DNA of 34,576 nucleotides. Origin: a virus. Its lineage: Duplodnaviria; Heunggongvirae; Uroviricota; Caudoviricetes. Below, piece after piece: positions 1 to 34,576 of this stretch; positions within the stretch are counted from its first letter, which is position 1; each line of letters starts with the position of its first letter. Made by a program: the position numbers and the translations under genes. The notes under the pieces were generated by a model. That model saw nothing but the letters and a program-made list of their open reading frames with translations, ran no database searches and was not told the origin of the DNA. The stretch lies in the IMG/VR virus record IMGVR_UViG_647533110_000001; one strand, written 5' to 3'.

Positions 1-729
1 GTCTTTATTTAATAGCCAATGAATGATACCTTCACTTTGAGCAGAAATGGTTCCTTCTGATTTTATAGATAATGTGCCATCTTCACATTGAATACCACCA
101 GATGTAATATCCCAACCGCCTATTTTACCTCCAGTTTGGTCTATATGAAAAATTTCTTTGTTATCTTTATATCCATATATACCGGCTCCGTTATTTTCTG
201 AAGGACCAATATATACCCCCGTTAATCCTGGAACATCTTCAAGACTGTCGTAACTGCCAATTATTTTTTTTCCAACAAATAGTTTGGGGGTAATCACATA
301 AGAAGAGCCAATAGTTGTTTTATTGCTTTCCCAATCTTGAATCCAATCCAGCATGGTACTTTCGCGTACAATAGAAAATGTGAAACGCCCAGTTAACCCT
401 GTACTTACTCCAGAAAGAACTGGAATTTCAATATATCCTTGTAATATATCAATAGGGAGTGATATAATGGATAGCCGGTATCTATAACTATCAACTTTTA
501 TTAGTTGATATTCTATATTGTCGTTACTTTTTACAATAGTGCTGGAATCAATTTCTATTGGGGTTTTCTCATCTCCACAATATGCCGAAATAATAGTATA
601 AGCATGTTCTAACTTAGGGTTAGAACCATCGAAATCTGCTTTAATCACACACGAGTTTGGGGTTAGCGACAACGAATAAGCATCGCTAATAGATACAAGT
701 GTGATAGAAGATTTTGCTACTGTTCCCAT
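1..729 (-). CDS. Phage tail/baseplate-associated structural protein, N-terminal part (runs off the window)
   Basis: Not in the ORF track. I translated it by hand from ATG at 729 (MGTVAKSSITLVSISDAYSLSLTPNSCVIKADFDGSNPK...MLDWIQDWESNKTTIGSSYVITPKLFVGKK...); the frame appears open to base 1. The late-promoter motif lies 15 nt upstream. Tail function is inferred from context and beta-rich composition. Confidence 0.7.
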   Translation of the reverse strand, partial: MGTVAKSSITLVSISDAYSLSLTPNSCVIKADFDGSNPKLEHAYTIISAYCGDEKTPIEIDSSTIVKSNDNIEYQLIKVDSYRYRLSIISLPIDILQGYIEIPVLSGVSTGLTGRFTFSIVRESTMLDWIQDWESNKTTIGSSYVITPKLFVGKKIIGSYDSLEDVPGLTGVYIGPSENNGAGIYGYKDNKEIFHIDQTGGKIGGWDITSGGIQCEDGTLSIKSEGTISAQSEGIIHWLLNKD

Positions 730-744
730 AAATTACTTTTTCAA

Positions 745-774
745 AAGAATAGCCCTTGAACAAAGTATTTGTTG
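745..774 (-). promoter_or_regulatory. Putative phage late promoter (near-consensus copy)
   Basis: CAACAAAT-N14-CTATTCTT, ending 15 nt before ATG 729; has AACA instead of AACC. Confidence 0.55.
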
Positions 775-791
775 ATGTGGGAATAGATAAA

Positions 792-1145
792 CTATTTCTT
801 TATTTCCTCCAATATTTCCTTGGCCATACGTTTTGCTTCCATTCTCCACATTTGCATGTCATTCCATTCCTTTTGATGTTCACTATCTTCATCTTCTAGG
901 AGGTGATTATTAATAATGGCTTGCATTGCATCATCAGAGTACCGTCCATGAATAATAGCTGAAACCAATTGGCTATATGTGGGCATTCCAACTGGAAGGG
1001 TTATCTCACACCATTTGTATTGTTCATTTTCACCTTCTTTTACTAAATTAACATCAAATGCAATTGTGTATTGACGCAACCCTAATTTTATATTGTGTCG
1101 TATGCGTTGAGGTTGCTCATTACCTTGATTATAAGCTATAAACAT
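792..1145 (-). CDS. Small hypothetical phage protein (possibly fibre-associated)
   Basis: The ORF track gives 792..1205. The more plausible start is ATG 1145 (MFIAYNQG...), which overlaps the RT stop by 10 nt and suggests translational coupling. C-terminus reads AIIHGRYSDDAMQAIINN...EWNDMQMWRMEAK. Confidence 0.6.
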   Translation of the reverse strand: MFIAYNQGNEQPQRIRHNIKLGLRQYTIAFDVNLVKEGENEQYKWCEITLPVGMPTYSQLVSAIIHGRYSDDAMQAIINNHLLEDEDSEHQKEWNDMQMWRMEAKRMAKEILEEIKK

Positions 1146-2557
1146 TGTACTGTGTTTTTTATTTTTACAACTTGAAATTTTCCTTGAATATAGCAAGCTT
1201 TCCAAAAATAATGTAGTTCTGAAAATGCTTTGCGCCTGATCCCGTATGACTGATAATGAATTAAGAAACCTAAATAAGAGTTTATAGATCTCACATTGGC
1301 ATATATAGCTTCCTTGTCACAGTTTTTACATGCTTCTTCTAAATAACTTACAGCATTAATAAAGTTTCCAACAGTTCTATTCGATAAGTAAGCTCTACCC
1401 GGCTTAATTACTCCTCCTACCATTTTTATTCCTTTTTTAACTTCTTGAATATAAATTTTATCAGGGTGCATTTGAATATTTAAGATATACCGTAGTTGAT
1501 TCCTAGAAGCTCTTTTAAAATATATTGCATCTTCCTTAGTTTTACATACAAAGCCAAAATCATCTACAAAACGTACATATTTGGCTCCTCTTTCTTCTGC
1601 TGCTTTAATAGCCCATTCATCAAAAAATGACATGTAAAAATTGGCAAATAATTGACTGGTTAGGTTTCCTATTGGTTCGCCTTTCATCCATTCATTGTAA
1701 AACAGGCTTTTGTTTTTAGGCAGTATTCTCCATAATTTTAAATTTCCTTGACGTATGCAATCATCTTGTGGTCGATGTCGTACAATTATTTCTGTAAGCC
1801 ATAGCACTAAATCTAAATCTTGTTCATATATGGTCCCTTTCCAATAATTCCATTTTTCTTTGATAAATGGTAATAAGTGTTCTAATAATCGTTCGCAATC
1901 AATTGACATAAAAAATCCTTTAATATCAAATTGAGCATACCAAGCCTCGTGCGAATAATTATCAGAGACTTCAATTGTATTTTTTGTCAACTTATCAATA
2001 CATGCAAATGTTCCAAAACCCTTTCGACAGTTAAATGATACATTTCCGTGTTCAACAAAACGTGCCTCAAACAGTGGCTCTAAGCGTAGACACAACCAAT
2101 GTTGTACAATACGGTCACGGAAATTTGCAGCAAACACTTCCCGTAATTTAGGACGGGTAACTATAAAACAAGTACTTGTTGTTGGTCTATATGTTCGTTC
2201 ATAAACTTCTCTCGCTAAATCTAATAGATCTTCATGCCAAATAAGTCTATACATAACACATTGTGAACTTGTCTTTTTTTGGGCACAGCAATCATCTAAC
2301 GCATCAAACCATCCCTCGACATATTTATCGTTAAGTGCTGCAACCGCTCTCACCATGTTACTGTTGTACTTGTTGTTGTTGTTGAAGTTGCCATTACTAA
2401 AGTTCACGTTCCAGCTGTTGTTCTGACTGTTCTCACTGCTACTCCAGTGCCGGCTTGCGGTTATTGCGTGTACTATCTTGTTCTTAACTAGGTCTTTAAC
2501 GCTTGGTAAAGGCCCAGTGACACGCCCATTTTTCAATAAAGATGTCCCTGTTATCAT
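1136..2557 (-). CDS. DGR reverse transcriptase (start either ATG 2557, including the TR-encoded peptide, or ATG 2356)
   Basis: RT motifs KLREVFAANFRDRIVQH, FDIKGFFMSID, GEPIGNLTSQLFANFY (DGR-type GxxxSQ) and YVRFVDDF. No group II intron maturase/endonuclease extension. Adjacent to avd, TR and VR. Confidence 0.95.
   Translation of the reverse strand: MITGTSLLKNGRVTGPLPSVKDLVKNKIVHAITASRHWSSSENSQNNSWNVNFSNGNFNNNNKYNSNMVRAVAALNDKYVEGWFDALDDCCAQKKTSSQCVMYRLIWHEDLLDLAREVYERTYRPTTSTCFIVTRPKLREVFAANFRDRIVQHWLCLRLEPLFEARFVEHGNVSFNCRKGFGTFACIDKLTKNTIEVSDNYSHEAWYAQFDIKGFFMSIDCERLLEHLLPFIKEKWNYWKGTIYEQDLDLVLWLTEIIVRHRPQDDCIRQGNLKLWRILPKNKSLFYNEWMKGEPIGNLTSQLFANFYMSFFDEWAIKAAEERGAKYVRFVDDFGFVCKTKEDAIYFKRASRNQLRYILNIQMHPDKIYIQEVKKGIKMVGGVIKPGRAYLSNRTVGNFINAVSYLEEACKNCDKEAIYANVRSINSYLGFLIHYQSYGIRRKAFSELHYFWKACYIQGKFQVVKIKNTVQCL
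2336..2451 (-). repeat. DGR template repeat (TR)
   Basis: 116-bp near-copy of 3107-3222 with 10 mismatches, 9 of them at TR adenines on the coding strand. Contains 13 in-frame AAY codons. Confidence 0.95.
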
Positions 2558-2569
2558 AGTCGTAACCGT

Positions 2570-2971
2570 TCAACAGGTCTGCTGCTCCAACACTTTGCTT
2601 CTCCAGCTTTTAATATGCTTTGAAATTTCCTTTAAAGATTCAGCAAAATGTGGCATTTGCTTGTTGCTAATTATGCGTGTATGAGGACTCCGATTTGACC
2701 ACTCTTTTAAGGTGTCAATGCAAGTTTTCACTGTACGCATTTGCAAATAAAATGAATTAATAAGTTCAAGTTTGGAATCAGGGTCTTCTTCATTTAAAGC
2801 CAATCCTATCACTGTTAATCCATCAAGCAGAGTGTCTATGAGACGTTTGCTTAATTGACGAATTCCTACACTATTAGGAGTTCGTTCTACCATTTCTATA
2901 CAGAGTAACATTAAATTTTCTGTTTCTCTGTAAATAGGTGCACTTCCTGCATTACGAATTGTTCTTGCCAT
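2570..2971 (-). CDS. avd: DGR accessory variability determinant (Avd-like four-helix bundle protein)
   Basis: 133-aa helical, basic protein between the target gene and TR/RT, the canonical avd position. The pattern IYRETENLML...L..RL...LLD...IGLA...L..L resembles the bAvd/23S rRNA-IVP-like family. Confidence 0.8.
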   Translation of the reverse strand: MARTIRNAGSAPIYRETENLMLLCIEMVERTPNSVGIRQLSKRLIDTLLDGLTVIGLALNEEDPDSKLELINSFYLQMRTVKTCIDTLKEWSNRSPHTRIISNKQMPHFAESLKEISKHIKSWRSKVLEQQTC

Positions 2972-3019
2972 AATTAAAAGATTTTATTCACAATGTGTCT
3001 TATTACATATAGTTTATTT

Positions 3020-3049
3020 ACGAATACTTTATTTTTTCTGTAGAGGTTT
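3020..3049 (-). promoter_or_regulatory. Putative late promoter driving avd-TR-RT
   Basis: AAACCTCT-N14-GTATTCGT, matching the AACC-N18-TATTC core with exact spacing, 48 nt upstream of the avd ATG. Confidence 0.55.
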
Positions 3050-3072
3050 ACAATTATGGCATATTTATTTTT

Positions 3073-3096
3073 GTGGAGCGTCAAAAGACGCTCCAC
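3073..3096 (-). other. DGR target-recognition hairpin/cruciform downstream of VR/IMH
   Basis: Perfect 10-bp stem GTGGAGCGTC, 4-nt loop TTTT, then GACGCTCCAC, starting 4 bp after the target stop codon. It has no 3' U-tract, so it is not a typical intrinsic terminator. Confidence 0.85.
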
Positions 3097-3100
3097 TATA

Positions 3101-6100
3101 CTAAAATGCTGCAACCGCTCTCACCATGTTACTGTTGAACTTGTTGCTGTAGTAGAAGTTGCCATAACTAATGTTCACGACCCAGCTGTAGTTCTGACTG
3201 CTCTCACTGCTACTCCAGTGCCAAGAATTAGAAAAATCATTCAAAATACCGGCATCTATTGCTTTTTGAAAAATTGCACCTATTTTATCATCATCATAAT
3301 TCACTCCTTGCCTAGCGTGCCAATACATACGCATAAGTTCACCAACAGATGGTAGGTACCAATTATGATATTTAAATTTATCTGCTAATTCTTCGCCTGC
3401 TTTCACTGTAGGCTGATAAGCATAGCATTTGCTGACAGCAGGATAATAAAATTGTTGATATTTACTAAGATTCTCATTGTTAGCAATTATGTTATTTATA
3501 TACTGGGTCAACATTGCTTGTTCAGTATATAAGTCAGTCGCTTCAGGTATCGGCAAATTAACTCCTGAATCTTCTAAGATTTTATTTCTATGTTGAATAA
3601 TTTTTAAAGTTTTTGCTAAACCGACAGGAACTTCGTCACCTCTTTTATAGGCACCTGATAAAATAGCTAAATCCGCAGCCAATTCCTCTTTTCCTGTATT
3701 AATTGTACCTGGAGCAGCGATACCATCTCCAACAGCAACTGTTTTAACATCTGAATTTACAAATCCGTCAATTGTATTTTCATCTACATAATTATCATAC
3801 CTTATGTAGTTAGGAGAGGTATTACCTTGGTCGTCATATTCTGTAGGTTGTAAGCCAGTCTGTGTAATGTTAGCAATTGAACCTATATCATATACACTAT
3901 AATTAACATCATCTTGTAATTCAATAGGATAAATTGCATATTGTTCATTCCACTCTTCCGTTTGTCCTGTATTTTGAGGATAAAGCCCCCATACTATACC
4001 TGAATTTTCAAGATTTGATAATGCTACCATACGTCTATCATTGGCATCTGCTGGATTTATGTAAAAACAAATTCCAACTACGGTTTTTCCAGCAGTTGTA
4101 GGACCATAAGTTCCATCATAAAATACATAATCTCCGAGATGAGCACGTCTGGGGTATAAACCAATATCCCATGATGCTTCAAGCACTTCACCATTTGTTT
4201 TTGTTAGATAACATCTTAAAGTTGTATGTGGAGCCAATGTATCTTCATCTCCTAATTGAGATACATTGATAACGCAATAATCTTTTGACGTATTGACTAT
4301 TTTTGCATACAAATTGGTATCCAATGACCAACGAATGCTAACCACATCATTCCCATTAGCGGTATTCGGCTTACAGTAAAAAGTGTGTTCACCTGTAGAA
4401 TAAATGTATTGGCTTCCTTTGATTTCTATAGCTGCAATAGGAGTTGAGTAGTAAGTAATATGAAGATTGTTGTTCTCATCATCTACATTTCCCCAATGAT
4501 ACAACCAATCAATTTTATTGTTAAAATTAGGTCGGTTGGTAGTATTGTTTATTACTGCTATTTTTCCAGATACACTACTGTCTGTAATAGAAGCCAAATA
4601 GTTAATCATATAAAGAGAAACCTCGGTCCAGTTTATACTTGCTAACTTTAAATAATTCAGCGGTGCATTGCCTGTAAAGCATAAATTAAATATGGTACGC
4701 GAATCTGCAATCCCTGCGCCAATTGATAAACTTTGCATTCGGTCAGCTCCTTCCAATGTGATGGTTTTCAAATTAGGCTGTTGATCTAAAGACAAAGATG
4801 TTAAAGTCCCAGGAAGATGAACCTCTTCTAAATATTCGGTAGCTGGAAGAACAACAGAAGACAACATTGTTCCTACTAAATTCAACATTCTAAGTTTAAG
4901 CAAAATAGATAAATCTAAACCACCTACTAAACTAGCGACACGTTTTAATACTAGTTCTTGCAACAAAGGGGCAGTAATAGTCATACCGGTAGGACGGAAT
5001 TCAACAACATCTTTTCCATCCACATGAAAGGCTGTTAGGCGAGCACCGCTTAAATTAAATGTTTCTCCTAAACTTTTGTCTGTAAAGTCACCAATGGAAC
5101 GCATATAATCAATACCATTTAAGAAAATATTAGTATTGCCATCTGAAGTTCCAACATTGACATCGTATGTTTCTCCGGCTTTAATACGTGGAGACAGTGC
5201 GTTACCAACCCCATAAGATAGTGTCGAACCTATGGCAAATGAGGGGTACATCCAAATATGTGGTACAATAGAAAATTTAAATTGTGGACGTGTACCATCT
5301 GTTTTTATTATAGACCGGAAGTTTAATGAGCCTGCTGATCCTTCACCGTCACGCCTTCCAAAGTCTCCAAAGGCTGCATAAGAAGATATGTAGGTAAGTC
5401 TGCGTGCAACCCATTGCATTTCTGCTTGTAATCCATCTCCTAAACTTTGTGTTATGGGATCTGTACCATTTGTGTATTTATTTTCCGGGTCTGAACTCAC
5501 ATAGGCGGTTCTGGCACGTTCATATACAAGACGAGCCACTTCATTGTAAGCAACGGCTGGGAAATAACGTTGTACGTAAAAATAATATTTTTCCATACAG
5601 CCCATTAAAGTTCTATCATCACTTAATTTAAGCATTGCTTGTAATATAGAGCGCATATTGGTACGCAATTCATCTGGAAAAGCGTTTTCCATTTGGTTAA
5701 ATAGTGCATTCCCTTCGCTATTCCAATAAAAGCCTCCATCATTATTTTTATCATGTTCTTCTACATAGTAAGGTTTTTCTCTTTGCCCTACATTATTTAC
5801 AGGAAATATTGTGTCCAAATCATCTTGATGCCAACCAATTAAATGAGTTTTTGGGTCAACATAAAAATATATATTCTTTCCTCTGTTATCACTGGCTGCA
5901 ATTAACTTACAAAAATTCATAGCAAAATGAGTTTCTGTAAGATTAAAATATTTTCCTGCATCAGCCTTGAACAATGCTATTCTAGCCGTTTTGAACGATG
6001 AGTTAATTGCATCCCAATCTGTACCGCTGGCAATATTCCCGCATTGTTCGTTGATATTTACAGTCGAATATCTTCCACTTTCAATCTTTTCAGTGCCTGC

Positions 6101-9100
6101 ACCCACCCAAGTAGAAGTAATGAAATCATACCTGAATAAATCAAACTGTTCATTGTTACGCCCCGATTTAGTCAGCCAATAATGTTTGGAGGTATCAAGA
6201 TTTTCTGCTGCATTTAAATCTTCGATGGTACCGTTGAAATAATCTATATTGTCATAATGTTTAAAGACAAAGTTAAATCCACTTTTGATAGGGGCGATCT
6301 TATTGGTATCCCCAAAGACCAGACTCATTTGCTTTTCGCCGTTATACATCCAATCTTCTTCACCTTCTAAAGTGACATCTTCATCAATCCAAGGTACGCG
6401 GCACATCACCAAAGCACGGTCATTATCAGCTCCTTCTAGGCATACATAATCTGGAAATTTTGTTTTGTCGTATCCGAATGTCGGTTTGTCTCCCTTACCT
6501 GGTCCAAAAGTCATAAAAGATTTAAATTGTGGTTCGGAATTCTCATCTTCTTGTACAAAGAACAAAAACGGTTTTTGAAGTACAGCTACACGACAATTTT
6601 CAAAACCTTCTGTATTAGTAATGGAATTACCTCCACATACAGCTTTAAATAAATCATTAAATAGAGCTGTAGAACCTATTTTATGACTTTGTGCTGAACT
6701 TGCAAAATTTACTTTCCCTACCAATTTGAGTGCTCCGGGTACATCGTTGGTTAACTGATAACATTTACCACGATTTGCTCCATTCTCATCAACCCAATAC
6801 CCATCTTCATTGAAGCCCCATTGTCCATTCCACCACCAATACAACATGGATGAGGTTCCTTGACCTTTTTCGTTCATGTCGTACAATGTTCCACTATTCT
6901 CCGGTTCTCCAGGGATATGGATAATTAAAGTTCCGTTGAATTTGTCCTTTTTAGTATTGCCATAAGTAGCATATTTACCTTTCCAAAGAATAACATTGTA
7001 TTTTTCATAAGCAAGATCGTAGCTGATAGTATTACCATCAAGAATGTTATTAGAATCTCGGAATGCTATTTTTTCTTCACTATTATCTAAGGATGCCATA
7101 TAGTTTTGGCGCACATCATTAGCTGTGAGTGCTTTCTTATACACCTTAATACTGTAAATGTCAATGTCGGCTCCAGAACTACCAATACGGATACCTTGTG
7201 AGGTTTGTTTGCTATCCACGTATTGTACAAAGGTGTCATCTGTAGCGTAGTTAATTTCACGGTTAATGATTCCATTCACAAAAATGCGACAGTAATTTTG
7301 TCCGGTACTGGACAAATTGTACAGTAAGTTAACTGCCACTTTAGTACGTGTTCCTTCTCTATACCCAATGTCTTGGTTTTTTCGAGTAACTTTAGCTAAA
7401 GTCATAAAACAAGCCTCTGTAGCTTTCATTTCCCACCCTAATGGGTTGTTGTCTTTAGTATAAGAACACATGCGTAGAACTGGCTCATCTTCGTTGGTTA
7501 TATTACGAGTTGCAAAATCTATTTCAAATGTAAGTGAACCTGTCTTCTGTGTTTGGATGAAATCAGAAAAAGTTTCATAATCAATAGTTATACTTCTTCC
7601 ACTAGGAACACGCAAACATTTGATCCCATTATCGTCTTCAACCCAACCATCACTAATAAAACCAAAATTTTCAAAGGTCGCGGGAACATTCTCGCCTGAA
7701 ACGGTATTAATAATAGTATCTGGGTGGGTTTCAGTATTACTACGTAGTTTTGGATTGATAATTAAATCAGCACCATCAGTCGGGGCAAAATTTTGTGAGT
7801 TATCGATATTAAAACTAATACGATCACGCAAGTATTTTTCTCCAGTGCTAAATAACATATAAGCACTGAAATTCGTTTCTTTGCTTTCGATTTCTATCAT
7901 ATTGCCAAATGTGTAAACCACACCATTTTGGGCTTGCTGTTCAGTGTAAGACAGATAATTCTCAACCTCTTGAATGTCTGTTAATTTAAAAGTAACAGGT
8001 AATACATCTGAACCTGGGTTATATATTGCCCATTGGAAAAATTGAACGGATGTCCAGTTTACAAGAGACTTGACTATCTGGTTTAATATGATATATGGAG
8101 TCTTATTATCAGGGTCTGAAACTATCATTACCTGTGAAACAATGTGTTCACTTTCCACATCTGTGCCATCTACAGATAACCAGGCCTCAATTTCATGTAC
8201 TCCATGAGACATAACTTTAACAGAATCCCCTTCAGTGTCGGTTACATCAAACTGATTTGGGGTTTCCGTGTACTCAACTTTGCCAACAGCGTATTGGACA
8301 GAACGTACACCACCTTCACCACTAATTTTTAAATTTAATGTTTTAGCTACAGCACCAGTATATGTATATAATAAAGACATAGTGGCACCAGTAATAGGTT
8401 GCTGCCATTCGTTTCGGAACGTAAGTTTCAATTCTGTTTTTGTAACACTTTGGAACACTACATAAGTTGTGGTACTTTGTGTTTGGTCTCCAGTTACAAT
8501 GATACGTAATTGACAGGTTCCACTGTTAAGTAATCCACTAATATCTACATCCGTATAAGTGTCGCTTTCGGCTTCTACACTCTTGATTGCCATTGTACCA
8601 ATTGTACGCCAAGAATCGGAAGCGGAGGCACGCCTTTGGATAGTCATAGTACCATCTTCATAGGTATTTGCGTATTTCCCAGTAACAGGATTGTATGTTT
8701 GAGAAGTAAAACGCATTTTTAGAACTACACTACCATCAATGCTTACATAATTTGTTTGATTGCTGGCCGTGGTTAATTCTACAATATTCATTACACCCTG
8801 TTCGTCACTAATAGGAATAGTAACATCAAGCAATTTTAATGCTTGATTCTCATCAGGGTCAGCAAGCCATTCATTATATGTGTTTTTATTAGCAAATGCT
8901 CGAATATGATAAAAACCGTCCGGATCTTTTGTCATAGGAGGAATGTGACCAATTTTATTGTTTTCATGGTCTTGCAAATAGCTCTTTATAAACTTTTGGA
9001 CAGCCTCCCCAGAGTAGGGGAGAAGGTTCGTTTCGTCAGGTGCTGCGGGGATGGTATTGTTTTTATTGCCACCCCAGTCCTCTGTAAATTTACCAGCAGG

Positions 9101-9130
9101 AATTTCGTCAGTTCTGAATTTCTTAGCCAT
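3101..9130 (-). CDS. DGR target: 2009-aa tail fibre/receptor-binding protein (LamG-like, CotH/kinase-like, LRR-like, Ig-like and C-terminal C-type-lectin-fold domains)
   Basis: C-terminal WYLPSVGEL...WHWSSSE...VRAVAAF is typical of CLec-fold DGR targets. LamG-like segment (TFEIDFATRN...GIRIGSSGADIDIYSIKVYKKALT), LRR-like segment (LQELVL...LRMLNL...LEEVHL...LKTITL), and CotH-like motifs ASDNRGKNIYFY and HQDDLDTIF. Located in the tail module. Confidence 0.85.
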   Translation of the reverse strand: MAKKFRTDEIPAGKFTEDWGGNKNNTIPAAPDETNLLPYSGEAVQKFIKSYLQDHENNKIGHIPPMTKDPDGFYHIRAFANKNTYNEWLADPDENQALKLLDVTIPISDEQGVMNIVELTTASNQTNYVSIDGSVVLKMRFTSQTYNPVTGKYANTYEDGTMTIQRRASASDSWRTIGTMAIKSVEAESDTYTDVDISGLLNSGTCQLRIIVTGDQTQSTTTYVVFQSVTKTELKLTFRNEWQQPITGATMSLLYTYTGAVAKTLNLKISGEGGVRSVQYAVGKVEYTETPNQFDVTDTEGDSVKVMSHGVHEIEAWLSVDGTDVESEHIVSQVMIVSDPDNKTPYIILNQIVKSLVNWTSVQFFQWAIYNPGSDVLPVTFKLTDIQEVENYLSYTEQQAQNGVVYTFGNMIEIESKETNFSAYMLFSTGEKYLRDRISFNIDNSQNFAPTDGADLIINPKLRSNTETHPDTIINTVSGENVPATFENFGFISDGWVEDDNGIKCLRVPSGRSITIDYETFSDFIQTQKTGSLTFEIDFATRNITNEDEPVLRMCSYTKDNNPLGWEMKATEACFMTLAKVTRKNQDIGYREGTRTKVAVNLLYNLSSTGQNYCRIFVNGIINREINYATDDTFVQYVDSKQTSQGIRIGSSGADIDIYSIKVYKKALTANDVRQNYMASLDNSEEKIAFRDSNNILDGNTISYDLAYEKYNVILWKGKYATYGNTKKDKFNGTLIIHIPGEPENSGTLYDMNEKGQGTSSMLYWWWNGQWGFNEDGYWVDENGANRGKCYQLTNDVPGALKLVGKVNFASSAQSHKIGSTALFNDLFKAVCGGNSITNTEGFENCRVAVLQKPFLFFVQEDENSEPQFKSFMTFGPGKGDKPTFGYDKTKFPDYVCLEGADNDRALVMCRVPWIDEDVTLEGEEDWMYNGEKQMSLVFGDTNKIAPIKSGFNFVFKHYDNIDYFNGTIEDLNAAENLDTSKHYWLTKSGRNNEQFDLFRYDFITSTWVGAGTEKIESGRYSTVNINEQCGNIASGTDWDAINSSFKTARIALFKADAGKYFNLTETHFAMNFCKLIAASDNRGKNIYFYVDPKTHLIGWHQDDLDTIFPVNNVGQREKPYYVEEHDKNNDGGFYWNSEGNALFNQMENAFPDELRTNMRSILQAMLKLSDDRTLMGCMEKYYFYVQRYFPAVAYNEVARLVYERARTAYVSSDPENKYTNGTDPITQSLGDGLQAEMQWVARRLTYISSYAAFGDFGRRDGEGSAGSLNFRSIIKTDGTRPQFKFSIVPHIWMYPSFAIGSTLSYGVGNALSPRIKAGETYDVNVGTSDGNTNIFLNGIDYMRSIGDFTDKSLGETFNLSGARLTAFHVDGKDVVEFRPTGMTITAPLLQELVLKRVASLVGGLDLSILLKLRMLNLVGTMLSSVVLPATEYLEEVHLPGTLTSLSLDQQPNLKTITLEGADRMQSLSIGAGIADSRTIFNLCFTGNAPLNYLKLASINWTEVSLYMINYLASITDSSVSGKIAVINNTTNRPNFNNKIDWLYHWGNVDDENNNLHITYYSTPIAAIEIKGSQYIYSTGEHTFYCKPNTANGNDVVSIRWSLDTNLYAKIVNTSKDYCVINVSQLGDEDTLAPHTTLRCYLTKTNGEVLEASWDIGLYPRRAHLGDYVFYDGTYGPTTAGKTVVGICFYINPADANDRRMVALSNLENSGIVWGLYPQNTGQTEEWNEQYAIYPIELQDDVNYSVYDIGSIANITQTGLQPTEYDDQGNTSPNYIRYDNYVDENTIDGFVNSDVKTVAVGDGIAAPGTINTGKEELAADLAILSGAYKRGDEVPVGLAKTLKIIQHRNKILEDSGVNLPIPEATDLYTEQAMLTQYINNIIANNENLSKYQQFYYPAVSKCYAYQPTVKAGEELADKFKYHNWYLPSVGELMRMYWHARQGVNYDDDKIGAIFQKAIDAGILNDFSNSWHWSSSESSQNYSWVVNISYGNFYYSNKFNSNMVRAVAAF
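3107..3222 (-). repeat. DGR variable repeat (VR) at the 3' end of the target gene
   Basis: Aligns ungapped to TR at offset 771. Encodes HWSSSESSQNYSWVVNISYGNFYYSNKFNSNMVRAVAA versus TR HWSSSENSQNNSWNVNFSNGNFNNNNKYNSNMVRAVAA. Confidence 0.95.
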
Positions 9131-9169
9131 AATTAATTATTTTTTTGTAAAGCGTAATTTAAAAATTTG

Positions 9170-9340
9170 TTAGTTTTTCCAGCCTTCATCATTTTTCCAA
9201 GGAGATGAGTTAATCCAGAAACCAGATCCAAAGCAGGAACGTATAGATTGCCAAACTAATTTTGTCCCTATGTAAACTGCGGTAATTATTTTGTTACCAA
9301 CTCTTATTTGACTGACATCTTTACCATTTATCTGTATCAT
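9170..9340 (-). CDS. Small hypothetical protein (56 aa) upstream of the fibre gene
   Basis: Below the ORF-track cutoff. Translates as MIQINGKDVSQIRVGNKIITAVYIGTKLVWQSIRSCFGSGFWINSSPWKNDEGWKN. ATGA overlap with the upstream stop. Confidence 0.75.
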   Translation of the reverse strand: MIQINGKDVSQIRVGNKIITAVYIGTKLVWQSIRSCFGSGFWINSSPWKNDEGWKN

Positions 9341-9597
9341 TCTTCAAGTATGAAATACACGGTGTTTTCATCTTTGGATTCGATTTGTTCAAAAGCCTCT
9401 TCATTTTCAATTACATCAAATGAAAGATTACCTACTTGTTTTTTGAAGGAAAAGGTGTCATTTGAGTTATTGTTTACGGCATTTATCAATTGATTAAATT
9501 CGTGAGCTGTTAAACGTCCACGGTTATTAGTTCCATTGTTTTCTTGCTTATTATTAAAATCAAGCAGGTTAGGGGATTGCTCTTGTTCTGCCGCCAT
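9337..9597 (-). CDS. Small hypothetical tail-region protein (86 aa)
   Basis: ORF track; tightly packed in the operon (2 nt after the upstream stop, ATGA overlap downstream). Confidence 0.75.
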   Translation of the reverse strand: MAAEQEQSPNLLDFNNKQENNGTNNRGRLTAHEFNQLINAVNNNSNDTFSFKKQVGNLSFDVIENEEAFEQIESKDENTVYFILEE

Positions 9598-9599
9598 AC

Positions 9600-12014
9600 T
9601 TAAAATATTAAAGGGAATTCATACGGGAACATGTTACCGTTTAGAAGTTCACACATAAAACAGTCTTGTCCTGATATTCCATAATTTAATGTGATACTTG
9701 GTTTTGATCTATCAATTTCTTGTTGTACTATATTGCCTTCATTATCTCTTTGTTCTTTCCACCAATCAATCACTTCATTTTCCATATCAGGAAGATGATA
9801 CCTAGTCCACTTGAATATGTAGTTTTTAGCTACATAATCCGGATCAACTAGTTTACCTTGATAATAGACGTTAGCGGTTAAAACAGTTTGACAACTATTG
9901 TTTTTATATGATACTCCTTGACTGGAAGTAATTTCAAGTGAATAGCCCACTATATATTGTTTCCGTATTGTGAATGTAGCGGAATACTCTTCATCACTAA
10001 ATTTCACGATACAACGAACTGTTAGCGAGTTACCATTATCCCAATAAGGTTCAAAAGGCCATATTGTTAATGTCTTTCCATTTTCTCCTTCAAACGGTAT
10101 ATAATCATATCCTTGTAAATAATACCATTGTCGTTGACTGGAAGTAGACTGTAGGTTCTCTTCTTCCAGCGTTAAGGTAATGTCTGCCGGATTAGTAACA
10201 GGGTCGGCTCCTGTTAAGTCTCCTAAAAGAGTAAAGGTATCAGTTCCAACAATACGAATAGACTTACTGACTAATTCGTCTTTTACAGACTGGTCAAGGT
10301 TATCCCAAGTCATTGTCACATTTTTGCCAAATGTTACATCGCCATTTTTATTCCATTTAATATTTTTATTGGCAAAATGACCAGAACCATCTGTTTTGAT
10401 TAATACAGAATTACTACGAGTACCAATACTGCCTTCTCCGTCAAAATTTAATTGAAGCAATGGGTTCTGGATGGTCCCACCAATGCCACCACGATTAAAC
10501 CAAGCTCCATAATCCTCTGTGTAATTAAGTATAGTGTCAGTAGGTTGGTATTGTGTGACTAGTTCTCCTGCCTCTAATTGTGGTGAAGAAAAATAAAATA
10601 TTGATTCTCCTGCATTATCAGAGGTATCAAAAGTTGGGACAATGGATAGAACCAATGCTTCTTCTGCCTGTTTCGGAGCTTGTAATTCAAATGTTACCTT
10701 TTTACGAGACCATATATTCGTGTCAGCAATAGGTATTTGAACGGTTCCTATTGCTTTATCATTTTGTAAAATAGATAATTGACATGCTTGCCCCGCATAT
10801 ATCCAAAAAGAGAATGTATATTTTTTCCCGATATGTTGCGCGAACCACTCTTCAGATTGGGCTATCATGCTTATGATTTTAGAGGCACTATATACATTGC
10901 CGATTCCAGTAGGGTTTTCTATTTGAGTGTCAATAGTAATTGCAGATGTAAAATTAACATCTAAAGAATTAACGAATACATTCCTATGAATTTTTCCGGC
11001 ATAAAAAGTTGCAGCAAAACCATTCTCATCACCAGCAGTTAATGTTCCAGAAATATGAGCAGATTTTGAAGTAAAAAGTTTCTGTAAGTAACCTCCATAT
11101 CCTTCTAATTGACCAAATACCGGATCTGTTATTCCATTCAATTTGCCAACACGTATTTTACTGGCATCGCCAAAGTTAGCAACACTAGACAGTAAGATGA
11201 TATTGAAATCCGACACCCAAACTTCATCTGAAGGAGACATCTCACTTAAATCCAGTTTTACTGTTCGCAAATAACGTCCAGAATAATCGACAGTTATTGT
11301 GTGCAACTTATATTGCCAATCTGTTGTAATAGAAGTGGTTTCTTCTCCATCTGTTCTTGTTCCATCTTGGTATTCTAATGAAACTTTACAATTGACAGCT
11401 TTATTGGCTTTGATCTTATATGAAATAAGAACGCGGTTGGGGTTTTGAACATATTTGTAGAAATCTTGTTGTAGACCAATGAAACCGTAATATATAGCGT
11501 CATTTCTTTTAAAATGACAAATGCGATTATTGTCCGCTTCTGATAGTATGTAATCAGTGGTTACTGCTTCTGTTCCTCGTACTATATATTGTGATTCGGA
11601 ATCTTCATAATCAGGAGTTGCAATATTTGAAGGCCAACATAAACTCTCATTGCGTCCAATACCGTCAATCACATCCATATATGGGGCATTATCGTCAGAC
11701 CCAGTTAAATATATGGCTCCAGATCTATTTATATCAAACAGATTGGTAATTCTGGCAAAGTCTAAGATTTCTTCTGTTTTAGGCACATCGCCTTCTAACA
11801 GTGCTCCAATGAAATACTGTTTTTCGACAATATCATTTGTATTAGAATCTACAGTCTTATCTATTCCATAATCCAATACACACATTAACGAATAAATAAG
11901 ATTCTTTCCATCAAAATATTGTCTTCTAACTATATCCCCAGTCCGTAATCCTTGTGTCTTTTTAGAATCGGACTGGAGAGAAATTTTATATTTCTTGTAT
12001 TTATATACAGACAT
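9600..12014 (-). CDS. Tail/baseplate protein with two putative carbohydrate-binding (galactose-binding-like) modules
   Basis: The ORF track gives 9600..12065; ATG 12014 forms a TAATG overlap with the upstream gene. Beta-sandwich-like segments VLISYKIKA...WQYKLHTITVD and KYTFSFWIYA...WSRKKVTFE...SPQLEAGE. Confidence 0.6.
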   Translation of the reverse strand: MSVYKYKKYKISLQSDSKKTQGLRTGDIVRRQYFDGKNLIYSLMCVLDYGIDKTVDSNTNDIVEKQYFIGALLEGDVPKTEEILDFARITNLFDINRSGAIYLTGSDDNAPYMDVIDGIGRNESLCWPSNIATPDYEDSESQYIVRGTEAVTTDYILSEADNNRICHFKRNDAIYYGFIGLQQDFYKYVQNPNRVLISYKIKANKAVNCKVSLEYQDGTRTDGEETTSITTDWQYKLHTITVDYSGRYLRTVKLDLSEMSPSDEVWVSDFNIILLSSVANFGDASKIRVGKLNGITDPVFGQLEGYGGYLQKLFTSKSAHISGTLTAGDENGFAATFYAGKIHRNVFVNSLDVNFTSAITIDTQIENPTGIGNVYSASKIISMIAQSEEWFAQHIGKKYTFSFWIYAGQACQLSILQNDKAIGTVQIPIADTNIWSRKKVTFELQAPKQAEEALVLSIVPTFDTSDNAGESIFYFSSPQLEAGELVTQYQPTDTILNYTEDYGAWFNRGGIGGTIQNPLLQLNFDGEGSIGTRSNSVLIKTDGSGHFANKNIKWNKNGDVTFGKNVTMTWDNLDQSVKDELVSKSIRIVGTDTFTLLGDLTGADPVTNPADITLTLEEENLQSTSSQRQWYYLQGYDYIPFEGENGKTLTIWPFEPYWDNGNSLTVRCIVKFSDEEYSATFTIRKQYIVGYSLEITSSQGVSYKNNSCQTVLTANVYYQGKLVDPDYVAKNYIFKWTRYHLPDMENEVIDWWKEQRDNEGNIVQQEIDRSKPSITLNYGISGQDCFMCELLNGNMFPYEFPLIF

Positions 12015-13693
12015 TATGATATTTCTTCTACTAAGTCTCCGGAACAGGCATCGCTGACCCACCAAGACCCGTTAGTCACTGATTGTTTCTGCACTTCCAA
12101 TTCGTATATTCTCATTTTTTTACGAATTGTCAGATCATCAAATGTTGCACTGGTGTTGCCGGTCAATTTGTTTTGAATGATACCCCAGCCATTTCCGGCA
12201 AAACCACTGGAAAAAGTGACAGAACCTATGTCGTTGACAAAATAGGCATTACCATAGTGCTTAACTCCATTATCTAAAGCCAACCAATAGATTGAATCAT
12301 CAAAGAATAGCTCGTTGGGGAGGAGGCGGGTTTTAGAATCTGCTATTCCAATTGATTTTTTTCCTTCAATCGGTTTGTCAAAAACAAAAAAATCAGCATC
12401 TGTAGAAAACATTAAGCTGGATGATTTTCGATTTAATGGGGCATATAAACTTAACGATTCTACATAGCCAAATGATGATTTTATTATTTCAGAGATTTGT
12501 ACTGTATCGTCATCAGCTACTTTATTATATTTAAATGGAGCTTCAAAAAATACGCTATCACCATCACTGTAAAATCCTGGTCCATCTTCTGATTTTAATC
12601 TAATATAACGTCTGAATATTACACCAGAATCTTCAGACGATTTTTTATATGTTTCAATCAATATATTCCCTAGATTGTGTCCTGCCTTAAATGATTCTGG
12701 GAAATATGCAGAACCAAATTTTGAAATCATTTCATATTCACCATCATCATCATAAATACTGGTTTGCAGGTTGATTTGTTTGGTATTATCGTCTCCCAGA
12801 TTTAATATTTTGTTAGACGCAGAAAATGAGATAACATTGTTATTCTTGACATGAATAATGTAATTATCATCAAATTTTATGCCTCCTGTTACAATATTTA
12901 AGTCCCCCGTTAATTGAGCTAACCGTTTGGCAGAAATAGACAATACACTTGTATTATCAAATCCCAGATCTACACCATGCAAGGCGGTAATGCCAGATTG
13001 GAATGTGCTTGTACCTTTTACAGACAAGTTTCCGGCAACCGTTCCATCTTTCATGGTCCAGCTTACATCTTCTTTATTTGAATTCCCAGAATGATAAAAC
13101 TCGTTTCCTTGATAGCTAATGCCATCCTTGGATATTTCTAAATCTCCAAGTCTAATATATCCACTACAAATAACATCGCCGTTTAATGCGATTATATCAT
13201 TATCATAACTTATAACATTACAACCGTTAATGTATAATCCATGTGTGGGGAGATGCAATTCACCGTTAATAGAAACTATATTTTTTCGCTCTTGTGGATT
13301 ACTTTCGGACGTTTGGTAAACATCCAATATTTTTATTCCATTGTCTCCGGCTGTAAAACCATACAATGCCTTTAATAAACCGGCCATAGAGTCACCATTT
13401 ATGGAAACAAACCCACCGGTGCCACTTCCGCCGCCTTCTTCACTGCTTAAACTACTTATAATAGTATTTGCTAATAGATATGCAGAGTTCTTTCTGGTTA
13501 TATTTTCATATTCATGTATTTCAAGATTGATTTTTTCTTCATTCACGACATAACCATCCACATAATCCGAACCTGTAAAATCTGGAAGTGTTTCGTGTGA
13601 AGCTTGTTCCATCCCTGTTAAGAGTCGATTGTACATTGTTTCCAATGCACTACCTTTCTTAATTTGTGATATACCTTCATTTAACTTTGCCAT
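12014..13693 (-). CDS. Hypothetical tail/baseplate structural protein (559 aa)
   Basis: Long ORF coupled to both neighbours by overlapping stop/start codons; Gly/Asn/Ser-rich and beta-strand-like. Function inferred from position. Confidence 0.55.
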   Translation of the reverse strand: MAKLNEGISQIKKGSALETMYNRLLTGMEQASHETLPDFTGSDYVDGYVVNEEKINLEIHEYENITRKNSAYLLANTIISSLSSEEGGGSGTGGFVSINGDSMAGLLKALYGFTAGDNGIKILDVYQTSESNPQERKNIVSINGELHLPTHGLYINGCNVISYDNDIIALNGDVICSGYIRLGDLEISKDGISYQGNEFYHSGNSNKEDVSWTMKDGTVAGNLSVKGTSTFQSGITALHGVDLGFDNTSVLSISAKRLAQLTGDLNIVTGGIKFDDNYIIHVKNNNVISFSASNKILNLGDDNTKQINLQTSIYDDDGEYEMISKFGSAYFPESFKAGHNLGNILIETYKKSSEDSGVIFRRYIRLKSEDGPGFYSDGDSVFFEAPFKYNKVADDDTVQISEIIKSSFGYVESLSLYAPLNRKSSSLMFSTDADFFVFDKPIEGKKSIGIADSKTRLLPNELFFDDSIYWLALDNGVKHYGNAYFVNDIGSVTFSSGFAGNGWGIIQNKLTGNTSATFDDLTIRKKMRIYELEVQKQSVTNGSWWVSDACSGDLVEEIS

Positions 13694-14607
13694 TATTCTG
13701 CCACTTTTACGGTTTTTGATAAAAATCCTGATATAGATGCTTTATAGGAGTTAACTTTTGCTTGAAGGGATACAAACTTTGCCAAATTAGCTGGAGGTTG
13801 AGGTCCCATCATAGTTGGGGTCATCATTTGAGATAATGCTCCTAGCCAGTCAACCAATAAAGTTGCTAATTGATTTCCAAGTACTGCTGGTTCATTGGCA
13901 CTACCGCTACCCAAATACACTCCATCTTCTTTGATTATAATTTCTTTTGCATTATATTTTGCCAAAATTTGTTGGGCATCAAGAAGTATTTGACTTTTAT
14001 CATGTTGGGATAAAATATCATCAGCGGTTATTTTGAATATACTTTTATCACTTTCTCCTTCTCCTTTAGCAACTTCCGACAATATCGAAACAGGGGTATA
14101 AGTCGTGTGAGCATGAACACCTGTCTTTTCCAATTCATCTACATCTGGAGTATCCTCTGAATCTTCCCATTCTTTTGTTTCTGTTGCTCCAATAATTACT
14201 TTGTTATGCGCGTCTACTTGTATTGTGTCTGCATGAGAGTATTGAATAACATATTCGCGTAATGTTTCAGGGTCTGTTGTTATTACGACATCCGAATAAA
14301 GATAGGGGATAACCACTAAACCATTTTCATTATTTTGAATGGCTGAAAGATATACGCCTTCATGTAAACCAACTGGAAGCCCGTCATCAATAGCCTGTTT
14401 GTCTGTAAGTGTATGAGTATATTCCTGTACATCAACAGTTCCGCACAGTTCTCCATCTGTATGTATTTTAACAACAAAACCAGATATTTTGGCTGTGTTT
14501 TTTATAACGTTATTTCGTGGGTTTACCAATTTATGAAATGCAATTTGTCGTATAGCATCATAAATAGCACTGTTTGCGCTTAAATCGCTTGTAATTTTAT
14601 CTGCCAT
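13693..14607 (-). CDS. Probable baseplate spike (gpV/Mu gp45-like)
   Basis: Follows the hub-like gene. N-terminal OB-fold-like region and C-terminal EPAVLGNQLATLL segment. Start more likely ATG 14607 than 14634. Confidence 0.55.
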   Translation of the reverse strand: MADKITSDLSANSAIYDAIRQIAFHKLVNPRNNVIKNTAKISGFVVKIHTDGELCGTVDVQEYTHTLTDKQAIDDGLPVGLHEGVYLSAIQNNENGLVVIPYLYSDVVITTDPETLREYVIQYSHADTIQVDAHNKVIIGATETKEWEDSEDTPDVDELEKTGVHAHTTYTPVSILSEVAKGEGESDKSIFKITADDILSQHDKSQILLDAQQILAKYNAKEIIIKEDGVYLGSGSANEPAVLGNQLATLLVDWLGALSQMMTPTMMGPQPPANLAKFVSLQAKVNSYKASISGFLSKTVKVAE

Positions 14608-16072
14608 AGTTTTGTTCTTTTTCTGGTTTGGCAATACAGTAGGGGAGTTTTAAAGTCTGCCTAAAACCGTTAACACCAAATTTTGTGTTGATTTCTTCAA
14701 TAAGATACCAACCTTGTTTTTCAGGTTCGCGTTTATCAAGTAAAACGACTTTCATTCCAGATTCCAAATGCCTCATGCCTAAATTAGTTCTGTGTAAATC
14801 TCCGAAGATAGTAATACTACCCTCAACGCCATTTCTATTATATCCTTCAAAAAATGCCTCGGCTTCTTTTATTAATTCGTCCTCGCTAATGCCAATTTTG
14901 GATGATACATAAGGGATAACGTTGTACGCACTTAGGTTTACTCTATCCTTAGTCTTTGATTTGGGGATAGCTCCAAGTTTTAGGGATTTCTTGCTAAGTT
15001 TTGTTTCATTCAGAATTTGGAATTTCTTATGTTCTGTATCATTTTGTCCGGTCCATTCTGGATTTAAACGAACTGTTACATTATACTTGATTTGTTTGTT
15101 ACCCTCAAACTTGAATCCTTCAGCGGAGACCGCTAAATATCGGGGATCACAATTCATCAAAGTTAAATTGTCTTGGGCTACATGATAATCAAACTGTATT
15201 TGAGGAGTATCAGAACTTCCATCTGTATTTAAAATAGAGCTGGCAACATTTCCTGATAAATAAGTATGCCCTACCATAACATAAGGAGTTCCATCTGTAT
15301 CTTTCCTAATAAAACTATATAGCCCGTATTTATTCCATTCTGTTAATACATCCGCAACTGTCAAATCTTCCGTTAACTGAATCTTGCCAATATTAATGTC
15401 CCTTTCTGCTGTTTTGGGATGCAATTTTAACCCTGTTCCTTTTAATAAATCGTATTTTCCTCCCTCTTTCAACAAATCGTTTACTGTAACAGTCATTGGG
15501 CCTAATTTAACGACATTTTTTCGTTTTAGCCCACTTGCCAGATTCTCACATTTGATTTCAATAGGTGTGCTTACACTGCATTTTACGATATAACCGTCAA
15601 AATCGGGAACGTTCTTGACAAATGCCTCTTTCTCCATTGCTTGAAGTCTCTCGGTCGCATTTTTGAAGACCTTTCCTCTATCTTTATAATAGCCTAAATA
15701 TATCCGGATACGTTGTCCTACCTTAAAATCAGTCGGCTGGGCTGTCGAATATCCTTTTCGCTTTTCTACAACTGTACCGTCTATTAAACGCTCTGTATAA
15801 ACAGTAGTTGCACCTTCTTTTTCTATGTTCTCGGAAGTTATAGTGCGTTTAATTACGGTTCCTCTTGGGAATCTGACGGAAGCTGAATTAATAAGCTTCT
15901 TATAAGTATCATTTATCTCAATGCTTTCACATTCCCGGATAACAAGGCATTTATTTTCATCTGGATCGTTAATCTCTATAACGTCACTATTAGCTTCCCA
16001 TATTAGGATTTTACAGCACAATATATCAAGGCATTCTTTACCATCTATAATTATTGCTTCTGGAAGTTTCAT
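14597..16072 (-). CDS. Probable baseplate hub (late-control D/Mu gp44-like)
   Basis: Position two genes after the tape measure. The C-terminal G.ITIFG...GMKVVL.D...GWYLIEEINTKFGVNGFRQTLKL pattern is typical of hub proteins. Confidence 0.6.
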   Translation of the reverse strand: MKLPEAIIIDGKECLDILCCKILIWEANSDVIEINDPDENKCLVIRECESIEINDTYKKLINSASVRFPRGTVIKRTITSENIEKEGATTVYTERLIDGTVVEKRKGYSTAQPTDFKVGQRIRIYLGYYKDRGKVFKNATERLQAMEKEAFVKNVPDFDGYIVKCSVSTPIEIKCENLASGLKRKNVVKLGPMTVTVNDLLKEGGKYDLLKGTGLKLHPKTAERDINIGKIQLTEDLTVADVLTEWNKYGLYSFIRKDTDGTPYVMVGHTYLSGNVASSILNTDGSSDTPQIQFDYHVAQDNLTLMNCDPRYLAVSAEGFKFEGNKQIKYNVTVRLNPEWTGQNDTEHKKFQILNETKLSKKSLKLGAIPKSKTKDRVNLSAYNVIPYVSSKIGISEDELIKEAEAFFEGYNRNGVEGSITIFGDLHRTNLGMRHLESGMKVVLLDKREPEKQGWYLIEEINTKFGVNGFRQTLKLPYCIAKPEKEQNYGR

Positions 16073-16074
16073 AC

Positions 16075-17115
16075 TTAAATGGTGTTAGAAGTTAATGATT
16101 CAATCATTTGAGCGGCTTGATTAGCAGCAGATGCTTTAACCTTATCAAGAAGAACTTTGGCCCAACCTTGTTTTTTCATTTGAGAGATTTCAAGGTTTGT
16201 TCCATTTATGGTATCTTGCACTACATTAACCGCGTCATCCGGTTCAACGGCAACACATGTAAAACTATATGGTTGAACATTCTTAAAGCCTTCATTTTGC
16301 CCCATATTGAAGTCTTTTATCAGAATTTGTGTCACATTGAACTGTTGAAACATGAGATTAAATACCTGGATAACTCCTTTATGTTGCATCAATGTTATAA
16401 ATTTGGAAACTTCTGCATACGGATATACATCCGGATAATTGCTAACAATCTTTCCTGTTACAGTAAAATTTATATCGCCTCCTGAAATCAATTCTTTACG
16501 TGAATAATCTCTTCCTTGTACCTTGGTTAATACAAGATTGTTAGAACTTTGTGCTTGCACTATAGCACCTAAGTCTAAGAAAACAGGATCGCCTGGCACC
16601 TTTACTTCCGTAGCAGTGTTAAGTGATGAACTGGCAGCAGCTTCATTACTTAATCCTTTTATTTTATCCCAATAAGTATTGAATTGAACCGTTTGAACCT
16701 GGCCGCTTTCATTTTTAATCCAAAGAAGTAAACCTTCATTGGCAGGTTTGCCCTGATACTTTAATACAACCCCTTGTTTATTAAAGGTATCTTCATCTGC
16801 CTTCTGACCGTTCGTTATGATTTTCTGAAGCTCTTGACCTTGGTTCTTCTGATAGGCTGCGGTGGCATTCTTTCTGTCCAACTGGCGTATATATTTGGGA
16901 TAAAGATCGTTGATGGTAGCAAAAGTCATTTGCATCATCGTTCTTTTGGCTGCATAAACAAATACATTACTATATCCTCTATTGGATATAAATTTCAATT
17001 GTCCATCTCTTTTTCTATAATTAGCTGCATAAAAGGCGGCATTCACACCGGTGTTTGCCAGCCCTTTACCAACATTAATCGTTAAATTAGAAAATGTAGA
17101 GCTTATAAAACTCAT
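16075..17115 (-). CDS. Probable tail tube initiator/baseplate protein (DUF6046-like)
   Basis: Immediately after the tape measure. The motif SNNLVLTKVQGRDYSRKELISGGDINFTVTG resembles Bacteroidota phage DUF6046-like proteins. Confidence 0.5.
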   Translation of the reverse strand: MSFISSTFSNLTINVGKGLANTGVNAAFYAANYRKRDGQLKFISNRGYSNVFVYAAKRTMMQMTFATINDLYPKYIRQLDRKNATAAYQKNQGQELQKIITNGQKADEDTFNKQGVVLKYQGKPANEGLLLWIKNESGQVQTVQFNTYWDKIKGLSNEAAASSSLNTATEVKVPGDPVFLDLGAIVQAQSSNNLVLTKVQGRDYSRKELISGGDINFTVTGKIVSNYPDVYPYAEVSKFITLMQHKGVIQVFNLMFQQFNVTQILIKDFNMGQNEGFKNVQPYSFTCVAVEPDDAVNVVQDTINGTNLEISQMKKQGWAKVLLDKVKASAANQAAQMIESLTSNTI

Positions 17116-17116
17116 A

Positions 17117-20100
17117 TTACATCATATTTGCATTAAAATCTTGAACTACATCTAACAAGGCGGTTGCTAATTCTTGTTTTACGTTTGCTATTGCCGCAAC
17201 TTGTCTATCATCTGTCATATCAATTGTTTGATGCTCCACGTGCATTAGATTTTCTATTCGTACTATTAATTGCTTAGGAGCTGCATTATAATTATTATGA
17301 CTCCTATATTGAGACTGGTCGGCTCCGTTATGAAGGCTGGAAGCTAAATCTTGCTCTTTGTTACCAGTCGTAGGGTCCCACTTAAATGTATCTTTAGCAT
17401 TTTTAGGGGTATATATTTTCCCACTTTTATCTACCCACTGTGGAGTAGCGTATGGAGCTATTGTTTTAGCTATATATTGTGCCCCGTCAAAAATCGCTTT
17501 ATCACCTTCTTTCTGTGGACCATAAAAACCGCCCGTAGGAAGAACATCTCCTTCAGAAAGAAGATTTTGAATCGGTATTCTATTTATGAACGGAGCGAAC
17601 AAAGATTTATGTCCGGAATACAAATCGTTATACCAAGAAACTAACTTATCAAAGGTTTCAGTAATATAATCTATTGCTTCTTGTTGACTTTCTAGTTTAT
17701 ATTTCCCCGGATTGTTAACAATATCTTGTACATGCTTTGACCATCCTTCTGTTCCAAATAGCCCTTTAGTTGGATCAAACAACGGCCCAAATAACCCTTG
17801 TAATACTTTCTGGGTTCTTGTTGGATCTATTGTTTCTCCAGACTCAAAATCTTTAAGAATTGAAGCGTAATCATCCCATGCACTTATTGTTCCTTTCATA
17901 ATTTGAGCTAGATGACGTATATATGCTTGTGAGCGATGTACATCACCTTCGGTCATCTTATCATGGAATGTTTCTGTGCTAATCCAGTCCCATCGAGAAT
18001 CCCAACTACCCATCTTAGGTATAAATCTATCTGCTGCATTCTTTAGTATATTCGATAGATCTTCCGAACTACGAGCAGAAGTGGCATTGTGCAAAAGATA
18101 TTTGCTCAAAGCCATATTCTCTTTAGAATTATGGTCTGCTAATTGGGCCAGCATCATTTGGACGGCCACTTGTTCGCTTATATCTCCGTTTTTTGCAAAA
18201 ATATTAGTATTGGTTCCACTTAAAGTACGGCCATGTAACTCATACGCATAATAATTTTCACCGTTCAGACCTTTTTTGACAGTCTGTTTCATTCCCAGTG
18301 CGCCGGATAATGACTGGAAGGCTTTATCTACACCTGTCCATTGGTCTGCGGCTTCTAATCGTTTTAGTAATTCCGGGTCTCTACCTGCGGCTGTGTCAAA
18401 GAATTTGGTTTGGTCGTCTACACTTTGTTTGGGACCATTCTTTTCTATCCAGTAACGATGCCATAATTCAGCGGATTGAGCAATACGCTCGTTTTGGGTT
18501 AACAATTCATTATTGAAAATACGCATATTTCCAATCATTAAGGCATCTGGATCGGATAGATTCAACTTGTCAACATTCAAATTACGATAGCTTTGTGCCC
18601 ATGCTTCATTAGCTTGGCGAGCAGCTTCTGTTATTTTATATGCATCATAAATTTTATAACCTATATAAGTGATAGCTCCTGCTGCCATTACCCCCCAACC
18701 AATTGGATTAGTTAAGAAAAAACGTGAAAACCCTTTTATTGCTCCCCATAATGTTGTATTGCCTATTTCCGTGAGGGTATTTATAGTCTTATTACTACTA
18801 TTTGCTACAACATTACCGACTGTACTTCCTCCAACAAACCATTGTTTAATTTTACTTCCACCATGTAGTAAACCTCCACCTAACGCATTGAATATAGCCT
18901 GTCCTTTATTTAAATTATGGCGGCTTTTTTCTATATTATATATACGTACCATATAGGTAAGTGCGGTAAATAGCGGTTTTAAAAAGAATTTAGACAACCA
19001 ATCTCCCATAAACAATCCACGAATCATTAATGTCGTACTCCATATACTTTGAACTACGCCTGCTGCAATTCCTAACGACATTTGGATTCTTATAAAATAT
19101 TGAAGAACGGTCTTCCCCCAATTTGGTATCCAGTTCCAGACAGTCATAATGCCTTTAAACACACCAACAATAACATTTGCTATTTTCAAAAACATGTCCA
19201 TTGCATTTCTCAATGCAGTTGCAAACTCTGTGGATTTCATTAACTCAATCATGCGTTGCAGGAAGTCTCGTATTACTCCTTGCATTTGTTCAAACCCTTG
19301 CATTCCAGTTTCTGTAAATGCCGAGGTCATCTGATACCAAAGACCCTGTATGGTGTTTTTCTTTTCGTCGGCAAGGTCGGATGCAAGCCCCATTGACTTT
19401 TTATTGAGTCCGGTTACTTCTTGCATTTTTGCTACATTATTTATTAATGCTAGTGCACCTGGAGCCGCTGTTACCCGAAACATCTTGTTGATTAGTGTTG
19501 AGAAATCACCAGCACTCATGGTTTGCTGTTTTTCATGTAAATCACTTAAAATGTCAGAGAGATTCCGAAGATTTCCGTTTTTATCTTTTGTGTTGATGCC
19601 TAATATGTCCCATGCTTCTTGACCTCTTTTAGTAGGGTTCATCATATTTAATAGCATCATACGTAACGTAGTACCTGCGTGAGAACCTTTGATACCGGCA
19701 TCGCCTAATACACCAAAAGCTGCCGAAGCAGTTTCAAAATTTAACCCTGATTGATGGGCGACAGTACCGGCATATTTAAATGATTCAGCTAATTCTAACA
19801 ATGTTGTATTCGTTTTTGTGAACGTCATCGTAAGAATGTCTGCTGTGTTATCCATCTGTTTTGCTGGGATTTCATAAGCGGTCATAATGTTGGTTACAAC
19901 ATCCGCTGTTTCTCCCAAGTCTGTATCACCTACTAGTGCAATATCTGATATAGGCCGGATAGCATGTTTTATTTGATCGACATCATATCCTGCCATAGCT
20001 AAGAACTTTCCAGCTGATGCAACTTGTGGGGCTGTATATTTAGTCTCAACACCGACTTGGCGCATGAGCTGGTTCATTTCATTAAACCGACCTTCAAACC

Positions 20101-20854
20101 CTACACCTTTATCGTGAGTCTGGAGGATATTTTTTGTCGTTTTGGCTATATTGTCATAGGTAGAAGCATCTCTAAATACAGAAGTTACCCCAGACATTAA
20201 AGAGCTAAGCCCATAGGCAATTCCCATACCCTTAATCATTTCGCCTGCAACATTTGTACCTGTGTTGGCGTATGTTGGACCTAATACTTGCCGAGTAGAT
20301 GGATACAGATAAGTACTTCGTCCTGCTTCAGTCTGTCGTGTTGAAGTGGAAGTTGTATTTCTAGTTGTGCTACCAGATACCCCCTTAGATGCGCCAGCGG
20401 CACTGGCTGTAATGGTTATTTTACTATTCGACTTAATCTGTTCTATTTTCTGTATTAACTTATCAAGACTACTTATTGCTCTTTCTGTATTAGCCTTTGG
20501 CTCAATCGTTTTACCATTTATAGAACTAATAGCTTGATTCAATTTCTTTATATCCGAAGTTGAATATAAAGGTTTACCTAATGCAGTCTTTGCCTGTGAT
20601 TTTATATTATTGAGTTTAGTTAAGATGCGATCTAAACTTGCTTCGGCTGCACTTGTATTGATTTGTATGTTTATAGGTTTGGTCTTAATAGAAGCCAATG
20701 CTGAATTAACCTTACCGATGCTTTTTGCAACAATATCAAATCGCTTTGTTAATGCTTCCATTTCAGCTGTGGCCTGCTGAAATTTACGTATAGACTCTAA
20801 AGCTGGATTAGAGTTAACGTTTATCTGATAATTAACAATATAATTTTCTGCCAT
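17117..20854 (-). CDS. Tail tape measure protein
   Basis: 1245 aa, Ala/Gly/Thr-rich. TP901-type core (TKYTAPQVASAGKFLAMAG...GIKGSHAGTTLRMMLLNM) and hydrophobic middle segment. Follows the tail chaperone. Confidence 0.92.
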   Translation of the reverse strand: MAENYIVNYQINVNSNPALESIRKFQQATAEMEALTKRFDIVAKSIGKVNSALASIKTKPINIQINTSAAEASLDRILTKLNNIKSQAKTALGKPLYSTSDIKKLNQAISSINGKTIEPKANTERAISSLDKLIQKIEQIKSNSKITITASAAGASKGVSGSTTRNTTSTSTRQTEAGRSTYLYPSTRQVLGPTYANTGTNVAGEMIKGMGIAYGLSSLMSGVTSVFRDASTYDNIAKTTKNILQTHDKGVGFEGRFNEMNQLMRQVGVETKYTAPQVASAGKFLAMAGYDVDQIKHAIRPISDIALVGDTDLGETADVVTNIMTAYEIPAKQMDNTADILTMTFTKTNTTLLELAESFKYAGTVAHQSGLNFETASAAFGVLGDAGIKGSHAGTTLRMMLLNMMNPTKRGQEAWDILGINTKDKNGNLRNLSDILSDLHEKQQTMSAGDFSTLINKMFRVTAAPGALALINNVAKMQEVTGLNKKSMGLASDLADEKKNTIQGLWYQMTSAFTETGMQGFEQMQGVIRDFLQRMIELMKSTEFATALRNAMDMFLKIANVIVGVFKGIMTVWNWIPNWGKTVLQYFIRIQMSLGIAAGVVQSIWSTTLMIRGLFMGDWLSKFFLKPLFTALTYMVRIYNIEKSRHNLNKGQAIFNALGGGLLHGGSKIKQWFVGGSTVGNVVANSSNKTINTLTEIGNTTLWGAIKGFSRFFLTNPIGWGVMAAGAITYIGYKIYDAYKITEAARQANEAWAQSYRNLNVDKLNLSDPDALMIGNMRIFNNELLTQNERIAQSAELWHRYWIEKNGPKQSVDDQTKFFDTAAGRDPELLKRLEAADQWTGVDKAFQSLSGALGMKQTVKKGLNGENYYAYELHGRTLSGTNTNIFAKNGDISEQVAVQMMLAQLADHNSKENMALSKYLLHNATSARSSEDLSNILKNAADRFIPKMGSWDSRWDWISTETFHDKMTEGDVHRSQAYIRHLAQIMKGTISAWDDYASILKDFESGETIDPTRTQKVLQGLFGPLFDPTKGLFGTEGWSKHVQDIVNNPGKYKLESQQEAIDYITETFDKLVSWYNDLYSGHKSLFAPFINRIPIQNLLSEGDVLPTGGFYGPQKEGDKAIFDGAQYIAKTIAPYATPQWVDKSGKIYTPKNAKDTFKWDPTTGNKEQDLASSLHNGADQSQYRSHNNYNAAPKQLIVRIENLMHVEHQTIDMTDDRQVAAIANVKQELATALLDVVQDFNANMM

Positions 20855-20876
20855 CTTTTTGTATTTTGATTTTCTA

Positions 20877-20906
20877 AAGAATAGCGGTTTGGTACCCTGA
20901 AAGATT
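20877..20906 (-). promoter_or_regulatory. Putative late promoter for the tape measure (weak -35)
   Basis: CTATTCTT 22 nt upstream of the TMP ATG and directly after a terminator. The upstream element is only CAATC, one base off the usual spacing. Confidence 0.45.
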
Positions 20907-20907
20907 G

Positions 20908-20941
20908 AAAAAGCCCCTTATCCGACAGAGGATAAAGGGCT
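20908..20941 (-). terminator. Intrinsic terminator after the chaperone frameshift ORF
   Basis: AGCCCTTTATCC-TCTGTC-GGATAAGGGGCT (12 bp with one G.U pair) followed by TTTT on the minus strand. Confidence 0.75.
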
Positions 20942-20969
20942 ACGTAGAAAAAACGAGTAATAAGACACT

Positions 20970-21161
20970 TTACGCAAGCATTCCAAGTGCACTTGCTTGT
21001 TGAGTTATGAGCATTTTGCTGTGGAGCCATACGGCATCTTCAGAAAGCATTGCAAATTCTTCATCGTTTAACTCATCAAGGTTTACGCTGGGAAAATAAT
21101 GACGGATAAATATCAGTCTATGACGAATAAGTTGATCGTCTTTTACTTCCCAGCTTTTGAT
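20970..21161 (-). CDS. -1 frame extension of the tail assembly chaperone (gpT-like, 63 aa; fusion 186 aa)
   Basis: Open -1 frame IKSWEVKDDQLIRHRLIFIRHYFPSVNLDELNDEEFAMLSEDAVWLHSKMLITQQASALGMLA, with no ATG near its 5' end (first Met at residue 38). Entered via in-frame heptamer A-AAT-TTA at 21167-21161. Confidence 0.75.
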   Translation of the reverse strand: MKSWEVKDDQLIRHRLIFIRHYFPSVNLDELNDEEFAMLSEDAVWLHSKMLITQQASALGMLA

Positions 21162-21529
21162 AAATTTACGAGTTTTCCTTTGCGCAACTCGATAATTTGA
21201 GCCAGGTGTGGCATCAAGCCATAGATGAACAAGGAATCATCTTTAATCAGTTCTTTATCGCCATCGACAAAGCAATCTTTTGCCAATTCTCGCATGGCAC
21301 CGGCCTGGTCCTTTTGGGAGAGGGACAAATATTTACTGAATGTCGGGAAAGGCGGCTGTTTAAAATAACCGATATAATATGGCTTTTCGCCTTCGTCTTC
21401 ATCTCCTTCCACAAAAATCGGGAATACACGTTTTAGTTTGGGATCTGAATCTTTCAGCTCTTTTACTTTCTTTTCAATCTCGGTCTGAATATCTTCAGGC
21501 AAGAAAAGGTCTTCGTTTACATTTTCCAT
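21143..21529 (-). CDS. Tail assembly chaperone (gpG-like)
   Basis: 128-aa acidic protein between tube and tape measure, ending in a slippery heptamer; canonical chaperone position. Confidence 0.8.
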   Translation of the reverse strand: MENVNEDLFLPEDIQTEIEKKVKELKDSDPKLKRVFPIFVEGDEDEGEKPYYIGYFKQPPFPTFSKYLSLSQKDQAGAMRELAKDCFVDGDKELIKDDSLFIYGLMPHLAQIIELRKGKLVNLSKAGK

Positions 21530-21556
21530 TATAATTATGATTATTGATGTTTATCC

Positions 21557-21586
21557 AAGAATAGAAGTTCTGGAAATCGTTGGTTT
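21557..21586 (-). promoter_or_regulatory. Putative late promoter (chaperone)
   Basis: AAACCAAC-N14-CTATTCTT, 27 nt upstream of ATG 21529. Confidence 0.7.
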
Positions 21587-21770
21587 ATTGGTCTTGCATT
21601 TAAAATGTTAAATATTGAATGATTGTATATTTTTATTGGTTAGACTTTTATTTTTCATTTTATGTTATTATTTTTGCATGAAAATAGTAGTACATGAGAT
21701 TAATTTCGAGTGTACTCTATGTAGGGATGTAAAAGGGAAACTGTTGAAAAATGGTTTTCCCTTTTTATAT

Positions 21771-21798
21771 AAGAAAAGGCGAGTTTTTACTCGCCTTT
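21771..21798 (-). terminator. Intrinsic terminator after the tail tube gene
   Basis: AAAGGCGAGT-AAAA-ACTCGCCTTT perfect 10-bp stem followed by TCTT, 20 nt after the tube stop; possibly bidirectional. Confidence 0.75.
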
Positions 21799-21818
21799 AT
21801 TGCATGATATATCAGAAG

Positions 21819-22280
21819 TTATAGCCAAGAACTAGTTCCTTCTCCTGTGATAATGTCGAAAGGATTCAAATTGAATTCTTTTGTAATGTTTGTATCATCT
21901 TGTTTACTTTCCATTCCGTCTTCGTTAAAGAGGCATCCCTTTAGCGTTACAGTTTCAGCGGTCCAGTCTTCACCGGCATAAGCATTAGTAAATGAGATGA
22001 TCAAGTCAAATTCTCCCAAATCCATTAAAGAACCAGCCAATGCTCGGAGTTGGGAAACGGTATTATAATCCATTGTAATGGAGGCTGTACAGGTTTTGTT
22101 GCCAAAACCACGATTGATAGCATTTCCTCCAATACCGTAGTTGTTTTCAACTTTACGAGTCTTGTTCCACTTGATTTCAGAAACTCCTTGCATAATAGTA
22201 GAATCTTCTGAAATATCCAATGCTGGTATGGAAATGCGGATCATAGACCAGCTGTATGCTACATTGTTAATTATTGCCAT
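21819..22280 (-). CDS. Tail tube protein
   Basis: 153 aa directly after the sheath. Motifs AYSWSMI...ENNYGIGGNAINRGFGNKTCTASITM...FDLIISF...VTLKGCLFNED match contractile-tail tubes. Confidence 0.85.
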   Translation of the reverse strand: MAIINNVAYSWSMIRISIPALDISEDSTIMQGVSEIKWNKTRKVENNYGIGGNAINRGFGNKTCTASITMDYNTVSQLRALAGSLMDLGEFDLIISFTNAYAGEDWTAETVTLKGCLFNEDGMESKQDDTNITKEFNLNPFDIITGEGTSSWL

Positions 22281-22288
22281 CTTGTTAA

Positions 22289-23602
22289 TTATTTATTGGT
22301 TAATGCCAAGCCCTCGACTACTTCAATACGGGACGCTACACCCACCGGAACAAGTGAATATTTAATGATTAGTGTATCATTCTTTAATACATTTTGATTC
22401 TTGTCAATTGTTACAGAAAAACCTGAAATTTCTTCATTATTCTGCATAGTTGTGAGGATGTCAGAGACAATGTTTTGAAACATCGTAATCTTGGCAGAAG
22501 ATAGGTATCCAGTGCTGGGATCTACTTTCAACGGAGAATTGACATAAGGTAATAATGCGTTACGTACAGCACGTCTTGACTTATGAATTGTACGGTTTCT
22601 AGCAACTGTTCGGTAATCTCCGTTTGAACATGTTTGGTCTTTAGAGAAAAAAACTCCACTTTCCAAACCAGAATATTTGCACAAGAAGATATATCCCTTA
22701 TCGTCCAGATCATCCAATTGGATTTTATTCAAAGATGAGTACTTTAATGTACTTGTCAACTTACTTTCGCTATTCAAAGTGACATCTCCGAATCCCATTT
22801 CAATATCTGGGAAATAACCAATCAAATTGAACTTATTTACCCATGCGAATGATTCTTGTACGCTTGCCGAAGCGATACATCCGAGTGCAGCTCCAATATT
22901 TCCTATAGGAGTGAGATTTTGATTAGCAAGTTGCATCGCTGATACATCAGCGTCTAGTCCCTGACCAAGTAATACACTGACAAACCGAGCATTAATAACA
23001 CATGTTGGTATTTTGCCAAGTTCTACTTTCTTCACAGATTCTTCATCTGTTGCGATTACTGCGGAATTTGCACATAACAAAATTGATAAAGGAGCATTTT
23101 CATCAGCTAAAGACGCTGCTTTGGATTGCAGATCTGTAACTAGGTCAATGCTATATGTTTCTGCTTCCGGATCTGTTTGTTTCCACAACGATTGTTCAGT
23201 CCAAACACCGAGTTGGTTAATCATACCATGTGCTGCGCGTTGCATTTGTTCTATAGCATTCCAATCTACACCACAGTCTGCAAACATGATAAACAAACGT
23301 CCTGTGCTTCCTTGTATTCCAAAGAAATGATTGATATGATAATAAGGAATTCCAAACAGTAAATCCTTTTCAGTGTCACCGGAGTATGCGGTAATGCCAA
23401 GTTCTTTCAAATCATCCATAGAATTGATTTCAATAACATTACCTTGTAATTTGTCTTTTACGGCCAAACCAGCACCTTCTTCGAAGAATTTAGCTTGTTT
23501 GGAAATATCAAACAGCAAACCTGTGACTTTTTCAGTTGAGGTTGTAGAGCTTGTTCCAATGTTTCCATCGGTATCACTCATAAAAACGCCACCTAATGCC
23601 AT
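22289..23602 (-). CDS. Tail sheath protein
   Basis: About 437 aa from ATG 23602; the ORF-track start 23662 lies upstream of the promoter -10 box. C-terminal DY..VARNRTIHKSRRAVRNALLP...SGFSVTIDKNQNVL...IKYSLVPVGVASRIEV is typical of sheaths. Confidence 0.85.
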   Translation of the reverse strand: MALGGVFMSDTDGNIGTSSTTSTEKVTGLLFDISKQAKFFEEGAGLAVKDKLQGNVIEINSMDDLKELGITAYSGDTEKDLLFGIPYYHINHFFGIQGSTGRLFIMFADCGVDWNAIEQMQRAAHGMINQLGVWTEQSLWKQTDPEAETYSIDLVTDLQSKAASLADENAPLSILLCANSAVIATDEESVKKVELGKIPTCVINARFVSVLLGQGLDADVSAMQLANQNLTPIGNIGAALGCIASASVQESFAWVNKFNLIGYFPDIEMGFGDVTLNSESKLTSTLKYSSLNKIQLDDLDDKGYIFLCKYSGLESGVFFSKDQTCSNGDYRTVARNRTIHKSRRAVRNALLPYVNSPLKVDPSTGYLSSAKITMFQNIVSDILTTMQNNEEISGFSVTIDKNQNVLKNDTLIIKYSLVPVGVASRIEVVEGLALTNK

Positions 23603-23613
23603 ATTTGTAAATT

Positions 23614-23967
23614 TTATTGTTTGTAATACGGATTTTGATAAAGAATAGCATCCTTCACCCAATTAGGTTGTGCATCTGCGGTGAATACACCACCTTTGGA
23701 ATCAATATACAATGCCGGATAGCCAGGATATTTTTGTAACAGTTCTTTTACGAATTCTGGTATTTCATCTTTTTCTTTTGTTTTGTCTTTTTTTTCAGGT
23801 TTTTGAGAAGATTCTTTGATAGAGGAGGTATCTGGAGTTTCAACAGTGTCTTGCTCTTGTTTTTCAGATTCTTCATTTGAAATAACCGGTGCTTTTGAAG
23901 TAACTGTAGGATCTTGTGCTTGAGTGTCTTCTGTGACCGGAGTTTCTGTATTCTTTTTTCTAGCCAT
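23614..23967 (-). CDS. Hypothetical protein (117 aa), low-complexity acidic N-terminus
   Basis: ORF track; between capsid and sheath; function unknown. Confidence 0.65.
   Translation of the reverse strand: MARKKNTETPVTEDTQAQDPTVTSKAPVISNEESEKQEQDTVETPDTSSIKESSQKPEKKDKTKEKDEIPEFVKELLQKYPGYPALYIDSKGGVFTADAQPNWVKDAILYQNPYYKQ
23641..23670 (-). promoter_or_regulatory. Putative late promoter (sheath-tube), embedded in the upstream CDS
   Basis: CAACCTAA-N14-CTATTCTT, 38 nt upstream of ATG 23602. Confidence 0.65.
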
Positions 23968-23977
23968 AACTTAAATT

Positions 23978-24011
23978 AAAAAAGGGAATGGAGTACCGAC
24001 TCCACTCCCTT
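23978..24011 (-). terminator. Intrinsic terminator after the major capsid gene
   Basis: GGGAGTGGAGT-CGGT-ACTCCATTCCC followed by TTTTTT. Confidence 0.8.
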
Positions 24012-24046
24012 GTGATAAACTATGATGAGATATTTAATTCAATTTG

Positions 24047-25117
24047 TTATTCTGCATTTTTGTAAGCGGTCCATGCTACGATTTCTGCCGGACGAACGAT
24101 GTTTACATCCATTTTCATTCGCATCTGGAAGAAATACAATTCGCTGTTAGCTTGTAGCCGTTCAACCTTTACTACTTCAGCGTCATTTGCATAGTCAACC
24201 CCCATCCACAGGTTAGATTCCATGCCGGTAGTAAATTCTCCGAGTACGATAGTATGTTCTGGAATGCCGACAATAGGTACAATACGCTTACCTTTAAAAC
24301 GATACTCGTTAACCTTAGTATTGTCGGAGTATTTCACTGTTTTGTCGCTTAGATATTGATCATATAAATCCCAAATATCCCAGCCACATACAAATACCAG
24401 TCCTGCTTTTTTACGGATTTGTTTCGGGCATTTCTTCCACATAGCATTGAGAGCGGCTTCTACATTGGCACCTGTGCTCAATTCTGTAGTACCGGCAATA
24501 ATGACTTGTCCACCAGCTTTCTCTACCTCTGTTGCATTTGTTGCAGTATTTGCCAGAATACGTTTGATTGCACCGTCAAAGTATTTCATTGGGCCACCGG
24601 CATTTTCACCTCCAATCGTTGTGCAACCTTCAGGAGCGGTAATTTTTGCGGCAGCTGAACCACCTTTTGCGGAGCACCAAATAGACTCACCGATATACTC
24701 ATTCTTTCGATCCATCAAGAGGCGCAGCATTTTAGCTTGTACTTTTGGGTCTAAGTCACGGAATACCAAATTACCTTCCGGCTGGGCAAATTTGTAATAC
24801 TTTTCATAGTCACGGGGGTTAAATTCAAGGTACACCATGAATTCTTGCGGTTCCAGGTAACGTTCTGTTAATGTGTATTGGTTCAATCCACCAGTAGTTC
24901 CTGCTCCTGCGCCATGAGTTGAGTTTGGAGTGGGGACGTTATCTTGAATTACTTTTCCCAATTGGATAGTGGGGATGGTGTATTTGAACTGGATTCCAGA
25001 TTTGATATGAATCAAACCTTCTTTGTATGTATCATTCCCTTGCGCGGTATATGTCAGGAGGTCATTAAGGACCTCACCAGAATATGTGTTTTGCGCAAAA
25101 TTTACTGAACTTGCCAT
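24047..25117 (-). CDS. Major capsid protein
   Basis: 356 aa directly after the protease/scaffold and followed by a strong terminator. Size and position fit an HK97-fold capsid protein. Confidence 0.8.
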   Translation of the reverse strand: MASSVNFAQNTYSGEVLNDLLTYTAQGNDTYKEGLIHIKSGIQFKYTIPTIQLGKVIQDNVPTPNSTHGAGAGTTGGLNQYTLTERYLEPQEFMVYLEFNPRDYEKYYKFAQPEGNLVFRDLDPKVQAKMLRLLMDRKNEYIGESIWCSAKGGSAAAKITAPEGCTTIGGENAGGPMKYFDGAIKRILANTATNATEVEKAGGQVIIAGTTELSTGANVEAALNAMWKKCPKQIRKKAGLVFVCGWDIWDLYDQYLSDKTVKYSDNTKVNEYRFKGKRIVPIVGIPEHTIVLGEFTTGMESNLWMGVDYANDAEVVKVERLQANSELYFFQMRMKMDVNIVRPAEIVAWTAYKNAE

Positions 25118-25138
25118 GTTGTTTATGTTATTTTGTTT

Positions 25139-25678
25139 TTAGTCAAGTGTTTTAAATTGGAAATCTGTTCCTACGACAGCTTCAACAGCCTTAGCCATTT
25201 TCTTTTCTGCCTCGGTCATCTGATTTTCTGCATTTTCAATGTTGGCAGGGTCATTTGCAATTTTAGCAGAAATTTTATCACGTTTTGGAATGGAATTCAG
25301 CGTTGCCTGTACCATCTCAAAATCGTTTTGAGCCATTTCCACCCATTTAGTTTTTGCATCAGAATTGATTTTACCTTCAGCAATTGCATTGTCAACGAAC
25401 TGTTCGATAGTTTCTTTACGTTTTGCTTCTTCAGCATCTTTGTAACTTTTCAATTCGTTCTTGACAGTTGTCAATTCGTTTTGAACATTGGTAAGTTGCG
25501 CATCCAATCCTTCTTTCTGAATTTTCAAAGCATTGTATGAAGCCTGAATTTCTGCTGCCTTGTTTTCCGCATTTTTCAATGCGTCAATTCGGGTAATAAC
25601 AGCTGAAACTTCAGAGGTTTTCTCCAAACCAAGCTGGGCGCATACAGAACCAAATGCAAATTCTTGTTCTTTGTCCAT
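25139..25678 (-). CDS. Putative nested scaffold protein from an internal in-frame start (179 aa)
   Basis: ATG 25678 (MDKEQEFAFG...) follows an A-rich leader (AATTCACAAAAAACA) and a promoter-motif copy 39 nt upstream, at the protease/coiled-coil boundary. Confidence 0.6.
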   Translation of the reverse strand: MDKEQEFAFGSVCAQLGLEKTSEVSAVITRIDALKNAENKAAEIQASYNALKIQKEGLDAQLTNVQNELTTVKNELKSYKDAEEAKRKETIEQFVDNAIAEGKINSDAKTKWVEMAQNDFEMVQATLNSIPKRDKISAKIANDPANIENAENQMTEAEKKMAKAVEAVVGTDFQFKTLD

Positions 25679-26410
25679 TGTTTTTTGTGAATTTGAATTT
25701 TCTATTTGATTTTGATTAGGAATAGAACTGGAATCATCAAGTGGTTTAAAATTGCCCAGTTCTGTATTGATAGAAGCCATGATTTTTTGAAGGGCGTTCG
25801 CTTCCACTACTCCTTCAATTTGATCTTTTACTTTATTACAAACCTGTTTAGAGGTTTTTAAAACACATTCTGCTGATAATATACCGGCGTTTACGGCAGA
25901 TTTTGCATCAAAGTAAGTTCCATCACAACCTTCTTTTCCATCCATGATTTCTCGAACCTTAGCTTTCGTCAGACCAAATCTTTTATGATATATGGTTTCA
26001 ATCTGTTTCTGAAAAGCATTTACAATTTGTTCATTGTCTGGGTTGCATGACTTTTCGTCACGTATGAAGGGGTTGTGGATCATTAAAATAGAATAGTCAC
26101 GCATGTAAGAACGAGTTCCTGCCGCCCACAGTACTGAAGCCATTGATGCTGCCAATCCTTCCACAATTGTTTCAACTTCAATGGGACATTGCTGTATAAT
26201 GGAGAATGTTCCCATTCCGTACAGAACGCTTCCACCTTCACTATTAATGCTGATTATAATTTTCGAGGGTTTAACGTAATCTTGTATCCATAAAAATTCA
26301 TCATTAAAATTACGTGTGCTCTCTTCATCAATTTTGCCATAGAAGCGCATATATACCGGTTTTGCTTCTTGCGCTTCTCCAACTACATATTTTAATTCAT
26401 CTACTTTCAT
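25139..26410 (-). CDS. Clp-type prohead maturation protease with C-terminal scaffold domain
   Basis: INSEGGSV, GLAASMASVL (catalytic Ser) and LMIHNP (catalytic His) ClpP-like motifs. C-terminal coiled coil followed by ETIEQFVDNAIAEGKI...KTKWVEMA. Confidence 0.9.
   Translation of the reverse strand: MKVDELKYVVGEAQEAKPVYMRFYGKIDEESTRNFNDEFLWIQDYVKPSKIIISINSEGGSVLYGMGTFSIIQQCPIEVETIVEGLAASMASVLWAAGTRSYMRDYSILMIHNPFIRDEKSCNPDNEQIVNAFQKQIETIYHKRFGLTKAKVREIMDGKEGCDGTYFDAKSAVNAGILSAECVLKTSKQVCNKVKDQIEGVVEANALQKIMASINTELGNFKPLDDSSSIPNQNQIENSNSQKTMDKEQEFAFGSVCAQLGLEKTSEVSAVITRIDALKNAENKAAEIQASYNALKIQKEGLDAQLTNVQNELTTVKNELKSYKDAEEAKRKETIEQFVDNAIAEGKINSDAKTKWVEMAQNDFEMVQATLNSIPKRDKISAKIANDPANIENAENQMTEAEKKMAKAVEAVVGTDFQFKTLD
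25718..25747 (-). promoter_or_regulatory. Putative late promoter inside the protease gene (scaffold-capsid)
   Basis: AAACCACT-N14-CTATTCCT. Confidence 0.65.
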
Positions 26411-26424
26411 TTGAGCTTTTTCAC

Positions 26425-26454
26425 AAGAATAGGTATCAGCTTCTTTAATGGTTG
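26425..26454 (-). promoter_or_regulatory. Putative late promoter (protease)
   Basis: CAACCATT-N14-CTATTCTT, 14 nt upstream of ATG 26410. Confidence 0.7.
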
Positions 26455-26462
26455 TAAGTTTG

Positions 26463-27236
26463 TTATTCGACTTGACCGGTTGGAGGATCAGTTGAAGGCA
26501 TTTCTACAGAAGGTTCATACTTAGCTACATCTTCGATTTTAGGTTCCTTGTGATTACCATGTGCTTCTGAATCATGTTCTGGTGCATCAGAATGGTTCGT
26601 GAATGGTGGCATAACTAAATACCTGTCTACCCATTTGCGATACTGGAAAGAGGATGATGTTCTAAACCATATCTCGTAGTCAATCCAGTATGGCTGTAGC
26701 CCATGATCTAAAGATTCCGGCATATCAAAATAGGTAAGATTGCAACGTTCATTTAATGCTTCTTCGTAATCTTTCGCATCTTGAATTGCATCATTGATCT
26801 GTTGAAAAACGCGAAATCCATGTGTCTCAACAATATCGTCACTATTGTTTAAATCATTAAGCACAAATCTGATACGCATAGTGGCACGCCCTTCTCCAAT
26901 TCTTTGTTGGGCAACTAAATAACGTACATTCACAAACCGAATAAATGCCGCAGGAAAAGGTATAGCATATTCTGTATTACCACGAGTACGAACAATACGT
27001 TCAAACTGTCCGTTATCTATTTTTACAGTTTGGAATAGTTTAGGCGAATTATTATCGTTAGGGTCTGTATGTAAGGACTCTAATACACGTTTTACAGCTA
27101 AATACACATCCTCTAAAGGGTTGTTGTCTACTTCCTCCAAAGTAGTATCGTCATCATCGGGAAGGGGAGAGGTGTCTTTTGCAAACGTGTCTTTTAAACT
27201 GTCCGGTAAATCTGTTTTATATTTATCTACTATCAT
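26463..27236 (-). CDS. Probable neck/tail-completion protein
   Basis: 257 aa with ATGA overlap to the upstream gene. Motif YAIPFPAAFIRF...RATMRIRF resembles tail-terminator-type proteins; assignment is tentative. Confidence 0.45.
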   Translation of the reverse strand: MIVDKYKTDLPDSLKDTFAKDTSPLPDDDDTTLEEVDNNPLEDVYLAVKRVLESLHTDPNDNNSPKLFQTVKIDNGQFERIVRTRGNTEYAIPFPAAFIRFVNVRYLVAQQRIGEGRATMRIRFVLNDLNNSDDIVETHGFRVFQQINDAIQDAKDYEEALNERCNLTYFDMPESLDHGLQPYWIDYEIWFRTSSSFQYRKWVDRYLVMPPFTNHSDAPEHDSEAHGNHKEPKIEDVAKYEPSVEMPSTDPPTGQVE

Positions 27237-27727
27237 TTTGGAAAGCCATCAAAAATACGAATACTGTAAGATGAAATTTTATCAGCTACGGTTGTAGAAT
27301 ATCCTATAAATTGCCTTTGTCTAATATAGGATGCTGGAGAACCTGGTTTGGCAATTTTCCCTCCTTCATTATGTATTGCTGCATAACAAAAGTTTCTTCC
27401 ATATTGCCTATTACTAAATTTGAACATGTCTGGATCTGTGAATAATTTAACACCACGATTCTTATTAGAATGAAAGCGTTCCCATATTATTGAATGTTTT
27501 AATGCTCCTGTTTCTTCCAATATAGGGTGTGGCTTATGATTACGTCTGGATTGCCAAGAAAAAGTTCCGGCTGAATTGAACCGCCGGAGATAAAAAGAGT
27601 CTCTAAATATTTTTTTTGCGGCATTACCTACCAATGTTTCAAAATTGAATACATTAACTTCAAATTTATTAGGCAATCTCAACCATTGTTGAGCTAATTG
27701 TCTTGGAGTTATTACTTTTCCAGCCAT
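27233..27727 (-). CDS. Virion morphogenesis protein (Mu gpG-like)
   Basis: Basic 164 aa with ILEETGALKHSI, YAAIHNEGG and RQRQFIG motifs. Confidence 0.75.
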   Translation of the reverse strand: MAGKVITPRQLAQQWLRLPNKFEVNVFNFETLVGNAAKKIFRDSFYLRRFNSAGTFSWQSRRNHKPHPILEETGALKHSIIWERFHSNKNRGVKLFTDPDMFKFSNRQYGRNFCYAAIHNEGGKIAKPGSPASYIRQRQFIGYSTTVADKISSYSIRIFDGFPK

Positions 27728-28590
27728 TTGTCCTTAATTTTATTAGCAATGGTGCGCAGCCTCTTTTTATGCTTTTTAGGAATAATAAAGTATGAATGTG
27801 CATCACTAAATATTCGCCCACCCTTTGCTACACTTTCTTTAAATACTGGATTAACAAAATCGGGCATCTCAATAATTTGTCCCATCACCTGTGATAATTT
27901 GGATTGGTTGAGAACGTCAGCACTTTCTTCTACTAGAAAACAACGGCATCCATGTTCAATTGGGGGGATTAACCATGCTGGGAAAGATGCTTTGCGGTAG
28001 CTAGTCCCTTCTAATGCAAGGTGCCAAGGGCGCACCCTATTATCTCCCTGTGTCATATATGTTAACACTGTATTATTGCTATACAAAATCCAACCAGCAG
28101 CAATTCCCATCGCATATTCAATATCTTCGTTTTCAATATTCGCGTATATGCTATTGTATCTGTGAAAAATATTTTCAGCTTCTGCCAGATCTACTTCATT
28201 GGTAATATTAAAATTGTCTGGAAGGTTCTCCGACATCTGAAATTCTTCAGCTACTGCAAAATCAACAAGATTATCTAATGCAGCTACTAATATATTACGT
28301 TGCTCTTTTTCTAATTTGGTTAATCCATCATTGTGATTACGAAGTAATTCCAGTGCTTTTTCAAAGTCCATACCAAAACCTTTGATTGCATGATTCAATG
28401 CAAATTCCGCACGTAACGTCATCATTTCTTCTAATAAATCCCAACGATCCTCTATATTGCCATAGTCCTGTAAAAACTTCTGGAAAACAGCGTAGATAGC
28501 AAGGTATTCAGCATTCTCTTCATCTTTGTTCGATTTAGATTCTGCAAGGACGGAAGGAGAAGTGCTATCTTTTATTCTCCTTCCATTAGA
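27712..28590 (-). CDS. MuF/SPP1 gp7-like minor head protein; frame open 55 codons upstream of its first ATG (28425), probably expressed as a portal fusion
   Basis: MuF motif YMTQGDNRVRPWHLALEG...PPIEHGCRCFL. The frame is open up to a TGA at 28599-28597, immediately before a slippery heptamer. Confidence 0.8.
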   Translation of the reverse strand, partial: SNGRRIKDSTSPSVLAESKSNKDEENAEYLAIYAVFQKFLQDYGNIEDRWDLLEEMMTLRAEFALNHAIKGFGMDFEKALELLRNHNDGLTKLEKEQRNILVAALDNLVDFAVAEEFQMSENLPDNFNITNEVDLAEAENIFHRYNSIYANIENEDIEYAMGIAAGWILYSNNTVLTYMTQGDNRVRPWHLALEGTSYRKASFPAWLIPPIEHGCRCFLVEESADVLNQSKLSQVMGQIIEMPDFVNPVFKESVAKGGRIFSDAHSYFIIPKKHKKRLRTIANKIKDKWLEK

Positions 28591-28596
28591 AAATTT
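28552..28596 (-). other. Putative programmed -1 ribosomal frameshift signal
   Basis: In-frame heptamer A-AAT-TTT (28596-28590), 5-nt spacer CTAAT, then perfect stem GGAAGGAGAA / 13-nt loop / TTCTCCTTCC (28584-28552). Confidence 0.7.
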
Positions 28597-29909
28597 TCAA
28601 CGTTGCTTGAATTCTTTCGTTCACCACGCCTATGCCCATATCTTTTGTAATATTCTTCATCGGACATAATGCGTCTATCATTGGAACTTCCATTTATGCT
28701 CCCGCTATTACTTGCCATTTCCGATATAGCGTTAAATTGTTTCCCTACGACAATACCAAATTCTTTTTCGATTTCATCTGCTGATACTTCATACTTATCT
28801 GTAATAAAAGAATATAAGCTAATCTTGTCTTTGTTACTCATTTCTACACGGTTGGCATATTTGAATTCTAATCCCGGCTTGATATATCCCATAGATACTA
28901 ATCTAGGAACGATCTCTTCATTCATTACATTTTCAATGAAACCGCGATACATTTCTATGCGCTCCCGAAAAATGTCTTGGTGAGCATTTGTTGATCCAAC
29001 ATAAGATTGGGTTGCTCCAGCCATAGATTCAGAGCCAACTATTAGATTAGAAACTTCTGTATTGGCAAAATTTATTAAACTAGTATATATGTGTTCGGAA
29101 TTTGACATTGTAAATGTCTTAATGTCAATATCATCGTTCAATCCTGTGACTATTATTTTATTCTGAGCCGCATTTGCAATGTTTTGTGCTAATCGTTGTC
29201 GATCTTGGATGCTTTCTGATTCAGTCTTACCATGTATGATAGGTTGACCATAAGTATGACTAAAATTAACATAATTAGCAAGAGTGAATTTTTTTGCAAG
29301 GATAGTTGGGGTAGTTGCAGAGAATAGCCCCAAGTCACCATTATCAATAAGTATATAATTCTTGGAGTATTGCGATGAAGCAATATCCCATCCAGGATTC
29401 CACTGCCCTTGTCTTTGCACAACTCGTAATTGACTTGCCAATACATTTCTTCGCTCAATAATATTTACTTCAGCTAGCTTTCCTGTTAAAGGATTAATAT
29501 CAGGCATTATTTCTAATAAGGTGTAACCGTACCATTTGGCTTCAACAATACCTTTTATGATTTTAGTGAATTGAGAACCTTGTATCTTTTTGGTTTCTTC
29601 TACATCCTTAATATATTTTCCTCGTTCATTTTGTCTTGCCAACATGTATCGTTCGCCTATAATCTGTGATTCTACAGTTTCTAATACTGCACGTAAATGA
29701 GCATCCTGCTCTACACATGCTTCGTATAAATCTATCAGTGGACCACGATCATCTAAAACAACCCCGCGTGTTACTTGGGATTGAATGGATTTGTATCTAC
29801 AATGACGGTCAATCTCCCTAACATATTCTTGAATAGTTTTTTTGCTAGTTTTAAATATGCTTTCTAAAGGAGTGCCGTGAAATGTTGTTTCTGCACTAAT
29901 TACATTCAT
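28572..29909 (-). CDS. Portal protein (Mu gp29/DUF935-like)
   Basis: 445 aa with DLYE...DAHLRAVL, EAKWYGYTLLEI, F...YGQPII.GK and EISNLIVG-like (EVSNLIVGSESM) motifs; precedes the MuF-like gene. Confidence 0.85.
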   Translation of the reverse strand: MNVISAETTFHGTPLESIFKTSKKTIQEYVREIDRHCRYKSIQSQVTRGVVLDDRGPLIDLYEACVEQDAHLRAVLETVESQIIGERYMLARQNERGKYIKDVEETKKIQGSQFTKIIKGIVEAKWYGYTLLEIMPDINPLTGKLAEVNIIERRNVLASQLRVVQRQGQWNPGWDIASSQYSKNYILIDNGDLGLFSATTPTILAKKFTLANYVNFSHTYGQPIIHGKTESESIQDRQRLAQNIANAAQNKIIVTGLNDDIDIKTFTMSNSEHIYTSLINFANTEVSNLIVGSESMAGATQSYVGSTNAHQDIFRERIEMYRGFIENVMNEEIVPRLVSMGYIKPGLEFKYANRVEMSNKDKISLYSFITDKYEVSADEIEKEFGIVVGKQFNAISEMASNSGSINGSSNDRRIMSDEEYYKRYGHRRGERKNSSNVENFLMEGE

Positions 29910-29924
29910 ATTAAGAGTTTTTGA

Positions 29925-29954
29925 AAGAATAGATAGCGAGTCTAAAGTTGGTTT
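29925..29954 (-). promoter_or_regulatory. Putative late promoter at the head of the virion module
   Basis: AAACCAAC-N14-CTATTCTT, 15 nt upstream of the portal ATG. Confidence 0.7.
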
Positions 29955-30061
29955 CTATATATATGATGGGGTAGAAGTATATGTATTATAATTTGAAATT
30001 TATAAGTATCAGTATTATAGATATATAGCTATAAAATATGTGTTAAATATATGATTTTGTA

Positions 30062-30091
30062 TTGTCAATATGATAAAATAAAATATCTTTG
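30062..30091 (+). promoter_or_regulatory. Bacteroidota housekeeping-sigma promoter (TTG...TAnnTTTG)
   Basis: TATCTTTG at 30084-30091 with TTG 19 nt upstream, 40 nt before ATG 30132. Confidence 0.6.
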
Positions 30092-30131
30092 CGTCGATAA
30101 TTTAATGTTTAACAAATAATACGTCATTAAA

Positions 30132-30665
30132 ATGAGTAAAGATTTTAATTATTTTCGCATTAAGATGGCATACAAGGGCACAAATGATCTAGGTGCTATT
30201 GTTCCCATCAAATCAGAAGATCTGGTAATGGCTACATGCTATACCGAAGCAGAACAAATCGCATATAAGTTGACTGAAGGAAAAGATGAGTTTGGTGATG
30301 TGGATGTAGAAATTGTCCGCACCAAAATTTCAGAAGTTGCTTATAACGATACATTTGCTACTGATACTGAACTAATTTGTGGATTAATATCCTATTTTTT
30401 TGAAGAAAGTGAAGATACAGAAGTTGGGTTGTATCAAGTATCTCTTGTTTATTATGATGTGGACGAAAAGACTGGTAAAACCAAAAGTTCCAACAGTACA
30501 ATTTACGTACCGGCTTATTCTTCATCTGAAGCGATAGAAAATATTCGCACTTACTTAAAACAGGCTGGGGAAACACGTGAATATACTATTCGCAATGTCA
30601 AATATGACAAAGCACAATCGGTCATGGTTACACCTGAAACTCATCAAAACAACATTAGGGTATAA
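30132..30665 (+). CDS. DUF4494-like hypothetical protein
   Basis: YFRIKMAY...LVMATCYTEAEQIAY and a repeated second half (YQVSLVYY...IYVPAYSSSEAIENI) resemble the Bacteroidota DUF4494 family; recognised from memory. Confidence 0.55.
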   Translation: MSKDFNYFRIKMAYKGTNDLGAIVPIKSEDLVMATCYTEAEQIAYKLTEGKDEFGDVDVEIVRTKISEVAYNDTFATDTELICGLISYFFEESEDTEVGLYQVSLVYYDVDEKTGKTKSSNSTIYVPAYSSSEAIENIRTYLKQAGETREYTIRNVKYDKAQSVMVTPETHQNNIRV

Positions 30666-31129
30666 TGACTTCTCCTAAGGGAACCGGGAAAATTATAAAT
30701 ATCAAATGTACAGAAGTCTCACTCCCGGAATTTCCTAATCTCCTTTTTGGAACTCATTTTGATGGTAGCAGAATTTTTGATGCTACATATTATCTCCAAT
30801 CTAAAGACCCCGACAATAAATTAAGCATAGAAGACTTCTTTCATAAGTTTGATTTCCAAATCAAGGCTATTGCAGAAACTTACAAGTTGCCTTTAGAGAA
30901 ACTGGTATCAATCAACACGGAGGGGCATCAATTGATTGACGGATGTTTATGCTATCCGTTTTTATCTTATGTTGATCCGCAATTCTGCGCATATATCAAT
31001 GAAATAATAGACGAAATGTTTGTTACTGGAGTTGTTGTGTCAGATACACATTTAATTTCGTTGGTAAAGAAAAGGCTTCCTCCAGAATTGCTCAAACAAA
31101 TTTGGGATGGCAGAGAAGATTTTTCGTAA
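30665..31129 (+). CDS. KilA-N-like DNA-binding protein
   Basis: IFDATYYL...LIDGCLCYPFLSYVDPQFCAYINEIIDEM resembles the KilA-N/APSES C-terminal pattern. Confidence 0.5.
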   Translation: MTSPKGTGKIINIKCTEVSLPEFPNLLFGTHFDGSRIFDATYYLQSKDPDNKLSIEDFFHKFDFQIKAIAETYKLPLEKLVSINTEGHQLIDGCLCYPFLSYVDPQFCAYINEIIDEMFVTGVVVSDTHLISLVKKRLPPELLKQIWDGREDFS

Positions 31130-31454
31130 ACCCAAAGCTGTCTTAATATTTAATCGCAGAAAAACATTGGCTCTTATGGCTGCTTCAGTAAATGAGGCAG
31201 CTAAAATCAGCGGTTTAAAGCCTGGAAATATTTCTAAGGCCTGTGTCGGTACATTGATTTCCAATGGTATGTATTATTTTAGATATATAGGCAGTGATGT
31301 TGAAATAGAATTATCAGATATAGGTTCATTAAAGTTAGAGGAATATGACAAATTATGTGGTATCGAACGTCAGACATATCCTACGATGGCGATGAATCGT
31401 AAAAAATGGAAATATAATAAAAACAATAGAACGTATGAAAGTAAAAGTTTATAG
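31107..31454 (+). CDS. NUMOD1-like/HTH DNA-binding protein
   Basis: [22 protein letters not shown]...GMYYFRY pattern. Confidence 0.5.
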
Positions 31455-31878
31455 TATATCAAAACATCCGTTGCCTCAATACGCAACTAAGCAATCAGCA
31501 GGACTGGACCTAAGAGCAAATATTGATGCTCCAATTACTATTAATCCTAGAGAACGTGTATTGGTTCCAACAGGATTACACATACAACTTCCAGAAGGTT
31601 TTGAAGCAAGAATTCAGCCTAGAAGTGGATTGGCTCTTAAAAAAGGAATCACTTGTCTTAATTCTCCTGGATGCGTGGATGCCGACTATCGAGGTGATGT
31701 AGGTGTAATTCTTATTAATCATGGAACAGAGCCGTTTACTGTTAATGACGGGGAACGGATTGCTCAAATGATTATCTCTAAATATGAACAAGCAGAATGG
31801 GAGCCTGTTTCTTCAATCGAAGATTTAGAGGCCACAGAACGCGGTGAACAAGGATTTGGGCATTCTGGAATAAAATAA
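31435..31878 (+). CDS. dut: dUTP diphosphatase (trimeric dUTPase)
   Basis: All five motifs present: AGLDL, RSGLA, VDADYRG, RIAQ and [10 protein letters not shown]. Confidence 0.97.
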
Positions 31879-31883
31879 GAAAT

Positions 31884-31908
31884 ATGGGGTACGTTTTATG
31901 TGCCCCAT
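31884..31908 (+). terminator. Possible terminator hairpin after dut
   Basis: ATGGGGTAC-N7-GTGCCCCAT with one G.U pair, followed by an AT-rich tail. Confidence 0.45.
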
Positions 31909-31939
31909 TATTTAATTTAATTTATAAATATTATAGGAT

Positions 31940-33898
31940 ATGGAGCTTAATTTTACAGTTGAAACAAAAGATGTGTTGCTTGATATGATTAAGCGGCACA
32001 ATAAAATGTATCGTATGGGTGCGCCAGAAATTTCAGATGCGGAGTATGATGCAGAAATAGAACTATTAAAAACACTTGATCCAGACAATGAATGGTTCAA
32101 ACATACCGAACCCGCTTTTGTGTCTGAAACCCGAAAACGGGCTTTGCCAATCCCAATGAAATCTTTAAATAAAGTAAAGGATATATCAGAACTTAAAAAA
32201 TGGTATATGTCTTTAGGCTTGAAAGGAAATGCAGGTGTAGTATGTATGCCTAAGCTGGATGGTCTTTCTCTACTATATAATGAATTAACTGGTGAGGCAT
32301 ATTCTCGTGGAGGGATAGAAAATGAAGGGCAAGATTGTACTAACCATTATCAAGCATCCACTCAATGTTATAATCCGGCCAGCAGTTTTCATTATACTTT
32401 TGGAGAATTTGTCATCAACAGAAGTGATTGGGAGCAACATTTTCATGGAAAACGTTCTAAATTCACAGGAGATATTTTTAAATCACCACGTAATACAGCT
32501 GCCGGTCTTTTAAATAGAGATGAGCCGTGTGATTATCTTGAACACGCTTCTTTCTTCAGATATGGAGTGGATGAGAGTTCCCTACATGATTATAACAACT
32601 TCCATAGTCTGATAGAAACTATTTGTAATATCTATCAACAAGAGCATCTTTACCATTTCGCTTTTATAGATGAACTAAATGAAGAGCTACTGATGAATTT
32701 ATTCAAAGAGTGGAGTAAGATATACCCAATTGATGGTATTGTAATTTATGTTGATGATTTGCGCTTATGGGAAGTTATTGGCAGACATCAAACATCTGGA
32801 AATCCATTATATGCTATTGCCTACAAACATCCAGATTTTACAGAATCTTTTGAAACAACAGTTAAGGGTATTGTATGGAAAGTCAGTAAGTCAGGTGCCC
32901 TTAAACCTGTGGTCAATATTGAAATGGTTGATACTGGAGATTGTAACATGGAAAATCCTACTGGATATAATGCCGGTTGGATTAATGATCACGAAATAGC
33001 GAAGGGGGCTGAAATATTAGTTACCCGTTCTGGAGGGGTAATTCCTAAGATTCTATCAACTCTTAGCCCAGCAACACAAGAAGAACAAGAAAAATTATGG
33101 GATGAAATGTCAGAGTGTCCTCATTGTGGTTCATCGACTATGTGGAATGAGAATCACATAGAACTGTGTTGCACTAATCCTAGTTGTCCAGGTGTTCAAT
33201 TAGCTAAAATTATATTTTTCTATTTGACATGTGGGGCTGAAAATATGGGAGAAGAAACATTATCCAAAATATTCAATGCAGGCTTTACTTCTATACCGGC
33301 GATTCTTAACGTTACTTTTAACGATCTGATAAAAATCGAAGGATTCGGAGACAGTATTTCAAATATAATATTGGAGAATAACAGAAAAATCATGCAAGGA
33401 GTTGATTTGGCGACTTTAATGCAAGCCAGCGATTGCTTTAAAGGAATAGGAAAAATAAAGGCCCAAAAAATATTGGATGAAATGGATGATGAGGATTTAT
33501 GCTCGTTCTGTCAAGGGTGGTATATCAATCACGAACCGGATGTTCAAAGCGAAGACTTTAAAAATTGTCCTATAACTGTACAAAACTTATTGTTGGGGTA
33601 TTTTCCATTTATGGCCTTTTTAGAGGAAACTAAAATACCTTACAAATTGTCCCCAAAGACCGCTGTGCTGGAAGGTAAATGTAAAGGTTTGTCCATCTGT
33701 GTATCAGGATTTCGAGATAGTAATCTTGAAGAAGTAATCACCAACGAAGGAGGAAAAATTGTTAGTGGGGTGTCTAAAAAAACAACACATTTGGTGGTGA
33801 AAGACAAGTCTGCCAACTCATCAAAAATATCCAAGGCCAAATTATTGGGGATACCAATTTTATCAATTGAAGAATTCTGTGATTTTTTTAATAATTAA
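31940..33898 (+). CDS. ligA: NAD-dependent DNA ligase
   Basis: N-terminal Y..G.PEISDAEYD, KLDG adenylation motif, PRNTAAG, IDGIV, AIAYK, OB-fold TRSGGVIPKI, C4 zinc finger (CPHC...CTNPSC), HhH repeats and C-terminal BRCT. Confidence 0.97.
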   Translation: MELNFTVETKDVLLDMIKRHNKMYRMGAPEISDAEYDAEIELLKTLDPDNEWFKHTEPAFVSETRKRALPIPMKSLNKVKDISELKKWYMSLGLKGNAGVVCMPKLDGLSLLYNELTGEAYSRGGIENEGQDCTNHYQASTQCYNPASSFHYTFGEFVINRSDWEQHFHGKRSKFTGDIFKSPRNTAAGLLNRDEPCDYLEHASFFRYGVDESSLHDYNNFHSLIETICNIYQQEHLYHFAFIDELNEELLMNLFKEWSKIYPIDGIVIYVDDLRLWEVIGRHQTSGNPLYAIAYKHPDFTESFETTVKGIVWKVSKSGALKPVVNIEMVDTGDCNMENPTGYNAGWINDHEIAKGAEILVTRSGGVIPKILSTLSPATQEEQEKLWDEMSECPHCGSSTMWNENHIELCCTNPSCPGVQLAKIIFFYLTCGAENMGEETLSKIFNAGFTSIPAILNVTFNDLIKIEGFGDSISNIILENNRKIMQGVDLATLMQASDCFKGIGKIKAQKILDEMDDEDLCSFCQGWYINHEPDVQSEDFKNCPITVQNLLLGYFPFMAFLEETKIPYKLSPKTAVLEGKCKGLSICVSGFRDSNLEEVITNEGGKIVSGVSKKTTHLVVKDKSANSSKISKAKLLGIPILSIEEFCDFFNN

Positions 33899-33919
33899 AT
33901 TATTGCATTACAATGTATT

Positions 33920-33955
33920 AGCGATTAATATTGATTTAAATTGATATTAATCGCT
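33920..33955. repeat. 36-bp near-perfect palindrome upstream of the recombinase promoter
   Basis: AGCGATTAATATTGATTT|AAATTGATATTAATCGCT; the arms match at 16 of 18 positions. Confidence 0.85.
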
Positions 33956-33961
33956 TCTAAA

Positions 33962-33993
33962 TTTGTATAATTGAATGTAATATCATACTTTTG
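33962..33993 (+). promoter_or_regulatory. Bacteroidota housekeeping-sigma promoter
   Basis: TTTG (33962-33965), 20 nt, TACTTTTG (33986-33993); 26 nt before ATG 34020. Confidence 0.7.
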
Positions 33994-34019
33994 CATTAAG
34001 TAAATGAATTGATATAATT

Positions 34020-34576
34020 ATGGCAAAGAAAAATCAGTTAACTAAAAGTGATTATCTTCCTATGGAAGAATATAAGAAGTTATTACGCCTTCTTCATAAG
34101 GATCGGCAATATTTATGGGAACTATATGCTCGACTGGCATTCTGCACTGCACTACGAGTATCAGATGTATTGTCTTTAGCATGGGCTGATATTCTCCATA
34201 AAGGTTCATTGACCAAAATTGAGAAGAAAACTGGAAAGGTACGAAAAATCCCATTTAATTTAAGTATTCAAACGAGAATAGAGGAACTTTATATATTGCT
34301 TAAACGCCCTAATCCGAATGAATTAATATTTAAAAGCAAATTTACAGGAGTATCTATCTCTTCCCAATATCTTAATCGGATAATGAAAGAATGGAAGGCT
34401 AAATATAAATTGGATATAGAGAATTTTTCTACGCATACTTTTAGAAAAACATTTGGACGATATGTTTATGATACAAGCGAAAACAAGTCAGAAGCATTGT
34501 TACTATTGAACAGGATATTCAATCACTCTAACATTGAAATAACTAAAATATACATCTGTATTAGAGAAGATGAAAT
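34020..34576 (+). CDS. Tyrosine recombinase, catalytic domain only (runs off the window)
   Basis: Not in the ORF track. Translates as MAKKNQLTKSDYLPMEEY...TALRVSDVL...EKKTGK...STHTFRKTFG...FNHSNIEITKIY; the R-K-HxxR-H-Y catalytic set is present. Confidence 0.92.
   Translation, partial: MAKKNQLTKSDYLPMEEYKKLLRLLHKDRQYLWELYARLAFCTALRVSDVLSLAWADILHKGSLTKIEKKTGKVRKIPFNLSIQTRIEELYILLKRPNPNELIFKSKFTGVSISSQYLNRIMKEWKAKYKLDIENFSTHTFRKTFGRYVYDTSENKSEALLLLNRIFNHSNIEITKIYICIREDE

Follow-up and report, generated by a model that had tools for sequence, protein, structure and literature searches.

The window, meaning the whole stretch of 34,576 nucleotides analysed here, carries on its minus strand eight sites with a bipartite motif that are probably late promoters, read by the phage's own ECF-type sigma factor on the host core RNA polymerase. 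An earlier note on this DNA had proposed ECF-sigma-like late promoters, and that proposal is supported by two boxes at a fixed spacing, a spacer free to vary, a common orientation along the virion strand, placement before late-gene starts, and retention across genera; promoter function, the start sites, and this sigma factor as the reader are what we infer from the sequences. The proposal, including its prediction of a sigma factor or activator encoded by the phage beyond the window, withstood all the computational tests that could be applied. The core and spacing of the motif as described earlier (AACC-N18-TATTC) hold, but not its extent, since the full element is longer, aAACc-N17/18-CTATTCTT-N3-5-AAAA. 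Likewise, the motif is undescribed for the present phage group only; the strategy is known from phages phiEco32 and 7-11.

The phage of the window is a common prophage of gut Bacteroidales, a member of an unstudied and very widespread group, and is best explained as a temperate myovirus of roughly 105 kb. Its late genes form one module:

1 to 29909, minus strand, virion and DGR module, from PHROGs and Pfam matches

By these matches, which show the gene names given earlier to be largely right, the module runs through portal, protease/scaffold, major capsid, sheath, tube, chaperone, tape measure and baseplate genes, and further contains a 2009-aa DGR target, avd, RT and a tail gene. The eight sites are distributed along it as follows:

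29911 to 29954, minus strand, putative portal late promoter; exact core, 30.1 bits with the relatives' matrix
26411 to 26454, minus strand, putative head maturation protease late promoter; exact core, 21.1 bits
25704 to 25747, minus strand, putative internal late promoter of the nested scaffold, inside the protease ORF; exact core
23627 to 23670, minus strand, putative tail sheath late promoter; exact core, 27.7 bits
21543 to 21586, minus strand, putative tail chaperone (DUF6848) late promoter; exact core, 18.1 bits
20863 to 20906, minus strand, putative tape measure late promoter, AATC variant; 23.0 bits
3006 to 3049, minus strand, putative avd variant late promoter, gTATTCgt; exact core, only 4.6-7.4 bits
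731 to 774, minus strand, putative large tail gene late promoter, AACA variant; 18.8 bits

The exact core AACC-N18-TATTC occurs seven times in the window, always on the minus strand, against a chance expectation of 0.40 for both strands together (in agreement with the earlier estimate of about 0.2 per strand); none of 100 shuffles reached seven. Six exact copies and two near-copies lie where they had previously been placed, on the minus strand, and the list of exact cores proved to be one short:

16502 to 16528, minus strand, seventh exact AACC-N18-TATTC core, inside the baseplate gene 16075-17115

This core was rejected as a member of the set, as both matrices give it -5 to -11 bits and the flanking consensus is missing; with these scores and no start codon downstream, it is best read as a chance occurrence.

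The matrix used for the window was trained solely on the portal-upstream regions of 37 non-redundant relatives, with sequences at least 97% identical to the window excluded. In all 37 of these regions an unsupervised search found aAACc..CTATTCTT..gAAA, 33-49 nt ahead of the ATG. Scanned with this matrix, the window gives exactly seven matches of at least 12 bits, all on the minus strand and each preceding a late-gene start (portal, protease, nested scaffold, sheath, chaperone, tape measure, and tail gene), and nothing else, while the shuffled-window control gives 0.47 matches. The tape measure and tail gene sites, formerly ranked as near-copies, are strong matches (23.0 and 18.8 bits). The avd site, formerly ranked as exact, is the weakest of the set and has G in place of C ahead of TATTC, yet it is kept in relatives.

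Across the 37 relatives the most informative feature of the -35 region is AAC (1.7 bits per position), which is present in seven of the eight window sites, the exception being the tape measure site with AAT. The boxes keep a fixed distance (AAC-N18-CTATTC, or N19 in certain lineages). For the -10 box, which reads CTATTCTT, the variants CTACTC, CTACCC and CTAGTC occur, and groups further removed have CTATTA/G. The gap from TATTC to the ATG ranges from 16 to 50 nt over the eight sites, a variation that counts against a translation signal. The late motif is unlike the host primary-sigma signal TTTG / TAnnTTTG, and TAnnTTTG in register on the sites' own strand is absent from all eight. Most described ECF promoters have a -10 box of the CGT type; a box of the CGT or GTC type was not found at these sites, CTATTCTT standing in its place, and that the CTATTC box is not CGT-type is a point against the sigma reading.

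At the portal site, AACC occupies 29953-29950 and the TATTC of CTATTCTT 29931-29927, followed by an A-run and the ATG at 29909 (gap 17 nt); orthologues with diverged spacers are found in 37 of 37 non-redundant relatives. The protease site (AACC from 26453, TATTC 26431-26427, ATG 26410, gap 16 nt) has orthologues in the nearly complete relatives G5 and G7, from which orthologues of the window sites were recovered. The scaffold site (AACC from 25746, gap 41 nt; 14.4 and 30.5 bits with two matrices) precedes an in-frame ATG at 25678 within the protease gene, from which a nested scaffold of 179 aa would be read to a stop shared with the protease at 25139; this arrangement recurs in G7, and the site is kept in distant relatives. 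The sheath site (AACC from 23669, ATG 23602, gap 40 nt) lies within the 3' end of an upstream 117-aa ORF and has orthologues in G5, G7, L209 and L213. In four RNA runs, positions 21570-21813, which reach into the chaperone site (AACC from 21585, ATG 21529, gap 29 nt), are swapped for about 360 unrelated bases, and the replacement again has AACC exactly 18 nt ahead of TATTC. The tape measure site (AATC from 20906, ATG 20854, gap 24 nt) follows immediately 3' of a terminator at 20941-20912 and has orthologues of 22.1 bits in G5 and 26.7 bits in G7; those of the tail gene site (AACA from 773, gap 17 nt), whose gene begins at 729 and continues past the window edge, score 25.3 and 21.5 bits.

Retention of the boxes extends well beyond the window strain. 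In relatives with 66-100% portal identity and hosts of 37-57% GC, AAC, CTAYTCTT and the downstream A-run stay in register as the spacer diverges freely, and the motif is kept, with unrelated spacers, in prophages of Bacteroides, Parabacteroides, Alistipes, Butyricimonas, Dysgonomonas and Tannerella. The most distant group (58% portal identity) keeps the -10-like box and has no clear AAC. Over 21 non-redundant loci (437 kb) there are 79 matrix matches, 69 of them on the portal strand, and all of these 69 lie at or past the portal start. Family-wide, 62% of matches have an ORF start within 70 nt, compared with 10.6% of random positions, and the distances cluster at 14-22 nt. The enrichment upstream of starts and the conservation in relatives on which the earlier claim depended are both found, in the 37 portal regions and the 21 loci.

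A phage sigma factor or activator had been predicted to lie outside the window, and an ECF-type sigma gene with Sigma70_r2 and Sigma70_r4_2 domains is indeed found about 16 kb past the left window edge, in records that match the window at 99% identity. The link runs through L187, which shares 12 kb with the window at 99.8% identity and a further 12 kb with L190 at 99.2%; in L190 the gene lies at 19396-20040. All five larger relatives have a Sigma70_r2 gene 43-50 kb downstream of the portal gene on the same strand, and an orthologue occupies the same syntenic position in every relative group examined; as the sigma gene and a CTATT-type box occur together in every one of these groups, their co-occurrence does not discriminate. 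Three scanned orthologues (178-234 aa) pass the Pfam cut-offs for Sigma70_r2 and Sigma70_r4_2 and contain no other domain, and the window-strain copy, of 214 aa, belongs to a 99%-identity cluster carrying PF04542 and PF08281. With sigma-2 and sigma-4 only, no region 1.1 or region 3, and a length of about 170-220 aa as the definition of membership, the protein falls among the ECF sigmas. In the same three orthologues, TIGR02937 (cut-off 42.9) scores 51.8, 47.2 and 38.0 bits, so that two of three pass. Among solved structures the sigma best matches M. tuberculosis SigH (5zx2; E 8.6e-9, residues 17-203), M. tuberculosis SigE, B. subtilis SigW and E. coli sigma-E, over nearly its full length. Its sigma-4 helix, NIETVKSRLFLAR, is of the ECF type; in the structure of E. 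coli sigma-E, a helix of this type makes the contact with AAC. No clean covariation was seen between sigma residues and the -10 variants TATTC, TACTC and TACCC.

The operon in which the sigma gene lies contains recombination genes and has a host-type TATCTTTG box at its head, an octamer found at this position in L190, G5 and G7. Where a cognate anti-sigma factor might be expected, a gene of 201-203 aa overlaps the 3' end of the sigma gene in all relatives; its product has a Cys-rich C-terminus and gave no Pfam hit. Autoregulation is common among bacterial ECF sigmas; before this sigma gene or its operon no strong match to the late motif was found, a match of 10-12 bits occurring only inside the downstream gene, and the lack of the gene's own upstream motif is a point against the sigma reading. 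Another is the presence of other phage DNA-binding proteins, such as a conserved 102-aa HTH_38 / sigma-4-like protein (L083:1447-1755; also in G7).

Host-type boxes also precede the plus-strand genes of the window, as had been noted:

30084 to 30091, plus strand, host-type -7 box TATCTTTG, 40 nt ahead of the plus-strand operon start at 30132
33986 to 33993, plus strand, host-type -7 box TACTTTTG, ahead of the integrase gene (ATG 34020)

The integrase gene has a further TAnnTTTG box ahead of it at 33958. On the minus strand, three terminator-like hairpins lie among the late genes:

23982 to 24011, minus strand, terminator-like hairpin of 13 pairs, after the major capsid gene
21775 to 21798, minus strand, terminator-like hairpin of 10 pairs, after the tail tube gene
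20912 to 20941, minus strand, terminator-like hairpin of 12 pairs with a T-run, separating the chaperone region from the putative tape measure promoter

The second lies about 190 nt before the chaperone copy and the third abuts the tape measure copy, in keeping with the earlier statement that both copies follow a terminator.

Together these elements suggest a two-step cascade. The host sigma would transcribe, via the TATCTTTG box, the operon holding the phage sigma; this 214-aa protein, with sigma-2 and sigma-4 as its only domains, would then direct host core RNA polymerase to the portal, protease, scaffold, sheath, chaperone, tape measure and tail units and, via a weaker variant promoter, to the avd-TR-RT cassette. 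Each promoter would consist of a -35-like AAC(C), 18 (sometimes 19) variable bases, a -10-like CTATTCTT and, 3-5 nt beyond it, an A-rich stretch as the probable point of transcription start, giving leaders of about 10-40 nt. The terminators just ahead of some promoters, and the internal scaffold promoter, may set the relative amounts of the virion parts.

Outside the prophage, the pattern AAC-N18-CTATTCTT shows no excess in four host genomes over a reversed-pattern control (8 vs 13, 6 vs 13, 1 vs 3, and 12 vs 10). G015 and G018 show clusters of three matches, confined to 45 kb and 6 kb, close to the portal gene and on the strand of the virion module, and in G016 and G017 matches adjoin the portal gene. 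In nine host genomes, matches to the phage sigma are at most 28% identical or partial, apart from orthologues in other resident prophages.

These results bear on a rival reading of the sites as promoters that the host primary sigma (sigma-ABfr) recognises, aided by a phage activator binding the AAC box or its vicinity in the manner of P2 Ogr or Mu C/Mor, with the ECF-type sigma serving other genes. The -10-like box starts with TATT, as host TAnnTTTG boxes also may, the conserved small HTH_38 / sigma-4-like protein could be such an activator, and the most distant relatives have the -10-like box without a clear AAC. However, the box deviates from TAnnTTTG in its TTTG half, which promoter mutagenesis in B. 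fragilis reportedly found to be needed, and the pattern is not enriched in host genomes. Direct contact by sigma-4 has just this geometry, with AAC at a constant 18 nt from the -10 box. Every relative group examined conserves a complete sigma in which both DNA-reading domains are present, and no further repeated motif emerged as an alternative target for it. We consider an activator-assisted host sigma unlikely.

The RNA data consist of assembled contigs, which carry neither 5' ends nor strand. A contig of isolate run X7 (depth 39.5) has its end at 26402, upstream of which depth is 0-6; this end, about 25 nt below the protease -10 box, is a weak hint of a start. Contigs of isolate runs also end at 21011 and 20994, near the hairpin at 20941-20912, and depth drops past this point. 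Behind the portal site, the best-scoring one, depth is 0-3, and over the stretch from protease to chaperone it is about 40-49; if the sites form one promoter class, this inequality implies widely differing strengths or RNA stability. Such unequal depth downstream of the copies, together with the location of the scaffold and sheath copies within coding sequence, would also fit an element that is no promoter at all, but acts in the RNA or is bound by a different phage protein, be it a repressor, an antiterminator loader or a packaging factor. We regard this as quite improbable, because two short boxes 18-19 nt apart with a free spacer and an A-run have the layout of a promoter, all copies are oriented along the late genes, some directly follow terminators, where re-initiation is needed, and the sole sharp step in RNA depth (X7, 26402) falls just below the protease copy. 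Reading by a host ECF sigma that is activated by stress or induction and merely exploited by the phage is highly improbable, even with about 22 ECF sigmas per Bacteroidetes genome (PMC7826278) and an AAC -35 generic among ECF promoters, given that the core pattern has no excess in host genomes outside the prophage, the motif is constant in prophages of at least six genera with differing ECF repertoires, host sigmas are only weakly similar to the phage sigma, and the phage has a sigma of its own at a conserved position.

The avd site (AACC from 3048, gap 50 nt) deserves separate mention. This variant putative promoter is located between VR (3097-3222) and avd, in a system whose TR (2326-2451) is 89% identical to VR, a position from which it could drive avd-TR-RT, the DGR cassette. 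At 69-82% avd identity, relatives retain AACC-N18/19-gTATTCTT or AACT-N18-TAGTCTT with a changed spacer. It is possible, though we hold it only tentatively, that the DGR is wired into the late-sigma regulon and that the sigma and AAC-N18-CTATTCTT form a self-contained, host-independent switch across many Bacteroidales genera. If so, production of avd, the template-repeat RNA and RT would be restricted to the late lytic stage, at which the phage sigma is present, and tail-fibre diversification would be timed to the burst of genome copies awaiting packaging and not to the prophage state.

Comparison with known systems places the proposed promoters among several precedents. T4-type late promoters (TATAAATA, read with gp55, gp33 and the clamp) likewise are a phage-specific signal confined to late genes, but they have a single AT-only -10 element, whereas the signal here is bipartite with a C-containing -10 box and the sigma has both domains. 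The E. coli sigma-E consensus, GGAACTT-N16-TCAAA, has the same distance from AAC to the -10 box as AAC-N18-CTATT. With the group 4 (ECF) sigmas, such as sigma-E, SigW and SigH, the phage protein shares sigma-2 and sigma-4.2, a recognition helix of the ECF type (TVKSRLFLAR in the phage) and, in its probable promoters, the -35 AAC core; it differs from bacterial ECF systems in that CTATTCTT is not CGT-like, in having no recognisable anti-sigma and no autoregulatory copy, and in being phage-borne and, as proposed here, in control of virion genes. Phage ECF sigmas were explicitly omitted from the ECF classification (PMC7826278). Bacteroidetes primary-sigma promoters have TTTG at -33 and TAnnTTTG at -7 (PMC7366714), and such boxes are found in this same phage before the plus-strand operon, the integrase gene and the sigma operon; the late motif, in contrast, does not fit TAnnTTTG and has AAC in place of TTTG upstream.

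In coliphage phiEco32 the sigma gp36 reads middle and late promoters of the form tAATGTAtA (PMC8948821, PMC12276001), a redirection of host core RNA polymerase to middle and late genes by a phage sigma similar to what the sequences suggest here; unlike those here, however, its promoters are single-element and gp36 has no recognisable region 4, and a helper, gp79, shuts off the host sigma. The closest precedent is Salmonella phage 7-11, whose own sigma SaPh711_gp47, which has a region 4, reads eight late promoters of the bipartite form GTAAtg-16-aCTA (PMC8948821). Both phages have about eight bipartite promoters, putative in the present case, before late or structural genes, with early genes on host-sigma promoters, a small sigma of their own whose region 4 fits recognition of a -35 element, and CTA within the -10 box. 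They differ in the upstream element (AAC here, GTAAtg in 7-11) and in lifestyle, 7-11 being a lytic podovirus of Enterobacteria and the present phage a temperate myovirus of Bacteroidales of about 105 kb, so that a known phage strategy would here be at work in an unstudied and very widespread phage group.

A pattern search of both strands of the 34.6-kb window recovered seven AACC-N18-TATTC cores, all seven on the minus strand, against a chance level of 0.40 in dinucleotide-preserving shuffles, none of which (0/100) attained seven. Six of these are the exact copies listed in the earlier note (portal, protease, internal scaffold, sheath, chaperone, and avd), and its two near-copies are likewise present, as AATC-N18-TATTC at 20906 (tape measure) and AACA-N18-TATTC at 773 (tail gene). 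The list omitted a seventh core at 16528-16502, inside the baseplate gene; with matrix scores of -5 to -11 bits, this copy is probably a chance occurrence. The core stands as it was described, but the full element is longer and includes its flanks: AAC(C), a variable spacer, CTATTCTT, and then an A-run 3-5 nt on, with 16-50 nt between TATTC and the start codon across sites. The gene names are mostly borne out by PHROGs and Pfam (portal, head protease, major capsid, sheath, tube, tape measure, baseplate hub, and the reverse transcriptase of a diversity-generating retroelement, DGR), which also identify a dUTPase, an NAD-dependent ligase, and an integrase among the plus-strand genes. Hairpin terminators sit after the capsid, tube, and chaperone units. 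A scan for E. coli-type promoters showed no enrichment (35 matches versus 37 in shuffles), as expected for Bacteroidota. The late module also contains a host-type TATTTTTG box at 27257-27250 (minus strand), separated by 13 nt from the ATG at 27236 that follows it; this could be a promoter for the host sigma or a chance match.

A search with the portal protein returned 80 related viral contigs at 68-100% identity. Among these relatives the spacer upstream of the portal gene is wholly different, while AAC, CTA(T/C)TCTT, and the A-run hold constant distances to one another and to the ATG. The search in relatives proposed in the earlier note was carried out with a matrix independent of the window, built by a Gibbs sampler from 37 non-redundant portal-upstream regions from which sequences at least 97% identical to the window had been left out; it recovered the bipartite element, aAACc..CTATTCTT..gAAA, in 37/37 regions, 33-49 nt before the ATG. 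Applied to the window, this matrix gives exactly seven matches of at least 12 bits. They are the sites of the portal, protease, scaffold, sheath, chaperone, tape measure, and tail gene, and each lies on the minus strand; the runner-up reaches 9.8 bits, and shuffles yield 0.47 matches. A second matrix, derived solely from the relatives' non-portal sites, selects the identical seven, with avd ranking eighth. The avd site has a low score, and relatives with 69-82% avd identity carry AACC-N18/19-gTATTCTT or AACT-N18-TAGTCTT at this position; the core is thus kept despite an unrelated spacer, indicating that the avd site is a conserved variant.

Across 21 non-redundant relatives (437 kb), a family-wide scan found 79 matches, 69 of them on the portal strand and every one of those 69 at or past the portal start. 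An ORF begins within 70 nt in 62% of cases, versus 10.6% for random positions, and the distances to ORF starts peak at 14-22 nt. The motif is kept in relatives with portal identity of at least 66%, in hosts of 37-57% GC. We consider the sites very probably promoters. In the nearly complete relative G7, extra copies lie outside the virion module at 67054-67518 (+), 102834 (-), and 91516 (-), before small genes without an assigned function and a 260-aa gene, suggesting a regulon somewhat larger than the eight sites of the window.

The earlier note had also predicted a phage-encoded sigma factor or activator outside the window, and an ECF-type sigma gene is indeed present ~16 kb past the left edge in near-identical records. 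A Sigma70_r2 gene is found in 5/5 larger relatives, 43-50 kb downstream of the portal gene and on the same strand. The link to the window strain was built leftward by exact-protein look-ups, from the window to contig L187 (99.8% identical over the first 12 kb of the window) and on to contig L190 (99.2% identical to L187 over a further 12 kb). The IMG/VR contigs G001-G004 stop short of the region left of the window, so that the absence of Sigma70_r2 from them carries no weight, and contigs L103-L107, with 92-94% sigma identity, share no overlap with window positions 1-3000. Leftward from the window the gene order is tail genes, T5orf172, ThyX-like, NrdD, and NrdG, followed by a gap with a host-type TATCTTTG box and then an operon:

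Genes of the operon behind the TATCTTTG box, in order
158-aa gene
454-aa gene
348-aa gene
SMC-like gene
RuvC-like gene
90-aa gene
L190 19396-20040, sigma gene, 214 aa, ~16 kb past the left edge of the window
L190 20006-20564, 201-aa Cys-rich gene overlapping the sigma gene

The TATCTTTG box also heads the sigma operon in G7 and in G5, another nearly complete relative, and an identical octamer precedes the plus-strand operon of the window at 30084. The sigma protein contains only the domains Sigma70_r2 and Sigma70_r4_2, each above the Pfam cut-off; the ECF superfamily model TIGR02937 is passed by two of the three orthologues scanned, and the protein aligns nearly end to end with M. tuberculosis SigH and SigE, B. 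subtilis SigW, and E. coli sigma-E. Its sigma-4 helix in AAC-using groups is NIETVKSRLFLAR; in the structure of E. coli sigma-E, a helix of this ECF type makes the contact with AAC. Related proteins form about 496 clusters, and the few sources that name them say only "RNA polymerase sigma factor." The overlapping gene encodes 201-203 aa and covers ~35 nt of the sigma 3' end in all relatives (also at L087:2021-2632, P0001, in a related contig); its product belongs to no Pfam family, has a Cys-rich C-terminus, and is a candidate sigma partner, either an anti-sigma or a co-factor.

Sigma and box diverge together, broadly. Relatives with 66-68% portal identity carry a sigma orthologue of 40-44% identity and AAC-N18-CTATT(A/G/T). 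In the group with 58% portal identity (L221, L223, and L224; prophages of Muribaculaceae and Prevotella), the orthologue is 33-38% identical and occupies the same position, and the box CTATTA(C/T)-n-A(A/T)AAA precedes the same genes, often directly past a terminator, with little sign of AAC. No lineage without the sigma was found, every group examined having both an orthologue and a CTATT-type box; G027, an incomplete MAG whose contig falls short of the sigma region, gave no match and is uninformative for co-loss. At the residue level, covariation between the sigma and the -10 variants TATTC, TACTC, TACCC, and TATTA shows no clean pattern among too few independent lineages, one exception being contig L158, which has a "TACTC-type" region 2 and a TATTC box. 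The analysis as a whole supports the ECF-sigma-like late promoter interpretation of the earlier note, and the phage ECF-type sigma probably reads the sites.

Recognition could instead fall to a phage activator working with the host sigma, which we regard as unlikely, given a two-domain phage sigma that accompanies the box in every group examined. A conserved 102-aa HTH_38 protein, encoded at L083:1447-1755 in a related contig (~20 kb right of the window end) and at ~90.2 kb in G7, has a weak likeness to sigma region 4 and is a possible phage transcription regulator or activator. Its Sigma70_r4_2 match, at 18.6 bits, is below the cut-off, and we rejected it as the reader of the motif because it has no sigma-2 domain.

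RNA data were available as Logan assembled contigs from two isolate transcriptome runs and two mouse-gut metatranscriptomes, and such contigs cannot show starts, ends, strand, or level. In the isolate runs contig depth is ~40-49 from 26402 to 21011 (protease to chaperone), 0-6 over the portal operon, and 5-9 over the plus-strand genes, suggesting that the portal site, despite having the highest score, is surpassed in output by others; sparse or missing cover of the portal region in runs X7 and X8 proves nothing. One X7 contig ends at 26402, ~25 nt below the protease -10 box, and isolate contigs stop at 21011 and 20994, a short way ahead of the terminator at 20941-20912. These ends are a weak hint in favor of the promoter reading; contigs of runs X1 and X5 cross the whole region unbroken. 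In 4/4 RNA runs, from three studies, ~360 unrelated bases stand in place of window 21570-21813 (tube terminator to chaperone gene); the breakpoint falls inside the chaperone spacer, and the new sequence again sets AACC exactly 18 nt before TATTC. All four runs also lack one base at 25136, within the short interval that separates the protease stop from the start of the capsid gene. We consider it quite improbable that the element is a site of some other kind than a promoter.

That a host ECF sigma reads the sites is very improbable: in four host genomes with related prophages, AAC-N18-CTATTCTT is no commoner than the reversed pattern (8 vs 13, 6 vs 13, 1 vs 3, and 12 vs 10), and there is no sign of a host regulon. 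Two of these genomes each have a group of three matches, confined to 45 kb and 6 kb respectively, close to the portal gene on the virion-module strand; in the other two, single matches adjoin this gene. Among nine host genomes, sigma matches are at most 28% identical or partial, apart from orthologues in other resident prophages.

With the phage sigma as reader, we propose that the host primary sigma would transcribe the operon that includes the phage sigma gene, as well as the plus-strand genes; the phage sigma would then bring the host core polymerase to AAC-N18-CTATTCTT, with transcripts beginning at the A-run. The predicted late units are portal to head completion, protease, nested scaffold, sheath plus tube, chaperone, tape measure-baseplate-2009-aa fibre, avd-TR-RT (the DGR accessory gene, template repeat, and reverse transcriptase), and the distal tail genes. 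Termination after the capsid, tube, and chaperone units and re-initiation at the next promoter could set stoichiometry. The protease gene (25139-26410, minus strand) contains a nested in-frame ATG at 25678 with its own copy of the putative promoter, giving a 179-aa product that shares the protease C-terminus, a layout also found in G7 and resembling the protease-scaffold arrangement of lambda C/Nu3; transcription from the internal promoter would raise scaffold production from this start.

The DGR cassette appears to be under the same late control as the virion genes, and this finding may show when the phage DGR is active. The DGR repeats are:

2326-2451, DGR template repeat, 126 nt
3097-3222, DGR variable repeat, 126 nt, 89% identical to the template repeat

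The template repeat lies within the 5' part of a 473-aa reverse transcriptase reading frame, which some gene callers start later (406 aa). In the avd leader, ACAyTGTGAAc (2975-3000, minus strand) persists amid diverged flanking sequence in relatives with 69-71% avd identity, and in L243 and L245 it stands ~20-45 nt before avd; this stretch could belong to the DGR RNA.

Exact copies of the window reverse transcriptase are present in ~2,000 blocks of the public collection, including isolate assemblies with contigs of 265-407 kb, indicating that the element is an integrated prophage. Carriers of the prophage include the isolates of assemblies GCA_015560925.1 and GCA_003465275.1. The sigma 99%-identity cluster comprises 793 sequences. 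Nearly complete relatives measure 89-105 kb, and integrated relatives occur in at least eight genera, with hosts in Bacteroides, Parabacteroides, Alistipes, Butyricimonas, Dysgonomonas, Tannerella, Prevotella, and Muribaculaceae. The prophage is very common in gut Bacteroidales; a megablast search of named phage records gave no match to 24.6 kb. With a defined sigma-promoter pair, gut transcriptomes can be followed directly for prophage induction, a cascade from host sigma to phage sigma becomes a testable model, and Bacteroides engineering gains a candidate orthogonal expression part.

In our literature search, neither this motif nor a sigma was described for the phage group, and no paper returned dealt with how temperate phages of Bacteroides control their late genes; a paper on abundant DGR-bearing Bacteroides myoviruses makes no mention of a sigma (PMC8008677). 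Quimbyviridae (PMC8008677) is a candidate family for this phage. Phage ECF sigmas are not captured in the ECF classification (PMC7826278). For the hosts, the start-site atlas of B. thetaiotaomicron records no known alternative-ECF motif for that species, and EcfO of B. fragilis has the only ECF recognition motif found in the literature for Bacteroides (PMC7366714). Set beside bacterial ECF promoters, the element agrees in its -35 AAC and its spacing and differs in its -10 box; no autoregulatory copy is present, and no anti-sigma is recognisable. The closest validated case is Salmonella phage 7-11, in which eight bipartite late promoters (GTAAtg-16-aCTA) are read by the phage's own sigma with region 4 (PMC8948821), followed by phiEco32, with single-element promoters read by gp36 (PMC8948821, PMC12276001). 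The finding is a further case of this known strategy, in which late promoters are dedicated to a phage-encoded sigma; the gut Bacteroidales prophages concerned are very widespread, and experimental work has yet to touch them.

Follow-up and report, generated by a model that had tools for sequence, protein, structure and literature searches.

A probable programmed −1 ribosomal frameshift at the end of a Bacteroidales phage portal gene, predicted to fuse the portal to a MuF-like head protein

Introduction

How does a phage make a head protein whose reading frame opens without a start codon? The locus that raises this question lies in the head module of a Caudoviricetes genome (IMG/VR record IMGVR_UViG_647533110_000001), represented by a 34,576-nt stretch of DNA that was analysed as a whole and is referred to here as the window. 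Directly downstream of the portal gene, and in the −1 frame relative to it, sits the gene of a MuF-like protein, the conserved N-terminal part of which is encoded upstream of the first available start codon. The original prediction, made from the letters of this DNA, held that a programmed −1 ribosomal frameshift fuses the portal to the MuF-like protein. Here, we report that comparative evidence strongly supports this proposal. A search of the published literature, incomplete in its coverage, returned no description of a portal–MuF frameshift, in line with what the original prediction had supposed.

Results

A portal gene is followed by a MuF-like gene in the head module

The upstream partner (28572–29909, minus strand) encodes a portal protein of the Mu gp29 type, with an unshifted product of 445 aa and 50.6 kDa. 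It matches PF06074 (Portal_Mu) over positions 2–336 of the 336-position profile (E = 6.4e-46; 157.7 bits against a cut-off of 23.9) and also PHROG 113 (portal). The downstream partner is a head protein of the Mu gp30/SPP1 gp7 type, of which gene callers report a 237-aa ORF (27712–28425, minus strand). Its match to PF04233 (Phage_Mu_F; E = 1e-4) scores 23.5 bits and thus falls under the 29.6 cut-off, yet 16 of 20 aligned homologues match this profile at E ≤ 1e-3 (best, 5.5e-7), and many database homologues carry a precomputed PF04233 annotation. Weak PHROG matches point to head morphogenesis and minor head protein families. A Foldseek comparison of the AlphaFold2 model with the PDB returned no match at E ≤ 0.001, so the MuF assignment is without structural confirmation. 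Gene order is portal (PF06074), MuF-like, Mu G-like (PF05069, weak), a gene of unknown function, and a Clp protease/Mu I-like scaffold; the place of the MuF-like gene immediately after the portal gene agrees with the genomic-context rule of PMC5576092.

The portal 3′ end has the anatomy of a canonical −1 frameshift cassette

All elements of the cassette lie on the minus strand, precisely where the original prediction had placed them on the basis of sequence and ORF list. The portal gene ends GTT GAA AAT TTT CTA ATG GAA GGA GAA TAA and contains the slippery heptamer A_AAT_TTT (28596–28590) in register with the portal (zero) frame, in which Asn439 corresponds to the P site and Phe440 to the A site. 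A 5-nt spacer, CTAAT (28589–28585), separates the heptamer from a predicted stimulatory hairpin (28552–28584) that is supported by folding and covariation. Its 5′ arm GGAAGGAGAA (28584–28575) and 3′ arm TTCTCCTTCC (28561–28552) are perfect complements, enclosing a 13-nt loop (28574–28562) that starts with the portal stop codon TAA (28574–28572). The arms account for 10 bp, and two further pairs in the RNAfold structure, an A-U and a U-G, would extend the stem to 12 bp and shorten the spacer to 3 nt. A 111-nt segment folds at −25.6 kcal/mol (RNAfold; z = −2.78 relative to shuffles), and the 52 nt downstream of the heptamer fold at −16.3 kcal/mol.

In the −1 frame, a TGA (28599–28597) stands directly 5′ of AAA TTT, after which the frame remains open for 294 codons from the heptamer to the MuF stop. 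The earliest ATG, GTG or TTG in this frame is at 28425, leaving 57 codons without a start before the MuF ATG. The open, ATG-less run of 55 codons that had been described is therefore present, and amounts to 57 when the Lys and Phe codons (K F) are counted.

The sequence AAATTTT as such is not enriched, with 29 copies in the window compared with ~36 expected by chance; its significance derives from frame, position, the adjoining hairpin and conservation in relatives rather than from mere occurrence. The anatomy of the cassette is canonical for −1 frameshifting: it combines a heptamer in register, a downstream structure with covariation, a start-less and conserved −1 ORF, and synonymous constraint, with the hairpin spaced by 5 nt (or 3 nt) relative to a canonical distance of about 5–9 nt.

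Heptamer and synonymous sites are conserved across Bacteroidales phages and prophages

We compiled 72 distinct junctions from IMG/VR and assemblies, all with MuF in the −1 frame and with identities down to about 40%. The heptamer reads A_AAT_TTT in 65 of them, G_AAT_TTT in four and N_TCT_TTT in three, and its T_TTT portion is kept in all 72. A separate scan of 50 species-representative genomes found ~42 loci with the same cassette in many Bacteroidales genera. Among the carriers are BS-TP1, which is a cultured phage, and complete bacterial chromosomes, with prophages in Bacteroides, Phocaeicola, Segatella, Alistipes and Muribaculaceae genomes.

Codon usage within the heptamer departs markedly from that of the surrounding gene. 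Among the 69 junctions that encode Asn-Phe at the site, Asn is always AAT and Phe always TTT, as opposed to 52.7% and 48%, respectively, elsewhere in the same portal genes. The wobble base preceding AAT is A in 65 of these 69 (background, 23%), across eight codons for eight amino acids; since the junction sequences are phylogenetically related, naive probabilities calculated from these counts overstate their independence. The G_AAT_TTT and N_TCT_TTT variants form two derived clades in which the P-site part is degraded and the arrangement retained, implying that single-tRNA slippage on U_UUU suffices there or that another device operates. As a further statistic we considered how many −1 codons stay open from the heptamer to the portal stop, and dropped it because this stretch is too short and purine-rich; about 1.3 stops in the −1 frame would be expected there across 27 distinct spacers.

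The hairpin covaries

A hairpin is present at all 72 −1-frame junctions (median ΔG, −18.2 kcal/mol; median z, −2.87). In a 40-sequence alignment, double changes occurred at eight of the ten stem pairs, and 87.7% of stem cells were paired as compared to 77.9% in shuffled and at most 72.5% in slid controls; that shuffled controls pair at about 77% reflects the coding nature of both arms and the purine-rich versus pyrimidine-rich composition of the stem. The covariation score of the stem was 0.527, relative to 0.332 upon shuffling, and none of 500 shuffles reached it. Covariation was evident in sets of 40 and 47 distinct sequences, and similar figures were obtained from a covariance-model alignment. 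Such an alignment took the place of fixed-column pair counts on the 72-sequence set, in which the loop of one clade is one base shorter. When 422 kb were searched, the covariance model returned one match per locus, at the junction only. The comparison of relatives that the original prediction had called for thus yielded a heptamer and hairpin kept in essentially all −1-frame relatives, with compensatory changes in the stem.

Lineages with an ATG-initiated MuF have lost the cassette

In 31 of the 72 junctions there is no ATG, GTG or TTG before the first conserved helix of MuF, and in 56 there is no ATG. Where start codons do occur, their positions are scattered, and in the −1 frame none of the 72 junctions has one 5′ of the heptamer. 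Some relatives carry an ATG, GTG or TTG inside the loop or shortly past the hairpin, which could provide additional independent initiation.

A MuF gene with its own ATG, in the +1 frame, was found in one clade (L102–L104, L114, L149, L203 and L204) and in a separate lineage, L213. Homologues of this kind, lacking the cassette, had been raised as a potential counter-case to frameshifting; the few that exist turn out to have changed frame and lost it. Members of the clade have C_AAC_TTT at the site, a folding energy of 0.0 kcal/mol in the 48 nt downstream and a deletion of the linker. In these few relatives, a genuine ATG start of MuF goes along with the joint loss of heptamer, hairpin and linker, which is the pattern expected if the three features serve frameshifting. 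The clade is nested within heptamer-bearing clades (SH-aLRT 97). No in-frame portal–MuF fusion was present among the best 120 of 1,325 portal matches, suggesting that both products are maintained.

These data bear on the most serious alternative, to which we assign a small probability: that MuF is made independently, from a non-canonical start or by termination-reinitiation at the portal stop, with the hairpin and the A/T tract regulating the coupling. An example of such a start would be the ATA at 28575–28573, which overlaps the portal TAA. Bacteroidota translation does not rely on Shine-Dalgarno pairing, which loosens the rules for start sites in these hosts, and some distant homologues place an ATG or GTG at the portal stop (GTGA, or an ATG in the loop), which points to coupled starts of the ATGA type in some branches of the family. 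However, the codon that overlaps the stop varies (ATA, GTA, GCG, GTG and others), and a hairpin folded over the putative start would inhibit rather than aid initiation. Independent initiation also leaves unexplained why synonymous sites are fixed as A_AAT_TTT 15–21 nt upstream of the stop, and the lineages that truly start at ATG are those without heptamer and hairpin.

Two further observations concern a separate origin of MuF expression. A database protein (P0001; 292 aa, 99% identical) appears to begin upstream (MYKRQ...), and was rejected as evidence for an upstream start because its first codons, GTG TAT AAG AGA CAG, are what we take to be Nextera transposase adapter sequence at a contig end. 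The Bacteroides −7 motif TAnnTTTG does not occur in 27669–30702 of the minus strand, a weak argument against an internal promoter.

The start-less extension is constrained as coding sequence

If ribosomes shift at the heptamer, the trans-frame product (27712–29909, minus strand) predicted from the cassette anatomy and the comparative data is 732 aa long, with a mass of 83.6 kDa. It would comprise portal residues 1–440, read in the zero frame through TTT (28592–28590), followed by 292 residues in the −1 frame; base 28590 would be read twice, giving the junction ...VENF/SNGRR.... The sizes originally put forward, 445 aa for the portal and 440 + 292 = 732 aa for the fusion, are hence correct. The predicted tryptic peptide across the junction is NSSNVENFSNGR, peptides of the extension encoded within 28590–28426 are DSTSPSVLAESK and DEENAEYLAIYAVFQK, and the C-terminal peptide of the unshifted portal is NSSNVENFLMEGE.

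The start-less part of the −1 frame (28426–28596, minus strand; 57 codons, K F plus 55, with no ATG, GTG or TTG) encodes a disordered linker of ~20 residues, followed by the MuF-like protein's helix 1 and the beginning of its helix 2. It aligns with the N-termini of homologues, and six start-less lineages gave a pN/pS of 0.17 (pS about 0.8). In the AlphaFold2 model, residues 1–21 have pLDDT values below 50, and a helix spanning residues 14–43 is confidently predicted from about residue 21 onwards (block means, 77–94). Despite varying linker length, none of the 72 distinct junctions interrupts the extension or puts it out of frame. Judged by homologue alignment, purifying selection and the predicted helix, this stretch is coding and translated.

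The same observations weigh on the idea that only a 237-aa product is made, from the ATG at 28425, with the 55 upstream codons left over, and decaying, from an ancestral gene that was longer and has lost its start. Gene callers do annotate the 236–237-aa form (its cluster has 815 members), and an A/T-rich leader precedes the ATG ATG pair. Purifying selection on the extension, its preservation in frame at every junction, and the location of helix 1 of the predicted fold within it nevertheless make this reading very improbable, and the Met-Met pair belongs to a conserved internal motif, LLEEMM, that recurs in homologues with upstream starts.

Polymerase slippage and assembly errors poorly account for the locus

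Slippage of RNA polymerase on the A4T4 tract, yielding mRNAs with one base more or less, is a known path to the same result in some phage and IS genes, and is plausible at a 10-A run in the equivalent place of a related Winogradskyella phage. Efficient polymerase slippage needs runs longer than four As or four Ts. The four-A and four-T runs here are accordingly too short, and slippage of this kind needs no covarying downstream hairpin at a fixed spacing of 3–5 nt. Contigs from three RNA libraries lack an indel at the site, although contigs hide rare variants. We therefore regard polymerase slippage as a highly improbable explanation, on a par with production of the 237-aa form alone.

That a 1-nt indel error split a single fused ORF or disturbed a normal gene pair, a concern raised at the outset, is practically excluded: we found nothing in its support, four independent assemblies are identical (three from RNA libraries, one from DNA), and the two-frame layout recurs in more than 70 distinct junctions from hundreds of independent samples. 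The RNA-library contigs, being 7–34 kb long, do not constitute evidence of transcription, transcript ends or rare indels.

Discussion

A frameshift model for portal-tethered MuF

Taken together, the comparative data argue that the portal 3′ end is very probably a programmed −1 ribosomal frameshift site that fuses the portal to MuF. Under this model, a ribosome on A_AAU_UUU would have its P site occupied by tRNA-Asn and its A site by tRNA-Phe, with the 10–12-bp hairpin, 5 nt downstream, positioned at the mRNA entry channel. The majority of ribosomes would translate five further codons and terminate at the UAA in the loop, producing the 445-aa portal. A minority would slip back by one base, the P-site tRNA re-pairing from AAU to AAA, which leaves a wobble mismatch, and the A-site tRNA from UUU to UUU; these ribosomes would proceed through the ~20-residue disordered linker into the MuF-like protein to complete the 732-aa fusion. 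Given that codon 58 is the earliest start in the −1 frame and that a conserved helix is encoded upstream of it, full-length MuF in this phage is probably made solely as a portal fusion.

The slippage itself and its efficiency are inferred, as is what becomes of the fusion protein and what it does. A few of the twelve portal subunits would probably bear a C-terminal MuF domain, and the efficiency of frameshifting would determine its copy number. In known portals, the C-terminus faces the capsid interior. Such sub-stoichiometric tethering of MuF to the portal ring would agree with what is known of SPP1 gp7 and with portal–MuF fusions in Microbacterium phages.

Relation to known portal–MuF pairs and recoding events

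In SPP1, gp7 binds the portal, is present at one or two copies per capsid, and is brought to the capsid interior via the portal (PMC5576092, PMC6316719). There too, a MuF-family gene directly follows the portal gene; the difference is that gp6 and gp7 are separately initiated and associate non-covalently, whereas the predicted link here is covalent and copy number would be governed by recoding. Microbacterium phages of subclusters EA3, EA5 and EA8 and of cluster EB encode single-ORF portal–MuF fusions (PMC7302621), with the portal N-terminal and the MuF-like part C-terminal as in our prediction. Their existence shows that covalent fusion is compatible with head assembly. Those ORFs being continuous, every portal subunit bears MuF; here, in contrast, the portal stops at 28574–28572 and MuF lies in the −1 frame, so that both plain portal and fusion are expected.

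A close parallel in recoding is the tail chaperone pair G/GT, found in lambda as in most long-tailed phages (Levin 1993; Xu, Hendrix and Duda 2004; cited by PMC7911831, PMC6316719 and PMC8008677). The pair shares with the present cassette an X_XXY_YYZ heptamer a few codons before the upstream stop, a start-less downstream −1 ORF, two products with a common N-terminus in a fixed ratio, and a site position conserved across sequence-diverged phages. The two differ in that G/GT belongs to the tail genes, while the cassette described here concerns the portal vertex of the head and a different assembly pathway; its extension is a whole conserved virion protein, MuF, encoded by a separate gene in most other phages, and a strong covarying hairpin is integral to it. 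The same phage also has an A_AAT_TTA (21167–21161) in the tail-chaperone position, directly upstream of the tape measure gene (17117–20854). The portal–MuF site lies in the head module and not in the small ORFs upstream of that gene.

In E. coli dnaX, which gives rise to tau and gamma, −1 frameshifting occurs on A_AAA_AAG, stimulated by a stem-loop a short distance downstream. The resemblance extends to a bacterial −1 shift, an A/U-rich heptamer and a downstream stem-loop, but shifting in dnaX leads to a near-immediate stop and a shorter protein, whereas here the product would be 287 residues longer. The heptamers differ (A_AAA_AAG versus A_AAU_UUU), and the phage locus has no evident Shine-Dalgarno-like upstream stimulator, none being expected in Bacteroidota. 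dnaX has served as a control in a preprint (bioRxiv 10.1101/2025.10.02.679949). Lactobacillus phage A2 (Garcia 2004, a reference in PMC10885494) likewise features a −1 shift near the 3′ end of a head gene that produces a C-terminally extended virion component. There, the recoded gene encodes the major capsid protein; its extension is not otherwise an independent conserved protein.

Implications for Bacteroidales phages

In current genome records, MuF appears either as a truncated ORF or with a spurious start, and an 'intergenic' gap of about 110 nt remains, for instance in the published BS-TP1 genome. If the frameshift is real, hundreds of genomes of gut phages and prophages would be annotated differently, and the portal–MuF site would join G/GT as the second recoding event of wide conservation in the morphogenesis of tailed phages, this one located in the head module. 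It would also supply a natural and testable −1 frameshift signal for Bacteroidota, whose translation is unlike that of E. coli.

For the virion, frameshifting would explain how a low-copy internal head protein is delivered in fixed number to the portal vertex, and would link the non-covalent pair of SPP1, the frameshift fusion described here and the hard-wired fusion of Microbacterium phages. On balance, we lean towards the view that within one large and ancient clade of phages and prophages from Bacteroidales MuF is never free and exists only as a C-terminal extension on a minority of portals, with frameshift efficiency setting both its targeting and its copy number. This state would then be ancestral in the clade, and a return to conventional, separate expression of MuF would have occurred two or more times, the cassette being lost in every case.

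The portal–MuF junction carries a candidate frameshift cassette

The junction belongs to a minus-strand, Mu-like head module, in which a Mu-type portal gene (28572..29909; PF06074, E = 6.4e-46) is followed by a MuF-like gene (27712..28425 as called; PF04233, E = 1e-4, below threshold), a Mu G-like gene (27233..27727; weak PF05069), an unassigned gene (26463..27236; no basis for a call) and a gene for a Clp protease fused to a Mu I-like scaffold (25139..26410), all on that strand. The portal ends GTT GAA AAT TTT CTA ATG GAA GGA GAA TAA and contains an A_AAT_TTT heptamer (28596-28590, minus) in register with the portal frame. After a 5-nt spacer, GGAAGGAGAA and TTCTCCTTCC pair without mismatch in a 10-bp stem (12 bp in RNAfold), whose 13-nt loop starts with the portal TAA. 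In the -1 frame, a TGA stands directly 5' of the heptamer and no ATG, GTG or TTG occurs over 57 codons, the first being an ATG ATG pair at 28425. All the elements of the original prediction—heptamer, spacer, hairpin, TAA in the loop, TGA and ATG-less frame—are present. The predicted products are a 445-aa portal (50.6 kDa) and a 732-aa fusion (83.6 kDa) with the junction ...VENF/SNGRR.... The heptamer by itself is uninformative, because the DNA is A/T-rich and the window holds 29 copies as against about 36 expected.

Heptamer and hairpin are conserved among related phages

Loci of relatives were collected from two IMG/VR scans, contigs of an abundant Bacteroides prophage portal, GenBank phages and a scan of species-representative genomes, and a frame-aware classifier was applied to the portal–MuF loci. 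In 159 loci, representing 72 distinct junction sequences, MuF was shifted by -1 relative to the portal frame. The heptamer was A_AAT_TTT in 65, G_AAT_TTT in four and N_TCT_TTT in three, with T_TTT kept in 72/72 and the portal stop 6-10 codons further 3'. Its Asn was encoded by AAT (69/69) and its Phe by TTT (69/69), compared with 52.7% and 48.0%, respectively, elsewhere in the same portal genes. The base preceding AAT was A in 65/69 cases versus 23% at third positions generally, although a naive product of these site frequencies overstates significance because the sequences are related. Since this A is supplied by eight different codons (GCA, GAA, GTA, ACA, GGA, AAA, CAA and CTA), the constraint is on the nucleotide and not the amino acid.

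A tree of portal plus MuF contained many deep branches, all with the heptamer, while G_AAT_TTT and N_TCT_TTT each marked one derived clade. Judging from these two lineages, it may be enough for only the A-site tRNA to slip on U_UUU. G_AAT_TTT was found in loci L086-L090 (e.g., L088 4300-4350; GCA_019415045.1, Bacteroides sp.), which represent an abundant prophage lineage of Bacteroides with a portal cluster, P0223, seen on 112 contigs; these loci retain the hairpin and the -1 arrangement, and their MuF start is called at a TTG within the hairpin 3' arm. The carriers of N_TCT_TTT are L151, L153 and L154.

A hairpin beginning 0-5 nt past the heptamer, extra flanking pairs counted, was present in 72/72 junctions (median dG -18.2 kcal/mol, median z -2.87). 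Its arms change in complementary fashion across lineages, as in GGAAGAAGAA/TTCTTCTTCC, GGGAATGAAG/CTTCATTCCC, GGGAACGGA/TCCGTTCCC and GGACGAAG/CTTCGTCC. In a 40-sequence alignment, both sides had changed at 8/10 stem pairs. Here, 87.7% of cells were paired, as opposed to 77.9% when shuffled and at most 72.5% with the partner slid, and the covariation score was 0.527 versus 0.332 (0/500 shuffles as high); both arms lie within coding sequence, and a purine versus pyrimidine stem makes random pairing already high. A covariance model built from this alignment and searched against both strands of 422 kb returned one match per locus, at the junction; in the model's own alignment, which is fitted to the structure, 86.9% of cells were paired and covariation scored 0.55 versus 0.33.

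MuF is preceded by a start-less coding extension

None of the 72 junctions had an ATG, GTG or TTG in the -1 frame 5' of the heptamer. Ahead of the first conserved helix, all three codons were absent in 31/72 junctions and ATG in 56/72. Where candidate starts occur, they are scattered over the loop, the 3' arm or the sequence past the hairpin, and gene callers therefore give inconsistent MuF N-termini. As an alternative to frameshifting, MuF might be initiated on its own from a non-canonical codon close to the portal stop. This is unlikely, as no codon of that kind is conserved, such a start would be buried in the hairpin and the fixed heptamer would be left unexplained. The cultured temperate Bacteroides phage BS-TP1 (L082; PQ571274.1) has the same cassette at its portal–MuF junction: in the published annotation, portal gp45 and MuF gp44 are separated by 113 nt of 'intergenic' sequence (L082 3229-3341), which is an open -1-frame extension after the same heptamer and hairpin, and the BS-TP1 paper makes no mention of frameshifting.

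Three lines of evidence establish that the start-less extension codes for protein. A database search with the 294-residue -1 ORF matched 617 relatives, many of them 275-292 aa long with alignments spanning the extension and its conserved block, AEYLAIYA.F.KFL...WDLLEEMM. In six lineages lacking a start codon before this block, pN was 0.14 and pS 0.81, and the resulting ratio of 0.17 indicates purifying selection on the encoded protein. Lastly, an AlphaFold2 model of the -1 ORF protein (pLDDT 77, pTM 0.76) was disordered over residues 1-21, with helices predicted at 14-43 and 48-74 and high per-residue confidence from about residue 21 (10-residue block means 77-95); according to the model, a 237-aa, ATG-delimited ORF would thus miss all of the first helix and the beginning of the second.

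An apparent upstream start (MYKRQ...) in P0001, a database cluster on a 2945-nt contig, was rejected as an artefact. Its first codons, GTG TAT AAG AGA CAG, are the end of the Nextera transposase adapter at the contig end, which was left untrimmed and gave this entry a false start codon in a public protein collection.

Lineages with a conventional MuF start lack the cassette

In one clade (L102, L103, L104, L114 and L149, plus L203 and L204 from bacterial genome bins), the MuF ATG lies 7 nt past the portal TAA in the +1 frame (junction about 1970-2050). The portal still ends ...NFLKE, with the codons C_AAC_TTT; the downstream 48 nt give a folding energy of 0.0 kcal/mol, and the linker has been deleted. 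As this clade is nested within heptamer-bearing clades (SH-aLRT 97; portal plus MuF tree, midpoint root, no outgroup), it is most simply read as a secondary loss of the cassette. In L213, from a second, separate lineage, the MuF ATG overlaps the portal stop in the +1 frame, and heptamer and hairpin are absent. Flavobacterium phage FPSV-S1, a far more remote relative (about 26% identity), has an ordinary stop, a 4-nt gap and then an ATG. Heptamer, hairpin and absence of a start thus come and go together, which is the signature of one functional unit.

A frameshift would yield plain and MuF-extended portals

Overall, strong comparative evidence backs the proposed portal–MuF frameshift, and it is highly probable that a functional -1 programmed ribosomal frameshift makes a portal–MuF fusion. 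At the heptamer, tRNA-Asn would occupy the P site (AAU) and tRNA-Phe the A site (UUU) while the hairpin 5 nt downstream resists unwinding, leading some ribosomes to re-pair on AAA and UUU. Shifted ribosomes would continue with TCT AAT GGA..., crossing the hairpin and linker to reach MuF; those staying in frame would stop in the hairpin loop, and the outcome would be plain portal and portal–MuF at a fixed ratio. Frameshift efficiency and the fate and role of the fusion are what we infer here; the Clp-type prohead protease might later cut MuF free. In known portals, the C-terminal crown faces the capsid interior. The best-studied MuF protein, SPP1 gp7, binds the portal and is present in 1-2 copies inside the capsid (PMC5576092, PMC6316719), and a low-frequency fusion would be a covalent route to the same end. 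Microbacterium phages differ in having portal–MuF fusions as single ORFs, showing that the fused architecture can assemble (PMC7302621).

A second candidate site lies in the tail assembly chaperone ORF (21143..21529, minus), directly upstream of a 1245-aa tape measure gene (17117..20854). This ORF ends ...GTA AAT TTA TCA AAA GCT GGG AAG TAA, with A_AAT_TTA (21161-21167, minus) five codons ahead of the stop and a -1 frame open for about 63 codons. It is the classical position of the lambda-type G/GT frameshift, with the same P-site codon as at the portal and a similar A-site codon. This predicted site is consistent with A_AAU_UUN serving as a functional slippery motif in this host.

RNA polymerase slippage on the A4/T4 tract could likewise change frame, but would need no hairpin, and efficient slippage of this kind takes longer runs than four A or four T. 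An assembly indel, against which the original prediction had advised a check, is excluded because contigs of three RNA libraries and one isolate DNA run were identical over 28200-29000 without an indel, and many independent assemblies share the two-frame arrangement; the RNA-library contigs are no proof of transcription and would hide rare slippage variants.

In Winogradskyella phage Peternella_1 (L083, MT732475.1; 2573-2704), a portal-like gene ends CCT AAA AAA AAA AGT CTA AAA AAA GTG GTC TAA, and MuF follows in a -1 frame open from just past the TAA at 2575 to the annotated GTG at 2704. The record names the second gene 'head morphogenesis protein /portal protein'. This arrangement may be a different slippery version, based on A-runs, of portal–MuF recoding.

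Distribution and implications

Viral contigs of 50-140 kb carry the cassette, as do species-representative genomes labelled Segatella copri, Bacteroides (several species), Phocaeicola coprophilus, Alistipes, Prevotella, Palleniella muris, Muribaculaceae, Dysgonomonas termitidis, Rikenellaceae and others. A few cassette-bearing bins are labelled Firmicutes or Actinobacteria, probably through binning errors. The exact sequence of 28200-29000 was recovered from mouse-gut metagenome and metatranscriptome libraries and from genome runs of at least seven differently coded isolates (organisms A-G; X1-X18 for all runs together), so cultured strains offer access to the phage or prophage. Positions 1-650 of L021 (IMGVR_UViG_3300029872_000072) hold a copy, 99% identical, of the last 165 MuF residues, preceded by unrelated A/T-rich sequence in place of the portal and the remainder of the gene; the contig may have been rearranged or be an assembly chimera.

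Full-text literature searches returned no description of a portal–MuF frameshift, nor is one found in a frameshift-prediction paper, a survey of the MuF superfamily, a gut-phage discovery paper or the BS-TP1 paper. The mechanism itself is canonical. The gene pair is new, as is the predicted outcome, in which the portal would carry another conserved head protein as a covalent extension. The ATG-start lineages would provide natural comparison phages for what such a fusion does.
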